NCBI GenBank assembly: GCA_964187785.1
Contig: OZ076415.1
Span: 13,454,001 to 13,518,000, forward strand
Length of the DNA: 64,000 bases
Reading direction: 5' to 3'
DNA from: Amphiscolops sp. MND2022
Lineage: Eukaryota
In this document: piece by piece, positions 1 through 64,000 of the stretch
Layout of the letters: the number at the start of each line of letters is the position of its first letter
Position numbering within the stretch: the stretch's first letter is position 1
The notes under the pieces: model-generated
The model's input: only the letters and a program-made list of their open reading frames with translations
Databases searched by the model: none
Told to the model about the DNA's origin: nothing
Translations under genes and position numbers: made by a program

Positions 1-299
1 AGCCACCTTGTGTCATAAGTTCTTAAATGACTCCCGAGAGATATTTAGGTATCCTATAGGGGCCAAGGAGTAAAACGTTTGAGTTTAGTTGAAAATTTAA
101 CAAATTTAAAATTGGTATCGATAACAAACGTGTCAATAGGGAGTTGTTTTAAACAAGCAGTTTCAAATGTAGATTATGTGTAGGTTTAATTTGTTGGTTA
201 TATGGCGTTGAACAGTAGAATATTTTTCTAACTTTGCATGTTCAGCTGATATTAGCCATGAAGAGATGTGTTTACCAATGAGAGGAAAGGATTGAGACT

Positions 300-960
300 T
301 GATTACTGTAGTGTGTATGAGGAGGAACTGGATCACGAAATGAGACGATACAAGCTTTGGAGGAACTGAGTAAAACGTTAGGGGAAAAGGTTAGCGGATT
401 ACGAAGAAAACAATTTGGTTTGGAAGAAGTTTGAGTTGCGAAAGAGCAGCAGCGTTACGTGCATAAGCATACATCTGAGTTTGCAATGACCAATTGGAAG
501 GAAGGTTTTGCAAAAAGAGGCGTAGATGAGTTCAAAATAACGGGTTTGAACTTTACTAAACTGTTTGTCCAAAAATACAATGGAGTACGTCTCTGATTGA
601 TTTTAAAGGATGTCTATGGATCCAATGATTGACGAGTGTTTGGATAGCGTATTTTAAAAAAAATTGAGGTGTTGGGTTTGTCACAAAAAATGACTAGCAG
701 CGTCGATGACTACAAAAATAAAAGAATCAATTTGTGAAGTAAGTGAAATAGGTACTTTTGTGTCAATTGAGATCGTGTAACTAAAACAAGTCGCGTTTTT
801 TTAAAAATGGTAATGAAGGAGAAGTTTTTTAAGGAAGTGTTTATTTGTTTGACACTCGCGACTATCTTGAGCAAAGATAGGGAACCATGATGGTTAGTGT
901 GGAATGTAATAAATTTGGTTGAAGGTTTGAAATAGAAATTCATTCACCCTATTGACCATG
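300..960 (-). pseudogene. pol: Integrase remnant of element A
   Basis: ECQTNKH zinc-finger remnant (~850-870) and VVIDAASHF (~690-715). The core after YAIQTLVNHWI appears deleted. Confidence 0.75.
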
Positions 961-1699
961 TGAATACGTTTTATCAAAAGCAGCGTAAAAGGTTCTGAAT
1001 GGTAAACAAATGCCAGTTTAAATATTAGATAGTTGAGTTTTGGTGAAAAGTTTTTCAAGAATACGGGAGTTCAGGGTGTAGTATTGGGTTAAGTGTGAAA
1101 TTGGGTCAGTGTATCAATGATGGAAATGTTTTGTAATGTGTGTATAGAAAGGAGTTAGCTTAAATAATTGTGATAAGGGCAAAAATTTTTTGTTTTGTTT
1201 CAATCAAATTTAAACTGTAGAAAGAATAAGGTCATCTTTTTGAGCTCGTCAAAGAATCGGTTTAGCTAAGAATGTAACTCTGGGAAGTACAAAAATTTCA
1301 AGGGTTTTACAATGAACAAAAAAAGGGCCAAAAATGGTAAAAATTGAGTGGAGGTGGCTTTAAAAGGAGTTTGAGTAAAAGCAATTGTTTTAAAAAATGG
1401 TATCACGTCTAGATAAATGAGATTTTGTTAAGTTTGATATTGTTATTTGAGAAAGACCTTTTTGATTTAGTCATGATAGTTTTCGTGTTGAATTTCATAA
1501 TCGTGGTGATTTGTAACACGCGGAGTTTGAGTTTGGGTAAAGCGTTGTTCTGAAATTCTTTTAGGAACCTCTTTTGTTTTCTTTTGAGCATCGTCACCTT
1601 CAACGAGAAGGAATTGAGTGTAAGTAACATTGTAACTTTTATCGTGGATTCGAAGTGAGAATTGATCATCACTATAGTTAATGAGAACTAGCTGGGAAA

Positions 1700-3990
1700 C
1701 ATTTTTCTGAGTAGGTAAAACTTTTCCATGTTTTACCAAGTTGTGAACTTGTTTTGAAAAATTGTTTGAAAATCCAATATGTGGTGGTAAGGTTTTAATC
1801 GTGATGACTGAGCATATTGGTAAAATTTAATTTCGTACCTAAAGAAAGGATAATTTGAAGGTTTGAGAATTTTTTTTAAAAACAATTTAGATCTATTTGA
1901 TTCGATGTAGGATTTCTTTTGCGTGTGAAAGGACATAACGTGGGGTCATGATCAGTAGAAGTGTTCATTGTAAATTTTGATCCAATCAATGATAAGATGA
2001 TCATGTGAGGTGAGTGCAAAAGGTATAGCAATCGTAGGCAGAACATTTCTGTTTTCGAGTTGTTAAAGTACGAGAGTTAAGTGGAGAGAGATAAGTTAGT
2101 TTTAGCATATCAGTATTAAAAATAGGCAGAAAGATTTTTGCACCTAAACCAAGTAGGGAAGGAACAACAGTGATGTGAAAGGGGTGAGAGGTAAGGAATA
2201 CAAGGTTTAGAATGGTTTGTGAGAGAAGTTTCAATTTCTTTAGGGAGTTTTTCTAATTCAGTAGTCCATTCGAAAAAAATGTCATCCTGGAGAAGAGAAT
2301 AAAATGGTTTAGGTGAAATGTGAAGTTTGTTTATAAATGTGGAGTAGAAGTTCATTGAACGAAAGAATCGCAACAGTTCCGTTTTAGAAGTAGGAGCTTT
2401 TAACTTATATCCACCATCAAATTTGGAAGAGACAGGTTCAATGGTTCCATTTTAAATTCCGTATCTACGAAATTCACCAGTGAGAACTATGAAATCTTTT
2501 TTCCGCAGCATTTTTGAGGTTATTAGAACTAGAGCCTTAGTAAATGTGTTCAATGAGCTCAAACATCTGAGATTTAGTGTGGGCTAAGAGGAAGATAGCT
2601 TCAAAAAAACGAGTGCAAAACTCTAATCAATACGTGTTTGAAACATCGAATACATTTGTATTGTGAAAAAACTTTGAAGCCCTTTGAGACCATAAAAACC
2701 TCGGATGAAAGCATAAAGTTTATCTCCGGACGAGACACTTTTGAGAGCAATAATTTCTCCATTGAGAGGCGCATGTACATATGCATACATAAAAGCAATG
2801 GCAATTTTGAATTTTTGTTGGCTCTGGCTAATTGTGGAGCAAGAGGTTCAATACGCCATGATTCAAAAGCTTGGTCAGTGTTAGAGGTTATATGTCTAGC
2901 ACCAAGGACGACTTTAATTGAGCCTCGCTCAGTCAGGGATGTTAAAGAATGGCTTCAAAAAAGTATTTCCCTAACACGAAATATCTGATGAAGCGGAGGT
3001 ACTTTGTCTTTTGTTTTTGTATTGTTCTATCTCATCTAGTAGGTTTGTAAATTTTTCTCTATAGTGGATAGAAACTTTAGTAGGTCCTTCAGTTTGGAGT
3101 TTAGCAATAGGATTGAGGCGTATTCTAAAAGATGTAGCAATGTTATCTGCATCATTACGATGCGTGGCCTAGCAATGTTGATATTTCACTAAAATCGATC
3201 TCAATTGTATTCAATCATCTTCAGTAACATCGAAGTTTTGAAATTCGAATAAAATGAGAAATTGTTGAGTTTCTGGTGATGATGGTAATGAAGGAAGTGG
3301 TCGTTATAATTTGAGAAGGTTAGAATCTCCATTTTAGTTTTTCGTAGCGAGGTACGACGAACAGGAGGTTTGAGTACAGAGAAATTTGGGTAGTATGAAA
3401 GAAATGGAGTAAGAAAATGAGAGTTGACATCATTAGATTTATTTTGTGGAGTTCTAATACTTGTGGAAGTAACTTCGATGTAGCCAATATATCCTGGTAG
3501 AAGAGTTGGAGATTGATATCTTGGATTATAACAGAATAACTATTTGTTTCAGTATTGACCTTTTGGTAGACTTGAAGAAACTTAAAGGTGGGGTTGAAGC
3601 GTGTGTTAAAATATGGGTGGGGAGTTGATGAAAATATGACTTCATTTTTTGAGGTTTTGAATGTTACCGGAAGTGTAAGTTGAATTTGAAAATAAATAGA
3701 TTGAGAAGCGTTTAGTTTATATTATCTTCCATTTTTTTTCTGATCGTATTGATGTCAAACAAATCGGTAATCTTTTTCTTTATTGGCACTAAAAGGAAGA
3801 GTGTTGATTTGAGACTATGTGGTGTGGTATATTTGAAAGATGTACCAAGATTGTTTTATCTGATATCTGCTCCGGAAAATGGGGTTGCTAAAACACGAGC
3901 TAAACCTTTGAGGAAGTGATCGGCTAATAATGTAAATGTGGGTTGATTGAAAACACAAAAAAGTACCACTATCTTACAAATTGAGCGGTT
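1700..3990 (-). pseudogene. pol: Protease-RT-RNaseH remnant of element A
   Basis: DSG protease motif; SFRIRLNPIAKLQT...KVSIHYREK; YAFIRGFYGLKG; YxDD decayed to FFEA; HISPKPFYSLLQDD...WTTELEKL; RH motifs. Colinear with elements B and C. Confidence 0.85.
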
Positions 3991-4249
3991 CAAGTTTAAG
4001 AGGATAAGGGATATCTTCAGGAGGTTTAAAATAAAATAGGTTAACAAATCAAGTGGAAGGAGTGATACCATTAGCATGAGTGTCCTCTGATGCAGAAGGA
4101 AGTACATACGTATGATGTGAAGAGATGATTGGGTGATACATATTGATGTCAAATATAGGTTCAGTAAAAGAAGAAGTAGATTCTTGAGTCGAGTTAATGG
4201 TTGATTTACAGATATTACTTTAGTGAGAATTGGAGTTCCAATGTGATCA

Positions 4250-6900
4250 ACTTCCATAACGATCAGTTCTATAAATGTCCGTGCGTGGTCTGAAGGGTGA
4301 ACGATGTTGTGATTTGTACTGTTTGAAAGATGAGTTATTAAAACTCGAGCAGCCTTCGCGAGAACGTGAATAAGATTTATGAGGATGCTGGATTAGAAAA
4401 TGGTCTCTTCTACGAGAAGATTTAGAATCAAATTCAACAGGATGGGGGTAGAAGATTGAAGTTGATCTCAGCGGGATCATTTGCGATCAGAGTTTGAGGA
4501 ACGGTAACGTGGTTTTTGTTCATCAAAGAAAGGGTGATGTCAATCAGTGGTTCCACGTGAGAGTTCTTGAGGTTTGAGTTTGTTCCAGAGTAAAATTGTC
4601 TGAGCTGTGTCAACCATTTTTACAAGTGAATGGAAATAAATGGAAAGTTCAGAGGAGCTTGAATTGAATTCAACTCGGTGTTTGATACCAAAGTCTTTCA
4701 TTTTTTTTGTCAAAATTCCGTTACAGTTAAGCTTTCTAGTAGATGGGTGTTCATTGTACCAGCCTTGATTAACGTAGGCTTCAACTTTTGTGTGCATAGT
4801 GTCGTACATTTGATAACGTACATTTAGCAAATGAGACTGCGTCAAGTTGTGTATGGAATGCTTGTTCTTGAGGAATAGAATTGTACTTTGGAAATTTGTA
4901 GGAAGAAAGACCTGTCATTCTGGAATACTTTAGGTAAACGATCATACCAATTTGAAACAGTTCCTGTGAGAGAACAAGTAAGGAGGGACATACGTCTTGA
5001 GCGCCATCTTAAATATGATTGGATATTGCGGGTTGAGGTCCAAAGTTACATTAGCACTAAAGTGAATCTAAATTTTGTCAGGTGGGTATGTATGATCCAA
5101 GCATTCGGAAAGGTTATTGGGATCAAAAAAGCAGCAAAAGAAACTCAAGGAATCGTTGGAAATAAATGTTGAGAAAGTTGTATTATATCAGAAGGGATTG
5201 GGCGTGTAGAAGTAGAAGATGGAAGAGGAATGTGAGGTAAAGGAGGCGGGAATGAAGGTTGAGGGTAGTTGTGCAAACCTGGATGGAGAAAAGCATTCGG
5301 ATCGTAAGCAGTAGGACTGAACGGGGGATTTTTTAGGTTTGGACGAGATGGCGGGGGATTGTGAATAGCAGAAAGAGGTGGGTGCGAAAATGGAGCGGAG
5401 AAGTAGATTGAGGTTTGGCAGTGTTGGGTTGATGAGTAAAAAGTGCAATAGTAGAGAGTGGTTGAAAAAAAATTGTTTGCTAGGATTTGTGAAAGTAGGA
5501 GTAGGAGAAGCAGATGGCGTATTTTTTTGTTGTGGAGAATGTGAATGGCAGCTTGAGTAGTTACGAGAGGCGGAAACGTTGGTGGAGGGGTTGGATCTGA
5601 GTTAGGAGGAGGATTACCAATAGTAGGTGCTGAAATAAAAACATTTGTGTCGGACAGTATTGTTTGTAAGTCAACATTAGAGTTCGTAGAGTTACTTTCA
5701 ATTTTTGGAGGTTGAGGATTGTGCTTCTCAAAAGGTCTAACAGGACGTTGGAGATCAAGACTTTTAGTGCAGCTGAGATTATCAAAATTTAGATCAAGAA
5801 AAAGCATCTTGAAATTTAGCATCCGAAATAAGTTGGTATTTATTATTTAAAAAAATTGCGATGGAAACGAAAGTGAATTCCAATTTGTTCTTAAGTTTAA
5901 GTGTTTAAAATAACATTTTCAAATAATTACTTTTGGAAAGGATGGAGTTGAAGAATATCAGAGCGAAGTAAATGACGTGGATGGGTTCTAATAGTTCGAA
6001 GTAGTTACATATTGGGGTTTCAACTAATTTTCTTCTTTTTGAAAGAATGTTTGTATTACAGACGGATTGATGGTATATTGAGGTAGATGGATTTTTTTTC
6101 AGGAAAACTTTAGAGAGGTAGGAAGCAATTGATATGTAAATATAAGTGGGACAAGTTTACTTCCGGAGTGTGTTAGAGGAGTTAAGTGGGATGTGAAGGA
6201 TATTGAAAAAAGGCGTTCATCTGGAGTTTCGATTAAAGAATGAAAGTCTATGTAATATAGATAGGACTCGTGTGTTAAAGTCGATCTAGAAAGATCTTTT
6301 GAGTAGGTTTCAAAAGAAAGAGGAACGGTGGATTTAATAAAAAAAAGTGTTGAGGAATTCGGAAAATTTTGTTCAGTATCACGTGAGAGACGATGATGAG
6401 TGAGTCAAAGGAAAACAGTGAATTAAAAGGGAATTGAAGGGGAATTAAAGGAGGGGAGCGTTCGTCATTAGGAGTGGCGATGAGGGTAAAACTTTGACTA
6501 TATTCTATCTAAGACAAAATCAGGATGGATGAATGGTTCAAAAGGAGGAGGATAACTATGTTTGAGGATATCATGGAGGCGAAATTGACAATGAAAGAGG
6601 AGCTGAGAGTACAAAAAGATGGTGGGAAAGAGTATAAAACTGATACCATTGAAGGTTTGAGTGGGGGAAGATGACAAGCATTAAAAAAGTGAGGTGATGG
6701 TGATAATTATTATGAGGAGTGAAAAAGAAATGGATATGGAAAGTTTAGGTTTAGATGAATAAGTGGGAGTTTAATTTGAACAGAGAAGAGATGGAAGCAA
6801 GAAAGTTAGAGACGAGATTAATATAGGTATGAAGGTTGATGAAAAGGGGATGAAAGTCAAATTATCAATGAAAACAGATGCAACTCTTTTTCAAATGAGG
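4250..6900 (-). pseudogene. gag: gag remnant of element A (N-terminal domain, Pro-rich linker, capsid-like core, Arg/Ser-rich tail)
   Basis: RRMSLLTCSLTGTVSNWYDRLP and VNQGWYNEHPSTRKLNCNGILTK match the gag of element C (SLTGTALSWY, VEKGWCDENASTINLKCNEIFTKG). Pro-rich stretch at 5145-5822. Confidence 0.75.
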
Positions 6901-7193
6901 ATCATGAGCAAAACAAGCACAGCAAAAATATAGGAGACAAAAAAGATGATTGTGGCAAGATTTTTGGTTAAAAATAATTTGAATGAGACAAAAATAAACT
7001 ATCGTGGGATGAAATCTAGCCGCCTTCTAGTTTCAACGACGAGAGCAGAGATCCCAAAAAGGCCCAAATGGTACAATAAAAACAAAAAATACAAACATGA
7101 TTGTCTAAAGAAGGCCTTAAAGGTATAGAAAACAGTAGAGATGAGGATTTGTTTTAGGAATAAACAAAGGAAATGTTGAACTAAATTTTATTT

Positions 7194-7477
7194 GGTTAGT
7201 ACAGAAGACGAAAGTCAACAAAAACGATTAGTACAGAAGGATGGAAATTGTACCGATTAGATGAAAGTCGAATCAAAATTGATTAGTCTAGAGGAATACA
7301 ACTTGTACCGACTACAAGGTCGAACCACTGGTAAAAGATGGTTAGTGCAGAAAAAGAAACATTGTACCAGCAGAGGCGCTGAATCACTGTTGTGATTAGT
7401 ACAGAAATAGTTGTATCGACGAAAGGAATGATGATGTACCGATAGTAATCATCGAACCAAACTGGTTAGTTCAGAAA
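7194..7477 (-). repeat. Leader array of ~55-bp hairpin/UACUAAY units, element A
   Basis: Recurring plus-strand motifs grttagtacagaa, ttgtaccga and gtcgaa(t/c)ca, 5-6 times. Confidence 0.85.
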
Positions 7478-7511
7478 GAAAGAATGAAGGACTGGAAAAG
7501 GAAAAAAATAG

Positions 7512-7526
7512 ATGATGGTCGCACCA
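7512..7526 (-). promoter_or_regulatory. Primer-binding site of element A (TGGTGCGACCATCAT)
   Basis: Starts with TGG a few bases inside the LTR. First 11 nt identical to the PBS of element C. Confidence 0.8.
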
Positions 7527-7529
7527 GTA

Positions 7530-7801
7530 CCTGAGTTTGGTATTGGTTTGATGTTCAATCTTCGAAGTTAGAACTTTAAGAGAAGCTAACAGAGCTGCAG
7601 TATTAGGTCTAGATATAGTGACAACTAGATGGTAATACGTTTAATCCTGTTGTGTTTAGAGTTATAAATCAATAGAGTTTTACAGTGATGAATACAAGTT
7701 AGATACATTTACATTCATTGCAGTGCAGGAAAGTCTAGACAGTTGAACTAGACATGTTAAAGATAGTGAATAATAAATCAATAGACATGTGTATCATTAC
7801 A
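7530..7801 (-). repeat. 5' LTR of element A
   Basis: Begins TGTAATGA on the minus strand. Shares agagctgcagtatta, ctagatat and aagtctaga blocks with the LTRs at 9179 and 26574. Followed by the PBS. Confidence 0.75.
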
Positions 7802-8231
7802 CAACAGCGATGCAATTTGAGGAAATTGCTACGTGACGGATGTATCTCCCAAAAAGAAACTCATGCCAAAAAACAGTAGTTTTGTGGATCGATGCAACCA
7901 GTTGTGCTCTTCTTTCAACTTCTTGACGTTTTGAAGAATCAATGTCTCTTTTTTTTCAGAAAATTGTCATACGGGCTTTCTTCAAAGCGGAGATAAACGT
8001 GAAAACGTTTAACCTGAAAAGTACTTCAGAAATCGAAACTTTTGCGTTGGTCCAATGGACGAGTGATACTACGATCTTCAAACCAAGACCAGAGCAAACT
8101 AAACTCAATAACGCTTTAGCCTTTTACATGGCTTTATCGGGACTACTGCTGTTTGGAATTTGAATTACGTAATTACCCATTTGGGCCATTTGCATCTTTT
8201 ACCCCTCATAAAGAAGCCATATTGTGCTAAC

Positions 8232-8446
8232 CTAGTGTTTTACTGAGCTGAAATTCAGACGCCAGCTTCGTTTGGTTCGATGTTTTGTCCACATACGGCG
8301 GACTCCTGGGTCCCTGCATCAGGTTGCCTCCCCTCTCAGGAGTAGTAAGAGGGTTGAAAATATTTCTGTTCACTTTCGACCTCATTTCCTGACTTCTCGC
8401 TGGTCCAGCACTAGATGAAGATGGCTCTGGCAACTGCTGACGGGGG
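8232..8446 (-). CDS. Candidate host-gene exon (third in window), disordered Ser/Pro-rich peptide
   Basis: Acceptor ttttgttatttacag|, donor CTAG|gttagc, 215 bp stop-free in frame (PRQQLPEPSSSSAGPARSQEMRSK...LSKTL), about 51% GC, phase-compatible with exon 28155-28218. Confidence 0.6.
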
Positions 8447-9178
8447 CTGTAAATAACAAAATTTTACAAACCTAGTTTCACATAGTGAGTAAGAGAGTCG
8501 GTAAGAGAGTCGGAAACGGAATTAAATAGTAAACGTCAAGTTAGGTTTTGATGCCATTGCGCATATAGGACGCTGATACGGTATAGAATGATTGTAAAAA
8601 AATCGTTAGAATCGCATTGGAAGTTTTTTTAAAAATTGAAAAACCCAAAAAGGTTTACAAGCGCTGCTCTTCGTATCCATCGCAGCCAAAAGATCTCGGC
8701 AGCACGATACTATTTTAAAAGCAGCCGCTAACTAGTAATTTAATCGCCGCTTTAAATCGAACCAACTTCATTTTCAGTTTCGTCACTTTTAGAGTGCAAT
8801 GATGACATAAATTGAGTAATGGAGAAACTAAAAATTGGGAAGTTTTGAAACGAAACGATGACGTAGATGAAATATATCCATGTTTTGGTTGTAAATGTTA
8901 CACTGCATTGCAATCATTCAAAGTGATTTCGAATAGTTCACTAAGGATACATTAAAATCTGGCCCTCAGCTGAGTTAGAACCACGCTTTCATGCTTTAAA
9001 AACGCATGCTAACAACTAGGCCGAGTAGTATAAAGTTTCCAGTTGTTACATGGTGCTAGATCTCAATCAATCCCATCCAACATCTTTTATTGACAGCATA
9101 GTACTTGGCTGAGAGTATTGCAATTTAGTTCCAAGCGCTGACCTAATTGACTATCACGTTAAACTTACTATTGATTTT

Positions 9179-9492
9179 TGAAGTACTTGTATGTTGTTGG
9201 GAATGTTATGTTATTTCAGATTAGAGATGTTCAGTACTGTTAAGTACTTCAAGAAGACGCTAGCAGAGCTGCAGTGTTAGATCTAAATAAAGCTCACAAC
9301 TTTCTGGTAGCACGTTTATTTCAGATGTGTTGTGGATATAAATGAAAAGTGCTTCACATTTTTAGATTATGTGATGAATTTTAAAGAGCATATAATTCTT
9401 CAAAGTGCCTACATGCAAGTCTAGATGTTTAGACAATTCAGACAAAAGGTGGGGGATGCATCAAAAGGTATTTCATCAAAGGTATATCAACA
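9179..9492 (-). repeat. Solo/chimeric LTR of the element B family
   Basis: Minus strand TGTTGATATACC...GTACTTCA. Homologous to 26574-26878. No PBS, PPT or matching TSD next to it. Confidence 0.85.
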
Positions 9493-10058
9493 CAAAAATT
9501 TTTCCGCGACTCTTTTATTAATAATCAAGATTGAGGTTACAACACCAATAATTCAGAAAATTTTTGAAAAAAAATGCTAGAAGTTGATAAACAAGAGGAG
9601 TACGTTTAAATACCCATGCGCTCTAAGGCTCATGTCGTCTAATGCTCAAAAAGTGCAAATTCTCGTCGAAATGCTCAGGGCGGTTTTTGTTGACTTTCAG
9701 CGCGGTGTGAAAATATTCCAAAGGGCAACATGTGGCCAACTGAAAGACAGTTTCTGCGAATGTTGGTCGCATACATTCTGTGGTAGTACCACTGAAGAAA
9801 ACTGTGTTAGCCGAACATATTTTCTTACGAAATACGCCAACTAAAAACTATCCCGTTTGACGCTACAAAACACTTGGGAAACCGAAAAGAAATCGGCCAT
9901 GTTGTTGATGAATTTCGTTTGTGAGTTCCCGGGTTTCCCTTCCATACAAAAACAGGTCAATCATACTCTGCCATCATACTCACAGTGTGATTCCAGGCTG
10001 ATCATACTCTGGACCATAAAGGTTTTTGGTTCCAGGCTTACCATACTCTGGACATATA
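9493..10058. repeat. Duplicated copy of the flank of B's 5' LTR (matches 26879-27541)
   Basis: Near-identical sequence (caaaaatttttccgcgactc...ctctggacatat) with two indels. Ends inside the foldback repeat. Confidence 0.9.
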
Positions 10059-11499
10059 TGGTCGTCGCAATGCTAAGGGCGGCTTTTGTTGACTTCATCC
10101 GACCGGGTTTTAAAAAAATATGAGGAAACTCAAAACTTAGAAATGTGTGTTGGAGTTCGGAGAAAGGATGTTCTGGTGTAGTTTTAATTAATAAGAAGAG
10201 ATGGTTTTAAGTTTCTGGGAAGCACAGGAAGGTTTATAATATTTTCTACGAGTAGAGTTTCAACTATATCTCAAGTCATATTTTCGAGTTATAAATATAT
10301 CTTGATATTATCCTTTCTGTACGTGAGACTAGAGCAACATGCAATTTCTAGCTTGAAACAATTCGAGAGAGGTGGGGTTAATAATAATATTCTTTGGGTT
10401 CGAGTCGAATTCGAAATAGTGTAAGGATTTGAATAGGTTTTCTTTTTAGTAATAGAAATCAAAGTTTTAAATTTTTGCATGTTTTTGTGTAATTACATCG
10501 TTTTTGTTGTAGTGAGTTGATCTTTTTACTTCGAGCAGCGTTTGAAATATATTTGACGTTGAAGTACCAGGAACAATTTTCATGTCAACTTAAGCGCTCA
10601 TCTTGACGTCATTTCTGAGAAACTAAATCAGAATTGGTATTGAGGCGCTTCAGTACCAGGTTGGCAGCCTGGTCAAAATTGAAAATTGCGAGATAATTAC
10701 ATTGCGTTCACGGATTGGCTTGTTGTTGATGAGAGTTGAAATCATGTTGGGGAGTCATGGGCGCAAGGGCTTCAATTTTAATGATGATTAGTGCAGGGGA
10801 TGGTGGCGGTTGAGGAAATGATTCTTTTATTTGACAAAGACGGTCGGGAAGATGTAAGCAGATTTTGGGAAAATTAAGATTATTTTATTATGGGGTTATT
10901 TATTTAATAATTATTTAAATAATAATAATTTTTTTATTTCTTATTATTATGGTCTTATTATGGGGGGATTTGAATAGTGAGGGGTTGACAACATATTTGC
11001 GTAAAATGCAAAGATTTAAAGTTAGATAAGCGTGAGGATAGTTACTGATTGATTAGCTATTTGGTTCAAATCAGTTGCAATTGAATTTAATTCAGTGAGT
11101 TGTTTTGAAAACAGTTCGTCTAAATACTGTTCATGTTGCTTGAGAGCGTTGTTATAGTTTTCAAGTTTTTGTTCTTATACTACAGAGTGGACATTTTTTT
11201 CGTTGCAGAGCCTGCTTCACCTGGGGCAAATGAGGGCGTTTCGGGTGACGGGGCATACAATTTTGTAGTTTTGTGGTTAATCCTCTGACAGCGGGGCGCT
11301 GTTGTAGTAAGGAAATAATAGCAACAGCTTTTTTTGTTTTTTTGCAGACAGTGCTTCGGGTGTTTGTGTTTAGGTTTTTTGTGATGAAGTTTTTATGCGA
11401 TAAAGAAAATATCAAGAGGAGTGAATGAAACGAAGCGGTATTGCTTGAAGAAAAACAGCGAAACAAATGGGTTATTGGAGTGTTAAAACGAAGAACTAG

Positions 11500-12963
11500 A
11501 CTGAAAGCAATGTGTCACGTGTTTTGTATTCTGTATTAGTTTGTGTCTTTTATCTGTTGTTGTACTGGTATGGTGTTTTGTTGAAAGATGTTAGGCGGAG
11601 AGTAGTATGAAGAAAACAAACCTGAAAAAGGAATGAATGATCCAAAAGATTCTCAACTTGGAAAGTCAATTTGAGATCAGAACCAATCTTATATTTCCTA
11701 ATTTGGATTCACGGTGACATTTAGAAAGGAGTGAAGATATGAAGAAAGTGCAGTGAAGGGTGAAAAAAGAGGGGTTAAAGAAAGGGCAGGAGAAAGAGTT
11801 AATACTCTTTGGTTGAATACTCTGGTTGAATAGAAGTTGGAGGGGGAACATGAGAAAGCTCAGGCGTTGCGGAAAATGGAGGGATTAGTTTAGACGAGGC
11901 TTTGTAGATTTCTTCAGGAAAATTAGTAGTAGCTGGAAAATACTTATCTTGTTTCTTCAAACGAAAGAGGAGAGTTTTTCAATAACAAAGTTCGGTTGAG
12001 CAGTAGAAAATTGTTCATGTACAAGTGAGGTGCATGAAGAGCGCGTGTGGTCATCAAGATGTGTTTCAACAAGTTCATTCATTTTGGAGTTAGGAACACT
12101 ATTAGGAATTTGAAAAGTAGGAAGGAGAAAACCATCGTTTGAATAAAGAACGAACTGAAGGCGAAGTCAATGGTGATAGGGCGCAAGTATTTAAATCTGT
12201 TTAACAAGGTAATGAGTAAGGATTATTCCGATGGTTGGTGTAGAGGTGGTGTGAAGAGTAATGAGAGTGGTAGGAGAAAGGCGAAGTGAATTTGTGGTTT
12301 TGAAAGATATAATTTTGAGGATGTTTTTGTTCGAGGATAGGTTGATTAGTTTAACGATGAAGTTTCTTGAGTGAACGAGCGGTTGTGATGCCGTTCGGGT
12401 TTGTATAAAGACCATGTTGATGTGGTATTAAAAACGTTGAAGTGAAATTGGAAGAAACGCATTCGTTTTTGTTGCCAGAAGGAGAGTTGTTCTACTTTCT
12501 CAGATGCATTGGCGACAAAAAGATCAAATTTACGGTCTTGGTGGAAACGGAATATTTAGGTAGCAGGAGTCATATAAAGAGAAGGAAGATTAGCTCTAAA
12601 ATTGAGATGAGTGCGTAGAAGTTTCTCAGTCATTGTATTAGGTTGGGAGGGTTTTTTACAAAGAAGTAGAGTAGGAGTATTATTACCAGAACAAATGAAG
12701 GCAGGGTCTTCGAGAAAATAGTATTTTTTCTTTTGAGGAAAACTATAGGTACAATTATCAAAAGCAACTCGAGGATTAGTAGGCGGAGGAGTAGGAGTCT
12801 TAAGGGTTGAAGAGAGAGGTTGATTATAATAAGTAGAAACACTTGAATATGGATTGGAGGAACATGATTGAATGATAGGAAGTGTTGGTTCAGGAGTTGA
12901 ATCAGAAGTGATAGGAGCTGGTTCAAGTACCTGGGTTTGGAGTTCAATCCTGCCTGATTTCAA
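11500..12963 (-). pseudogene. Unknown accessory ORF remnant downstream of env in element B
   Basis: Long, nearly open frame: RVAFDNCTYSFPQKKKYYFLEDPAFICSG...LRTHLNFRANLPSLYMTPAT*IFRFHQDRKFDLFVANASEKVEQLSFWQQKRMRFFQFHFNVFNTTSTWSLY, and later LRLQFVLYSNDGFLLPTFQIPNS...HLDDHTRSSCTSLVHEQF. No family recognised. Confidence 0.5.
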
Positions 12964-15900
12964 TGCGAGACAATATTGCCTGAATTCAATGCGAGAGGTG
13001 GAGACAGAGACGGGATGTCAGAAAGAAGTTCACCATGGTAAAGGAGAAGTCATTTTTAGAGGTTTCTTTCGAAAGATGATTTGCGTTAAAATTTGAAGAT
13101 ATACTAGTGTAGAGTACAGGAAATGTGCAGTTTGATGACAGATTATACAATTGAGAGTGAGAATGCGGTAGAAACTGTTAAAACTGTTTCAGTTGATGAA
13201 TGATTATATAAGTGAAAAGATAGATGAAAATGCGTACTATTTTGACTCGAAAATTCTTGATTCTTTGAAGAGCAAAATAGAGGAAGAGAAAGCATCGTTA
13301 CTCAATGGGATGCAGCGAAAAGTGACCAAAAGTATTGAACAGAGAGGTGGTTATTTTGTTGAGGTGGAAAGCACAAGAAGAAAAAATTATGAGAGGGCTT
13401 TTAGGTTGGTTAAAGATACTATTGACAGAAATTGATGGGAAGTCATCAAACTTCGTTGGTGGTTGCGTAGGCGGAGAAATTTTGGTTGAGCCACAGTTTT
13501 GTTTACTGGGGAATTATTAGAGGAGGTGTCAAAAATGGTGTTTTCAGGAGAAGTAGAACAATGTAATTATGGGGGTGATGTCATTGGGGGTGACTTCAAA
13601 TTATAGTAAGGAAGAGGAAAAGAATTAGAAGATTATCGAGAGAAATAGAGATTAAAGGCAGAGATCTTAGCTAGGGATTTAAATTTTAACCGTTCATTAT
13701 CTTAGTTTTAAAACTAGGGTTTTAGTCGGATTTGTATTTTTCAAAAAAAAAGTATTATTAGTAGGTTTGAAGAAAGAGGTGGAGGTGATTCTGAATCATT
13801 ATCGTCAAAATCGGAACTGTCTCCTAGCTGTCAACATGGTTTTTGTTTCGGTTCCAAAAAAAACAACCTAATGCCGAAAATTTGTCTTTTAGGAAATCTT
13901 TTAACAGTAAAAGAGCAATGTAATTTGAAGAGGGCATTGAAAGCGAATTGTAAAAAAAGCAAAGGCAAAAATATTCCACAATGAGCTAAAATACAACAGG
14001 GCTAATCAAAAATTTAATGAAAGCTTCAGTGAACCATTCAGGGGTGAAAAAAGAAAGTTGGGTTTAACATTTAATGTGAAGCCCAAGTCGAAGAGATTCA
14101 GGAAGAATATCAAAAAGGTGTTCAGATGATTGTAAAATCATAACTTCATAACTAATAGCTTTTCCAAAGAGTTGGAGTGTATTATCAGAATGTTTTGAAA
14201 AAAACGCATTTCCAAAATTGTTTTACTTCTTTTTGAGAATGAACACCTGCTTCTTGGACGGTAAAGGAGCTAGGGCAGTTTGAATTTGAGTAGGTTCAAA
14301 AATTAGTAGTAGCTGGAAAATATTTATCTTGTTTCTTCAAACGAAAGAGGAGAGTTTTTCAATAACAAAGTTCGGTTGAGCAGTAGAAAATTGTTCATGT
14401 ACAAGTGAGGTGCATGAAGAGCGCGTGTGGTCATCAAGATGTGTTTCAACAAGTTCATTCATTTTGGAATTAGGAACACTATTAGGAATTTGAAAAGTAG
14501 GAAGGAGAAAACCATCGTTTGAATAAAGAACGAACTGAAGGCGAAGTCAATGGTGATAGGGCGCAAGTATTTAAATCTGTTTAACAAGGTAATGAGTAAG
14601 GATTATTCCGATGGTTGGTGTAGAGGTGGTGTGAAGAGTAATGAGAGTGGTAGGAGAAAGGCGAAGTGAATTTGTGGTTTTGAAAGATATAATTTTATTT
14701 TTACCAGTATATCTGGAGTATTATTACCAGAACAAATGAAGGCAGGGTCTTCGAGAAAATAGTATTTTTTCTTTTGAGGAAAACTATAGGTACAAATATC
14801 AAAAGCAACTCGAGGATTAGTAGGCGGAGGAGTAGGAGTCTTAAGGGTTGAAGAGAGAGGTTGATTATAATAAGTAGAAACACTTGAATATGGATTGAAG
14901 GAACATGATTGAATGATAGGAAGTGTTGGTTCAGGAGTTGAATCAGAAGTGATAGGAGCTGGTTCAAGTACCTGGGTTTGGAGTTCAATCCTGCCTGATT
15001 TCAATGCGAGACAATATTGCCTGAATTCAATGCGAGAGGTGGAGACAGAGACGGGATGTCAGAAAGAAGTTCACCATGGTAAAGGAGAAGTCATTTTTAG
15101 AGGTTTCTTTCGAAAGATGATTTGCGTTAAAATTTGAAGATATACTAGTGTAGAGTATAGGAAATGTGCAGTTTGATGACAGATTATACAATTGAGAGTG
15201 AGAATGCGGTAGAAACTGTTAAAACTGTTTCAGTTGATGAATGATTATATAAGTGAAAAGATAGATGAAAATGCGTACTATTTTGACTCGAAAATTCTTG
15301 ATTCTTTGAAGAGCAAAATAGAGGAAGAGAAAGCATCGTTACTCAATGGGATGCAGCGAAAAGTGACCAAAAGTATTGAACAGAGAGGTGGTTATTTTGT
15401 TGAGGTGGAAAGCACAAGAAGAAAAAATTAAGAGAGGGCTTTTAGGTTGGTTAAAGATACTATTGACAGAAATTGATGGGAAGTCATCAAACTTCGTTGG
15501 TGGTTGCGTAGGCGGAGAAATTTTGGTTGAGCCACAGTTTTGTTTACTGGGGAATTATTAGAGGAGGTGTCAAAAATGGTGTTTTCAGGAGAAGTAGAAC
15601 AATGTAATTATGGGGGTGATGTCATTGGGGGTGACTTCAAATTATAGTAAGGAAGAGGAAAAGAATTAGAAGATTATCGAGAGAAATAGAGGTTAAAGGC
15701 AGAGACCTTAGCTAGGGATTTAAATTTTAACCGTTCATTATCTTAGTTTTAAAACTAGGGTTTTAGTCGGATTTGTATTTTTCAAAAAAAAAGTATTATT
15801 AGTAGGTTTGAAGAAAGAGGTGGAGGTGATTCTGAATCATTATCGTCAAAATCGGAACTGTCTCCTAGCTGTCAACATGGTTTTTGTTTCGGTTCCAAAA

Positions 15901-16345
15901 AAAACAACCTAATGCCGAAAATTTGTCTTTTAGGAAATCTTTTAACAGTAAAAGAGCAATGTAATTTGAAGAGGGCATTGAAAGCGAATTGTAAAAAAAG
16001 CAAAGGCAAAAATATTCCACAATGAGCTAAAATACAACAGGGCTAATCAAAAGTTTAATGAAAGCTTCAGTGAACCATTCAGGGGTGAAAAAAGAAAGTT
16101 GGGTTTAACATTTAATGTGAAGCCCAAGTCGAAGAGATTCAGGAAGAATATCAAAAAGGTGTTCAGATGATTGTAAAATCATAACTTCATAACTAATAGC
16201 TTTTCCAAAGAGTTGGAGTGTATTATCAGAATGTTTTGAAAAAAACGCATTTCCAAAATTGTTTTACTTCTTTTTGAGAATGAACACCTGCTTCTTGGAC
16301 GGTAAAGGAGCTAGGGCAGTTTGAATTTGAGTAGGTTCAAAAAAT
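11919..16345. repeat. Tandem duplication inside element B (2380-bp unit followed by a 2041-bp unit)
   Basis: 11921 matches 14301 (offset 2380) and 12674 matches 14715 (offset 2041). The second copy lacks 12317-12673. About 9 substitutions seen by eye. Confidence 0.97.
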
Positions 16346-17860
16346 TGAGGAGTCACTTTTAACTAGGATATGGAGTTGAAACATAATTTCGATCGGTATC
16401 AGGATGAAGTTGGAGCAAAGACATTTTGAGGATTATTTTCACAAGGCATTTGGTTAGCATCATCAAACGTTTTGGCGAGTATTAGGATCAACATACATGA
16501 CAGTTTCCAGATAGTTTACAGGCAGTTTATCGTAAAATTTGTTCAACTATATAAAAAGGAGAAAGATGGTCTGGTCAGTCATAGAGCCAGGCGGTGGAGC
16601 CTTCAATATATTAAAAGTTCCTTCGATTTTGTGTGTGAGGAAAACCAGCTGATTGTGGATTTTTACCGGACATTGCAAGAATAGTTCGGAACTGAGCGCG
16701 TCCAACTTCACAAATACTGTGGAGGATGTTAGCTTCAGCAACTGCCATTGTTTTGAAAACATAAATAAGGGAGTATTAGATATTAGTATTGATGTGGGCT
16801 TCATAATCATTATTAGCGGAATTAATGGAAAGTTTCAACGCAGGAAAGAGGGGTTTATTTTGAGTTTGCACTAAATTACCAGAGATTAATTGAGTAGAGT
16901 GGCGGTCATAATGTTCATTTGAATGTAGTTGAAGATGATGACGTTGACCAGTGTGCAATATTGAGTAGTATACATAGGTGTAGGTTTATTACAAAAAATA
17001 TTTTCGGGGACAAACTCAAAACAAGAAAGACAAGTTAGCGAAATTGAGTCACGATAAGGAGTCTCAAAAGGATTATTTGAGAAAATGTTTTCAAAGAAGT
17101 GTTGAGTTTAAAGTGTTCAGGAAACCAAACATTGGTGAAGGATGTTATTGTAATATCTTTATCATCATATGTGATTTCGATTCCTTCAACATATGAGGAC
17201 CAACTGTCTTTTTCATTTATATGTTCATTGCGGTTCCAACACACAGCTTTTTCGGTAAGAGTTGCGTTTAAAACAAGTTGAGAGTTTGTTATACAAGCAA
17301 ACACACCAAAATGAAAGATGTTAAATTTAGTTATACGAAAAGGAGGTGGTTTTTTTTGAACATCATAGGGGTACTGTAACCAAAAGCATTAACTTGGGTT
17401 TTTTTAGTTTGTTTACATACCGTAGGATCTAGAGTAAGAGGACGTTCCTTGGTGTTTTGATGATAATCAGTACGATCATGACGACGATAGTTGTAATCGA
17501 ATTCTGCACATACAAATTCTTCACATTTAACATATGCTTCTCAGTTCCAGGCTTTAAGACATTTAGCTTGAGCACAGCCAAAGACATTAGAGATAGCACG
17601 AGTGATTTTTAAAGAAGAAGGAGCTTGAGCACAGATTTTCTGGGAAAAGTTGACAAGTTTAAAATTTGCATGTATAACACAAGTACTCAGTGGAAGGTGT
17701 TTCAAGTTTTGAATGAATAGTTTCAAAGTGAAGTTTGAGTTAAAGAGGAGATCCAGAGGTGGGAGAATTTAAAGTGGGAGAATCCGCAAAGCGTGGAAAA
17801 ATATTTTGGAAAAGGAATAGACTTAGAAGATTAGCAAGGTAAAGTGTTAAAAGAAGAAGC
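15800..17860 (-). pseudogene. env: env-like membrane glycoprotein remnant (candidate class III fusion protein)
   Basis: Hydrophobic N-terminal leader (~17800-17870); Cys-rich ectodomain fragments; NAT sequon; HSICEVGRAQFRTILAMSGKNPQSAGF; YDKLPVNYLETVMYVDPNTRQ; C-terminal hydrophobic segment CGIFLPLLFLQFAFNALFKL (~15960-16020). Directly downstream of INT. Confidence 0.75.
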
Positions 17861-18199
17861 ATGATCGATAGAATTTTGGAACATTTCTTAATCTGAATCA
17901 AAAGAGTCAAAAGTGATATCTTGGGAGTCATAGTTAATATCAAAATCAGGGCGGTTGTGATATTGAGTAGATGAGGGGGAAATACTTTGGTATTGTGAAA
18001 AAACTTCAAATGAAAAGTTTGAATTGAAAGGGTCAAGTAGTTTGTTTTGATTAAAGTCAAAAATTTGGGACAGGTTATCTTGGTGAGAATCAGTATCAGG
18101 ATTGTTAAGAAGTGATGAAGTGGGGTGGTATTGACGTGATGGAGAGGAGTGATATTGGCGAATATAAGGAAAAAGACCACGTGCATTGGGGTAATAACA

Positions 18200-19300
18200 T
18201 AAAATCTGATTACGATTAGTGCTTACGATGAGAAGTGGAACCATATTGGGCCATAACTTCATATGTGACATCCGATGGATTTTGGAAATTTTTATAGAGT
18301 CCAATACTGAGAAGTTAGAGTTTAATATTGGAAAATTTGGCAGGTGTAAAATTTGCATGTATAAGACAAGTATTCAGTGGAAGTTGTTTTAAATGAAGAA
18401 GTTTCAGAAGTAAGTTTTGAGAATTCAAATTATTAGTTAAATGACCATTCACAGTAGAGTATATCTCTACCATTGCATGTTCAGCAGATAAAAGCCAAGG
18501 AGATAGGAGTTTAGTAAGGAGCGAATTGGAAAAAGATTAAGATCACTGTCACTAAAACGAATCAGTGGTGCAAGAGAATCACGATAAATAGTAATACACT
18601 GTTTGGAAGCGTTACGTATTAAATTTTTAAAAAGGTTGAAGAAATGCTTGGGTGTGTAAGAAAAACACTTTGGTTGGAAGAGAGTTTAAGTTGTGAAAGA
18701 GGAGTGGTGTCATGAGCATAAGCATACGTTTGAATTTGGAAGGACAAGGTTGTAAGAGGATTTTGAAAAAATAGGATATAAGTTCCGAGATTACGATTGA
18801 GGACTTCAACTAAACCTTTTGTCCAGGAGAAATATGGAGTACGTGCGTTGTGATCAATTTTAAGGAGCCATATCTTGATTGATATATTCAGTACCTCGAT
18901 CGGTTATTAAATATGAACTTGGTCCAAATTTTTGCAATCCAGTGATGAAGGAGTGTTTGAAGAACATGTTCAGAGGAGTTTTGGGGAGTTGGATTTGTGA
19001 CTAAAGGCATCAATAATGAAAGATATATAGGAGTGTTTTTGAGAAAAAGGCAAGGCAGGGCATTTTCTGTCCATTAAGATTCTATAATTGAAGTTAAAAG
19101 CGTTCTAACGAATTGATACAGGAGAAAAATGATGAGGTTTAACCGGAAAGTTTTTGTTGCTTTGGCATTTAACTCAATTGTGTATTACAATGGAAAACAA
19201 TAATGGCAAGTGTGGGATGTTAGGGATGTAATTAGGTTGGTTGAAAGTTCGAATAGAAAGGTTTTAAACGGAACGACCGTGTGAAAGGGTTTTATCAGAA
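18200..19300 (-). pseudogene. pol: Integrase remnant of element B
   Basis: IHN*VKCQSNK zinc finger, IIDAFSH, TDRGTEY (DRG at 18893-18901), KGLVEVLNRNLGT, decayed GPY/F region (LLSIGLYKNF...DVTYEVM). Confidence 0.85.
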
Positions 19301-20049
19301 GCAGCATAAAACGTTTGAATTGAGGACAGATGCAAGTTTGGTTGTCAAAAAATTGAGATTTGATGAGAAGAGTTCAAGTATTGTACAATTGGGTGTATAA
19401 AATTGGAATAAATTAGACTTCGGATCGATTAAATAATTGTTGAAGGTGTTTGTAAAAAGTCTTTAAGAAGGCGTTGGCCTCAATATTGAGAGTGAGGTTA
19501 AAAAGTTTTCGCTTTCGTTTTAAACATATATAAGTAGTCGAGAGAACAAGGCCATCCTTTTGAGCTCGTAGGCGCATGATTAAGAAAGTATAATCAAGAG
19601 AATAAAAATCAAAAGCTTTGTAATGAGCCAAAAATGGATGTTTCAAAAACTGCAGAGATTGCGTAGATGTGGACTTAATGGGACTTTGAGTTATAGCATT
19701 AGTTATAGACTATAGTTATAGTGTCAGGACTTCGAACGGTGGAACTTGTTAAATTGGTTGGTATACCATTTGAAAGAAAGGGATCATTAAATTGTTGATG
19801 GTCAATTTCAAAACAAACGAAGTGTATTTATAGTAGATGGAATTTGACGTTGGTTGTGTGTTCAATGTGGAATTCTTTTTGTAACAGGGTCTTCATCTAC
19901 ATGTAAGTCTGTTTCATTTAGGGGTGGACATTGTTGAAGCAATGTTTCGACTTTGTTTTTGATAGATTTCTTATATTTGTTTAAAAAGAATGACACAGAT
20001 GGGAATGAAAAGAAGTCAAGTGTGTATGTGTAACAGTATTACCATTATC

Positions 20050-21700
20050 TTGAATTCGAAATGTAAATTGAACATCACCATAGTCTTCAAAAAATGGGTG
20101 AGAATGCGGGTGAAAGAATGCGAGATTGTTTTTGTGCGGGTAAAACATCTTCATGTTTGACTCTAAAGTGAACTTGTTTTAAAGAATCCTTTGATTTGAA
20201 ATGGAAAAGGTCAATATGTGTTGGTAGTGTTTCATGTTGTAGTTGACACATTTTATTTCTTATTAGGGAAAATTCTCGACTAAGCATATCAGCAACAGTG
20301 AGATTGGTACCTGCAGTGTGAATAGTTTGAAGATTCAATACGAAGATAGGATACGAAGATAAGAGAATTTGATTTAAAATGTTTGAGGTTTGTGAAGGTG
20401 CCTTTACGAGTGAAAAGAAACAAATCGGACTGTGATTAGTAAAACGGGTGATTGGATATGCAGAACCAAGAATGATATATTCATTTTGAGAAAGTGAAAA
20501 ATTATAGCACAAACTTCTTGACCATAAGTAGAAATTTTTTGTGTTTGAGTTGTTAAAAAACGGGAGTTAAAGAAACAACTTGCATCAGAGTTAGGCTGAA
20601 ATAGTTTTGCAGCTAAACCAATAAGGGAGGCGTCAACGGTAAAATATAAAGAATGAGTATTGTTAGGAATTGCAAGTTCAACATCTTTGAAGAGAGACAG
20701 GTTCTAATTTCGTTAAAGAGTTTGTCTAATTCAGGAGTCCATACAAAAGAGATCTCAGCGTGGGGCTGAGTGTAAAAAGGCTTAGGAGAAATGCGGAGTT
20801 TATTGATAAATTTAGAATGAAAATTCCTTGGACCAAGAACTTGCATTAGTTCTGTTTTAAGAGTGGGAGTTTTCAGTTTGTGGATACCATCGACTTTGGA
20901 GGAGACTGGTTTAATGGTGGTATTTCCGATTTCATGAGCTAGAATCTTAACAGTTCGGAGGGTAAAAAAAATTTCTCAGGAACAATTCAATATTATTAGG
21001 AAGTCATCTTTGGTGTAATTGTTCAATGAGTTCGAGCATTTGATGTTTTGTAAAAACTAAGAGACGAAAGAAAATTGTAAAATAAACTGCAAAACCTTTA
21101 TGGATGAGTTTGTCGAAAAAAGGAGAAAATTTGTTTAGTGCAGAGATTCTTTTTTAGGTCAGAAAACCACGAAAAGAAAGCGTAGAGTTTATCTCCAGCG
21201 GAGAAACTTGTGAGAAGAAGTGTTTCTTCTTCTAACTTGTGAGAAACTTGTGAGAATAAAAGTTTCTTCATCTAAAGAGCATGTGCAAATCATACATAGG
21301 GTTAATGCAGATTTGAATTTTTTAGCTCTTTCCAGTTGTGAAGCTGAAGGTTCAATAGGCCACGATCCAAAGGCCTGATCCGTGTTAGAGTTTAAGTGTC
21401 TGGCGTCAAGGACAATTTTACTAGTATCTCCCTTAAGGATAATAGTTAGTGGGTTTAAAAATGTAGAACAGTGAATGGATTTATCAGAGGTTGCAGAACC
21501 AATTATATTATGGTATTCTAGTTCAAAAAGCATTTTTTTACGTTCTTCCTTGTAATAAACAGGAACTTTAGTTTGTATTTGAGGTTGAAGTTCAGCATTG
21601 GGTTTAAGACAAAGTCTAGATTGTGTAGCCTTTTTTCCAACATCATTACGACGAGTTGCATAGCAGTGTTGATATTTAACCAAAACAGTGCAAAGTTGTA
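20050..21700 (-). pseudogene. pol: RT-RNaseH remnant of element B
   Basis: ORF 21189-21683 (FLNPLTIILKGDTSKIVLDARHLNSNTDQ...WPIEP); FINKLRISPKPFY; EYIILGSAYPITRFTNHSP. YxDD lost. Confidence 0.88.
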
Positions 21701-22245
21701 TTTATTCATCCTCAGTGACATCAGAGTATTAGAATTCATATTTATTAGGAACTTGTTGCGTTTCTGGTGAATACGGTAAACGAAAAATGGGTCAATTTAT
21801 AGTTTGAGGCGCTAATAATCTCCTTATCAGTTTGGGGGATGGCGGAACGACAAACAGGAGCCTAGGGTTCTGATAGATCTGGGTATTATGAATGAAATAT
21901 AGTGTGAATATATGTGTTAACATCGCTAATCTTATAGTGTAATGGATTATATTTAATAGCAGGGAGTTCGATGAAGCCTATATATCCCGGTGAGAGGAGT
22001 GCACAGTAATGGGTTTTGTCTTGAATTTTAACAGAGCAGCTGTGTTTGGATCGGGTTTGGTATTCTGATAATTTTGGAGAAAGTTCAGAGCAGACTGGAA
22101 ACGTGTGTTAGAATATGGATGAGGAAATTTTGGATGAGTAAAATGTTTTCAGAAATTTTAAACGTGAAAAGAAGAGAGTTGGTTGGATTGAGGATTGGAA
22201 GATGGATAACTTGATAGGCGTTCGGTGTAAAAAAAGTTTTTTTAA

Positions 22246-22479
22246 ATATATANNNNNNNNNNNNNNNNNNNNNNNNNNNNNNNNNNNNNNNNNNNNNNNN
22301 NNNNNNNNNNNNNNNNNNNNNNNNNNNNNNNNNNNNNNNNNNNNNNNNNNNNNNNNNNNNNNNNNNNNNNNNNNNNNNNNNNNNNNNNNNNNNNNNNNNN
22401 NNNNNNNNNNNNNNNNNNNNNNNNNNNNNNNNNNNNNNNNNNNNNNNNNNNNATATATATATATATATATGTATATATA

Positions 22480-22521
<42 letters not shown>
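22246..22521. repeat. (TA)n microsatellite containing a 200-N assembly gap (22253-22452)
   Basis: TA repeats on both sides of 200 N. Confidence 0.95.
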
Positions 22522-22524
<3 letters not shown>

Positions 22525-22559
22525 TGATAAATATATGTTTTTATATGGGTAGTCTTATG

Positions 22560-22920
22560 AGAACTATGGGTAATCCTTTTCTTTGCGAGCGGTAAAATGG
22601 TAAAGAAGGTGTGTTAACAGTGTTAACAAGAGATTCGTGGGGTGTATTAGAATTTTACAACATTTCCAAAAAGGTGTTCCAATAATATTGTACTTAACAT
22701 TTGTTTTTGCAAAGTGGATGACAAGAGTCCGAGATTTTCCATGAAAAGAAGTATGTGTTGTATTAGATACAATAAAGAATGTAGGGACTTCAGTTTTATT
22801 GGCAACTAATTTAATGTCATTAATTGTAGGTGTGGGTTTTGATCATTTATGGAACCGGTCTGCTAAGATAGTGAATATGGGTAATTTTAGAACACAGAGA
22901 GAGGCACCACTGTCGAGGAG
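22560..22920 (-). pseudogene. pol: Aspartic protease remnant of element B
   Basis: LLLDSGAS (DSG at 22906-22914), LVANKTEVPT, VKYNIIGTPF. Confidence 0.85.
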
Positions 22921-22989
22921 GAGTAAACGGGCTAATATAGAAGGTAGCGAGGAGTCTTCAGGAGGTGGGAAAATTTATAGGCTTACAAA

Positions 22990-25900
22990 CTAAGCAGAAA
23001 GAGTTATAGAGATTAGCGTGATTATTAGAGGAACTAGAAGGTTGCCTACTGAGAAACGTAGTTGTATTTTTTCATATTTATTTCAAATTTAGGTTCAGGA
23101 AAGGACTGGTAATGGAAGAATGAAGTGGGTTGTTGAGTAAGATTGAGAATGGGTTTGTAGTTAAAATCAGAGTGTATGTTAAGATTTGGGTGTGATCGGC
23201 TTCGATAACGATCAGTACGTGGTTTAGAAGGTGATTGATGTAGCAATATATACCGTCTGAAGCAGGAGTTTTCATAACTGGATAAGCGTTCACGAGAACG
23301 GGGCTAACTTCGATATGGACTGCGAGACAACTTACAGTCATAGTACAGGCCTGAAGTGTAAAATCTTCGTGAAGGAGTTTTTTTTATAATTTCGATCAGA
23401 ACGAGATTGATTACGATCAGATGTTGAACAATGATTATGAGGTAAAGGTCTGTCAAAATATCTTGGGCGAGAGTTAGAGCGAGAATACGAACGAGAGGTA
23501 AATCGAAATTCTCGATAAGACTTCTATATAAATTACTATTACTTCGACTACGATAACGAAGAGTATAGTTGCTAGAGATTTTATTTGGAGATTTTTAATG
23601 TTGATAAAAGGAAAGAGTAGGTGATTTTGCTTGAAGTTTAGATTTCTTAGGCATGTTGAGTTTACGATAACAGATAGATACAGAGTGATTCCGTTTGTGA
23701 CAAAAGGAACAATAATTTTTCAAGTTTTCAGAATCAGATCAGTTTTCTTGATTGGAAGAATTTTGTTGAATAGTATCTGAAAGAGGAATAAACTCAAGTG
23801 AAAATTCTCGTGTTTTAATGTTTTCAAGGTAAAATCTTCAGAGTGAAACATATTTACAAGAGACTGAAAAGGGATTGATGGTTCAAGAGAGCTGGAGATC
23901 TGTTTAACGGGGCGTTTATTAGCAAAATCTTTCAATTTTTGAGAGACCTCTAGTGGAGATTTCATTGCATTTGAGGTTGTTGGTAGATGGATTTTCAATA
24001 TACCTTCCTTGTTTAACAAGGGTCTCAAATTTTGGAGCATAATGACGTACAACTTCGTTGTCCTTCTTGAAAAAGGAAAATGCTTGAAGTTGAGCGTGAT
24101 AGGCACGTTTTTGAGAATAAAATTGTGTTTTGAAAATTTGTAAGAAAGAGGATCAATCATTTTTAAACACTTGAGGTAAACTATCATACCATTTAGAGAC
24201 CGTTTCTTAGAAAGAACAATGAAAAAAGGGCATACGTCAGGGGTGCCCTGTTAAATGTGATTGAAAATCAAGGGGTTCAGACCCAAGATCAAATGTTATG
24301 AGGGCACTGAGGTGAGCCAAAACTTTTCAAGAAAATACGTGTGGTCCAAGCTATCAAAAAAGTTTAATATGATCACAAAGAGCAGCAAAAGGAACAGAGG
24401 GAGTCCTTTGAAAAACAGGTGGAGGGTGTTGAGAAGAAGATGGATTAGAAAGGTGCGTAGAATGATAAAGGGACAGAAGAGGAGGAAAAGAAGGTTGCGG
24501 ATACTTATGAAAACCTGGATGGAGTGATGCATAAGGCTCATAAGAGGCAGTAGTCGGATTGGAAATTGGTGGAGGAAAACTTAAAGGAAGATTGTGAGAG
24601 GGTGAGTAAGAGGTTTGATGGTGAGGAGTTGGAGAGGAAAAAGTTTGAGTACATGGAGGTATAGTAGAATGAGGTTGCGGTTGAGTAGTAATGGTAGGGC
24701 GGAGAGAAAGCGGAATTGATTGGCGAGGAGAAAAAAGTGTGAAGAGGAGGTACCTTGGGCCGTGATAGGATTTACAGAAGGAGGAGTAGGGGAAACAGGA
24801 GGGTTATTGTATTGTTGTTGTGAATGAGAAGTAGATGATTGAGCGGTTATAGGTTAAATAAAAGTGGTGGTGATGGTGGTGGTGGATCTAATTTTGTCAG
24901 TTAATTACCAAGTATGCAAGTTTGGACAAAAAAAAGATGATAAAGGAAATGTTTGTAACGAATCATAAGTGGTGTTGTCAAAAGACGTAGTTTGAGGGGT
25001 ATCTTTTGCATATGGGTGAAAAGAAGTGGGAAGTTCAAGGTTTTTACAAGGCTATTATTGTCAAAAATAGGCTTTTGAATAGAGTAAAAGAAAAATCAAG
25101 AAGGTTGTAGAAGTGGAGTGATGATTTTGAGAAATGGCATGAGATCAAGAAATTAGTTTCTCATTGAAGAAGTGCTTGTATAGCGGAGGTTGTAAAAGCA
25201 GGTTGTGGCAAGAGGCTGTTTTTGTCAGAAAGAGTGTTGAGGAAGGTAGTAAGATCTTAAGTAATACCTATATAGATTTTTGTCAGGTAGATGACTTTTC
25301 GAAAAGAATCAGAAGAGTTAAGAAGACAGTTTAGAGGAATTGAAGCAGGAGGTTGTTTTGAAGTACGAGAGCCTATGTAATAAAGATATGTGATGTTCAC
25401 GGATAAAAGGTATAGTACAAATACCTTCAGGGTATGTTTCAAAAGGAAGAGGAATCGTAGAACTATAAATGAGAATATTTAAAAATTTGGTAATGGGTTG
25501 ATCAGTGTCTCGGGAAAGACGTTGATGAGTATCATTAAAAGCAATGGGAAAAGGAAGGAGAGGTGGGGGATTGTTAGACACTATGAATGGCGGTTAGGAA
25601 AAAAACACTAATCAGATTTGGTCTAAAATGATGTCAGGATGAATAGATGGTAAAATAGGTGGAGGGTAAAGTCAATGATGGATTTTATAGCATATGTATT
25701 GAAAATGAAAAAAAGATTGAAATATGTTAAAGAGTGGAAAAGGAGAATAGTTAAATTAAAAAACGGGAGAGTGCTAGTTTTGGATTAGCGTTCAAAAGAA
25801 AAAGATGCATAAAATTTGAAGAGGGTTAAAATGGAGAAAGGAAGGAATTTCAAAAGAGGAGTTTTAGTGAAAGTGAGATTGGAGTTTAATATTAAGAGGG

Positions 25901-26000
25901 GAAAGAATTAGTAATTGAGAGGATCGTTGAATGGAAAGGAATTGTTGGAAGGAATGAGAAGGTATGTTAATGAAAAATGGAAGCAACTACTTTTTTCAAT
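22990..26000 (-). pseudogene. gag: gag remnant of element B with CCHC zinc knuckle
   Basis: CSFCHKRNHSVSIC (CX2CX4HX4C) at 23670-23711; KLKDFANKRPVKQISSSLEPSIPFQSLVN; Pro-rich linker; N-terminal domain at 25318-25581. Confidence 0.85.
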
Positions 26001-26231
26001 GAGAAGCATCAAAAAACAAGCATTGCAAAAACGTAAGAGATGAAATTGATAGTAGCAAAATTTTAGGGTAAGAACATTTTAGGCGTTAAGGAAATTATCG
26101 GCGGATGAAATCAATCATTAATTGGTAGACGACTAGAAGAGCGATTGCAAAAAATCCAAAAACATACAACAAAAACACAAGCATAAAAACAGAATCATTT
26201 AAAGAAAGAATGTAAAAAACGGTGAAATTAT

Positions 26232-26526
26232 GTGTACCAACAGGATTGTGGAACCAAAATGGATTTGATTAGTACAGAACGGATTTTAAGTTTGTACCGA
26301 ATACGAGGTCGATCCACTTTTGAAGGTGGTTAGTACAGAAGAAGGGTTATACCAGCAGAAATACTGGATCAAATGTGGTGATTAGTCCAAAAGAATAATT
26401 CCCGACTGAATGTCGAATCACTTTTCGTTTGTGATTAGTAGAGAATGATTTGTGCCGAATTTCAATGAAAATGGTCTGTACCGACAGAACGTCGATTCAT
26501 TTTTGATTTTGTGACTAGTACAGAAA
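26232..26526 (-). repeat. Leader array of ~55-bp hairpin/UACUAAY units, element B
   Basis: Same three-motif unit and same unit order as 7194-7477. Confidence 0.85.
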
Positions 26527-26555
26527 GAAGGATTGAAAGGATGATGGAAAGAAAT

Positions 26556-26571
26556 GAACATGGTCCCACCA
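26556..26571 (-). promoter_or_regulatory. Primer-binding site of element B (TGGTGGGACCATGTTC)
   Basis: TGG start 2 nt after the LTR end. Similar to the PBS of A and C. Confidence 0.8.
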
Positions 26572-26573
26572 GT

Positions 26574-26878
26574 TAAAGTACATGTATATTGTTGGAAATG
26601 TTATGTTATTTCTGAATAGGGAAGTTCAGTAATTCAAGGAGACGCTAAACAGAGCTGCAGTATTATGTCTAGATATAAATGACACCTTGCTGATAGAACG
26701 GATATTTCAGTTGTGTTTTGGATATAAATCAAAAGTGCTTCACATTTATAGATTATGTGATGAATACTAATGAGCATATTAATCTTCAAAGTGCCTACAT
26801 GCAAGTCTAGATGTTTAGACAATTCAGACAATAGGTGGGGGATGATTCAAAAGGTATTTCATCATAGGTATATCAACA
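26574..26878 (-). repeat. 5' LTR of element B
   Basis: Starts TGTTGATATACC on the minus strand, adjoins the PBS, homologous to 9179-9492. Confidence 0.88.
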
Positions 26879-27479
26879 CAAAAATTTTTCCGCGACTCTT
26901 TTATTAGTAATCAAGATTGAGGTTACAACACCAATAATTCAAAAATTTTTGAAAAAAAATGCTAGAAGTTGATAAACAAGAGGAGTACATCTAAATACCC
27001 ATGCGCTCTAAGGCTCATGTCGTCTAATGCTCAAAAAGTGCAAATTCTCGTCGAAATGCTCAGGGCGGGTTTTGTTGACTTTCAGCGCGGTGTGAAAATA
27101 TTCCAAAGGGCAACATGTGGCCAACGGACAAAAATAGCAAACTTGTTGAAAGACAGTTTCTGCGAAAGTCGCATAGTGTCGCTCTGATACTCCGAGGGTT
27201 GGCGATACTGTGTATTTTAACCACTAGCAGCGACAGCTAACTCTGTTGGTCGCATACATTCTGTGGTGGTACCACTGAAGAAAACTGTATTAGCCGAACA
27301 TATTTTCTTACGAAATACGCCAACTAAAAACTATCCCGTGTGACGCTACAAAACACTTGGGAAACCGAAAAGAAATAGGCCATGTTGTTGATGAATTTCG
27401 TTTGTGAGTTCCCGGGATTCCCTCCCATACAAAAACAGGTCAATCATACTCTGCCATCATACTCACAGTATGATTCCAG

Positions 27480-27716
27480 GCTGATCATACTTTGGACCAT
27501 AAAGGTTTATGGTTCCAGGCTTACCATACTCTGGACATATATTATCCAGTCTATGATACGCCATGTTCCATAAAAAAGCAAATTTATGGTTCCAGTCTGA
27601 CCATAGTCAGTGCCATATATGGTTCAGTCAATGATTAACCTGAACCATAAACATTTATGGCCCAGAGTATGGTAAGCCTGGAACCATAAACCTTTATGGT
27701 CCAGAGTATGATCAGC
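27480..27716. mobile_element. Foldback/MITE-like element with 56-bp inverted arms
   Basis: 27480-27535 is the reverse complement of 27661-27716 with 1 mismatch. Built from catactctgg/accataaa sub-repeats. No TSD seen. Confidence 0.7.
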
Positions 27717-28154
27717 TACGCTATTTATTCACTCTTGTGGATGAAGAAAGAAGGACGTTTTCTCACAATTCCGCGGAGTGGACGTCGAATAAGCACTTCT
27801 GCCATTTCGGATAGCAAGAAGCTATTCTACCAAATTTGGACCCAAGTGGTCTAGCAACGGTCGTCTTGAAGCTGTGACTTGCTGTTAGAAAGGTCTAATT
27901 TTCTCTTCTCCGCAATATGTGTTATTTTTCTCACGACCATTTCACGAAGCTAGGGATGTAGGATTTTTTTGAAGGAAGAATACGTAAATGTTCACACTGT
28001 AAAATCAAGGTATCGAACGGACGATTGAACAGTATTCGACCACACGAGAAACTATTTATCAAAAGTACTGCCCCCTCAATTTAATTACAACTGATTCTAT
28101 AAATTTGCAAATTGAATGATTATAAAACATCTTAGCAGACATAGTTTTCCATAC

Positions 28155-28218
28155 CTTCTATATGCACCTCCGATGCCAGTTGCGGGGCCAGTAGTTGAAG
28201 ACACGCGTTTGCCACCAT
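28155..28218 (-). CDS. Candidate host-gene exon (second in window)
   Basis: Acceptor gcttttttgtag|, donor AAG|gtatgg, 64 bp, about 55% GC, encodes (D)GGKRVSSTTGPATGIGGAYR(S). Phases link both neighbouring candidate exons. Confidence 0.55.
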
Positions 28219-29164
28219 CTACAAAAAAGCTTTCTTCAGATGATCTTCAATAATGATCACTTCATCCTAACCCTAAATGGACTATTGGGGCAATTTGATA
28301 CCAGTTAGCACCTGCAAACTTCTGAGGATACTAGCTGAACGTGTGGAAAACAAAACTCTGGACTAAAATTTATACACGATATCGCACAACATTGCATGCA
28401 CTTTCACGAACTTTTGACTTGATGTCTCTGAAACCAAGAAATCGAGTCCAAAAAAATGGATTTTTTTCCAGTTTCCGTTTGTAGCCACTTTATCACACTA
28501 GTATCTCGGTCCTTGCATGTTTTGAAACATACTGGATTGCAATCAGAGACACCTGCCGCAAAACACATAACACTGCAGTCCAGAAATCACTTTGAAAGCC
28601 CTGATTGTCTTTGTTGGTTTATTGCACTTGAATAGTTGAGAAGTTTTTGCTTTTCAACGTTTGAGCACCAGATTTTTGGATGACTACGGAAACTTTCCCG
28701 TTCATTCAAGCCTAAGATTTTTTTCAAGATTTTGGAAAATTTTCGAAAACAAGTATTTCAGCCAAAACAAGCTACTAAGCTAAAAAAATCAAAAGTGTTC
28801 TCAAAAGTGGATTTGACAAGCTCTAGACGATCCAAACATTATGTCTACACTAGTATCGTCCGTTTTTCGAGAAAAACATTAAAAAAACAAGAAACTAAAA
28901 GTGCAGTAACTCTAATTGTGCTCTAAAAACTTCCGTTTACCGAAGTCCCGGAAAAATATCCGTTTTCGCAAATAAAACTAACTTGGCCGGACGAACCAAT
29001 TCGCATTCTGTGGAGAACCTTGTTCTCCGGGTCCAGCGGGCTTCGGTGACAGAGGGTCAATTGCTGTTAAACATTTCATTGAAATACAACAGGCTTCAAG
29101 TGCTTCAAATCAACGATCTTTAGGTGGGCTACCTCTTCAATATCTAAATACTCTACCCGAATTT

Positions 29165-29410
29165 CTGGACCAGGTTGATCACACTCTGATCGTATATGGT
29201 ATCTATATATCATCTAAAAATTTTCTATGATCTTACCATGATCAATCTGGAATCATATATGATTCTGAGTATGGTCAACCTGGAACCATAAACGTCTACA
29301 GATAAGTCTGAAACCATGAATGGTCCAATCCGATATCATAAATGGTCAGAGTAGGGACATTCTGGAACCATAAATCTAATTGGTCCAAAATATGGTCAAC
29401 CTGAAACATA
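29165..29410. repeat. Decayed copy of the foldback/MITE motif family
   Basis: Contains aggttgatcacactctg and the inverted gagtatggtcaacctggaaccataaa motifs, as at 27480-27716. Confidence 0.55.
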
Positions 29411-29503
29411 AATAGAAAAATAGGATAACGTAGTCCGATAACACAAACACTGATAAAATTACTTATAATACTCAACCAAGATGCCAATACAATCACTAAA
29501 TTT

Positions 29504-32500
29504 AAAACAAAAGTGGGCCTTCTAACACTTTGAGGTTTGCAAACATATGTTTAGTCCTGAGGAGGCATCGAACCGACGATTATATGCTTGGTAAGTGTGC
29601 ATGGCTACTGGCTTTCAATCTATGGAATGAAAAAATAACTGTTCAAAAGTGGAACATTCTGTCGTTTCAAAAATTAGAAAAACAAAAACTGATTGAGGTC
29701 TGAGTTTCCAAATGATTAGTTATGTAAATTATGCAGTTCAGACTTTGTCGCCAGCGTTTTGAAAGTAATAATGGAAACGTTTTCAAGATGTCAAGATTCA
29801 AGTTAATGTTCCCTTCCAAAAGGAACGATTGTAACATCTAATGATTAAATTTCTAATACCCCATCAGGAGGATTAAATGAGTTGTAAAAGTTTTATTTAC
29901 TCATACCTCAGGTTTTTTTGGAAAATACCAACTAGTTGAAAACCAATGGAGAACTTCAATTTTGCTGAAACAAAACTGGGAGAGGTGGAATTGTTGTTGC
30001 TGGCTAGCCTTAACAAAAGTGTTTAATACTTGACTTGACTTTCGCAATGAGGAATCGTTTTTGTTGGGTTTAAAAATGGTTTTTGGTTTAACGAGTCAAC
30101 AAAGATGCATGTTCTTCATTTTTAAAAAGACCTTCAAGAATCAGAGTGTGAGAAGACGTTGTATCTGAAACAAGACGATATAAACTGAGAAATCAAAAAC
30201 ACACCATTGACTTATGTTTTAGTCGCTTCTAGTTGTCAGCGGGTATTATTTTGCGAGTTCCGAAGATGTCAAACCACAGAGGTCAAACATTTAAGAAATT
30301 GTTGCAGTGAAAAGTGCATTGTTTTCAAGGACGGAACGTGTACTTACCACAAGTAATGAGAGGGCCTTAACCGAAAGTGACTGTGTTTAAAGTTTTTCTT
30401 TCAAAAAATGAGTTTTAACCATAATGGTTCTTTTATTGATTGACACCCTAAAAAACGATATCGAAACAATATTTGTTCTGAATATGCAACCTGAAACGAG
30501 ATTCTCAATGTGCTGCTCACTGCTAAATGTTTCATTTTTATTATCAAAAGTTCATCTAATAGAATGAAAGGTATTCAAAAAATTACAGTAAAACAAACAA
30601 ACAATAAGTTTTTCCATTAGATACAACCCTAATTTTCGCAAAAATTTAGATGATTGGAAAAAAATTTTTGTAACCCTATGACACAATAAAAAGCTTGAAA
30701 ACTTATAACCTGCAGAATCGTTCAACCGATAAACAACTTGGTGAACTTTGAATTAAATCCACAATACAAGAGACCGTAAGTTTATTTTTAAACCTTAAAA
30801 TAGTAACTAGAACCGATTTCGAAAGATTAGAAAAAATGCGTATTTAAACTTTAACTTTTGAAGTGAATAAGTTAGCAAACTGTATTGGATCAACACTGTG
30901 TTGGATTAACCGGAGTCTTTTCAAAAAAATTTCTACTCAAGTCTTTATGAATTTACTGATTTGAATCTTTTAAAATTAACGGGATGAATTAGTCGACCTC
31001 CAAAGCAGCTATTTTTGTCGTTAAAGCAGAAACGTTATATTAACTGTGCTATTCATTCTTTTTGTTGTTTTTGCTTGGTCTATTTATTCGATTTCTAAAT
31101 TTTAGCTGCAAACTTGAAGTATCAATCTCATCTTTCAGTTGAGGGGAAAATTTCCAAAAAATTAATATGATAAATAGTACAAAAAAACTAATCCTTCACA
31201 ATTGATACCAACTGTAAAATTTCCAGAAAAGTGGATCATAGAAAGTCAGGTTCAAAAGTTTTACGGTATACATCTTACAAAATCACACTAAAGAGCTAAC
31301 ACCGCTTTAACCGGTTGCATCACCTCGTTTAACCGAACTAGAAAATGCTGACTTTGGACTGACGCAAGAATACTAGTTAATGCTGGCTGAAAACATGTGA
31401 AAAACCTACGATATAAAAGATGAAAAATCTTTCCAATACTTCTTTCTGACAACTTTTGAAATCAAAAGTGACAGCTAACTAGTTTTTGAAAACAATATGT
31501 TGTTAATGTTATACCTTTTGAACCAAATACTTCAATCGATGATGGTGGTTAACCAATTGAAAAAGATTATCTTGAAATTATGTTCAACCCAATAAAAAAT
31601 GAACGAAGTGATTTGAATGTTTTGTGAATAACACAGCAAATAACTCCATGTACAAAGCAGCAACATCTTTCTTTTGTTAAAGAAGGACATAGAACAACAT
31701 TTCGACAACAACATACAATTTTGTGGGGGTTTGAATATCATTCTATTAGATTCGAATTATGGAACAAAACGTTTGTTTTTGGTTTCAATTCTTCGAACTT
31801 TACAGAGAACAAGATATAGCATGGAAGCTTGAATTATACTGAATGAATACCAAAAATTATAACTAACTTCTACTGAGTTGTTGGACTTCTAACTCAACTA
31901 CTTCAATTTCTTCGTGTTTTCCCAAAGAACAACACTGCAAAGCGAAAAAACAGAACTTCCTAAGAACTTTAACAAAAACAGTATATCAAACCTTGCTTGT
32001 TTTTGATCATTTGATCAAACAAGTAAAGCCGAAGAACTAAGTGATCTTTGCCGAATTATGGTAAAAACTGCTGAGTTTGTTAGAACGAAATTACCAAGTA
32101 TTCCGGAAGGGCATCAAAGCAGTTCACTATTTTTGGCAGAGCGCCGATACTAAAATCGCTACATGACAGCTGCAATCGCATAAGATTTTGAAAAATTTGT
32201 CAATGAAAAATGTCAGTAGCGGGAAAAGTTATGGAAATTTAATTTTGTTGCTTGCCTGTACATCGCTTTATTATCAACTTTTTGATTATATCAGACAACC
32301 TGTACTTGTGATGTCTGTAACTTCAAAAAACATATAGTTGCATGAAAGTGAAAAACGGAAAAACAGAAAAGCTTGGAAATTACAACAAGTCAAAGCAGTG
32401 AACCGATGGAATTTTTTCAACTGGATGAAACTCCGGTACCTTATGAGTAACCAACACAACTGAGTCCCGTTTAACTCGAGAAGCAAGAGAGGATTTCTTT

Positions 32501-32837
32501 AGTTTCCAGTGTTATTAACAGAGTACTTCACAGAAATTTACTGACGAAAGTGATAAAAGCTCATGAAAGTTTTACCATCTCAACGAGTTTATTCAGTCCA
32601 ATATGATTGACTCTTCAATTTGTCAAAATAATTTTTGATCTTTCAAGTGATGATAGCAACTCTCAGTCATCTAGGAAAACAGGTTTCACATACTAAATAA
32701 CTCTCATTTCATCCCAAGCAAGCATAGAACCTTCAAATATGATCTTTTCAAACCGCTAACAAGAATTTGAAAACTCAGTCCTACATTTTTTATGAAATTT
32801 TACTGCATAAATTTTTTGGGTAGAGAACAGTAACTTT
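29504..32837 (+). repeat. Left arm of a 3.3-kb inverted repeat (decayed coding-like sequence)
   Basis: Reverse-complement homology to 34313-37714 along its whole length, roughly 80% by eye, with a perfect 112-bp block at 32650-32761 / 34393-34504. Confidence 0.9.
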
Positions 32838-34312
32838 CTCTTCACAGTTTGAAAACCCTTCCGAAAAGAATTCAGACAATACAAAAGTTTTGCGAATTTA
32901 CTTCAACGTTTTTCACTGGTGCAGATATCATCATTATTATCAGTCTTCATCGCAAAGCCTGAAGCGAATGTTGTATTCAAGGTCTGCTTGGAATAGTCAG
33001 TTGCGCCAAAAGTTGCTTTGACACTATTTGCACGGTTAAATGATGGTTGGAACGTCTGTGACAGCGTTTACGTGTTCTGGAATAGATACCACTGCGATTG
33101 TTGATGTGTTCAACTCCCCGCCCGTTCCGGGAAGGTTGCAGCAGTCTACAGAGCAATATTCTCTCCTCCCACATTACTCGCACAGCAAGGTTTTTCTGAC
33201 TAGACTTTTTAAATCAATTTGTCCATCAAAAACAGCCTGCAAGTTTTAGGGACAGTAAAAAACCTTTTGCTCATAAATTTGAACGAGTGTCGCAGCTTGA
33301 AAAGACAAAACCCGCAAAACTGGTAAAGAAAAGTCTTATGCGTATGGAAAGCTAGGTTTTTCAAACTGTTTTATTGTCCCTAATGTAACTGTAGTTATTA
33401 TCCTTTTCAGATTCTACGCCATCATTGTCGTCATACGATTTATCATCGATCAAGCCAAGACAAGAGCCATGTCAACAACTCTACGACCGCGATCTTGAGA
33501 GGCATCAAAGCATCGATGTTTTCCTCCTAAAAAACTTTTAAAGGAATCTCTGCGTAGGCTTCCTGTTGATGTACTTTATTTTTGTGGTGAGAATTGATTC
33601 AAACAGTTTCAATTTGAGGGAAGAAGTGCCCGAGAAATAAAAACAAAACAAAAACTGGATCTATGGAAAAAATATGAAAGCAAGGACAAGAGGAAAGCGG
33701 GGAACACTTCTCGAATACGAACAATTTTCAATTCTTTAGGCATAAATTGAAATATTCAATTTCGGTCCTGTTTAAATGCATGATGGTAATCAGAGGTTGA
33801 CAGATCTTTTTCTTTTACAGGATACCATGCACTCAAGCGAACAATCAGAAACAACAGAAACCCTTATTCTTCCAGGAATCCCTGGTAGACGTTGACACAA
33901 TTTTTGGAAAAAACGGGTTTCGTCTATGTTTATTCAAGATATAGTATTTTGAATAGGTATTCAACCTGCGATGAAAACAAATTTTCCCCAAATACTGAAC
34001 TAATCCAGACTAAATTGGATATATATTTGGTGTACGAAACATTTTTCATGTTTTAATAATGAACGCTTTCATTCATTTCAGTTGTGGGATATCGTATTCT
34101 CCTTTCATGTTACTCCTAAAAATTTTTAACGTTCGACAAGGTTCTTAGAGTCTGAAGGATGAAAATGTGGCTTTGATTCTTGAATGTTCCTTGAATCAAT
34201 TTCTTTCAAACTTTGGACGTATATTATTTTTACGACTCTCATGTTTTTGACTTCCTAGGTTCAATCTCTAGCCAGAGAAGTAGAGAAAAACCACCATTCT
34301 TTGTTCTGAAAC

Positions 34313-37300
34313 AAAGTTACTGTTCTCTACCCAAAAACTTTATGCAGTAAAATTTCCTAAAAAATGTAGGACTGAGTATTCAAATCTTTTCGTGTTAGCG
34401 GTTTGAAAAGATCATATTTGAAGGTTCTATGCTTGCTTGGGATGAAATGAGAGTTATTTAGTATGTGAAACCTGTTTTCCTAGATGACTGAGAGTTGCTA
34501 TCATTACTTAAAAGATCAGAAACTAGGTTGACAATTTGAAGAGTCAATCATATTGGACTGAATAAACTCGTTGAGATGGTAAAACTTTCATGAGATTTTA
34601 TCACTTTTGTCAGTAAATTTCTGTGAAATACTCTGTTAATACCACTGGAAACTAAAGAAATCCTCTCTGGCCTCTGGAGTTAAACAGGACTCACTTGTGT
34701 TGGTTACTCTTAACGTCCAGGAATTTTCTCCAGTTGAAAAAGTTCCACCTGTTCACTTTTTTGACGGGTTGTGATTTCCTGTGGTTTCTTCCAAGCTATT
34801 TTTTTCTTTCTTTTTTCTAGTTTTATGCTTCTATATGTTTTTTGAACTTACAGTTATCACAATTACAGGCTATGTGAGATTATCAAAAATTTATTATTAT
34901 CACATTGGAGAGGCAGGCAACAAAAATAGAAATCCATGAGTTTTTCCCTGATTTGACGTTTTTTATCAACAAACTTTAAAAAATCTTGGGCAATTGCAGC
35001 TGTCATGTATTGATTTTAATATCGTTGCTATGTCAATTATAGTAAACTTCTCTGATGCTCTTCTGGAATTCTTGGTATATTCGTTCCAACAAACTCAACA
35101 GTTTTTTACCATACTTCGGAAACTGTCACTCAGTTCTTCGGTTTGACTTATTTGATCAAAAAAGGAGTGTTTAAAGCTTTGCTTTTTGTAAAAGCTCTTC
35201 CGAATGCTTTTTCGCTTCCCAGTTTTTTTTCTTCGGGAGAACACTAAGAAGTTGAATTAGTTGAAGTTCAACCACTCAGTAGAAGTTAGTTTTGAGCTTC
35301 GCAAATCCAATTCATCATAATTCAACTTCCATGCTGCATCTTGTGCTCTGTAAAGTTCGACGAAATGAAAGTAAAAAAAGGTTTTGTTCTTTTTTTGGAA
35401 TCTAATGGAGTGATATTCAAACATCCACAAAAGTGTATTTTGTTGTCGAAATGTTGCTGTATCCCTTTTTACAAAATAGAAAGAAGTTGCTGCTTTGGAC
35501 GTGGTTTTATTTGCTGTGTTATTCACAAGGTTTTTCAATCAGGTCGTTCAAAATTTTTTGGGTTGAACATAACTTCAAGATAATCATTTTCAATGGATAA
35601 ACCACCACAACAATGAAGTAGATTATTCGGTTCAATAGGTAAAACAATGATAACATTTTTTTTGAAAACATATTGCTAGAACTTTTTATTTCGAAAGTTG
35701 TCGAAAAGAAATTATGGAATTTTTTTCATCTTTTATATCATGAGTTTTTCATATGTTTCAAGCATTTACCAGTCTTTGTCGGTCAGTCCAAAGTCAGCCA
35801 ATTGTTGTTCGGTTAAACGAGTTGCTGTAAAAGGTTAAAGCGGTGTTAGCTCTTCAGTGATTTTAAAAGATGTATACTGTATAACTTCTGAACCTGGTAC
35901 TCTTTGATCCATTTTTCTGGGAACATTAGAGTTGGCATCAAATACGAAGGATTAGTTTTTTTGTAATTTTTAATATATGAGATTTGGAGAGTTTTCCCTG
36001 ATCTGAAAGAATAGTTTAATAATATAAGTTCATAATTAAAATTTTGAAACTGATCGAAAAGACCGAGCAAAAACAACAAATATAGTGAGAAACACAATTG
36101 ATATAACGTTTCTGCTTTTACGACATAAAATGCTGCCTTGGATTTCGAGTAATTCTTCCCGTCAAAAATAAAAGATTTCCATCAGTTAATACATAAATTC
36201 CTGAGTAGAACACTATTTGAAAAGACTCATTTTCATTTGTTATTTCAACACAGTTTACTGACCAATTCTTTTCAAAAGTTAATGTTTCAATACGCATTTT
36301 TGCTAAATTTTCGAAATCGTTTCTGGTTACTATTTAAGATTTTAAAACACGTTTACCGTCTACTGTATTTTGCAGTTAAATAACCAAGTTCACGAAGTTG
36401 TTTACCGGTTGAACGATTTTGGAGGGTGTTAGTGTTTGTGAGGTTTTTTTCACTGTGTTAAAGGCTTCCAGAAATTTTACTCCAAATATCTACTTTTCTC
36501 CGAAATTTAGGGTTGTATTTAACGAAAAAACATAATTGTTTGTTTGTTCATCACATTCTTCCTCCTGATTTTTAGAAAATTTTTCCTTTTACTAGATGAA
36601 ATTTTGAAATCAAAAGTGAAACATATAACAGTGAGCAGCACATTGAGAATCTTTTGATAATGTTTTGATCATTTTTCAGATAATTTGGTAAACTGTGCAT
36701 GGTAACGGTGGACATAAGAAATCTATTTGTTTTGTTGCTTCTTTTTAGGATGTGAGTCAATAACAAAACCATTATGGTTGAAAACTCATTTTTTGAAAGA
36801 AAACTTCTGACACAGTCACTTTCGGTTAAGGCCCTCACATTACTTGTGGTAAGTACACGTTCCGTCTTTGAAAACAAAGCCGTTTTCACTGAAAAAATTT
36901 CCAAAATGTTTGACCTCTGTGGTTCGACATCTTCGGAAAATCCAAAAACGAATCTATTTGATAACTAGAAGCGACTAAAAGTCAAAGTGTTTTTCAATTG
37001 TCAGTGGACAACATCTCGGTTCAGATACAATGTCTTCTCTTACTCTGATTCTTCAAGGTCTTTTCAACAATGAAGAACATGCATCTTTGTTGACTCGTTC
37101 AATCAGAAATTTTTTTTAAACCCAACAAAATTGATTCAACATTGCAAAAGTCAGGTCAAGTGCTAATAATTATCGTTAAGGATAGCCAGAAACAACAATT
37201 CCAACTCTTTTAAGTTTGTTTCAGCAAAAATGGTATTCTCTTTTCGTTTTGAAGCTTCTGGAATTTTCCAACAAACCTTAAGAAAGAACTGAAATAAAAC

Positions 37301-37714
37301 TTCTACAAATCACTAGATCCCTCCTGATGGGGTATTAGAAGGAAGGTTATTCACCAGACGTAACAATCGTTCCTCTTGAAAGAGAACAATAACTTGAATC
37401 TTGAAATCTTGTAAAAGTTTCCAATATTACTTTCAAAACGCTGGCAAAAAAGTCGGAGCTGCTTGCATTTTACATAACTAATCATTTGGAAAATCAGACT
37501 ATCAGCCACGTTGTTGTTTCAGTCAGCGCAGTTCAAAGGAAATGTTCCCGACTACGGAAATGTTTGTTCTTCTAAATTTAGATTCTTCAAAAATTAAACT
37601 GAAAACCAGTAGCAGGCACACTTACCGAGCAAACAACCGGTCGGTTCCATGCCTGCTTAGGACTAGACATCGGTTTGCAAAACCTAAAAGTGTCAGTGGG
37701 CCACTTTAGTTTTT
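34313..37714 (-). repeat. Right arm of the 3.3-kb inverted repeat
   Basis: Mirror of the left arm. Shared translated remnants such as KT(A/V)EFV.T..P.IPE.HQ.S and YMTAAIA.DF.KFV. Confidence 0.9.
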
Positions 37715-40149
37715 TCTCGGCACTGTGCGACTATTTTTCCAAACAAATATCACGAACTATCACGACTCCCCTTTTGAAGATTTTGGCCACTCTGAGTTTA
37801 ATTACCAGATCTCCAAAGCCTACTTGGGTATAGTGAATAGATGAAGACATTTTTGACCTTCAAGAAAAGTTTTAAAAAACAGGTTTTTAAAGTTCGGCTT
37901 TTTTGATACTTTTCCAAAAGTAATACACAGTCAGAATCTAATTCTTTGAAACTTGGATCCAAGAAATTTTGAATGTGATGAAACCAAAAGCAGCCCGGCA
38001 CTTTTTTATTCAACACTGTGAAATCTTTTTCAGTAACCATTTATTTATGAGAAATACTCTTCTTGCAGCAATTCATCAACATTTTTCACTTTTTCTTGGA
38101 CAATTGTCAAATGTTGCAGGTCACATTGTTATGTTACTCGGTGTAAAAATATGGCTTAATGTTGAAGTAGGGATATTTTTGTTAGTTGGTGATTGGAAAG
38201 ACAACGACTGTTATCCATTACGCAATGTAACTTTAGACAATTTTTATCCATTGAAATCATGCGTCAGTAAAAGTTACTAGCATCAAAAGAAAGTATCAAG
38301 AAGCACATTCAATTCAACGTTGGTAAATGAAAGCACTTTTTATTGATTACATTTCCGTTCATTCCGGTTGCGTTCTCTTTCCATTTCTAAAGAACCACTC
38401 CTTCCATTTTCTATTATTTTCTAGCACGCAAATGTAAAAAGAACTTTACTTTTATTGCTTGAAACAGCAAAAAAGTTTTCCAGGCTCGTGTTTTCAAGGT
38501 TGTGTAATTTTGTTTCGGTTTCTAGTCGCTCCTCCGTGAGTGAGAATTTTTGACATTCGGCCACGTCATCGTGTTGCAATCATGACGTTGTTTTGGAGTC
38601 CGCGTTTTGACAATATTTGGTTACCCCCCCCCGCCTATAATGCCACGTACTTCTACAACTGAGTTTCAGTTATGTGATCAGAGCCAACATCAGTTAAGTG
38701 ATTGTATTGGCACCTTGGCTGAGGGTTATCAGTAATTTCAACAGTGAATGTGTTACTGAACTACGTTATCCTCGTTTTCTTTATTTGTTTCTCGGCTGAT
38801 CATACTTTGGACTAAAAAGAAAAATGGTTCCAAGCTGACCATATATGCAGTTATGGAAAAATTATATGCAAATTTGGACAATATGAATTTGCCTGCAGGA
38901 TTCTTCAAAGATCGTTGCACTGAAGAAACTCACCGATCTGGAGAACTTTTACAGAAGTATGCCAACTTGCACTTACTTTGAAGATTTTTGCTTGAGGTCT
39001 TCCAGCAGCTTTCAAAGAACCTTTGTACTGCCTTTTTGGACATATTCAATTACTTCTCTGTCATGCCAGCATGATGTACATATAGTTCGATTTTAAATAT
39101 AAGTATATTGACACTGCCAACCAACTGTAAACTTAGTGTAAACAACCTGCCACCCTTTTTCCCCCAGAACTAACGGAAGACTGTCAAAGCTCACACTGCG
39201 ACACCATCTAACTGAACAATTGGCCACTGTCTCAAGAGTCTCCTGAATCGATGTGCATGTTTGTTGTAGAACTGGAAATAACCCTTGCAAATCAGAATGA
39301 CGATGCCAGAAAAGTTATGAAAAAAGAAAAAAACGATGGAAGAAAAAACAATGAAATTAGTACGACCAGTGAGACAGCAGCAAGCTGAGCCTCAAAACTG
39401 ACTCATTTTTTATCTACATCTCTTTTCCAACGCCTGAGAGATGCAGTCGATGATGCATCCATATATTGATGCAACGTGATGCAAGTTTTCCATCACTTGT
39501 ACAACACTCAATCGGTTAACTCAGTTGCTAACAATGTGTTGATTGAAGCCTACCAATGACGCAGTTAAAACCAATGCCCCATTCAGGTACTCCTTACTTA
39601 CTGCAAAGTAATCTTACTTGCTGGTTCTAAATACCACACAATCTGAAGTGCGCTGGATGATTTCCATCGCTTGGACATCAAGTAATGCAACCAATTTACC
39701 TTTGTTAACTAAACTGGGAGAAAGAAGAAAGTATTCTACTGTCTACATGGCGTCTTTTGATTTTAACCACTTGAACATCATCATTTTTATATCGTTTGCT
39801 GACATTAGCCATATTGCAGTAATTCAAGTATGATAATCATCCAACGTGAGACCTCATTATTTTGACGTTAATTGATTTTAATAGAAACTCAGCGCCCAAT
39901 TTGGGTTGGCAAATCCAGAAGACGACAAGGTAATCAATCACATGGTCAAAAAAATCTTGCACGTTTGTTGGAAACTCAATGAGAGTGCAGGGCTGTAAGA
40001 AAAACGTCTTACCACCAATCAACAAAAAGCTACCAACGAACGACAATTCTGAAGTTTGATTGTCACTGTCTAGCAGCCATCGCAAATTTATTTTTCAACA
40101 TTTTTAGAATCACACTGCCTAACTCAATTTTCTGCCTGCAAAATCTAGA

Positions 40150-43100
40150 AACAAAGATTGCAGAAGCCCCATACCATACTTCTCAAAACACATGTCTCAA
40201 CATTCGGAGGAGCAAAGGACAAAGTTAATGATTTTGAGCATCTCTTGCTGTCCGACTTCAAACCACTTACGCCAACACGGAGGAAGACAAAAGCCACTTC
40301 TTCCAAAGACTATTGCCTGACGAAGCCATTGTTATTGGCAAACGATCTTTGAAACACCACAACAGTAAAGGATGTCCTATTGATGTTCCGGTAAGAATTA
40401 CGCAAAGAGACATGCGTGAAGTTGCAGAGGACGTCAATAAAATCGTCAAACAATCGTATGGCGGAGAAAATCCCGAAACAATCAAGTACCTCATTGGACA
40501 AGTACCCTACCAGAGAAAGAACAATGAGAAAAACAACGAGAACAGATGACACTTGAAATGACAGCAGAGTTCTTTGAACAAACTTGAAGCATAAATTACA
40601 AACGACAAAGTGTCCCCTGATGAAAAACAGAATTTTCGACTTCTGGGCGCCATAATTTCGACCCGTGTCTCATCAAAATGCGCACACCATTTCCTACTCA
40701 AAAACTACTCAAACAGAACACGTCTGACACAAACATCACAAAAAGACCTGACAGGGTTATATCAACTCTAAGAAAGCAGACGAAAGCTAACCTAAAAAAA
40801 CGATAATCAACCGATGAAGCTGATGACGTTCAATAACAAGAGGCGAATAACTCCTTTGAAAGAGTCTATCAAAGAAACGATGACCTGGCAAGACGCAGTA
40901 ACCAGGCATGCGAATGATACCAAAGAGATAACCCTTCATCTGGCGACAACGGGACGAGGACTTCGAACTCCAAACAACTCTTCAAAGCCGTTGAGCATTC
41001 GTAAACATGTATCACTCTGTATATTTTGAGCCCCACAATACATCTAAACAAAAAGGATAAAATAAAGATGTTCTCCTTGACCTCATTGTCTTCTGTGTCC
41101 TCGAAAACCATTCAGCAACCCCCCCCCCCAACCACAAGACAACAAATCAACGGAAAATTCAAAACCGGCTTAATTGATATGTATTCAAGCTGCTGCACCA
41201 TCATTGTTCGCCGCCACCAGGTGTTAATTCAGGTCAACAAGCACACTTACACGCTTGAAACAAACATCACCTTTGCAAATTTCCGAAATCCATCAGCTTA
41301 CCAGGCAGCCAACATCACCAGCGCAGTGGAGCACGCAAAGGTGGTCACAGAACCACGACCAACTTTTTGTGATTCCTGATAGGAAGTCAATTTAATTATA
41401 ACCGACACAAGAGACGTGCCGTGAACTTGATAAACTTGATCAAATGAAGCGATTTCTATGAAATTCAGGTACTACGACAAAATGAAATGGTTGATCCGGC
41501 ACGCTCCCACGGCGAAAGAATCGAGCTCCTGCTGAACTTCAAGTAGGACAAATCACTTCTACATCCGTGTCAACAAGCTTGGGTAGAGACGTTGCAAGTA
41601 ACATACATATCCAATTTTCCTAAACATCGTTTAGACAATGAGTTTGAAGTGAAATTAACACAAAATTAGGACGAACCCATTTAATCTCAAAATGTCTCTA
41701 CTCATTTCCCCGGTACTCCTTGTAGAGTTAGCACTAACGCGGGAATACGGAATTAGAAACACTCTTCCTCACAGCAAATACTAGTCCCCCATTTTTGCCC
41801 AACGTAAATCAATTGTTATATTTAGTATTTTAGTTTACTTGAAACGAATCAACCACTTGGTGAAAAGTGACTACGGAGAACACTACCAACCCGTTACATC
41901 TGTTTCAGATGTTTTTTTTGGAAACTTGATTGTTTCCAGACCTATCACTGCATCCCAGACAGTTAATGTCGTTTAACTTTAGCTCATGTACCTTCGCTTT
42001 TCTTAGACTAGCTCAAATATTTAACCGTTCTCTCTCAGCATCTTCAGATTTAGTCTCGGATTATTGGTCAAAGCGGACCGCGTTGCCCAGTACGTTGGTG
42101 ATAAAGGCATAGTCGCTAACACGCTTGATGAAATAATTGAAAATTAAGTCTTGGTTTTTCAGCACTTGTCATAAGCTGGACTGAAACTCAGCATGAATAA
42201 TTGTGAATTTGGCCAACAGAACACTGATCACTTAGGCAGAAGTATCTCAATTGCAGGTATCGCCCCAATTGAATACCGTGTAACGGATGATGTGCAGATG
42301 CTCAAATTCCCCAATGCAGTCAAAGCACTCCTGAATTTCACGACTGGCGAGAAAACAGCTGTCCCCCATGAAATACCTTAAAGCTCAAAGATCACTACCA
42401 TTATCTGTAAGGACGCAACAAATGTGTAACTTTAGAAATTATCAAAAAGTTTGCTCAAATCAAATAAACTGTCACCGAAAGCTCAACTTCCGGATAAACC
42501 AGCAATCATCATGTGTGACGCGAGTGATCACGGAGCTGGCTACATCCTTTTAATGGATGATTACTGTGAAGCAAACTCGGGTAAAGAACAATGCATGCCC
42601 CAGTTGCTTTCGGCTCTAAGAAGCTCTTGGATGGCCAGATGTCCGTCACCATGTACGCCAAAAATTTTCATCAATGCACATTTATCTTGATGAATTCGAG
42701 GACATTTATGGGGTGGAGAAAACCTACAGACATCATGACAGGCAAAAAAGCACTCACGAACTCAATTTTTTCAGGCCAAAGATATACCACTGTCACTTTA
42801 GAATTTTTGTGACAAGACACTTCTAATCAATTTTCTATTAGCATATGTACCAGGTGTGGAAAATCTCGCAGAAACATATCTATCCAATTCGGAAATGGGT
42901 CCTAAAGAGTATTTACATTCGAAAATGACTAATTTTGTTCCAGTTCACCGCGCAGAAGCCGATATACCCTCAAATGCGCTGAAACAGGAAGACGATGAAA
43001 ATGACTACTTCCCACCAGGCGACTCATTGAGGCATAGGTTTAAGATGGCAAACCGATGAACTCAACTACCCTTTCTGAAGAGCACATGGACTATGGGAAA

Positions 43101-44990
43101 CCGATGACGACAACCATCACGTGAACTGACGATGGCAAACCGAAGTTTGCAGACACTACGCAAATGGCCTCTGAGGATATATCAACCCAACAACCCCATA
43201 TCTACCAACTGATGCCTCACGCACAGTCCCCGATATACACCAGATTCATCGCTGTCGCATCGTTACCTAAACCCGTATTGAGTGAGGTTAGTCTCTCAGG
43301 GATTACATCTTACTTTGTGCCAAAAAAGATAGTGACATACAACTGATGATAAATTTTTTCTCTGGTGATATTCCTTTAATCACCCTCTGAACTTAATGTG
43401 AACATTTTTTCCAAAATTCCAGTAAGAACCCAAAACGCCATTACAACGTGAACGCAATTTTGTATCGTATTGTTTACGACCAGACTTTGAGTCCCAAAGG
43501 CAACTTGTTTCCGGTGAAGTAGAGAAGGGCATTTTCAAGACACTGCACATCAGTCCGGTCATTACAATACATTTGCCGCAAAAGTGGAAATTATCATGAA
43601 TAGTAAAGTGTATTTTCCGAAAACGAGAGTGAGCCGTATTCTAGTCAAACAGTCCTTCGTGTTCACGAAGTATTATGATGCACAGTGTAATCAAAAGTTG
43701 CGAATTGTGATCATTGAGAGTCTTTAGAGAAAAGTGGAAAACAGTCAAGTATTTTCGATCTGAAATCCGTAGCGCCAATAAAGTGTAAATGAGTCAATGT
43801 TTGACAGGAATTGAGTTTTTGAGTACGTGAAATTTTTATTCCTTGAAAACGGGGAAATTGAACGAAATTTGACTACTTTACAACAAACAAACAGTACATC
43901 CTATTGCCTTCTTATTTGGAAAAACGCTTCACCTTGTAATTGCAGTCGGTATTTAGTTTGACTGTTTTACACTAGTTAGAATAATTTACAGCATGTGATA
44001 CTTACATTTGACTGTTTTCCCCAAATGATTGTTTTCCAAAATACACGGTGCATGGACAACCTGGCTCCACAGAGAAGCTATACAATTTTGTGAACAAAAT
44101 ATCACCACCATTGCAGACACTCTAGGACCAGTGCAATGGTCCTGAGTATATGTTAGAGGTAAAGATCGTTGCACCACTACCTGCATTCAGCGAACACAAC
44201 CACATCCTAACCGCTACAAACATTTTCTCTATTTGCTGGACCGTTTAGACAACCTGACACATTATCGATCGTACTTGCACTACTGCCAATTTTAACAAAA
44301 CATTTGTACGTTCCGACCCAGTTCATAACCGACAACGGATCCGCCAGTACTGATCAACTGTTCGAACAAAAACTTACCAAAGCCGCCGGCATTAAAATCA
44401 CACATTGAACAAATAAACATGCACAAATCAAGTTCATGGTCGACAGAAGTCAAGCAAAATTTAAAAGATTTTTAAAAAAACAAGTGGATGGAGACAGACT
44501 ACAAAGGTAGCGCTATGTCGCCCATAACACCACATATCACGCTTCTCTGAATAGTTGCCCATCAAAGTTTTGCACACAATACTCCAACCCTGCAAAAAGA
44601 AATGACACCAATTTCGGGGAACTTAACAAAACACTGGACCAAATGAAAAAACTTTTTCATGACAACACTAAAAACAATGTCGCTGCGTACCAAAAGTACA
44701 AAGCGTATTTTGACCAAAATGCTAGAGCTCAACCTCTCAAAGTTAAAGACTCCGTCTTGCTGTTTTATCCCAAATACTACCCTCCGGAATAAAGGGAGGT
44801 AAAACAGTACAACATTCCACTGGAAAGGGCCGTTCAAAGTGCTTTCCGACAGTAACAGCATTGTTAGGAAGGTTCGAACGTTGAAAACACAATGTGTGCA
44901 ACGAATACCAATACAAGTATTCAAACTGGAATTTCTAATAGACAACATGGAAAGAGAAAGTTCTATTTGACATCTATCATTTAAGTGCAA
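40150..44990 (+). mobile_element. Degenerate Ty3/gypsy internal region D (different lineage; LTRs not found)
   Basis: PR-like LIDMYSSC (~41170); RT PIFAQRK and SFNF..CTFAFLRLAQ; YVGD at 42091-42102; RH IIMCDASDHGAGYILL and APVAFGSKK; INT YVPTQFITDNGSA (44328-44339); WKGPFKV at 44821-44841. Confidence 0.88.
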
Positions 44991-46050
44991 TCAATACACT
45001 GGGAAAAAGATTAAACAAAAACCAATCAATGGTGCTACAAGGTTTCAGGTGTCATTACAGTGCATCTGCAAGCTTTTTCTGAGCGTTTTGCGGTAATCAG
45101 GACACGAAATCTCGGAAAATGAGATGACTGCACTGAATTCATTCCGCTTTGATGTCGACTGCCTTAGCTTCCTTAGAAGTTGATATCCAACGGTTGATGC
45201 TAGAGGCCTAAATTTTTTGTTGCATGACATTTCGTGCGGAAAAAGCGACAGTATCAAACTGATCACTAAATGCTGTTTTTATTTCCATATATCAAAAGAA
45301 AACACGACAATCGCTCAAATTTACTCCTAAATTTGAAGTTTCAACCCTTGAATCAAAAGCCTTTTGAAAGCTCTTTTGAAGCAAATTTTCTCCGGAAAAA
45401 GTTGATAACTTGAAAATTTTCCAGGAAAAAAATGGAAATTCTCCAATTCACTGACGACATTTTTCTCAACATTTTTCTTCTATCGAATTTTTGACTGTTG
45501 GTCATGATAAGGAGTTGACAGTTGATAAATTCATTGGACGCATGGCTGCAAGGAAGTCACTGCGATTTTGGTTGAGTAATTTTTTTCAGAATGAATCGTA
45601 TGAATTTTCAAATTTTCAACAGGAGAAGTCTTTCAAACAAATGCAATAGTTTTTTATTTAAAGGTGCATACTTAGCTCACGGAATGAAGAGTCAAGAGCA
45701 TTCGGTGATCTTTCGGGTGTTAGGCCATCTGAAACGAAATGTGTTGAAAAAAACACATAGATGAAACGCGCCAAATTAGTTCCTCATAACCGTTCCAATG
45801 TGTTGCTACCTATTGAAACAAAAGTCATAAAGTGTTAGGTTTATACTTTTAAATTCAACGTTTAAACGTTGATTTTCGCACCACCAAAATGCGTTTTCAA
45901 GATTTCACAAAAGTTGTGCACTCCAAACAAATTGGCAGTGCCGGAAACGTGATTGAAGAATTCACACACTAATATTGGCAAAGCAAAACTGAAATTTTCA
46001 AGTAATAAGGAAGAAACGTGAATGCTTTTGGAACACTTTATCGGACTTAC

Positions 46051-46131
46051 CCATTTTGAGCTTTGTCGGCGATTCCGGTTCTTCTTCTTCTTCTTCACCT
46101 TGTCTTTCTTCGATTGCTCCCACATCCCGTT
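46051..46131 (-). CDS. Candidate host-gene exon (first in window); 5' boundary uncertain, may be 5' UTR plus start codon
   Basis: Perfect donor AAAATGG|gtaagt. Either an 81-bp phase 1-1 exon (RDVGAIEERQGEEEEEEPESPTKLKM) after a cag| acceptor, or a first exon with ATG in CAAAATGG context. Contains a (GAA)n run. Confidence 0.55.
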
Positions 46132-49100
46132 CTGATGAAACGTCGACCGGAAGAATGATTCACGGTGAACAATTACGAATGGACACTACACTACAGTTAG
46201 ATTCGAAATTTTAACTACACTACAGGAGCGTTCTAAAGTATCGAAACTACATTCCTTAAAACCGCAAGTTTCAAATCCATATATCTTGCAAACTGTCACG
46301 AATACAAAACAGTGTCAGCCAGGAAAATCTCTTAGAGTTTTATCTGGTTACCAAAATTGTTTGTTTGGAATTTCTGCGACAAAACTTCCAAAAGTTGAAA
46401 TTGTATAATTTGACGAAATTCTATAAAATTTGCACAAACTTGAAAGAATCTTTTTGTAAAACTCTCATTTGCTCCCAAATCAGGATGCTGATAAAATTTG
46501 ATTGAAAAACTTTCAAATAAAAATCAGTTTTCTAAATAGAATACTTAAAGCCTATCTTAATACATCTAATGCAATGCTCATAGACATAAATTTTATTGCA
46601 TTTTTTTCTGTTTCGAACAGAAATCACGACCAGGACAATTCAGTTTGGACGGGAGATTTTAAGGAATCTCCGAATATCCTATTTTCCCAAAAGAATTGAA
46701 TTTGAGTCTCTAAAATAACGAATAAACTCAAATTTGTATTTATATTGGAACTTTCAACTTTCTCAATTTGGGTCGTTAACTTTTCAAACAAACACTTTTG
46801 TAAATTAGAAAAATTTCTGAAAAAAAATATAAAGTAGCTGACAATTTTGTGTATTTGTGACAGTTTGGAAGATACTTCGTTCTGAATTTTGTCATTTTGA
46901 GAATGGAGTTGCAATATTTTACAACGCTACTGTATAGTACCACTACTTTGACAAGACTTTCAAAAGAAAATTTTCTTACATTTCCTGATCAGAATTGAAA
47001 CAAAATTTTTTGTTTTGAAATTCAAATGAAATACTAAAATCCTATCTTTCATGGTATCTCGAGGAAGTTTCGAATTTTACAATCTTTATCACGCAGTATT
47101 CCAGAAGCATTTGGTGGAAAGAAAATTCTGCTCGCGTCAATTTTACAGTCTTGACACAGTTCGAAAACTTGATGATAATTAATAGTTTTTCGCAAGATTT
47201 TCCTTCAAAAATGAACAGCAAAAAAGCATCTAATTGTGTCACACCAATTATTTTTACGGGATAATATTTTAGTTTTGTGATCATTTTGCAATGTGAGTGT
47301 TTAAGGAGATCATTTTAGAAGAACTGGTAGATGCATAAGGTTGAAGATCTGAATCAAAGGAACAAAGTTTGTCTAGGACAATGTTTGCCAAGAGAAATGG
47401 TTCTCGAGATATTGCATAATAACTTTTAGAAAATAGCAAAGTGTAAAAAAATAAGTCATAACTTTTGTTATTTTTGTTTTATTTCACTACTACCCCAATA
47501 GTGTTGAAAATACAAGAAAAGTTTGCTCCTGGTATTTGTGGAATTGTTAACATACAAAATCATAACGATTTGGAATCGAAGGGCTTCAGCTTTTTGGTAA
47601 CCCAGTGTATTACAACTACTGTCGTTCAAAATGACGATCATTAATTTTTTCTTTTCAGAGAGTAGTTTTTCATTGATCAATGGTAAAATTCAAAGTTCTG
47701 TAATTATCCAAAGACAGTTCAACTTTACTGTTTTCTCCTATTCCAACATCGAACCATATATCGATATGCATACATAAGCAAGACAAACCAGATTTGGTTT
47801 CTACCTGGAAGTTGGGGGAATGTTCCAACGGTCTCCTAAACGTTGAAAAAATAAAACTACCTGGTTGCAAAAAGTTCTTTCTTTCCCTTGTTGAAATAGC
47901 TCTAAACTTTTTACATGCACTTCAATGCTGTCATCAACTTTTGATATGGTTTTCTAAAACGCTAACGGAAACTTCCAAGTGGAAATAATTCCCTGTTGTA
48001 TTCAACTTTTATCAACCTGCTTGAGAGATTCATAAAACTTTTGGCGGCAATTTTAACTCTCGAACTTTTGCAGGTTTCCTTGGGAAAGATATTTAACTTA
48101 AATGCAAAATAGTTGCAATTAGTTTTACAGCAATGCAATTTTTACTGCATCCATTTTTATGCAAAATACTTTCAGTCGCGTGATAAAATTCAAAGTATCG
48201 TCATGTTTAATGTTGCAATTAAAAAGCGCTGATCACATCAGATAAATAGTTTGGAAAAAGGAAAAAAGGTAGAAGTGCATAAGAACTCAAAAACGTTTTC
48301 CGACTGCTAGAAATTGAAATTTTCGAGAAATCGTGAGTGTAATTTTAAGGCCTTCTCCTACAAGAATTTGCACTTTTTGCGAAAATCCCATTGAAGATCA
48401 GGCGTTTGTTCGTTTTTGATTCTTACCAACAAAATCTCTAGAATGTTTCACAAAACATGCAAAAAATGTCAAACGTTAGAAACCTTTCGGATTTTGTTCA
48501 TTTTAGGTCAATCTGAGGTATTGTTCTACCCAGAAACGTTTCTCCATAGAAAGGCGTACTGGATATTTAACTAATTCGTTTGGTGATTTTTCAACGTTTT
48601 AGTCTACGAAATGTTTGTAACTTTGCACGAAAAGTCACATAGAATGCCAAAATTTGGGAGTTTTGAAATTTTCTACTTTTTAACAACTTCATTTGTTGTT
48701 GAAGGTTTTCAAATTCTGACTTTCAAAAATAACACAAAAATTGAATAAAAACGTTTGATAAATTAGAATTTTTCAATTTCTCGACTTATTTGGGATCAAT
48801 ATCATGTGTTTTTGAAAAAACCCGCTGCAGCTTTCTCTTCGAAAGAGCATACTGTATAGCTAGTTCGTTCGCCTCCGAACGTTTTGAACCTTCTAAAACT
48901 CATGAATTTCCTCGGAACGGAACTGAAGACATATTGAAAAACCACAATAACTGATAAAAGTTGGTTTTTCCATCTTGTTTGTGAAAAGATCGAGGCATTT
49001 TAAATTTGATAACTGCCTTTATTTCTTCGAAAAAATCTACGACACCACAAATGTTCTTATTTCCGGAATCGACCGAAAATTTGTTTACAATTGCATGAAG

Positions 49101-50199
49101 AACAATCCAAGCTGGAAACTCATGTCTTTGGGTGACTTTGAGCCATTTTTTGAACCTAAAAATTCCCTTTATCTCTCCACGAAAGCCTACTAGACAACGA
49201 ATGCTTTTGTTGTTGAAATTTCCGAACATTCGATATAACGAAATCACTTGAAAAAGTCACAAAAAATGCATAGCAATGTTTAGAATTGGAAAATCGTGGA
49301 GTTTTTGTTTTTGCGATCATTCATGGGTCATTTTGGTAATACTCGAAGAAGTCCAAAAATCTCTACAAATAAATATCACATGAAGCTGATTTTATGTCTG
49401 TTGAATTTTATGCATTGGTAACTTTTGGGACAAAATCTTAGTTGATTTTAATACTTCATTTTCCCATATGAAATATGGGCAATAAAACTAAGTGCAGCTC
49501 TGAGAAAACAACCAAGGTTGGACCACTACGTGTTGGTTGGCAAATTTAGTTAAAACTGTGTTTAAAAAGTGATATCTTGTATTATATCATCATGCTTCTA
49601 TCAGCTGAGGTATTTTGCATAGAAAGGCTCGGTTGTGAATATGATTTTTGGTTTCGAATACAAGAAAAAAAGTAGAATCAAACCTCAGAAGGGTTTCCTA
49701 AACTCAATCTCATATATGGAGCTTTTTTCTTTGGAGTTGGTGGAATAAGATCCGACATCTTCGACGTTGCACGCATTCAGTTGACTTGTAGTTTGTCATT
49801 TTTGAAAACATTGAATGTTTTCAGTGAACTTTTCGTAAGTTTTGCCCTTCAGTAATACGTCACAATATGTCAGTCGTTTTCTTTCTACACCTCGGATCGA
49901 AGTGTCCGCGCGTGAAACGAATTTTTACGAAGTTACAGTTTATGAATTACAATTGCTAAAAATGAAGAGTCAAATCAAAGCTGTCTAGAGGTCAAGGCAA
50001 AAGGCTGATAACAAAAAACTTCATAAGTGCAATCTAAATTTGATAATCACTGTTACATTTGTTATATTAGCAAAAATTGTTATTGTACTCCATCATTTCT
50101 AACAAGATTTAACACTCAAAATTTCACACGACACCGCACAGAACTATCCAGCGCAACATAAGTGGCAACCGGGGGCATCTCACGTCCACAGAAGAAAAC

Positions 50200-50500
50200 A
50201 CCGATTTTGACCAAAAAATTTCGACACTACTGCAGAAAGACTCCCGACATCGATATCAAACAGACATTTTCGGATGGAACACTCGCTGCAGCATGTTGGA
50301 TCGATCGACGAAGAAGCAAACTTTCATTTGGAGCCCGGTTCTTCCGCCATAGAAAAACCCAGACGCCAAATAATACAGTTATTCAAAGAATATTTCATGC
50401 CGAAACGAAACACAAACCACATCAATGTCGATCTTTTCTGGGCGCAACTCGAAGTCAAACATCCAAAAAAAAACTCCAAGAAAAGCCAATCAAAGAATGA
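50200..50500 (+). pseudogene. Possible gag-like fragment of another retroelement
   Basis: IIQLFKEYFMPKRNTNHINVDLFWAQ resembles the retrotransposon gag L..YF.PK.N motif. Preceded by a possible LTR end and TGG (gcgcaaca tag tggcaacc) at ~50151-50170. Confidence 0.35.
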
Positions 50501-50612
50501 AAGTTAAAAACAATTGGATTCTTTTGACAGTCACCAACCCATATGCAACAACGAGAGACATTATGCCAAAGAGTGCTGAAGCGAAACTGGTGACAACGGC
50601 AGAAAGCGTAAC

Positions 50613-51494
50613 AATTCAGATATCAACAACCTTCACATATCAACAAGATCACACGGTTTGAGAACGACCACTACTTCTTTAGTAGTAAACTACATTAGTG
50701 AAAGTAAACTGTGACCTAAAGGAAAATTCAGATATCAACAACCTTCACATATCAACAAGATCACACGGTTTGAGAACGACCACTACTTCTTTAGTAGTAA
50801 ACTACATTAGTGAAAGTAAACTGTGACCTAAAGGAAAATTCAGATATCAACAACCTTCACATATCAACAAGATCACACGGTTTGAGAACGACCACTACTT
50901 CTTTAGTAGTAAACTACATTAGTGAAAGTAAACTGTGACCTAAAGGAAAATTCAGATATCAACAACCTTCACATATCAACAAGATCACACGGTTTGAGAA
51001 CGACCACTACTTCTTTAGTAGTAAACTACATTAGTGAAAGTAAACTGTGACCTAAAGGAAACTCAGATATCAACAACCTTCACATATCAACAAGATCACA
51101 CGGTTTGAGAACGACCACTACTTCTTTAGTAGTAAACTACATTAGTGAAAGTAAACTGTGACCTAAAGGAAAATTCAGATATCAACAACCTTCACATATC
51201 AACAAGATCACACGGTTTGAGAACGACCACTACTTCTTTAGTAGTAAACTACATTAGTGAAAGTAAACTGTGACCTAAAGGAAAATTCAGATATCAACAA
51301 CCTTCACATATCAACAAGATCACACGGTTTGAGAACGACCACTACGCCGCTGTCGTGGCCCGCTCCCGTTCTGCGCTGGAATTGCAGAACAATCAGTTTC
51401 GGAAGGGGCCATGGGTGAACATCAAAATCATTAACTTGGTTTTATTGAACTAGTAAACTACATTAGTGAAAGTAAACTGTGACCTAAAGGAAAA
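50613..51494. repeat. 112-bp tandem array, 6 near-identical units plus a 7th carrying a 105-bp insert
   Basis: Unit starts at ~50615, 50727, 50839, 50951, 51063 (111-bp variant), 51174 and 51286. Insert at 51346-51450. Confidence 0.97.
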
Positions 51495-51539
51495 CAACAA
51501 CTAGATTCTAAAAAACTAATACTGAAACTGCCACTAAAA

Positions 51540-52485
51540 TGACCAGAATGAAATAAGTTCACACATTTCTGCTGAGACATTTAAGCAACGTCAAGTTCAA
51601 GTCCATTCTCCACCTGAAATCCTATTTGAATTAACCATTCTCAAAGACCATAGCTAAATCTAAAATGCAAATTACGTCAGAATAAAGTATTACGCCTATT
51701 CGGAGAAGGGCAACTCAATTGCGCGCGCCTTGAAAGGCAATTAATGCGAAGAAGGACATAATTACGTCGCTAAGTAAACTAGTATATGTACGCTGGCCAA
51801 TATTGCTTTTTGTCTATGACGTCACAATCTTGTGCTAACTTAACTAGTAATTCCAATTAATGTCCTAGTGACGTCATTGCCTAGCTAGCTAGCCAAGTTT
51901 AGCTCTGAATTTACGTCTGCACCACGTCCACACAAGCGACTAGTTAGGTCTAGGATCAATTTTACCACGCTACGTCCACTATTTATAGAATTAGGCGATC
52001 CGAACAAAATTGAACTCAACAAAATATCGTTTTGACAAGGAATCTCTCCAGCTTAATTTTATGTTTCAAGTACGTCATCCATTAGGAAAAGAATGAGAGA
52101 GTCATTGATCTAACGTCTAATTTACACACTAAAATAAAAGAATTCAATGACAACGGACTCGGAACCGTTTTCATGAGTATAATCTTAGACTGGGATGTTT
52201 AAGGATCAGTATGTGAAAGTCACAGTTTATTGTTATAACGGATCACAATTTGTGTATATTTTTTATATGTTGAAGGTTTTTTGTACGTTTGTACTTTCAT
52301 CTTCAATATTTTATCCAACTTGTACCACCATTTGTTTACGACGCCATCAGTTTTAAACTATATCGTTGCTTTTTGCTAATACAAGTACAAATCCTATCCA
52401 TGTTCGTTGAAAGGCTAATGTTGGTGTTGTACTACTACTGTGTAACACTTATGTTTAGACTTGTGTTCATAATTTTGGCGCCCAA
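51540..52485 (+). mobile_element. LTR-like sequence with tRNA-Lys-like PBS
   Basis: Cluster of TGACGTCA/TTACGTCA motifs, TATTTATA, AATAAA, end at tgtgttca (52469), then TGGCGCCCAA (52476-52485), which matches the start of a tRNA-Lys(CUU) PBS. Left boundary uncertain. Confidence 0.5.
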
Positions 52486-53019
52486 TTAACGTCGTCCAGA
52501 CCTTCGCCTAATTATTTTTTAATCAAAGAGATTGGTCACAGTTGAAATTCTCAAGTTGAAATTCAACATCAGGTGTCAGTTGTTTACGTCAGCGTCATCT
52601 CTGCGTCAATTTTCCCACGAACCGGAGCAGCAAACAGGAAATTTTTTCCGGTTTGACGGATGGAAGTCTACTTCCTGCTCGGGAGGATATAAAAAGACAC
52701 AGGATTGAAATGACATGATCATGCGTGATGGCTAATGTCGGAATAAGTATCTCATGACTACATTTTGACTACATACAAGAAATGTCGACGTGAAATTGGG
52801 GAGTTGACGAATTTTACCCCGAAAAGAAAGGGATCGACTAAGTGTTCGAGGAAAAGGTAGGCACGCTATTGTGAACAAATGATGCAATGAGGTTTTATGT
52901 ATGGCCCAAAGTTGTAAAAGATTCATTCCTTCTGTAACCTCATAACTATTTCAACTTTGTTTTGTTGAAAAATTCTCTCACGAAACTCAATTCAAACTAA
53001 AAACTCAAAAGTGTTCTTC

Positions 53020-53380
53020 TAAGAATGTCTACAAGAATCCAAAAGAGAAGATATATTCCCCAGAGAGCAGTAAAAAGGTAAACGAAAACATGGTAACTCC
53101 AATTGTAGCAGGCCCATACCGGGCTAAATCTCCAAGAGTGAGAATAGTTATTTAGAAAACCTAAGAGCTTCTCTGAAGCAAGAAACAACTTCTGAAGTTA
53201 AAAAACTAGTTGCCCAATCCCAAAAGGAATTACTGAAACTGTTAAAAACTAAAGCAGTAGAATAGAGGCAGAGACACTAGTTGAATGTGAAACAAGAAGT
53301 TTTTACACTCCTACTAAGTCCGTCAGAATAAACAGTACTCAAAATAACGACCCATATACATATTTTACCAGTCGTAAAAT
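53020..53380 (+). pseudogene. Decayed short ORF (basic N-terminus, coiled-coil-like), probably retroelement-derived
   Basis: MSTRIQKRRYIPQ..., SYLENLRASLKQETTSEVKKLVAQSQKELLKLLKT, ETRSFYTPTKSVRINSTQNNDP across frameshifts. Confidence 0.35.
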
Positions 53381-53962
53381 TCGAACCTAATCAACAACAA
53401 GATTTCAACATCGACACGAGATAGCAACAAAACAGAATCAAGATGAGTGCGAGAACGAAACTAAAATTCCGAGAAAACAATGGGAAAACGCTCTATATAA
53501 TGGTCTAAGCGCCTATCTACAGCTATTCATCGGCGAAACGAAATCACCCTACCACGATGTAAATTTAGTGAAAAACTGCCCTGCCCACACGAATCAAACG
53601 GATAGTATTGGAAGAACGAAACAACCAGTCGAAATCACAGGAACCATACATACGATCAAAAATTATGAATTGAAGCGGTATGCTTCTCCATGGAAAGGAG
53701 AGACAAGACCAATCTCGTTCCGCTTCAGAGAAATTGTGGAAAAAATCTCGACAAACTAATTGCCTCCTGACACCTCAACCGATAGGGTACCTCAACATCA
53801 GACAAGACAGTTTCATCCCCATCGTCATCACGGTTTAAAAAGAAAACAAGCCGGGAACGGACCAAGTCGGCGCCATATCTAAGGCTCAAAAACAACAAAA
53901 GGACTTCAAAGTGTCAAAGTATTCTCTTCTACGGTACCGGAAAAACCCAAATGTTGAACCAG

Positions 53963-54196
53963 AGGGGACACTTTGAGATTTTTCATCCATTCTGTCGCAA
54001 ATCAAAAAAAATTGAAGGAGGGGCACTTTTGGTGAAAAAAAGTTTTTGAAAAAAAGTCTCACAATGCCGAAAAAACAGAAAGGGGGGACCCTTTGGATTT
54101 TTCAACATCCGTTCTGTCGGAAAACTCCAAAAACATTGAAAGGGGGACCCTTTGGGGAATTTTTTTTTCGAAAAATAAGTCTCACAGCGCCGAAAA
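53963..54196. repeat. Two ~118-bp tandem units, each made of two gggg(a)ccctttgg subunits
   Basis: Direct inspection: ggggaccctttgg...catcc.ttctgtcg...aaaattgaa...gtctcaca..gccgaaaa occurs twice. Confidence 0.8.
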
Positions 54197-55022
54197 GTCT
54201 CACAGTACCCTTTGGTCCCTTTGAGTTTCTTAGATGATGTAAAAATACTACTTCGCAAGCTTTTGCGCCAGTATTTTAAATTTGCTAAGTAAGAATTGTA
54301 AGAAAAGTGGACCTTTCAGTGTGAGGATTGTAGTCTGAAAAAAAAAAGAAAAAAAAGGTCACTGCTATAGTCGGGCATTTTTCCTTAAAAGGAAAACGCG
54401 CCGACTAAAAATCAAGGGAAGTTGTGTTAGACTCGAGTAACTTCAACAAAACATGCATCAAAAGCACCCACGCATGTTAATTTTATTGAATGAAATACTA
54501 AACCAAATGAATATCCACTAAAAACACGGGAAATGGTAACGACTCCGTTCAATTCGCATAAGTCGGTCTAGACTATACATAGCAAACTAGCTCGCGGTCA
54601 CAGAGAAGAAACTGAATGCAGCAGCCGACATCCATAAACATTTCCGACAAACTTGATTGAGCTACCGAATGGTCAGATGACTTCATCTCAGTCACCAGGG
54701 GAAGCAATGAAGAATACACCAAAACAACCTAAACAGGGAACCGTATGAGCCTGACACTTAGAATTCATAACAAACGGAATCAGGCCGGCAAAGAGTTGTC
54801 ACTATATTACAACGGAAGCAAGAAAACTCGTGACAGGAGACGCATGCAATACCATCGGGAACGTCAGACTACGGAAGCGACAATGCAATCGAGGACATTC
54901 TTTGCACCTGCCAGAAGGTATGTTACGACACAGAGAAAAATATTCGAACGATGGAAATTTCACCGTATTATGGGGCTCTGAAAGGCTGCGTTTCCGTTTC
55001 TACGATAAACCCAAAAGCCTCC

Positions 55023-55464
55023 TGTGACGTCATGATGCATGACATCAAGAATCCTAACATTTATAAAAGTATAATTAAACTTCGTAACCTAATAGCATGA
55101 CAGATGCCATTCTATCTAGAAGTTAATACTTCATTTATTAAGATGCTAACATTTCTGATGATTCCATTATAAAATGTAATCCCTTTAATTTCATCTTATA
55201 ATGATTTGAATTCTATTTAATCTCAATATTGATTGGTGTACTAGCTAAATCTATATACTCAGAGTAACTAGAATGTTGTAATCAAACAGTACTCTCATCT
55301 TAGAAGAGAAAGAGTTCTGAGATCTCAGCTTGATATCATTCTACTCAGTTTGGTAAAAGAAGAATAGCTAGCTAGACGGTATTTCTGTTAAGACTTTGTA
55401 AGAACTTCTTATGTGGTCAATGAAGGAATTGAAGTCAAACATCACACAAGTCTTTAACAGCTCA
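55023..55464 (+). repeat. 5' LTR of element C
   Basis: Starts TGTGACGTCA at a composition shift, TATAAAA at ~55072, ends ctca 2 nt before the PBS. Left boundary not confirmable without the 3' LTR. Confidence 0.7.
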
Positions 55465-55466
55465 AT

Positions 55467-55481
55467 TGGTGCGACCACGAA
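55467..55481 (+). promoter_or_regulatory. Primer-binding site of element C (TGGTGCGACCACGAA)
   Basis: TGG start after the LTR, followed by a pyrimidine-rich leader. Shared with element A. Confidence 0.82.
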
Positions 55482-55562
55482 AATTCTCTTTTCTCTTCCC
55501 CTAGTACCTCAAATTCACTCCTATTGTACACTTTTTCTCAACTTTTTCATCCGATATTTCTT

Positions 55563-55841
55563 TGTTCGACATACCGTGTCGCCTCTTCTTTCTCTTGTAT
55601 ATAAATGTTAATTCACATATGGTTCTGACTGCGTCCTCCAACGTAATTCCTGTCAGTAAAAACTTTTGGTTCTGACTACATCTTTGTACGTAATTCCTGT
55701 CAGTTGCTAGTTTCTGGTTCTGACTACGTAATACCGTAATTCCTGTCAGTTGCATTTTCTTCGTTTCAAACACCGTAAGGTGAATTCGTGTTGATTTTTC
55801 CTTTCTTTCGTTCCAACCGCAGACGTGCGATTCGTGTTGGT
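55563..55841 (+). repeat. Leader array of ~47-bp bulged stem-loop units, element C
   Basis: Outer stems start at 55625, 55672, 55720, 55766 and 55813, each with an inner stem and a 3' ATTC(C/G)T bulge. A simple CGACA/TGTCG hairpin lies at ~55567. Confidence 0.88.
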
Positions 55842-56599
55842 TTTCAAATCGTGGGAATTCGGCGATTCCTGCTAGTCACATTCTTTGGTTCTAGCCGCTT
55901 GGATCAACTTAAAAGAAAGTTGGCACATACCCTAACATATTTTCTCTTCTTTTCTTCTACACTATCTTGATATATACATATTAACTTTCTTAAACACTGC
56001 CGCGGATCAAAAGGACGAACTTCAGTTCTGATAATATCAAAACTATAACACAAATAATATCAAGATTATAATACAAAAGTTAGACTAAAAAACCTACCCT
56101 ACCTTTAATACTATTACTATCTAATACAAACTCAACTTTCAACACAAAAAAAAATACACAAATTCTCTCTTGGTAATGGTTTCAGTTGATACTTTAGTAC
56201 GCTTTTTACTTTTACTTTGGTTCTCCTTCGGTATACTTGCAGGTATTTCACTTTTCTTTGACAGATTTCTGGTCCCTTTCATACCAGGATTCTAATACTT
56301 TAAGTGAACATGCCTCATTCTGTCCAACTACCACCAATCTTTCACTCTCGTGTGATACATACTATAGTACTCCCTCTTTTTGGTCTTCTTGGAATCTATT
56401 ATACAATTTGTACGCTACTTTCACTAACATCTAATAAATTCTTACTCACCTTTTTAACTATAATTACTCTTTTTTTACAAATCATGTTTATAGACCTAAC
56501 ACTTCCATATCCTATCCATTTCACTACGCAATATATTCTCACCCAATATTTATTTTCTTTCTTAAACAATTTCTATTATGATTGATTTAAAATTCCCTA

Positions 56600-59500
56600 T
56601 TAACATTACATAATGCTTCCCATTCCATTTACATTATCTCCACAACAAACATCTGCTCGTTGAATAACTCAAGATGTAATACCTTTCGTAAACAATCTAA
56701 TTTTTCAAAACACAAATCCACTTTCATTGAAACTGAACCACACTCTATACATACAATACCATTACTTCGAGAACACACTTAGTTAGATGCATACCTTTAT
56801 TACTTCAGGTATAAAACCTTTGACATTACACCTTCACAACAAAATTTTCAAGTCATTTTCAATCCCGTACAAGATGTTAATTCAGGAACAATTTATAGAA
56901 ATATTCATCCTCAAAATTTAACACTATCGATCCAAGATGTTTTTACTACCTATATAGACAAACTTATTGAACATAATGAGAACTTAGATAGACCACAATA
57001 TCGACCTTCTCTTCTCGAAAGTTTAAAAGAAAAAGCATCTCTTTCGTTATACCAGATATAGACACAAAAATTATACGCCATAATAATCCTCATTATTGGC
57101 TTCAACAAGATCTTTAACAAGTCACAAACTTTCAGTACAGATTTTTCCAAAATATTATACTAGATGTTGATACTATACCACAAATCAAAACCTTCTCTCA
57201 CTTTCTCCTAAACTTTTTAAGATTTAACTATCAACTGTTATGGGAACAAAAAGATCAAAACGCATACGTTTATTTTCTCCAGGTACTTACTGATACTGAA
57301 CTCCTACCATTTATTATCCGAAACGATTTCAAACACCCTTTTAAAAAAAATTTCACAACTTTTCCCATATCTAATATTGACTCTATAATCATTTCTGATT
57401 TCCTTATCGAACAATCCGAAACTTCAGATAATAGACCTCATACGAATTTACTTCAAAATACCACTGATGACCATGAGAATGTATTATCTGAAACTTCTGT
57501 CAATAGACTTAATATAAATTTATTTCAAGACAACACTACTGACGATGAACCTGTAATTCAACGTCAACCAACTACTCCACAACAACCATCACAAGTAACA
57601 CATGATACAGCCGAATCCGTACAAGGTATTCTCACAAATCCACCTAACACTTCTATTACTACAGATTCTAATGCTATTCAGATACCTACTCGAAACATTA
57701 CAGAACATACTGATCATATTTTCAAACAAGAAAGCCCTAACCCTTCTACAACATTCGTAACAAATACTATTGACACACAACCACCTCAATTACATCACAC
57801 AATACAACGAAATTATGATCCACCACTTCCCCCATGTGAGATTTCTACCCATAGTACTCCTCATAATTCACCTCAACAGGGTTCTTCCAATACTTTTTCC
57901 ATCAGACAAAACCTCTTACATGAAACTCAGTTTCACACAAGTACTACACCAATACAATCTCATCAAACACTACAATACCTTCCTGCTCAACCATCTGTAT
58001 CATCCAATACTTCTATATTAACTATTAATACTTTACATACTAATCCTATAACTAATGTTACTACTTCTCGCAATTTGTCAAGACCTCGTTTACCACTTAT
58101 TCAAAATAACCCACTTTCATTCAATCTTATTAGTACCAATCTCCATTCACACTCCTTTTCAAATAATTCAGCCCACTAATACAAATATACAATCTTCTGC
58201 TATAAATTTTCATCCTCATATTCCTTCTACTACAACACAAACAATTCCACCTATTCAACCAATGACCCAATCTCAAACCAATGCTCTCAATATACCTCCC
58301 ACATTCTTTAATCCTTCTACTACTCATACTCTACCTCCAACTACTTTACCTCTGTCTACTTTAAGTACTCCAACATACATTAACTCTGCTACATCTATTT
58401 CAGAACCTATTAAACTTTTTGATGGTTTAGACCATAATTACACACCAGAAGAATACTTACAACACATTGAAGCCCGTGTTACATTTTCGTTAGGATTACA
58501 ACCTACCACTGTTAATGAAAAGTTGGCATGCTCGCCGAATAGATTTTAGACAATGTTCACTCACTGGAACTGCTCTTAGTTGGTACATTCGCTCAAACGA
58601 TACTTATAAACAAGATTGGAACGCTTTTGTACAAGCTTTCAAAAAACAATCATCTTCACAAAAAAACGCCTATTATGCCCAAGTTGAAGCTCTCATTTAA
58701 CAAAAAAGGATAATGAAACTGTTCGCCATTTTCACTTAAAGTCCAAGAACTCGTTGAAAAAGGCTGGTGTGATGAAAATGCATCAACCATCAACCTTAAA
58801 TGCAATGAAATCTTTACCAAAGGCCATCCCAAAAACCTAAGTGATTTTGCAAATAAACTACAAGTTAAACATACTTCTACTGTTTCAGAACCTTCAATTC
58901 CTTTCCATACACTTGTAAAACTTGTAGATGCTGAATACATAGCAAATGACAAAATGCGCACACATGATCTAACCCTTGAAGTCAAAATTACAAAACAACT
59001 ACAAAATCAAACATTAGACTCACAACAATCTGATCAAAGAATGTTTACACAACCACGAGTTGCAAATAATAAAACAAAATCCGCTTACAAAAAGCACTGC
59101 ACCTATTGTCATAGAACAAACCACTCTATCTCAGCCTGTTTCAAAAAACAACGAGATGATGAAGATAAACGTGATACTTATGCACGATCAAAGTCTCCTC
59201 AAAAATCTTTTGTACAATATTTTTGTTCTTCCTCCAATGATAAAACACCAAGATATGATTCAAGACCAAATGACTATTCCACTCGCTATCATAGTCGAAA
59301 AACATCTTCACATGGTTATCAAAAATCCAATATTTCTCAATATCGACAACGATTTACTTCTAGACCTCGTTACAATTATAATCGAACTACTACTTCTCCA
59401 CATTATACCCGGTCTCTGTATGACAACTATCAAAGAGATTCTCGTTCACATCGTTAACCATACAGATCTTCTTACAGATCACCTTACAGACGTGATTCAC

Positions 59501-59700
59501 GTCCCCGATATAAATCTCGATCTTACTCCAGAGATAACAACTTTCAAAGATATACTGCTTCTTACAGACCGCCGTCCAGACCTAGAGATTCTCGATATTC
59601 TCGATCTCGTTCACATTCTCGTTCACACGAAACAAAATTAACAATATTCAACAACAAACTTTTACAGATCCAATCAACTTGGGAATTTACATGTATCACC
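56600..59700 (+). pseudogene. gag: gag remnant of element C
   Basis: N-terminal domain (IPLLREHT*LDAYLYYFRYK...); Pro/Thr-rich linker; EPIKLFDGLDHNYTPEEYLQHIEARVTF; SLTGTALSWY; CTYCHRTNHSISAC (59098-59139); Arg/Ser-rich tail. Confidence 0.9.
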
Positions 59701-59798
59701 CAACAGAAATGGCAAATGCATTAACTCCTACAAGCTGGTTTTACTCTTTAGATACACATGCTTCTCCCAATCAAACCAACGTGACTATCCTTCGAGAC

Positions 59799-60768
59799 TC
59801 GAAATTTCTTTCCTTATGTATATTGGTGCTTCAATTTATGTAATAAACCATCCTACCTATATTACTATTGCAAAACTTCTTCAAATTAAACAAAATAACC
59901 GACCTAATTCGTCGAAAACACTCACAGTCGCAAATCAAACGGAAGCTCCTTTTTTACACTACGTGATCATTACTTTGAATACTACCATCGAAGATGACTC
60001 CCGTCAATTTACAATACCGTTTGCAGTAGCTGATATAAAATATAATATCCTTGGGACACCTTGCTTTGAAGAAAATAAACAAAACATAAATATCCAAGAT
60101 TTTACATTACAATTCAAACAACACTCAAGAGTACATCCTAAGTATGCTACATTCACTTCACTATTATCCAAAGATTACCCATATTTTTCTGATATCTACA
60201 GAACTAAATCCAAAACACAAATTCGTCTAAAACCAAATTCTTCACAAATTGCACATTTTTCTATAAACAATTACTACAAACTTCGAAATTTCTTTCCTTT
60301 TGGATATTGGTGCTTCAATTTATGTAATAAACCATCCTACCTATATTACTATTGCAAAACTTCTTCAAATTAAACAAAATAACCGACCTAATTCGTCGAA
60401 AACACTCACAGTCGCAAATCAAACGGAAGCTCCTTTTTTACACTACGTGATCATTACTTTGAATACTACCATCGAAGATGACTCCCGTCAATTTACAATA
60501 CCGTTTGTAGTAGCTGATATAAAATATAATATCCTTGGGACACCTTGCTTTGAAGAAAATAAACAAAACATAAATATCCAAGATTTTACATTACAATTCA
60601 AACAACACTCAAGAGTACATCCTAAGTATGCTACATTCACTTCACTATTATCCAAAGATTACCCATATTTTTCTGATATCTACAGAACTAAATCCAAAAC
60701 ACAAATTCGTCTAAAACCAAATTCTTCACAAATTGCACATTTTTCTATAAACAATTACTACAAACTTC
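59799..60768 (+). repeat. 484-bp tandem duplication of the protease region of element C
   Basis: 59799-60284 repeated at offset 484 with 3 visible differences. The second copy keeps LLDIGAS; the first has LMYIGAS. Confidence 0.97.
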
Positions 60769-61299
60769 ATCTCTCGTCAACACCCCACAAACAGTTTTTC
60801 CCCACCATTCCACATACCTACATTTCGTCAAAATTTCGTTCAACTTCCAAGTTCGTTGAAGTACTTACAGAGAACAAGCCAGACACTTGTGCTACAATTA
60901 TTCAAAACTCTACAAATCATATTGCAACACTACCTATAGGACATATTGGATATATCTAAATCCCAATACCTAATGAAAAACCTAAATATTACCAAGTGAA
61001 TGACAAAAACACGCTTATACTCAATGTCACCTATACGTACTAGCCGGAACTTACAGAACCTTACCACTAACAAATTACTCAATACCTCCAGAACAACAAT
61101 CAACTTCTTCAACACCCTTTTCCCCACATCAAGTCTAAATGACTAATCTAAATCCATTGCCACGTACATTGTCTCTTTATAATGTGCAGCCTACTTCTCA
61201 TTCTTCACAACCTAGAGTATTCCCTTCTCTACCATATTCACCAGAAAATCTCAATTTTATCAACAAGTTCAACTTCCAATTCTCTGACCTTACAGATAC

Positions 61300-62750
61300 T
61301 GAATATATTACACTTTGTAATATCTTACTCAAATGTAAAACCTGCTATGCTACCCATAAAAATGACGTTGGCAAGATTGCAACTCCTTTCCGTATCCGAC
61401 TCAAACCAAATGCTTAATTAATTGCACAACGTCGTTCTAAAGTACCCATTCGCTATCGTGATAAACTCAATACTCTTCTCAAAGAATTAGAAAAACATAA
61501 TATTATAAAACAAATTGGTTCTTCTCCTCAGGATACACCAGTTTATGGTACTACTTATTTAAATCCCCTCATTATTATTCCCAAAGGTGATTCTATCAAA
61601 TGTGTATTAGATGCACGTTACCTTAACTCCAATACAGAACAATCAGACGAATCCTGGCCTATTGAACCTCTTGCTCCCCAACTAGCACGCGCAAACAAGA
61701 AATATAAATGTGCATTAGACCTCAAGTACGCCTATGCACATACACCTCTAGACGAAGAAACTCTTAAACTTACAAGTTTCTCTTCTGGTGACAAACTCTT
61801 TGCTTTCATACGAGGCTTTTACGGTCTCAAAGGACTCCCAAATTTCTTTACTAAACAAATGTCAACATTCTTTAGAACACTTATAGCACAAGGTTTTGCT
61901 CTTGTTTATATCGATGATATTTTACTTTTATCAGACTCTAAAGATCACCTGTTTCAACTTATTGAACAATTACATCTTATAAGCACAAAACATAATCTTA
62001 AACTTGCTCCTGAAAAATCCTTTTTCATGCTTCTCAAAATTAAGTTTCTAGGACATGAAATAGGTTACAACACTATCAAACCCATACATTCCAAAATTGC
62101 AGCAATACACAAAATACCTTCCCTCACTGGAAAAGTTGCTCTAATGAAATTCTCAGGCACACTTACCTCTTACACCAAGTTAATCGAAAAACTTCACATT
62201 TTTTTCAAACCATTTTATGATTTATTACATGAAAATACTTCCTGGAAATGGACTGAAGAACATGAACGCTTATTTCAAACAGTAAATACATCTCTTACCT
62301 CTGACACAGCACTTACAATTCCTAATACCAAAACATCCGTTTTTCGTTTCTGTCGACGCTTCATTCATTGGATTAGGTGCTGTTCTCTTCCAATTGAATG
62401 AACAAAATTAAATGAAAGTAATCTCTTACAATTCCCGTATATTGAACCCCCAAGAACAAAAACTCTCTACTCTTGAACGCGAACGTATTGGCATAGTACA
62501 CGCTCTTCAAATTTACGAATTTATCATAATCGGATCACCCCGTCCTATCCATATATTCACTAACCATAAACCTCTTTTACAATGTTTTACAAAAAAGGGA
62601 AACCTCAGTCCACGTTTCTATAGAGCACAAATGCAACTCACAAAATTTTCAAAACTTAAAAAACATACATACTCCTGGAAAAAACTTTTCCGTTGCTGAT
62701 TTACTTAGTAGATCTTTTGCAAAAGAAGAACTTCAAATAAATCAATTCAA
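61300..62750 (+). pseudogene. pol: RT-RNaseH remnant of element C
   Basis: YLNPLIIIPKGDSIKCVLDARYLNSNT; YIDD at 61907-61918; ISYNSRILNPQEQKLSTLERE; IFTNHKPLL. Confidence 0.93.
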
Positions 62751-63619
62751 ACAAAAACACCTTCCACCTCATATTGACTTTACAATAGTACAAAATAATG
62801 CACTTAAACCCGTACATTACCTAATTGAACATGAAGAAGTTTTACCTCATCAAAAACATGATTCTCATACAATTCTCGCAGAATATGGAACAGACCAATT
62901 TTCATTACGTATTAATGACAAAGGAAACGATATTATAGTTAAACCTTTAAACTCATTTTCCTTTAAGCTGTTACTCCTTTTCAAATCAAATTCAAAAAAC
63001 CTATCAAAAAACATAATCAGTCCCTTCATCAACAATCTCCCCTACTCAACGATACCGATGTTACAAGTGATGATGATGAACACATTTACACTAGAATTCC
63101 AAAAAATACTTCTTCTTTCTCCTTCAATGGCACGTTACACGGACAAGAAGAATCCTTTTCCACAATAACTAAACCAAACCTCAACACAACACCATCGTCA
63201 ATATCAGAATCTACCTCTGTTAGAGATGTACAAACCAATTCACCACTTATGACACACTCTCCACAAGTAGTACCTTTTTACGATCCTTCCTTCTTTAAAT
63301 ACAAAACATATTTTCAAGGCTTCTTCCTTCCTGATGACTACTCATTAGACCTTAAAACACTCCAAGTCCAACAATTTCAGGACACGGTTCTTCAGACTGT
63401 ATATTCATGGATATCTCGAAACGAAAAACATTAATTTCTTACTCCTCTAATTACTGGTAATCTTTTCCTACATGCATATTACAAACGGTTTACACAGCCT
63501 TTCATCGACACCACTACCAATCTTATAAGCCTTTATATAACAAATCCACTTCCTCCTGAAACACACCCTATTTCAATTCCCAAATTACTACATAGTACTA
63601 TTAGAATTTGCCTCCCTTT

Positions 63620-64000
63620 TAGAATGTTTCAAACTGAATTTAACAAACTTCATGACATGAGTGACATTCTCATACAGGTATCAAAATAACTTTTATACTT
63701 TCTCTCAATATTCTTATCTTCCTTATCTAGAAAAATGACTCTCTACTTTTATACATGGTTGTCTAGAATGTCAACGAAACAAACATTTCAATGTGAAAAT
63801 ACAGACTGCTCCTACAAAGCCGTTTTCGGAACATGCTCCTTCCTTCAATTACAGAATTTCAATGGATACAAAAGGACCCATAAATCCTCCATCACAACAC
63901 AAATCATACATTCACGTCATAGTTGACGCTTTCAGCCACTTTATTGTTACTGTCCCAATCAAATCGAACAATGCCAAAACTGCAGTTAAAACTTTACTAC
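63620..64000 (+). pseudogene. pol: Integrase N-terminal part of element C (truncated by window edge)
   Basis: IHGCLECQRNKH zinc finger; RISMDTKGPINP (first catalytic D at 63865); VIVDAFSHFIVTVP. Confidence 0.9.

Follow-up and report, generated by a model that had tools for sequence, protein, structure and literature searches.

What is the tandem repeat that stands directly behind the primer-binding site (PBS) of a decayed LTR element in Amphiscolops sp. MND2022, and which step in the life of the element may it serve? The window in which it lies is the whole 64,000-nt stretch of contig OZ076415.1 analysed here, and contains elements A and B on the minus strand and element C on the plus strand. 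An initial annotation of this DNA described the repeat of element A as a leader array of hairpins with UACUAAY motifs, for packaging or for recruiting a STAR protein.

The elements that carry the array

The array is carried by Ty3/Gypsy elements with env, a kind of element covered by the part of the survey PMC13524379 available to us. LTRs, a PBS and the order gag-PR-RT-RH-IN, which define such elements, were all found. With the RT ORF of element C as query, 115 database proteins were retrieved; Pfam domains of full-length relatives are Retrotrans_gag, RT, RNase H and integrase, and tblastn aligns these relatives along A, B and C. Element A leaves the window before env, and in a young family-A copy pol is followed by a 923-aa ORF with the PF24664 Monjiviricetes fusion domain (E=5.8e-27), which gave no match among PDB sequences. 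Part of the LTR of element A (7564-7684) aligns to both LTRs of element B, which are 90.3% identical to each other. The array of element A lies 40 nt behind its PBS, and the genome has a tRNA-Met(CAT) gene with the GTCGCA end that matches this PBS.

63..6401, minus strand: broken Ty3/Gypsy gag-pol of element A, which exits the window (tblastn of database relatives; Pfam domains of relatives)
7477..7516, minus strand: U/C-rich tract from the PBS to the first unit (sequence)
7517..7526, minus strand: PBS TGGTGCGACC, complementary to the 3′ end of tRNA-Met(CAT) (sequence and tRNA gene)
7529..7796, minus strand: 5′ LTR of element A, decayed, ends approximate (TGATA start and AGTAC end match young copies)
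26231..26525, minus strand: array of element B, five units behind a PBS at 26562-26571 (covariance model)
55620..55750, plus strand: 47-nt repeat of element C, a different motif with stem, inner hairpin and AUUCCU bulge (fold and motif search)
55851..55926, plus strand: single junction homologue of element C, first strand decayed in the window copy (present in 12 of 12 other C leaders)

In the genome these elements fall into three main families, A, C and D, whose RT-RH regions are 66-75% identical and whose Gag proteins all have a single CCHC zinc knuckle. In all three a long RS/RY-rich tract follows the knuckle, which is unusual for a gypsy nucleocapsid. Young family-A copies have extra conserved ORFs, one of ~380 aa before env and two of ~495 and ~300 aa after it, none with a significant Pfam match; together with env they appear to make up a complex-retrovirus-like gene set. 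Between array and gag, family A has three short hydrophobic ORFs of 45-48, 37 and 78 aa, and the stop of the third overlaps the start of gag. Homologous-looking short ORFs occur in family C (39-40 and 78-79 aa) and family D (37 aa). The 78-aa ORF had no Pfam match, and an Atlas search gave weak leads only (best 0.82). These leader ORFs are reminiscent of the small ORFs found upstream in MDG1 elements, as far as the consulted part of 10.1101/2025.03.14.642691 goes, but env is present here.

Several other repeats were observed in the window. The U5 of family A (9178-9260) has an inverted repeat, TTAAAGTACT...AGTACTTTAA, that closes a long hairpin directly before the PBS. Each LTR of element B has a palindromic repeat element inserted within it or next to it (9761-10059 and 27244-27716, 97% identical), and the interior of element B has duplications at 11919-12316/14299-14696 and 12674-14302/14715-16343 (99.5%). 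Moreover, there are an inverted repeat of 3.4 kb (29504-32837 / 34313-37713, 77% identical), a tandem array of a 112-bp repeat at 50613-51345, and a 484-bp duplication in the pol of element C.

Fold and conservation of the unit

The minus-strand repeat of UGRUU-CGAC..GUCG-GUACA and ACUAAY named in the initial annotation is present in the sequence, and so are the stem exchanges CAGC/GCUG (7381-7378/7371-7368) and CGAU/AUCG (7454-7451/7443-7440). The array, placed at 7194..7477, extends past this limit to about 7159. The unit had been taken for one hairpin; the hairpin is there, and two further helices, AAYCA/UGRUU and UGUAC/GUACA, had been missed. From the PBS outwards, the array of element A reads as follows.

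7433..7476, minus strand: junction unit 1, AACCA/UGGUU with CGAU/AUCG (covariance model, 36.8 bits; parser)
7407..7432, minus strand: unit relic, of which the decayed third strand alone remains (comparison with other copies)
7361..7406, minus strand: junction unit, AAUCAC/GUGAUU with CAGC/GCUG, which alone is predicted to fold as a three-way junction (60.1 bits; MFE z -2.49)
7302..7352, minus strand: junction unit, AACCA/UGGUU with CGAC/GUCG, one outer pair decayed (44 bits)
7249..7293, minus strand: decayed junction unit, alone without stable fold (21.1 bits; z 0.73)
7207..7238, minus strand: partial unit, first strand only (sequence)
7159..7206, minus strand: last unit, decayed, of the CAAC/GUUG type common to the sister families (21.3 bits; type table)

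In the window the covariance model found ten units, five in A and five in B and all ten on the minus strand, with no match in element C or in the 3′ LTR of B. The window leader of element A has a folding z of -3.06. Its own units are decayed, and for three of the four that were folded, unit 1 being the exception, the plus strand gave a fold at least as good.

The unit has about 45 nt and three helices, the outer UGUAC/GUACA (P1), then an unpaired U, the middle AAYCA/UGRUU (P2) and CRRY/RYYG (P3), and is predicted to form a three-way RNA junction. Arrays were parsed from sequence-only anchors that left both partners of each variable pair free. After exclusion of 22 stretches that were duplicates or had no unit, this gave 78 non-overlapping arrays with 377 units, 347 of them unique, and 0 units in 33,531 shuffled bases. 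Among 406 column pairs (n=347) the top MI-APC values belonged to the three variable P3 pairs, with within-helix cross terms, and to the middle P2 pair. Covariation between the ACUAAY Y and the UGRUU R is stronger inside one unit (MI 0.143) than towards the next unit (0.057); hence the middle helix pairs inside a unit that starts at UGUAC, and not in the register of the initial annotation. The P3 arms are CGAC/GUCG (103), CAGC/GCUG (47), CAAC/GUUG (16) and CGAU/AUCG (9), and the middle arms AAUCA/UGAUU (100), AACCA/UGGUU (42), AAUCA/UGGUU (33) and AACCA/UGAUU (15). In a low-decay set (90 of 104 units, chosen with a limited number per type), 95.0% of cells were paired, against 17-41% in slid controls, and two-sided changes occurred at 5 of 15 pairs, none of them in the outer helix UGUAC/GUACA. 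This covariation represents few inherited events, about five P3, three P2 and three P1 types, and RNAalifold on the gapped alignment recovered 3 P3 pairs only. A single hairpin with a free ACUAAY was rejected, since two further helices covary or are complementary.

How the outer arms pair depends on the model. In ViennaRNA folds of young arrays, computed by a model that has no coaxial and tertiary terms, GUACA paired with the UGUAC of the next unit (0.73) over its own (0.05). Orphan arms at either array end were absent from all 14 young arrays and occurred in 10 and 13 of 68 arrays overall; such clean ends count for the junction register, and a chain of hairpins would not predict them. The junction register is thus backed by clean ends, by the families with a single copy and, presumably, by the order of folding, and it stays model-dependent. 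Whichever register applies, ACUAAY is predicted to be mostly paired at five of its six bases; in young arrays these five had unpaired probabilities of 0.05-0.30, and the U one of 0.84. In the predicted folds, then, ACUAAY is two helix arms and a bulged U.

Selection on the unit is evident from young copies, which were located with a search pattern made from two of the strands of a unit. The initial annotation was to be refuted if stems were kept no better than loops; the outcome favoured it, since in orthologous units of 14 such copies the junction strands differ by 1.3% and the loops by 39.4% and 24.5%. Linkers in the same copies differ by 33.8% and the LTR end by 20.9%, and the unpaired UUC flank is invariant. 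The third strand, which lay outside the search pattern, differs by 0-2.9%. In addition, family-A copies found by protein search had intact arrays in 3 of 3 cases, with 6-7 units each. The description of the loops as freely varying holds well: 101 perfect units show 62 different sequences in one loop and 45 in the other.

The strand was to be told from a flanking U-G pair, which is invariant and so uninformative; it competes with A-U and C-G pairs and has a mean pair probability of 0.02 in 56 young units. In the same units this U·G conformer was calculated at -4.1 and the junction at -7.8 kcal/mol; it was rejected as the main fold and may be a minor state, its bases being invariant. At the variable pairs of low-decay units, U·G exceeds C·A by 29 to 8 and by 16 to 2, which points to sense-strand RNA, with the reservation that such counts are not phylogenetically independent; at the outer-helix pairs the numbers are 51 and 55. 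Older arrays of family A often show a U·G unit before an AGUAC/C·A unit, more often than by chance (9/22, P=0.006), and two such units may form a nested, circularly permuted junction, with about one extra pair per copy.

Sister families and occurrence in the genome

The leaders of families C and D contain the junction once. In family C it ends the structured leader as GUGC-U-AUCCR..NGGAU-CAAC..GUUG-GCAC in 12 of 12 leaders; in family D, CUGC-U-AUCUU..AAGAU-CAAC..GUUG-GCAG or a near match occurs in 20 of 23 stretches, and the other three have no primer site. Compared with A, the outer helix has two-sided changes from A-U to G-C and from G-C to C-G, and the middle helix from A-U to U-A and from C-G to U-A. 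A seven-base core, C-U-A / U-C / G-G, is invariant across A, C and D, and the ACUAAY of family A reads GCUAUC in C and D. The middle-arm loop of C and D has 34-78 extra bases. Since there is one copy per leader, the outer helix in C and D can only close the junction. On comparison of the sequences, the sister families would settle both the outer helix and the question of ACUAAY. The outer-helix probability in C and D went from 0.98 to 0.00 with flank length. A compensatory G predicted opposite CGGAU variants in C was absent in 7 of 7 (six have A·C at the fifth middle pair, one a further change), so this fifth pair is not required in C.

The initial annotation had drawn a parallel between the A unit and the UGGUU-CUGAC/GUCAG motif of element C. 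It is at most partial. The 47-nt repeat of C was rejected as a homologue, with no covariance-model match in C and a different fold, and the homologue of the A unit is the separate single junction about 100 nt downstream of this repeat.

In its own 1.07-Gb genome the two-strand unit pattern had 712 exact matches against 0 for the reversed control, and the second and third strands of the C/D type 2277 against 63; such genome counts are exact-pattern matches and hence lower bounds. A loose core pattern gave noise (36,993 matches vs 26,562 in the control). The PBS lies within 260 nt of the array start in 62 of 78 arrays, in which the tract between them has 26-165 nt, and young family-A copies have 3-8 units per array. 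Beyond this genome, viral contigs gave 2 single pattern matches and metagenome contigs 120 (23 of 64 parts scanned); none of these 122 matches was in an array, save one unrelated minisatellite contig. With a distant relative as query no viral contigs were found, and its matches in this genome are at 33-43% only. In the stretches inspected, candidates for a fourth family (CAGAU, CUGAU and similar matches) came with neither a primer site nor an element leader.

Against Rfam there was no match at the gathering score (best 25.4 bits vs 37 required), and three further element stretches gave 0 matches. Ribozyme identity was rejected, the unit having no unpaired catalytic core. A literature search, with poor coverage of subscription papers, returned nothing on such a leader array and no structurally defined packaging or export signal of invertebrate env-bearing gypsy elements. 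The array is a real, selected RNA module, apparently undescribed, and belongs to a known kind of leader signal.

Possible roles of the array

What stood of the proposed function is a repeated sense-strand RNA module with packaging as its best reading; recruitment of a STAR protein or a branch point, as conserved function, did not stand. We tentatively suggest, as quite possible rather than probable, that the array would be a multivalent Gag-binding signal that selects genomic RNA for packaging and, by analogy, would work like retroviral psi. A packaging signal is expected to be a conserved sense-strand RNA structure, and such a structure was found, with a model-dependent outer-helix register; the placement 3′ of the PBS, outside the LTR and once per genomic RNA also agrees with this expectation. 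Each unit would close co-transcriptionally as UGUAC-U-AAYCA / UGRUU-CRRY / RYYG-GUACA. A protein of the element itself, most probably Gag through its single CCHC knuckle, would recognise the core and with it the branch-point GG, and repetition of the unit would raise avidity. Families C and D retain one junction and repeat bulge motifs of their own upstream. An element-encoded reader is more likely because host proteins are common to all three families and the repeated tag differs. However, the unit loops are guanine-poor, unlike typical NC sites, which counts against packaging, and the leader placement also fits export or translation control.

To our knowledge, packaging and export signals in cis are structurally defined in only few vertebrate retroviruses. 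In HIV-1 the core packaging signal lies in the leader 3′ of the PBS and forms a tandem three-way junction; guanosines stand at or near the junction, and NC binds most tightly at an adjacent helix that is labile and G-rich (excerpts of PMC7395439 and PMC7599994). This resembles the present leaders, whose elements have a Gag with a CCHC knuckle, but the HIV-1 fold of those excerpts spans 150 nt and combines two junctions that are not identical, whereas the array repeats a near-perfectly paired ~45-nt unit in up to eight copies, with free loops, no sequence likeness and putative binding. The minimal packaging signal of RSV is likewise a small multi-helix junction in the interval from PBS to gag, before the splice donor, and the RSV leader too contains short upstream ORFs. 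As described in the sections of PMC7599994 that we used, it is single-copy, with a conserved tetraloop and an AUG linker as NC contacts; in the array the loops vary without constraint, and fixed bases are confined to the core and UUC flank. Errantiviruses with HSV/gB-type env share the gag-pol-env Ty3/Gypsy layout and the class III-type fusion protein (PF24664), but the available part of PMC13524379 describes no leader structure, its 7 text supplements hold no match to the PBS of these elements, and the elements here are longer, with extra ORFs.

Tandem repeats also stand immediately 3′ of the PBS in the env-bearing elements gypsy, ZAM and Idefix of Drosophila, where these 5′-UTR arrays are insulators or sites at which proteins bind double-stranded DNA. 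In the present array, by contrast, inverted arms covary across variable spacers and show G·U pairs on the sense strand; these spacers and the G·U bias are incompatible with a site in double-stranded DNA. This bears on the decidedly unlikely reading in which the junction is a DNA-level site or a signal for Pol or the primer, through RT docking or through dimer linkage by strand exchange between genomes. The junction does adjoin the PBS, its second strand is one base off the PBS in family A, and identical arms permit the swapped and nested pairing to which the order of U·G and C·A units (9/22) would correspond. Complementarity between array and primer tRNA, however, is at most 7 nt, and C and D have lost both the resemblance to the PBS and the GUAC palindrome, for which reason the palindrome was rejected as a dimer signal. 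Origin from a duplicated U5/PBS junction, a likeness seen in A only, is unlikely.

Recruitment of a host STAR/KH protein (SF1, QKI, GLD-1) by the ACUAAY copies, or their use as branch points, appears very improbable. In its favour, the hexamer is intact in 245 of 347 units (the longer motif more often reads UACUAAU, 156 of 347, than UACUAAC, 72 of 347), young copies do not vary in the unpaired UUC flank, and in CAGC-type units UACUAAU is followed after 14-16 nt by AG, a branch-point/acceptor-like spacing that may be a family-specific splice acceptor. STAR domains bind extended single strands, and a STAR element would keep its hexamer single-stranded and conserved across homologues; that of the array is predicted to be mostly paired, its Y covaries as part of a base pair, and it is missing from the C and D junctions. 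Regarding a branch point, the pyrimidine tract precedes the motif instead of following it, and no conserved donor-like site was found upstream of the array in 7 young leaders. A perfect-looking ACUAAY repeat can thus arise as a by-product of helix arms.

The lack of a donor pattern in these 7 leaders also weighs on an unlikely alternative, that the array is a nuclear-export or localisation element for unspliced RNA, bound by a Rev/RRE-like accessory protein or a CTE-like host factor, as it leaves no obvious problem of exporting unspliced RNA. Known export elements, moreover, usually lie in env or the 3′ UTR, and the array is in the leader. On the other side, multimerisation boosts export elements and the array is tandem, young copies hold several extra ORFs around env, and family-specific repeated motifs fit co-evolution with an element protein. 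Control of translation of the three short membrane ORFs and gag, by ribosome recruitment, shunting or a packaging/translation switch, seems rather unlikely. These ORFs lie between array and gag, with homologous-looking ones in C and D, and the last overlaps the start of gag; in RSV, leader uORFs balance translation against packaging (PMC7599994, in part). But the distance from junction to first ORF varies widely across families, and small independent units, in 3-8 copies among young copies, suit a binding array over an IRES fold.

The leaders offer a natural minimal module of ~45 nt with compensatory variants in all three helices, an invariant seven-base core, loops that tolerate 80-nt inserts and 1-8 copies. 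Hence genome recognition by a single-knuckle Gag, and the avoidance of cross-packaging by sister families, become testable with short RNAs and an isolated domain. It is conceivable, though unlikely, that the leaders hold a modular RNA address code, in which an ancient junction core common to all families would be joined to a family-specific, multiplied structured tag: in A the junction itself, in C the AUUCCU bulge together with its covarying 2-bp pseudoknot, and in D the GUUUA internal loop. In that case each Gag or accessory protein would pick its own genome among thousands of co-resident relatives. The array could then link genomes to one another at assembly as well, since strands from adjacent units, or from two separate RNAs, can make up an A junction.

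The repeated motifs of the sister families have features of their own. In the 47-nt motif of family C, with 4128 exact genome matches, a 5′ flank of GG goes with a CC bulge (23 units) and one of CG with a CG bulge (13 units), and the stem switches from CUGAC/GUCAG to CCAAC/GUUGG alongside this change; the flank-bulge covariation is a candidate 2-bp pseudoknot. A circularly permuted copy of the motif lies within the middle arm of the C junction. Family D has a third motif, CYG-RUUUA-UCA..UGA-NA-CRG, with an internal loop, in several copies behind the PBS, and its arms covary as CUG/CAG or CCG/CGG.

What the first reader, a model, noticed from the sequence alone, without database searches (positions are those of the whole stretch)
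8232..46131. Cryptic host gene: three phase-matched exons spliced across 17.8-kb and 19.7-kb TE-filled introns
Seen in sequence: minus-strand exon 46051-46131 ends ATG G|gtaagt (phase 1). Exon 28155-28218 starts AT and ends AG|gtatgg (phase 2). Exon 8232-8446 starts C and ends G|gttagc. Joined, they give one open frame: ...EPESPTKLK-MDGGKRVSSTTGPATGIGGAYRSPRQQLPEPSSSSAGPARSQEMRSKVNRNIFNPLTTPERGGNLMQGPRSPPYVDKTSNQTKLASEFQLSKTL..., with several S/T-P sites. Two exons are about 51-55% GC against AT-rich surroundings, and all three lie between repeats. The ORF track misses this because of splicing. Inference: introns of 17832 and 19708 bp are built almost wholly from TEs. Elements A and B are in sense orientation to the gene, which is usually disfavoured for LTR insertions. 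I do not recognise the protein family.
Basis: inference. Interest (0 to 1): 0.7.

Follow-up and report, generated by a model that had tools for sequence, protein, structure and literature searches.

The report
Possible small gene with transposon-swollen introns
Three short GC-rich pieces on the minus strand do join into one open reading frame with good splice signals across two huge transposon-filled gaps, but nothing outside the sequence itself yet shows that this 95-codon gene is real, so it is a plausible but unproven and fairly ordinary gene model.

Summary
All coordinates, splice motifs, phases, the joined peptide and the intron lengths (17,832 and 19,708 nt) are as described. The signals beat chance modestly:
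- Exon 3 is the strongest GC island in the 64 kb.
- Its acceptor and the first two donors rank in the top 1% of sites.
- Only 2.5% of shuffled exon sets stay open in any frame.

Two corrections:
- The third "donor" is weak and not needed. Reading on gives Gly then TAG (8229-8227), so a complete 95-codon CDS (ATG 46054) fits inside the window.
- Exon 1 is not uniquely determined. There are 17 phase-compatible alternatives, and an out-of-frame AUG at 46125.

Intron 2 is 93% one degenerate env-bearing Ty3/gypsy element in sense orientation; without it the intron is about 1.35 kb. The N gap lies inside that element, not in an exon, but it separates exon 3 from exons 1-2. A matched LTR pair and colinear pol remnants support the join.

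No homolog, family or transcript-derived protein was found. The host is probably an acoel with no annotated proteome in the databases, so these negatives are weak.

Verdict: plausible lineage-restricted small gene, about 50%. Low interest.

The parts
46051..46131 (-). Proposed exon 1. AG acceptor-like site just upstream (TTTCATCAG|AACGGG), ATG at 46054-46052 in CAAAATGG context, donor G|GTAAGT after 46051. An earlier out-of-frame ATG lies at 46125-46123.
   Evidence: (donor ranks 33rd of 7,299).
28219..46050 (-). Proposed intron 1, 17,832 nt. It holds a 9.5-kb inverted duplication (29363-32844 against 38832-34307, about 80% identical) and a weak RNase H-like pol remnant at 42451-42690 (+). The rest is unclassified.
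   Evidence: (RT_RNaseH_2 E=0.002, below Pfam cutoff).
28155..28218 (-). Proposed exon 2: 64 nt, 54.7% GC, acceptor TTTTTTGTAG|, donor AAG|GTATGG. It lies in a 1.5-kb unique segment between LTR-terminal motifs.
   Evidence: (top by GC of 27 candidates).
8447..28154 (-). Proposed intron 2, 19,708 nt including 200 placeholder N. About 1.35 kb remains once the LTR element is removed.
8227..8446 (-). Proposed last coding exon: acceptor TTATTTACAG|, 72 codons plus stop TAG at 8229-8227. Highest GC island of the window.
9178..27542 (-). Degenerate env-bearing Ty3/gypsy-type LTR element filling intron 2. LTRs at 9178-10059 and 26573-27542. A TGG primer-binding site lies just below 26573. Remnants: RT at 21126-20688, integrase at 18867-18228, env-like at 16892-16030 and 14306-13989. 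Internal tandem duplication at 11919-16343.
22253..22452 (.). Assembly gap (200 N) inside the LTR element, followed by (AT)42 at 22453-22536. Not filled.
1..7740 (-). Older related LTR element downstream of the gene, in sense orientation. Primer-binding site at about 7527, LTR tail 7534-7740, RT remnant 2575-2131. It continues left of the window. The first ATTAAA after the stop codon (7645) lies in its LTR tail.
46216..46939 (.). Foldback or MITE-like element that starts 85 bp upstream of exon 1.
   Evidence: arms 70% identical over 189 nt.

Best explanation
A small, lineage-restricted protein-coding gene lies on the minus strand and is complete within the window.

Proposed structure (inferred):
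- A short first exon is either transcribed from a start near 46135-46210 or receives a spliced leader at the AG before 46131. It carries the start codon ATG 46054-46052 just before a consensus GTAAGT donor.
- It is spliced to a 64-nt exon (28218-28155), and that to a terminal coding exon (8446-8227) ending at TAG.

Proposed product (inferred): 95 residues, basic (13 K+R against 6 D+E), with no Cys or Trp, rich in Ser, Gly, Pro and Thr. It has three Ser/Thr-Pro sites and an R-N-I-F motif. It is predicted to be unstructured apart from a short C-terminal helix, so it most likely acts as a disordered phospho-regulated protein carrying linear motifs.

Introns: they were once ordinary in size. Intron 2 is about 1.35 kb without its insert. 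LTR-retroelement insertions swelled both to 18-20 kb, as expected in a genome that is about half LTR elements.

Shown here: the sequence anatomy, the TE map and the statistics. Inferred: transcription, splicing, translation and function.
For: - One frame is open across all three pieces. Only 2.5% of dinucleotide shuffles achieve this.
- Donor 1, donor 2 and acceptor 3 are in the top 0.5-1% of all GT or AG sites in the window.
- Exon 3 is the top GC island. The open frame starts within 17 nt of its acceptor, and the stop coincides with the end of the island.
- Exon 2 is the most GC-rich of only 27 candidate internal exons.
- The ATG sits in an A(-3)/G(+4) context directly before the best donor.
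- All three exons are unique in the window and in about 190 kb of extra sequence from the same sample. They are 100% identical in independent contigs.
- Removing the single LTR element leaves a 1.35-kb intron.
- The host is probably an acoel. In Symsagittifera roscoffensis the genome is 36.7% GC, half LTR retrotransposons, and 30% of genes are SL trans-spliced (PMC9911081). That fits long TE-filled introns and an acceptor at the 5' end of exon 1.
- AlphaFold gives no fold (pTM 0.19), only a C-terminal helix.
Against: - No related protein was found among 5.8 billion clusters of 39-124 aa, nor among 1.84 billion representatives of any length (the one hit is a spurious repeat protein).
- No Pfam family, no PDB relative, and no tblastn match in JGI metagenomes.
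- Three-base periodicity is not above the window's background.
- An out-of-frame AUG at 46125 precedes the proposed start if exon 1 begins at 46131.
- 17 other first-exon candidates fit the phase.
- Acceptor 2 is mediocre.
- There is no AATAAA or ATTAAA within 580 nt of the stop.
- A full-length LTR element in sense orientation within intron 2 would be expected to truncate transcripts.
- Exon 3 and exons 1-2 are linked only through a scaffold gap.
- The single difference in exon 3 between the two available copies is non-synonymous, Tyr to His at 8295.
Confidence: 0.5

Rival explanations
1. There is no gene. The three pieces are a chance chain of GC-richer unique fragments between transposons, which happen to carry AG and GT motifs and an open frame and were picked out by eye from 128 kb of two-strand sequence.
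For: - No homolog, family or transcript-derived protein was found.
- An 11% chance that exon 3 alone is open, and 2.5% for the join, is not extreme after a visual search.
- Periodicity is not significant.
- There are 17 alternative first exons.
- Acceptor 2 and the third donor are weak.
- There is no nearby poly(A) signal.
Against: - Several independent features coincide at exon 3: the top GC island, a top-1% acceptor at the start of the ORF, and a stop at the end of the island.
- Exon 2 is the best of only 27 candidates and is on the same strand, upstream, and in a compatible phase.
- The database negatives are weak. No annotated proteome of this species seems to be present: all exact matches are ORF calls from one ENA assembly.
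Confidence: 0.25
2. Exon 3, perhaps with exon 2, belongs to a real or formerly real gene, but the model is wrong or the gene is dead. Either a different 5' exon is used, or the gene is a relic disabled by the 18-kb sense-oriented retroelement.
For: - Exon 1 is not uniquely determined and has an upstream out-of-frame AUG.
- Sense-oriented LTR elements bring poly(A) and splice signals and are generally counter-selected in introns (established knowledge).
- The LTRs are 3-9% diverged, so the insertion is old.
- The only exon difference between the two copies is non-synonymous.
Against: - The 95-codon frame is intact across all three pieces.
- The exon 1 donor and its ATG context are the best among the alternatives.
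Confidence: 0.15
3. Exon 3 is transposon sequence: the 5' (U3) part of the 5' LTR of the left-hand element. That element's LTR tail and primer-binding site lie at 7740-7527.
For: - The related intron-2 element has a 965-nt LTR. An LTR of that length ending at about 7530 would start near 8495, just upstream of the exon 3 acceptor.
- The gene's only nearby ATTAAA lies in that LTR tail.
Against: - Homology to related LTRs stops at 7740 in both comparisons.
- The family's LTR-start motif is absent from 7530-9177.
- No second copy of 7740-8500 exists within 25 kb to the left or anywhere else in the fetched sequence.
- A GC-rich 78-codon open frame preceded by a strong acceptor is not typical of U3.
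- The test stays inconclusive because the left element has no recognisable 3' LTR and no other copy at 90% identity or more.
Confidence: 0.1

Closest known systems
Ordinary GT-AG spliced genes of acoel genomes with transposon-expanded introns (for example Symsagittifera roscoffensis, PMC9911081)
   Same: AT-rich genome (35.8% GC here, 36.7% there), dominated by LTR retrotransposons. Canonical GT-AG sites, few exons, and a possible spliced-leader acceptor at the 5' exon.
   Different: Introns of 18-20 kb are about 7-8 times the reported mean of 2.5 kb. No transcript support is available here. The species itself is not identified.
Lineage-restricted (orphan) small disordered proteins or microproteins
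   Same: 95 codons, no detectable homolog, low-complexity Ser/Pro/Gly/Thr-rich composition, no predicted fold.
   Different: Orphan status is not established. The searches had low power for a 71-residue disordered query against billions of sequences, and translation is untested.
Cyclin-docking (RxL) CDK substrates or inhibitors, and the Jupiter/HN1 family (resemblances recalled from memory only)
   Same: An R-N-I-F motif followed by T-P-E-R, further Ser/Thr-Pro sites, and a C-terminal ...LG end.
   Different: No Pfam family matched exon 2 or exon 3 even at E<=10, and phmmer found no such proteins. This is a lead, not membership.
Envelope-carrying Ty3/gypsy elements (errantivirus-like) with class III fusogen env genes (PMC13524379)
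   Same: The intron-2 filler and its sister element have LTRs, RT/RNase H, an integrase SH3 domain and a downstream env-like ORF. That ORF matches Pfam Monjiviricetes_fusion.
   Different: The copy in the intron is degenerate, with all ORFs broken and internal tandem duplications. That survey does not mention acoel or xenacoelomorph hosts.

Membership tests
Spliceosomal protein-coding gene | Canonical GT-AG boundaries with consensus-like flanks at every intron | tested here: met
   Donors GTAAGT and GTATGG rank in the top 0.5-0.7%. Acceptor 3 is in the top 1%. Acceptor 2 is moderate, in the top 12%.
Spliceosomal protein-coding gene | A continuous open frame from a start codon to a stop codon across the junctions | tested here: met
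   ATG 46054 to TAG 8229-8227, 95 codons. The shuffle probability of any frame staying open over the join is 2.5%.
Spliceosomal protein-coding gene | Evidence of transcription and of the splice junctions | not testable with these tools
   No RNA data for this organism is reachable. No protein containing exon 3 exists among the 15 billion predicted proteins, which include run assemblies.
Spliceosomal protein-coding gene | Conservation of the coding sequence in related species | tested here: inconclusive
   No homolog was found. The nearest annotated genomes are acoels whose Pao pol is only 52-56% identical, and a 71-residue disordered query has little power. The second copy in the same sample differs by one non-synonymous base.
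Spliceosomal protein-coding gene | Polyadenylation signal downstream of the stop codon | tested here: inconclusive
   only GATAAA at +89, ATTAAA at +582 (inside an LTR tail) and AATAAA at +1035.
Jupiter/HN1 or Cip/Kip-type families (lead from memory) | Match to the family profile | tested here: not met
   The Pfam scan of the exon 2 and exon 3 peptides gave 0 families at E<=10. phmmer found no real hits.
Ty3/gypsy-type LTR retroelement with env (intron-2 filler) | Paired LTRs in direct orientation with a primer-binding site next to the 5' LTR | tested here: met
   LTRs 882 and 970 nt long, 90-97% identical, with TGGTGGGACC directly after the 5' LTR.
Ty3/gypsy-type LTR retroelement with env (intron-2 filler) | RT, RNase H, integrase and env-like coding remnants in the canonical order | tested here: met
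   (tblastn with the sister element's ORFs, E down to 1.9e-44). (RVT_1, RT_RNaseH, SH3_Tf2-1, and Monjiviricetes_fusion at E=2.3e-15 in the sister element).
Ty3/gypsy-type LTR retroelement with env (intron-2 filler) | Target-site duplication flanking the element | tested here: inconclusive
   no matching 4-6 nt duplication was found at the inferred LTR ends, and the exact termini are uncertain.

The most novel reading that the evidence does not exclude
An orphan microprotein gene, restricted to one acoel lineage, is still expressed and correctly spliced even though each intron has been inflated more than ten-fold. One of those insertions is a full-length, sense-oriented, env-bearing retroelement. 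The host would then have to suppress the element's own poly(A) and splice signals. The gene might also end in the LTR of the next sense-oriented element.
Probability: 0.12. Interest if true: 0.4.

Novelty: new member of a known kind. Interest (0 to 1): 0.2.

Why it matters
If real, it is one more unannotated small gene in a very transposon-rich genome. It would also be a tidy example of ordinary introns of about 1-2 kb being blown up to about 20 kb by retroelements without breaking the reading frame. That is useful for annotation pipelines, which tend to miss short ORFs split by very long introns, but it does not change any concept. If it is not real, it is a reminder that GC-rich islands with good splice motifs can be chained by eye into convincing but false genes.

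Tried and rejected
1. **Homology searches with the exon 3 peptide.** Word-index search, full phmmer against 1.84 billion representatives, Pfam, PDB and JGI metagenomes all came back empty. The single phmmer hit, P0001, is a 581-aa tandem-repeat artefact.
2. **Weak tblastn match in a Convolutriloba macropyga locus.** The match (L012 9736-9912, 34% identity) rests on a low-complexity QLPEPSS stretch. It falls to E=0.18 with composition correction, so I rejected it.
3. **Search for a second haplotype copy of exons 1-2.** Exact-ORF look-ups returned only the same contig.
4. **Search for the left element's 3' LTR**, to test whether exon 3 lies inside an LTR. Walking 25 kb to the left found none. 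The element has no other copy at 90% identity or more, so the test is inconclusive.
5. **Candidate extra exon at 41302-41375.** It lies within the GC-richer 39-45 kb stretch of intron 1 that carries the weak plus-strand pol remnant, so it is more likely transposon-derived. Including it would shift exon 2 into another frame that stops early in exon 3. I rejected it.
6. **Species identification.** Nucleotide comparison with S. roscoffensis and C. macropyga loci found no shared repeats. The S. roscoffensis spliced-leader sequence is absent from the window.
7. **Other scans.** Rfam and tRNA scans were empty. The bacterial promoter and terminator scan is irrelevant here.
8. **Spliced peptide.** I did not submit the joined 95-residue peptide to the database tools, because they accept only contiguous window translations.
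Full report
**1. The observation**

Reading the minus strand confirms every sequence statement:
- 46131..46051 ends CAAAATGG|GTAAGT.
- 28218..28155 follows TTTTTTGTAG| and ends AGAAG|GTATGG.
- 8446..8232 follows TTATTTACAG| and ends CTAG|GTTAGC.

The pieces are 81, 64 and 215 nt. Joined, one frame is open throughout and gives the quoted peptide. GC is 46.9, 54.7 and 50.7% against 35.8% for the window. The intron lengths of 17,832 and 19,708 nt are correct.

**2. The assembly gap**

N 22253-22452 lies in intron 2, inside an LTR element, and is followed by (AT)42. No exon or frame crosses it. It does separate exon 3 from exons 1-2.

The window is 100% identical to two long-read contigs of ENA assembly ERZ25074608. 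One ends at window 22068 and the other starts at window 25263, so they do not bridge the gap. I did not look up or fill the missing letters.

Two things support the join:
- An LTR pair straddles the gap: 9178-10059 and 26573-27542, 90-97% identical, in the same orientation.
- Coding remnants on the two sides are colinear with the gene order of a sister element. Their spacing is 1,432 nt including the 200 N, against 1,188 nt in the sister.

The join is therefore plausible but not proven, and the length of intron 2 is approximate.

**3. Is it more than chance?**

- Exon 3 coincides with the highest 150-nt GC peak in the window: 0.54, against mean 0.357 and sd 0.052.
- With a generic splice-site PWM, donor 1 ranks 33rd and donor 2 ranks 51st of 7,299 GT sites. 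Acceptor 3 ranks 72nd of 7,195 AG sites. Acceptor 2 (847th) and the third donor (324th) are unremarkable.
- Only 27 candidate internal exons pass those thresholds on both strands, and exon 2 is the most GC-rich of them.
- Dinucleotide shuffles keep some frame open over the 360-nt join in 2.5% of trials, and over exon 3 alone in 11%.
- Codon-position composition leans the expected way, with third positions more AT-rich. However, 22% of random windows show as much periodicity.

Taken together, the signals are exon-like but not decisive.

**4. Corrections to the model**

- *The stop codon.* Reading past 8232 gives GGT then TAG (8229-8227), exactly where the GC island ends. A fourth exon is unnecessary. 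From ATG 46054-46052 (A at -3, G at +4) the CDS is 95 codons.
- *Exon 1 is not unique.* Upstream of the ATG the frame is open for only 35 codons. If exon 1 starts at 46131, an earlier AUG at 46125 opens a 67-codon ORF in another frame that also crosses both junctions. Seventeen ATG-plus-donor candidates on the minus strand are phase-compatible with exon 2.
- *No nearby poly(A) signal.* No canonical signal lies within 580 nt of the stop. The first ATTAAA (7645) is in the LTR tail of the next element.

**5. The surroundings**

- *Intron 2.* It is 93% one element, 9178-27542 in minus sense. A TGG primer-binding site follows its 5' LTR. RT, integrase and env-like remnants lie in canonical order, and there is an internal tandem duplication. 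Its sister element at the right end of the window has RVT_1, RT_RNaseH, an integrase SH3 domain and an env-like ORF that matches Monjiviricetes_fusion at E=2.3e-15. This is a known kind of envelope-carrying gypsy element (PMC13524379). Without the element, intron 2 is about 1.35 kb.
- *Left of exon 3.* An older related element lies at 1-7740, also in sense orientation.
- *Intron 1.* It holds a 9.5-kb inverted duplication, which is 53% of its length, and a weak RNase H-like remnant. The rest is unclassified.
- *Upstream of exon 1.* A foldback element begins 85 bp upstream.
- *The exons themselves.* All three are unique in everything I could fetch.

**6. Could exon 3 be LTR sequence?**

The left element's LTR tail ends at about 7530. 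An LTR as long as its relative's (965 nt) would reach about 8495, which would include exon 3. Against that:
- Homology to related LTRs stops at 7740.
- The family's LTR-start motif is absent from that region.
- No second copy of the region exists within 25 kb to the left.

The element has no other close copy to compare, so this rival is weakened but not excluded.

**7. External evidence**

Every homology search with the exon 3 peptide was empty. These negatives are weak for two reasons:
- All exact matches to window ORFs come from ORF calls on one ENA assembly, so the species has no annotated proteome or transcriptome in the collection.
- A 71-residue disordered query needs about 45 bits to pass in a search of 1.8 billion sequences.

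The host is probably an acoel. An intact BEL/Pao pol from a second contig of the same sample has its closest named relatives in Symsagittifera roscoffensis and Convolutriloba macropyga, at 52-56% identity. All other named animals are at 30% or below. Published acoel genome features fit this: 36.7% GC, half LTR retrotransposons, mean intron 2.5 kb, and 30% of genes SL trans-spliced (PMC9911081). An SL acceptor at 46131 is therefore conceivable.

The second contig is 98.8% identical over window 1-9172. In exon 3 it differs by one base, a Tyr to His change.

**8. The product, if real**

It would be 95 residues, basic, with no Cys or Trp, and rich in Ser, Gly, Pro and Thr. It has three Ser/Thr-Pro sites and an R-N-I-F motif followed by T-P-E-R. 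AlphaFold gives pTM 0.19 and only a C-terminal helix.

A role as a disordered phospho-regulated protein carrying linear motifs is my inference. The resemblances to cyclin-docking proteins and to Jupiter/HN1 are from memory and failed the profile test.

**9. Verdict**

I put the probabilities at:
- about 0.5 for a real three-exon, 95-codon gene;
- about 0.25 for a chance chain;
- about 0.15 for a mis-modelled or dead gene;
- about 0.1 for transposon-derived sequence.

Even if the gene is real, it is an ordinary gene in a transposon-swollen genome.

Noticed in passing
L003:9986-19615 (inserted at window 9165-9172; absent from the window): A second contig of the same sample is 98.8% identical to window 1-9172. 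It carries an extra 9.6-kb insertion with an intact BEL/Pao element (gag 558 aa, pol 1,504 aa), antisense to the proposed gene. The insertion is flanked by an 8-bp duplication. The pol belongs to a cluster of 90 members at 90% identity or more, so the family looks recently active and this insertion is polymorphic or copy-specific.
   Followed up: partly
L007:19562-20494 (window about 67616 onward); remnants at window 16892-16030 and 14306-13989 (-): The Ty3/gypsy-type elements here carry an env-like ORF that matches Pfam Monjiviricetes_fusion (E=2.3e-15). Envelope-carrying gypsy elements are known across metazoans, but the survey I read does not mention acoels.
   Followed up: partly
window 1-26000 (+0.3 to +0.56) and 56000-64000 (-0.41 to -0.48): There is very strong GC skew that tracks the orientation of the gypsy-type elements. 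Their sense strand is markedly C-rich and G-poor.
   Followed up: no
window 11919-16343; 59799-60768; L004:8562-16558: All three related elements have recent internal tandem duplications: about 2.0-2.4 kb at 99.5% identity, 484 bp x2 at 99%, and 4 kb x2 at 96.9%.
   Followed up: no
window 50495-51457: A 112-bp satellite of about 7 to 8.5 copies, up to 99% identical, with a 335-bp higher-order period.
   Followed up: no
window 27467-27716 and 29238-29406: A roughly 39-nt subrepeat (core CTGGAACCATAAA) marks the LTR start of the intron-2 element. It recurs, inverted, at the edge of the 9.5-kb inverted duplication, so exon 2 sits in a 1.5-kb unique island between two such termini.
   Followed up: partly
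window 46216-46939: A foldback or MITE-like element (arms about 190 nt, 70% identical) lies 85 bp upstream of exon 1.
   Followed up: partly
whole window: The host is probably an acoel, judged from the nearest named relatives of a BEL/Pao pol (Symsagittifera and Convolutriloba at 52-56% identity, everything else at 30% or below). The species was not identified.
   Followed up: partly

Follow-up and report, generated by a model that had tools for sequence, protein, structure and literature searches.

The window, the 64,000-nucleotide stretch analysed here, carries on its minus strand a decayed gypsy-type LTR element with its env, and intact relatives in the same genome encode a predicted class III Env that would likely let particles enter other host cells, a reading to which we assign a probability of roughly 85%. 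The window copy cannot itself make an Env protein: the open frames sit in the related families. Gypsy elements with a gB-type env have been reported across animals (Chary and Hayashi, eLife, PMC13524379); the combination, offered in the preliminary description as possibly undescribed, is thus already in print, and the window copy alone is ordinary. What is new is the host, judging from COX1 likely a marine acoel, from a phylum missing from the element and genome tables of that study (0 matches to Xenacoelomorpha names), and the presence of intact elements of 18-19 kb with several accessory genes which, as judged from dN/dS values, are under purifying selection.

The layout of the window copy is given in Table 1. 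Its env is collinear with a natural intact env of the same genome over codons 64-918 at 74% nucleotide identity, and this in-order alignment marks the fragments as genuine rather than chance readings. The alignment contains 42 indels, 33 of them not multiples of three (these counts are alignment-dependent), and 7 stops in 541 gap-free codons. Both ORF X, which lies between pol and env in intact copies, and env codons 1-63 are missing. There is also a 1.6-kb tandem duplication (12674-14302 versus 14715-16343, 99.6% identity), and after the conserved motif at the polypurine-tract position come a short LTR start and then a copy of the 5' flank. Pfam recognizes RT_RNaseH_2 on one fragment of the window pol (E 5.7e-9) and finds no match on the two longest env fragments; an Rfam search of the window returned 0 matches.

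Table 1. Features of the decayed element, in window coordinates
Feature	Position	Strand	Basis or remark
5' LTR, outer end approximate	26574..27083	minus	89.7% identity over 524 columns to 9178-9699; TACTTTA end as in intact family A LTR
Primer-binding site	26560..26571	minus	family motif with one mismatch; motif complementary to 3' end of elongator-type tRNA-Met
uORF1 remnant (leader small hydrophobic ORF), start lost	26097..26205	minus	translation resembles intact-copy uORF1 by eye
Decayed gag-protease-RT-RNase H-integrase	17760..25533	minus	tblastn with natural intact gag-pol
Assembly gap of N inside gag-pol	near 22250-22450		
Previously described 'leader'	17806..17865	minus	off-frame reading in pol tail, not env
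Duplicated integrase fragment	17643..17736	minus	copy of 18330-18417 (82%); at junction missing ORF X and env 5' end
Decayed class III env	15398..17633	minus	matches codons 64-918 of natural intact relative; lacks signal peptide
Env transmembrane segment remnant	about 15968..16042	minus	aligns to intact env residues about 670-697, C-terminal hydrophobic peak
Partial ORF4 remnant, first copy	14310..15072	minus	tblastn
Env 3' part, second copy	13367..14306	minus	from 1.6-kb tandem duplication
ORF4 remnant (accessory gene after env)	11783..13031	minus	tblastn, E 1e-77
ORF5 remnant (accessory gene)	11109..11355	minus	tblastn, E 2e-10
Conserved 14-base motif at polypurine-tract position	10098..10111	minus	identical bases precede intact family A 3' LTR
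3' LTR, rearranged element end	9178..9699	minus	

Twelve of the 13 env peptides quoted in the preliminary description and tested here occur exactly on the minus strand, from 17865 to 16430 and across all three frames; for the 13th the sequence gives LSFFTPEWFTEAFIKL and not FFFTPEW. The transmembrane-like segment is likewise present. The 'hydrophobic leader', however, does not represent the signal peptide of env. The same frame continues as FPRFADSP, where the pol tail of intact copies has the matching FPRIADSP/FPRVADSS, and ends in a stop near 17740. Its nucleotide alignment to the pol tail scores 61.5, a narrow margin over the maximum of 59 in 200 shuffles, and that to the env 5' end scores 50.5, below the shuffle maximum of 70. 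The element's minus strand holds 19 stop-free 20-residue windows with mean hydropathy of at least 2.0, the 'leader' scoring 2.1. The placement of env directly after integrase is true of the window copy only, since intact copies have ORF X in between, and the RNase H motif read earlier as T(D/N)HKPL is TDHNP in intact relatives.

The assignment of the env to the class III, gB/chuvirus-G-like fusogens, first proposed from the fragments, is borne out by the intact relatives: it holds because their Env matches the Pfam family Monjiviricetes_fusion (PF24664; E 9e-28, 97 bits against a cut-off of 27) and because the predicted model (pLDDT 74, pTM 0.65) matches both chuvirus-like G proteins and gB. 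Foldseek places chuvirus-like and xinmovirus glycoproteins (best E 1e-26) and herpes gB (best E 1.2e-11) at the top of its rows; the superposition on gB (VIA Z 11.4, rmsd 15.0, 420 aligned) exceeds that on rhabdovirus G (Z 7.6). Global TM-scores to gB are only ~0.3, and rmsd is 13-22 A. The PF24664 match recurs in the env of the distant families D and E; a sequence search of the intact env against solved structures gave 0 matches. Over the whole ectodomain of 631 residues the fold is predicted to be class III, gB/G-like, and all 14 ectodomain cysteines are kept in 87-97% of the alignment rows covering them. Hydropathy peaks at residues 5-23 and 673-697, the latter modest (1.41), predict an N-terminal signal and a single C-terminal membrane anchor. 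Among the candidate fusion loops the one at about residues 189-195 is hydrophobic and the other mostly polar and basic, in a region of low model confidence. Herpes gB depends on partner glycoproteins (PMC13524379); therefore a gB-like fold alone does not show autonomous fusion.

An unbroken env of 917-923 residues was found at 20 of 29 other loci of the genome, counting those with 900 residues or more; relatives with uninterrupted gag and pol also occur. Among the best-scored matches 49/50, 48/50 and 56/62 are free of stops, shares that are biased upward as the searches score the best candidates only, and hundreds of dispersed env copies have an open frame. In an internal tree of seven natural copies, RT and env resolve the same three groups. 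The dN/dS values (A1-A2 and B-C pairs, respectively) are 0.08 and 0.12 for env, 0.09 and 0.18 for ORF X and 0.06 and 0.15 for ORF4, with 0.31 for ORF5; the purifying selection on env matches that on pol in strength. The openness of env, its selection and its agreement with the RT tree fit selection on the element's own spread. Mechanistically, Env trimers on budding particles would insert their fusion loops into a target membrane and refold, thereby driving fusion; by analogy with class III fusogens and Drosophila errantiviruses, this would probably give cell-to-cell or soma-to-germline spread. Alternatively, the class III env might be kept for a non-infectious role, such as cell-surface interference with viruses or related elements or the local fusion of cells, with copying confined to germline cells. 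The transmission mechanism of gB-type elements is stated to be unknown (PMC13524379), and the S/P-rich cytoplasmic tail of about 220 residues in families A-C is unusually long, both of which leave room for such a role; against it stand the open and dispersed env copies, selection equal to that on pol and the concordant trees, and we consider it unlikely.

In the intact elements 1.2-4.7 kb separate pol from env, a distance occupied by extra ORFs, and further ORFs follow env and lie in the leader. The ORF X found in this interval has no ATG start: it begins at a conserved CTG in a strong start context (A..CTG G) in families A1, A2, B and C and in a neighbouring element, CTG being rare in gag-pol (1/260, 6/250 and 1/252 Leu codons). 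Both the codon-like pattern of synonymous change and the between-family homology begin at this CTG, and ORF X has 0 Met codons against 4.1-4.7 expected. Shuffling the codon order of the 1.2-1.3 kb stretch gives 5.7-7.8 ATG where 0-3 are observed (P 0.001-0.05, neither A1/A2 nor B/C being independent); under a stricter protein-fixing null the depletion gives P values of 0.32 (A1), 0.0015 (A2), 0.0135 (B) and 0.09 (C), and elsewhere in B and C windows reach as few as 4 and 3 ATG. These observations suggest that ORF X initiates at CUG, with leaky scanning on to env. In families A-C, on balance, a subgenomic RNA beginning after pol would be used, on which ORF X would be read first from its weak CUG start and most ribosomes would scan past it through the ATG-poor stretch to the env AUG. 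Drosophila gypsy makes its env from a spliced RNA, with which the candidate non-AUG, leaky-scanning route contrasts. Read-through or frameshifting from pol into ORF X was rejected, 61-321 nt with stops intervening, and no stable hairpin was found 3' of the CTG.

A rather doubtful alternative is that ORF X and env each have their own RNA, made by splicing or trans-splicing, or are driven by internal promoters, the conserved CTG then being part of a nucleotide signal and not a start codon. Spliced-leader trans-splicing affects 30.2% of genes in one acoel (PMC9911081); YAG triplets that could act as acceptors occur 46-303 nt before the CTG, and with the stricter null some families show no significant shortage of ATG. 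On the other hand, codon-like change and homology start at the CTG itself, Met is absent from ORF X, no in-frame acceptor is seen where its conserved frame begins, and the start context (A at -3, G at +4) is the one that non-AUG starts need (PMC3542737).

Neither Pfam nor PHROGs gave a family match for ORF X, ORF4, ORF5 or the small ORFs. ORF4 and the C-terminal part of ORF X had no usable Atlas match, and their profiles gave nothing significant against solved structures. The ORF4 model is poor (pLDDT 45), and an SH3/Tudor-like identity is unsupported: the Foldseek rows, several of them SH3 domains, all have E above 2.9. As candidates for sORF2/FAST-like fusogens the leader peptides have the hydrophobic segment; by inspection, an MG start and a clear polybasic patch are absent. 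Families D/E contain a MATH/TRAF domain gene.

The gypsy-type pol recognized in the preliminary description is supported by the order gag-PR-RT-RH-IN and by the Pfam set of intact gag-pol (Retrotrans_gag, RVT_1, RT_RNaseH, rve and a weak SH3_Tf2-1). LTR pairs of intact elements are 98-100% identical, with a shared primer-binding site, and target duplications of 4 bp were read at four insertions. This near-identity of the LTRs, like the stop-free env matches, points to recent spread. It is very improbable that the element is instead BEL/Pao, like mosquito Anakin: BEL/Pao shares the PR-RT-RH-IN order and is known to carry chuvirus-like glycoproteins, but no family that we take to be BEL-specific occurs among the 8-9 listed with E up to 0.5, the target duplication is 4 bp, and the nearest solved RT, among 12 matches that include no BEL/Pao RT, is Ty3 (E 1e-36; next other group 7e-25, foamy 2e-17). 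Identity with Troyka was rejected, that element having CG..CG ends, 3-bp duplications and no env. The still more remote proposal that an endogenous chuvirus-like fragment simply landed beside a gypsy element, a view argued for many cases in arthropods, has in its favour the chuvirus-like G proteins as best structural neighbours and the finding of such glycoproteins beside gypsy fragments with no clear capture (PMC10084718). For these families the consistent linkage refutes it: gypsy-type pol lies upstream of env at 15/15 loci read in 30-kb context, most of them within recognizable LTR pairs, and the 4-bp duplications and the tree concordance add to this.

Taken more broadly, there is about an even chance that a radiation of 'complex' gypsy retroviruses is actively spreading in acoel genomes: elements of 18-19 kb with a class III env, four to six accessory genes, a CUG-started gene placed before env on one bicistronic message read by leaky scanning and, in sister families, a captured MATH/TRAF gene. 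If true, this as yet unsurveyed phylum would offer an invertebrate parallel to the complex vertebrate retroviruses. With a likely acoel host, gB-type errantiviruses reach a deep-branching bilaterian phylum, which bears on their claimed pre-Cambrian origin, and gap-limited searches (pol-env spacing of up to 1,000 nt in the first pass) would tend to miss such complex elements. LTR elements dominate acoel genomes (PMC9911081); hence these families may form a sizeable share of genome size.

A literature search, with subscription journals and Repbase outside its scope, turned up no account of an env-bearing element from an acoel. Several known systems share individual features. Anakin and related elements have the same chuvirus G-like class III env family, with a BEL/Pao pol and mosquito hosts (PMC7642597). 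Planarian Burro has extra ORFs beside gag-pol and a MATH/TRAF domain as in families D/E; unlike the present env, its own is paramyxovirus/baculovirus F-like and lies within a polyprotein (PMC6431247). Bdelloid gypsy elements are likewise large, with extra ORFs beside gag-pol (PMC5408684). The sORF1/sORF2 of the Drosophila MDG1 group are also small hydrophobic ORFs upstream of gag; these elements are described as lacking env, and most sORF2 have the MGxxxS/T motif missing from the leader peptides here (PMC11952523). Jingchuvirales/Xinmoviridae glycoproteins and herpesvirus gB share the predicted fold and the Pfam family at 8-15% identity; the present Env differs in being retroelement-encoded and in its long S/P-rich cytoplasmic tail. 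The closest are the HSV/gB-type errantiviruses (PMC13524379), in whose main text 'accessory' or 'extra ORF' has no match: these are alike in the Ty3/gypsy pol, the gag-pol-env order, the LTRs and tRNA primer site, the multi-copy intact elements, and an env whose product has a signal peptide, a gB-like ectodomain rich in cysteines and an anchor at the C-terminus (as predicted here), whereas the present elements are distinguished by a likely acoel host, a length of 18-19 kb, 1.2-4.7 kb with extra ORFs between pol and env, additional ORFs downstream of env and within the leader, and the non-ATG ORF X.

The env-like remnant lies in a decayed minus-strand LTR element whose LTR pair is 89.7% identical and whose pol contains an assembly gap. 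This window copy is a dead gB-type errantivirus, an env-carrying Ty3/gypsy element with a herpesvirus-gB-like env (PMC13524379). In an alignment with one natural intact env, where identity is 74%, it spans codons 64 to 918 and shows numerous indels that shift the frame, as well as 7 stops in the 541 codons free of gaps; it lacks env codons 1-63 and ORF X, an accessory ORF between pol and env, and carries a duplicated stretch of integrase at the junction. Twelve of the 13 peptides quoted in the preliminary description recur exactly on the minus strand, spread over all three frames, and one is not exact. By comparison with intact copies, the 'hydrophobic leader' it assigned to env is the pol tail read out of frame. 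The pyrimidine-rich strand of the element holds many similarly hydrophobic windows (19 found), and the true signal region is predicted by hydropathy at about residues 5-23 of intact env. Rearrangement has left the 3' end with a short LTR start followed by a 97% copy of the 5' flank and only then the LTR, so the age of the insertion may not be readable from the divergence of the LTRs.

Two more decayed related elements are present in the window (also L053 and L054, stretches outside it); the right-hand one runs on into ORF X, env and ORF4, with further env/pol fragments to the left, and all show a strong strand skew with a G-poor coding strand. The window also holds a long palindrome-like element and a tandem array. 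On one contig (L034-L036), a family A element adjoins an inverted copy of its own 3' half around a tandem array.

In a DNA search of the same genome (40 of 1,415 candidates scored), the best other copies are only 70-76% identical to the window copy, and therefore no close sister was found among the scored candidates. An unbroken env of 917-923 aa is present in 20 of the 29 other loci scored. All six loci examined in 30-kb context show the order gag-pol, ORF X, env, ORF4, ORF5; the gag-pol frame reaches at least 2,500 aa in five, and a stop splits the sixth. Three measured elements are 18.8 kb long, with LTRs of 320-340 bp and 4-bp target duplications. Protein searches recovered further families: the env of B and C is ~55% identical to that of A (A1, A2), and that of D and E ~28%. 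Env is stop-free in 49/50, 48/50 and 56/62 of the best-scored matches, these being the best candidates only. At nine protein-search loci examined in context the LTR pairs are 98-100% identical (9/9). The proposed linkage of env to pol recurs in other copies, with pol upstream in 6/6 and 9/9 loci examined, and RT and env trees of 7 natural copies agree on (A1,A2), (B,C) and (D,E).

The assignment of pol to the gypsy type holds at the sequence level: the order of gag, protease, RT, RNase H and integrase is that of gypsy elements, the Pfam matches are gypsy-type, and the closest solved RT is that of yeast Ty3. The primer site shared by the elements could pair with the 3' terminus of a host elongator-type tRNA-Met(CAT), the complementary stretch being 18 nt long in one copy of family D; in B and C a tRNA-Val(TAC) end is matched over 13 nt (both lengths judged by eye). 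No library match was obtained for two parts of gag-pol: an N-terminal region of about 270 aa that precedes the capsid, and the stretch between protease and RT.

The reading of env as gB/chuvirus-G-like is borne out by Pfam and by a predicted model. Monjiviricetes_fusion matches intact env with 97 bits (cut-off 27) and the env of D and E with 108 and 136 bits; a sequence search of solved structures with intact env gave no match. The model (residues 30-660, 106-row alignment, pLDDT 74, pTM 0.65) resembles glycoproteins of chuvirus-like and xinmovirus type (best E 1e-26, TM about 0.4) as well as gB of herpesviruses (best E 1.2e-11, TM about 0.3); a second structure comparison gives gB a Z of 11.4 (rmsd 15.0, 420 aligned) and rhabdovirus G 7.6. 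All 14 ectodomain cysteines are kept, each in 87-97% of the alignment rows covering them. The env family is large: 3,164 representatives fall within an E limit of 0.001.

ORF X (410-446 codons counted from CTG) and ORF4 (447-495 aa) are open in 11/11 family A-C elements, and ORF5 in 6/6 family A elements, B and C having instead a 150-aa ORF. By pairwise counting (dS 0.8-1.3), dN/dS of ORF X is 0.09 (A1-A2) and 0.18 (B-C), that of ORF4 0.06 and 0.15, and that of ORF5 0.31; the corresponding values are 0.10 and 0.14 in gag-pol, and 0.08 and 0.12 in env. No family or fold was found for the three in Pfam, PHROGs and solved-structure profiles, or with an ORF4 model. The region before gag contains two or three small hydrophobic ORFs: between A1 and A2, uORF1 has 17 synonymous and 6 non-synonymous codon differences, uORF2 18 and 3, and the less constrained uORF3 19 and 30. 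Their position is like that of the MDG1 sORFs; unlike those, they belong to an env-carrying element and lack a myristoylation motif. The 5' leader repeats TTCTGTACTAA and GGTACA motifs, four times each in the intact copy, possibly as repeated stem-loops for packaging.

Where 4.1-4.7 in-frame ATGs would be expected, ORF X contains none. In each of the four families, and in the neighbouring element as well, its conserved frame opens with a CTG that has A at -3 and G at +4, although CTG is one of the least used Leu codons of gag-pol. The interval from this CTG to the env ATG holds 0-3 ATGs in any frame, and the reading frames they open run for 1-17 codons; with codon order shuffled, 5.7-7.8 ATGs are obtained (P 0.0018, 0.0012, 0.050 and 0.028 in the four families). 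The scarcity signal is not uniform, since a protein-fixing null gives P 0.32 (A1), 0.0015 (A2), 0.0135 (B) and 0.09 (C). Non-AUG starts require such context and usually belong to leaky scanning, according to PMC3542737. We propose a probable arrangement in which, on a subgenomic RNA, the CUG would be read as the start of ORF X and the env AUG would be reached by scanning. The main rival is that splicing or spliced-leader trans-splicing yields ORF X and env expression; spliced-leader trans-splicing is common in an acoel (PMC9911081).

In families D and E, env is followed by a gene with a MATH/TRAF domain (4/4 tested, E 4e-10 to 7e-22). In three D copies a PAM2-like motif near its N-terminus, with a weak, below-cut-off Pfam match in one, hints at contact with poly(A)-binding protein. 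Their pol-env interval (L093-L104) is 3-4.7 kb, with several ORFs of 70-176 aa that lack a Pfam match; two D subfamilies have four of them in conserved form, differing mostly at third codon positions.

Positions of features in the window and in stretches outside it (L-numbers; L049 is an intact copy)
Feature	Position	Strand	Remark
Decayed LTR element	~9178-27083	-	window copy
Rearranged 3' end	9178-10111	-	window copy
Quoted peptides	17865-16430	-	window copy
Primer site	26571-26560	-	window copy
5' leader	26100-26572; L049:540-1580		
Small ORFs before gag	L049:958-1230		
Gag-pol N-terminal region	L049:1577-2400		
Protease-RT interval	L049:4895-5400		
Left decayed element	~1-7600	-	
Right decayed element	~56600-64000	+	
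Palindrome-like element	29504-37713		
Its inverted repeat	29504-32837, 34313-37713		3.4 kb, 77%
Tandem array	50495-51494		112-bp period
MATH/TRAF-domain gene	L094:6457-7356		
MATH/TRAF-domain gene	L097:6309-7427		
MATH/TRAF-domain gene	L100:7118-8119		
MATH/TRAF-domain gene	L103:6379-7128		

COX1 has a single match in the assembly, translatable with the invertebrate mitochondrial code, and both named entries among its 27 listed relatives are acoels (79% and 77% identity); hence, on this one gene, the host is likely an acoel. Xenacoelomorpha names have no match in the element and genome tables of PMC13524379. Our literature searches, which covered few subscription journals and not Repbase, showed no paper on acoel elements with an env, nor any on a CUG-initiated gene lying ahead of env in a gypsy element. 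The lineage had been considered possibly undescribed; its pairing of a gypsy pol with a gB-type env is already described in PMC13524379. Extra ORFs in LTR elements are likewise known in general (PMC6431247, PMC5408684, PMC11952523). The intact relatives would probably be infectious. Compared with these systems, the kind is known; the novelty lies in the complex genome, a likely new host phylum and a probable CUG/leaky-scanning arrangement.

Follow-up and report, generated by a model that had tools for sequence, protein, structure and literature searches.

The window analysed here is a 64,000-nt stretch of the Amphiscolops sp. MND2022 assembly (contig OZ076415.1, positions 13,454,001 to 13,518,000). 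It includes the 5' part of an LTR retrotransposon, element C, whose leader carries a tandem array of small bulged stem-loops between the primer binding site (PBS) and gag-pol. The features of element C surrounding this array are the following.

55023..55464, plus strand: 5' LTR, with ends TG...CA
55467..55479, plus strand: PBS, a 13-nt complement of the 3' end, CCA included, of a host tRNA-Val(TAC) gene
55525..55530, plus strand: 6-nt palindrome TGTACA in pyrimidine-rich surroundings, with an exact match in 71 of 93 loci
56176..56295, plus strand: hydrophobic uORF of 39 aa, located past the array and ahead of gag; its frame is open in 45 of the 62 loci with enough flanking sequence
56601..64000, plus strand: gag-pol, broken in the window copy

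The 3' LTR lies outside the window, ~17.8 kb downstream of the 5' LTR (L198:2833-3275). Both LTRs are 94.6% identical, and the whole element, ~18.3 kb long, is flanked by the target-site duplication CTCC. LTRs ending in TG...CA with a duplication of 4-6 bp, and a 13-nt PBS matching a host tRNA, here tRNA-Val(TAC), are both as expected of Ty3/gypsy elements (Metaviridae). In the window copy, gag-pol is damaged by frameshifts, stops and a 484-bp duplication, with the reverse transcriptase (RT) located at 61418-62401. A young relative, a natural copy, encodes a single 2734-aa ORF matching the Pfam families Retrotrans_gag, RT, RNase H and integrase in the order typical of Ty3/gypsy, and this ORF is followed by one matching Pfam Monjiviricetes_fusion (E 1e-24). 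Element C is a decayed env-bearing Ty3/gypsy element, and its family is large and active: 146 RT matches scored at ~89-90% identity, many within open 2734-aa frames. The env-like ORF recalls Anakin, which the available part of PMC7642597 presents as a BEL/Pao element with a chuvirus glycoprotein. Unlike in Anakin, the Pol and Gag profiles found here are of Ty3/gypsy type, and no Pao-specific family was among the matches; env capture by element C was probably an independent event. Identity with Troyka, as characterized in the accessible portion of PMC12440569, was ruled out by the LTR ends and the target-site duplication.

Several features of the coding part and leader were recorded in related copies. 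The env-like ORF spans 916 aa with its Monjiviricetes fusion domain inside a Ty3/gypsy element (L128:1598-4000, L196), and two further ORFs of 418 and 449 aa lie around env in the young copy without a significant Pfam match. In the Gag of element C, a single CCHC knuckle precedes a tail rich in Arg, Ser and Tyr; in the young copy (L127:2049-4900) this tail measures ~150 residues, and ~680 residues upstream of the capsid domain have no Pfam match. The same young copy contains an exact 554-nt tandem duplication of the LTR end, PBS and whole array (L127:359-1507). Short hydrophobic uORFs of 39-48 aa, plus one of 78-79 aa, stand between leader and gag in lineages C and A (L192:930-1560). The first of them had no match in Pfam, and they resemble the Drosophila sORF2 fusogen-like peptides as far as these are described in the excerpt of PMC11952523. 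When amplified subfamilies retaining the array but lacking gag were sought, the gag start was present in 57 of 62 loci, and the remaining five were not shown to have a common deletion.

The array lies 155-460 nt 3' of the tRNA-Val PBS, upstream of all uORFs. A first-pass annotation made from the letters alone had reported five units at a spacing of 46-48 nt, and these were recovered with start sites at 55621, 55668, 55716, 55762 and 55809 (spacing 47, 48, 46 and 47).

55621..55656, plus strand: U1, type I, flank GGUU, outer stem P1 CUGAC/GUCAG, inner stem P2 UGCG/CGUA with a G·U pair, bulge AUUCCU
55668..55703, plus strand: U2, type I, with a private P2 change in the window copy
55716..55749, plus strand: U3, type I pattern
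55762..55794, plus strand: U4, type II, flank CGUU, P2 CACC/GGUG, bulge (A)AUUCGU
55809..55840, plus strand: U5, type II, with a GACG tetraloop kept in 79 of 92 U5 units

A search pattern for single units matched the window 4 times compared to 0.00 in 100 shuffles, U4 escaping it because of GTTT, while a two-unit pattern returned 1636 matches across the 1.07-Gb assembly against 1 in the control. Arrays were present in all 93 family loci parsed, for a total of 489 units with 3-7 per locus (two mis-parsed type I units were excluded from later counts), and the outer stem, inner stem and conserved bulge drawn from the window copy were found throughout (93/93). The unit consensus consists of an S-G-U-U flank, a 5-bp P1, a stacked P2 of 3-7 bp, a variable loop and a 3' bulge A-U-H-C-S-U. 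In type I units P1 reads CUGAC/GUCAG; in type II units it reads (C/G/U)CAAC/GUUG(G/C/A), and P2 comes in three variants. Loops of type I units contain few unpaired G residues (61 of 1539 bases).

Comparison with relatives also corrected details of the units as first drawn. The UACA/UGUA stem and long bulge attributed to U2 are letters private to the window copy, relatives reading UACG/CGUA. Likewise, the CAAA of U4 is private, with CAAC in relatives; at the subfamily level the P1 of U4 is closed by a U-A pair, and the window copy has one private mismatch. The GNRA loop noticed in U4 occurs in only 5 of 91 U4 units and is not conserved, in contrast to the GACG loop of U5 (79/92). Finally, the extent initially proposed, 55563..55841, starts 58 nt before U1 and covers U1 to U5, and the annotation overlooks the conserved 5' flank, a sixth unit (U6) and a terminal three-way junction.

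Rfam covariance models gave two weak sub-threshold matches in the window stretch, none at the gathering score, and no match in four loci of C, A and D types. In searches of the open-access literature, no such array was found described for leaders of LTR retrotransposons. The array motifs appear to be new small RNA folds, one of which occurs naturally in two circular permutations. A T-loop, or UA-handle, combines a G-C pair with a reverse Hoogsteen U·A pair and has two bulged bases that vary. When the units are compared to it, G, U, U, A and C are invariant, the second bulged base is variable and the first is not, and position '56' is C, G or U. Inspection ruled out a B-box (GTTCRANNC is absent from C units) and a self-cleaving ribozyme (no familiar catalytic core was seen).

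We observed that conservation differs between the parts of a unit. Among loci not picked for mutations, columns of the flank, stems and bulge were mostly 0.9-1.0 conserved, the exceptions being the P1 end pair, which covaries, the wobble position of type I (A/G) and a single bulge base that tolerates change. In the loops, most columns ranged from 0.37 to 0.81, and linkers from 0.44 to 0.94, with a conserved linker after the unit U0, running directly into U1. The 5' flank SGUU was conserved to the same degree as the stems. These per-column values and the flank-bulge counts given below exclude 22 loci picked for a changed flank base.

Several stem positions change on both sides of the pair. The P1 end pair is G-C in 33 and C-G in 16 of 53 U0 units, and C-G in 102 and U-A in 15 of 133 CAC units; at the seventh position of P2, U0 has C-G in 34 units and U-A in 17. 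Clade-fixed double changes comprise C-G to G-C and inner U-A to C-G in U0, and C-G to U-A in U4; placed on a tree made from the region preceding the array, they amount to three clade-level double changes, both U0 ones falling on the same branch. Compensatory events are scarce, each being restricted to a single clade. The first free pair past CAC/GUG was Watson-Crick in 46 of 88 distinct middles, compared to 28.5 after shuffling; no Watson-Crick excess was seen at the pair after it, nor in type I units when tested likewise. Across 43 distinct U0 units, the named structure was 94.2% paired versus 89.1% in shuffles (0/500), and 31-47% paired when slid along the alignment. The number of covarying U0 pairs, in contrast, was no better than in shuffles (199/500).

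Furthermore, the second P2 pair of type I was A-U in 114, G·U in 88 and A·C in 2 of 209 units, and G·U outnumbered A·C by 62 to 2 in 151 distinct units. Both states coexist within 57 of 90 loci. The large excess of G·U over A·C, with both states within loci, points to the sense strand and bears out the earlier observation that the G·U pair of U1 works only in that orientation. Together, the three clade-level compensatory switches and the sense-strand G·U support RNA pairing. The array is supported as a real, selected structure of the sense-strand RNA in the leader 3' of the PBS, as first suggested.

Thermodynamic measures of the fold were less favorable. The 236-nt array was no more stable than its shuffles (z -0.62), and unit folding energies are weak (-4.5 to -6.6 kcal/mol). 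Isolated units mostly fold better in antisense, the sense strand being better in 67/151, 7/104, 5/48 and 4/43. P1 appears in the minimum-energy fold of 252 of 346 distinct units, and the ensemble prefers cross-unit pairing of identical neighbours over the in-register fold. At positions other than the one in type I, G·U and A·C occur at similar frequencies (64 vs 58), and among 90 distinct middles of CAC units, 19 have C·A as the pair that closes the loop. No relatives of the array outside the source genome were found in viral contigs, where 27 single matches without arrays were seen, and metagenomes gave a single weak partial match; all covariation therefore comes from one genome.

The 5' flank and the bulge appear to be linked as well. 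One flank base and one bulge base switch together between unit types, being G...C in 168 of 175 type I units and C...G in 78/81, 66/70 and 34/37 of type II units, next to an invariant G...C. We infer that flank SG and bulge CS likely form a 2-bp pseudoknot, with a UU loop crossing P1. Support for this pairing is limited to the type I/type II switch and to U6: searches for changed flanks, covering 100 out of 257 matches and 100 out of 104, each gave one isolated compensated unit and no compensated subfamily. Six loci that seemed compensated at this pair (L119-L122, L124, L126) turned out to be unrelated sequences. A search for other purine-initial P1 stems gave 116 matches versus 23 in the control, and three loci (L071, L073 and L076) proved to be unrelated repeats.

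Downstream of U5, the array ends in two nested features.

55862..55898, plus strand: U6, circularly permuted, GCG-AUUCCU-GCUAG, a loop ending in GGUU, then CUAGC-CGC; in 84 of 93 loci
55851..55926, plus strand: terminal three-way junction with a closing stem, a single U, the U6-bearing arm and a CAAC/GUUG hairpin

U6 has its own P1, CUAGC/GCUAG, the flank GGUU having moved into the loop, and forms part of one arm of the junction. A DNA site could not account for this recurrence of the motif in permuted order, which is seen in 84 of 93 loci. The junction is present in 85 of 93 C loci and 14 of 16 D loci, its 5' strand having decayed in the window copy. Plain folding recovered it in 2 of 3 copies tried, the sense strand being more stable in 3 of 3.

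Two sister lineages carry different arrays at the same place in the leader. Lineage D repeats a 4-bp stem, a 5x2 RUUUA/MA internal loop and an inner stem (L150:1580-1910), a motif with 5531 matches versus 17 in the control, whose pairs covary across 39 distinct units. The D array closes with the three-way junction also seen in C, from which it differs by two compensatory changes. A third group, which includes elements A and B of the window, repeats the three-way junction itself ~3-7 times, so that the architecture of the terminal junction is the repeated unit of A/B-type arrays.

7190-7475 and 26220-26525, minus strand: arrays of elements A and B, GUAC-U-AAYC...GRUU-C...G-GUAC junctions behind a similar PBS

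The junction-array pattern gave 541 matches genome-wide versus 0 in the control. P3 pairs of this group switch between G-C and A-U in step (45/47 and 46/47 Watson-Crick versus ~24 in shuffles), and one P2 pair is G·U in 8 and C·A in 2. Lineages C and D each have one unit whose self-pairing loop is fixed, namely GACG for C (79/92) and A(A)-UCCGGA-A for D (95 of the 100 matches listed). The loop of the HIV-1 DIS offers a comparison in shape for the UCCGGA loop. Open copies of the three groups are 75-78% identical in RT and 63-73% in capsid, compared to 41-45% in the Gag N-terminus and 36-43% in the Arg/Ser/Tyr-rich tail after the knuckle; both of these regions diverge faster than capsid. The RT of the open A-type copy is 78% identical to that of C. 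Since elements A and B of the window show no greater similarity to this open copy than C does (67-69% DNA identity, values lowered by decay), the array of junctions may represent the earlier state. A search by PBS for additional lineages (91 matches vs 58 in the control, 80 bases per match) returned only C- and A-type leaders and background.

A packaging and dimerisation reading best accommodates the position of the array, its varying number of units, the exchange of motifs between lineages of one host and the single fixed loop per lineage that can pair with itself. As the first-pass annotation had proposed, the array could be a multivalent Gag-binding packaging signal; this is also our best reading, in a lineage-specific form that includes dimerisation, although we put the chance that it is correct at about even. 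According to this model, the array would dock the element's own Gag, and the genomic RNA would thereby be dimerised and packaged. In each unit, P1 and P2 would stack around the 6-nt bulge, with bulge CS pairing to the upstream SG and UU lying in the P1 groove, and weak units would be stabilised by protein binding. A plausible reader is the fast-evolving Arg/Ser-rich tail after the CCHC knuckle, or the N-terminal Gag domain. Classical zinc-knuckle binding prefers unpaired G, and the scarcity of unpaired G in type I loops counts against this reading. The shared three-way junction would represent an ancestral core signal, to which the array would add avidity and a family identity among thousands of co-resident relatives; a variable number of units (3-7) is expected of an avidity element. 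Two genomes could be linked through the GACG loop of U5, a kissing-loop candidate, or through the TGTACA palindrome, a candidate dimer-initiation site in which no covariation was seen. We tentatively extend this model to lineage 'barcodes', in which each lineage might combine the common ancestral junction with its own amplified tertiary motif, which in C would be a permutable mini-pseudoknot of bulge and flank absent from Rfam, and a co-evolving arginine-rich Gag tail might block cross-packaging; we consider this extension possible rather than probable.

Other functions have to be weighed against packaging. The array might be an export or cytoplasmic localisation signal for unspliced RNA, comparable to an RRE or CTE and read by an element-encoded accessory protein or a host transport adaptor. 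An env ORF would imply both spliced and unspliced RNAs, G-poor bulge and internal-loop motifs suit arginine-rich readers, and the two long ORFs around env might supply such a protein. Three different motifs in one host are difficult to reconcile with a single host receptor, however, and a location right after the PBS with fixed kissing-type loops better suits dimerisation and packaging, which makes export unlikely. Control of translation, through ribosome entry or passage over a 1.1-1.9-kb leader with conserved short uORFs, would fit a gag-pol AUG that follows the PBS by ~1085 nt in C and A and by ~1920 nt in D, behind hydrophobic uORFs, and an AUG adjoining U1 in most subfamilies. This AUG is missing before U1 in some subfamilies (L053, L083, L133, L138), at least 250 nt separate the array from the first uORF, and host initiation factors would not favor lineage-specific motif swaps. 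The uORFs ahead of gag-pol keep this role in contention, but we regard it as distinctly unlikely.

The flank-bulge covariation and the tandem arrangement would also be consistent with exonuclease-blocking folds similar to xrRNAs, whose ring-like pseudoknot stops Xrn1, with the 5' flank paired into the bulge and bracing the 5' end. Such pairing is only 2 bp long, is absent from A- and D-type arrays and has its flank within the loop in the permuted U6, and the units have no Rfam match, making this the kind of function we would be very surprised to find. As for the repeats being DNA-level sites (enhancer or insulator), or neutral tandem duplicates rendered self-complementary by template switching, units do turn over by duplication, 2 of the 96 P1 cells with changes are private and altered on both sides to another Watson-Crick pair, and 5' UTR repeats of gypsy, ZAM and Idefix work as DNA elements according to the accessible text of PMC3383448. 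An insulator would have its sequence conserved free of pairing constraint or strand bias. Conversely, the array displays compensatory switches, a sense-only G·U and a circularly permuted copy, and its bulge is kept rather than erased while loops vary freely; we consider both versions very unlikely.

Among known systems, the array would work most like the retroviral psi and the repetitive structural motifs of coronaviruses, while being a member of neither. Like the gammaretroviral psi (SL-A to SL-D of MoMLV), it lies directly 3' of the PBS and before gag. The psi and dimer linkage of MuLV have a pair of GACG tetraloops and a UCUG feature, as outlined in excerpts of PMC5874298; the array shares a conserved GACG tetraloop, and UCUG is found inside the stem of type I units. 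The likeness to MoMLV noted from the window alone therefore holds for the GACG loop, but there is one GACG unit per leader instead of a pair of hairpins, and the GNRA loop is incidental. Moreover, no long palindromic hairpins are apparent in the array, which repeats a single bulged motif in tandem and belongs to Ty3/gypsy, not Retroviridae. The self-pairing loops GACG (C) and UCCGGA (D) resemble retroviral dimer linkages, for GACG as reported in the same partial source (PMC5874298). Packaging-linked motifs of coronaviruses, such as the UUYCGU loops of SL5 and the agc/guAAu bulges of Embecovirus, are short, lineage-specific and present in 2-8 copies in the 5' region, based on the available sections of PMC8206606. 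The array likewise has several copies of one short structured, lineage-specific motif in the 5' region, but virus, sequence and fold are unrelated, and the analogy is functional only. The 5' cis-acting regions of Ty1 and Ty3 are also structured and have dimerisation palindromes, with packaging sequences not precisely defined, and the accessible portions of PMC11381356 and PMC4974528 describe no repeated motif array there. Finally, the gypsy Su(Hw) insulator and the ZAM and Idefix repeats of Drosophila resemble the array as tandem 5' UTR repeats in an env-bearing gypsy element, but they are DNA sequence sites in what is available of PMC3383448 and PMC12992720, whereas in element C pairing, not sequence, covaries.

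For LTR retrotransposons, Ty1 and Ty3 included, packaging signals are poorly defined. As to how families residing in the same cell keep from packaging one another's RNA, the three related lineages constitute a natural swap experiment, with the same position, a shared junction, different motifs of 35-45 nt and a divergent basic Gag tail.

Other repeats were observed in the window. Decayed elements contain near-perfect internal duplications at 59799-60768 (484 bp) and 11919-16343 (2041-2380 bp). At or near their LTRs, elements A and B have a long imperfect palindrome and an inserted 0.9-kb repeat (27469-27716, 9178-10060 and 26573-27542). An inverted repeat pair of 3.4 kb with 77% identity spans 29504-32837 and 34313-37713, and a 112-bp tandem repeat occupies 50495-51494.
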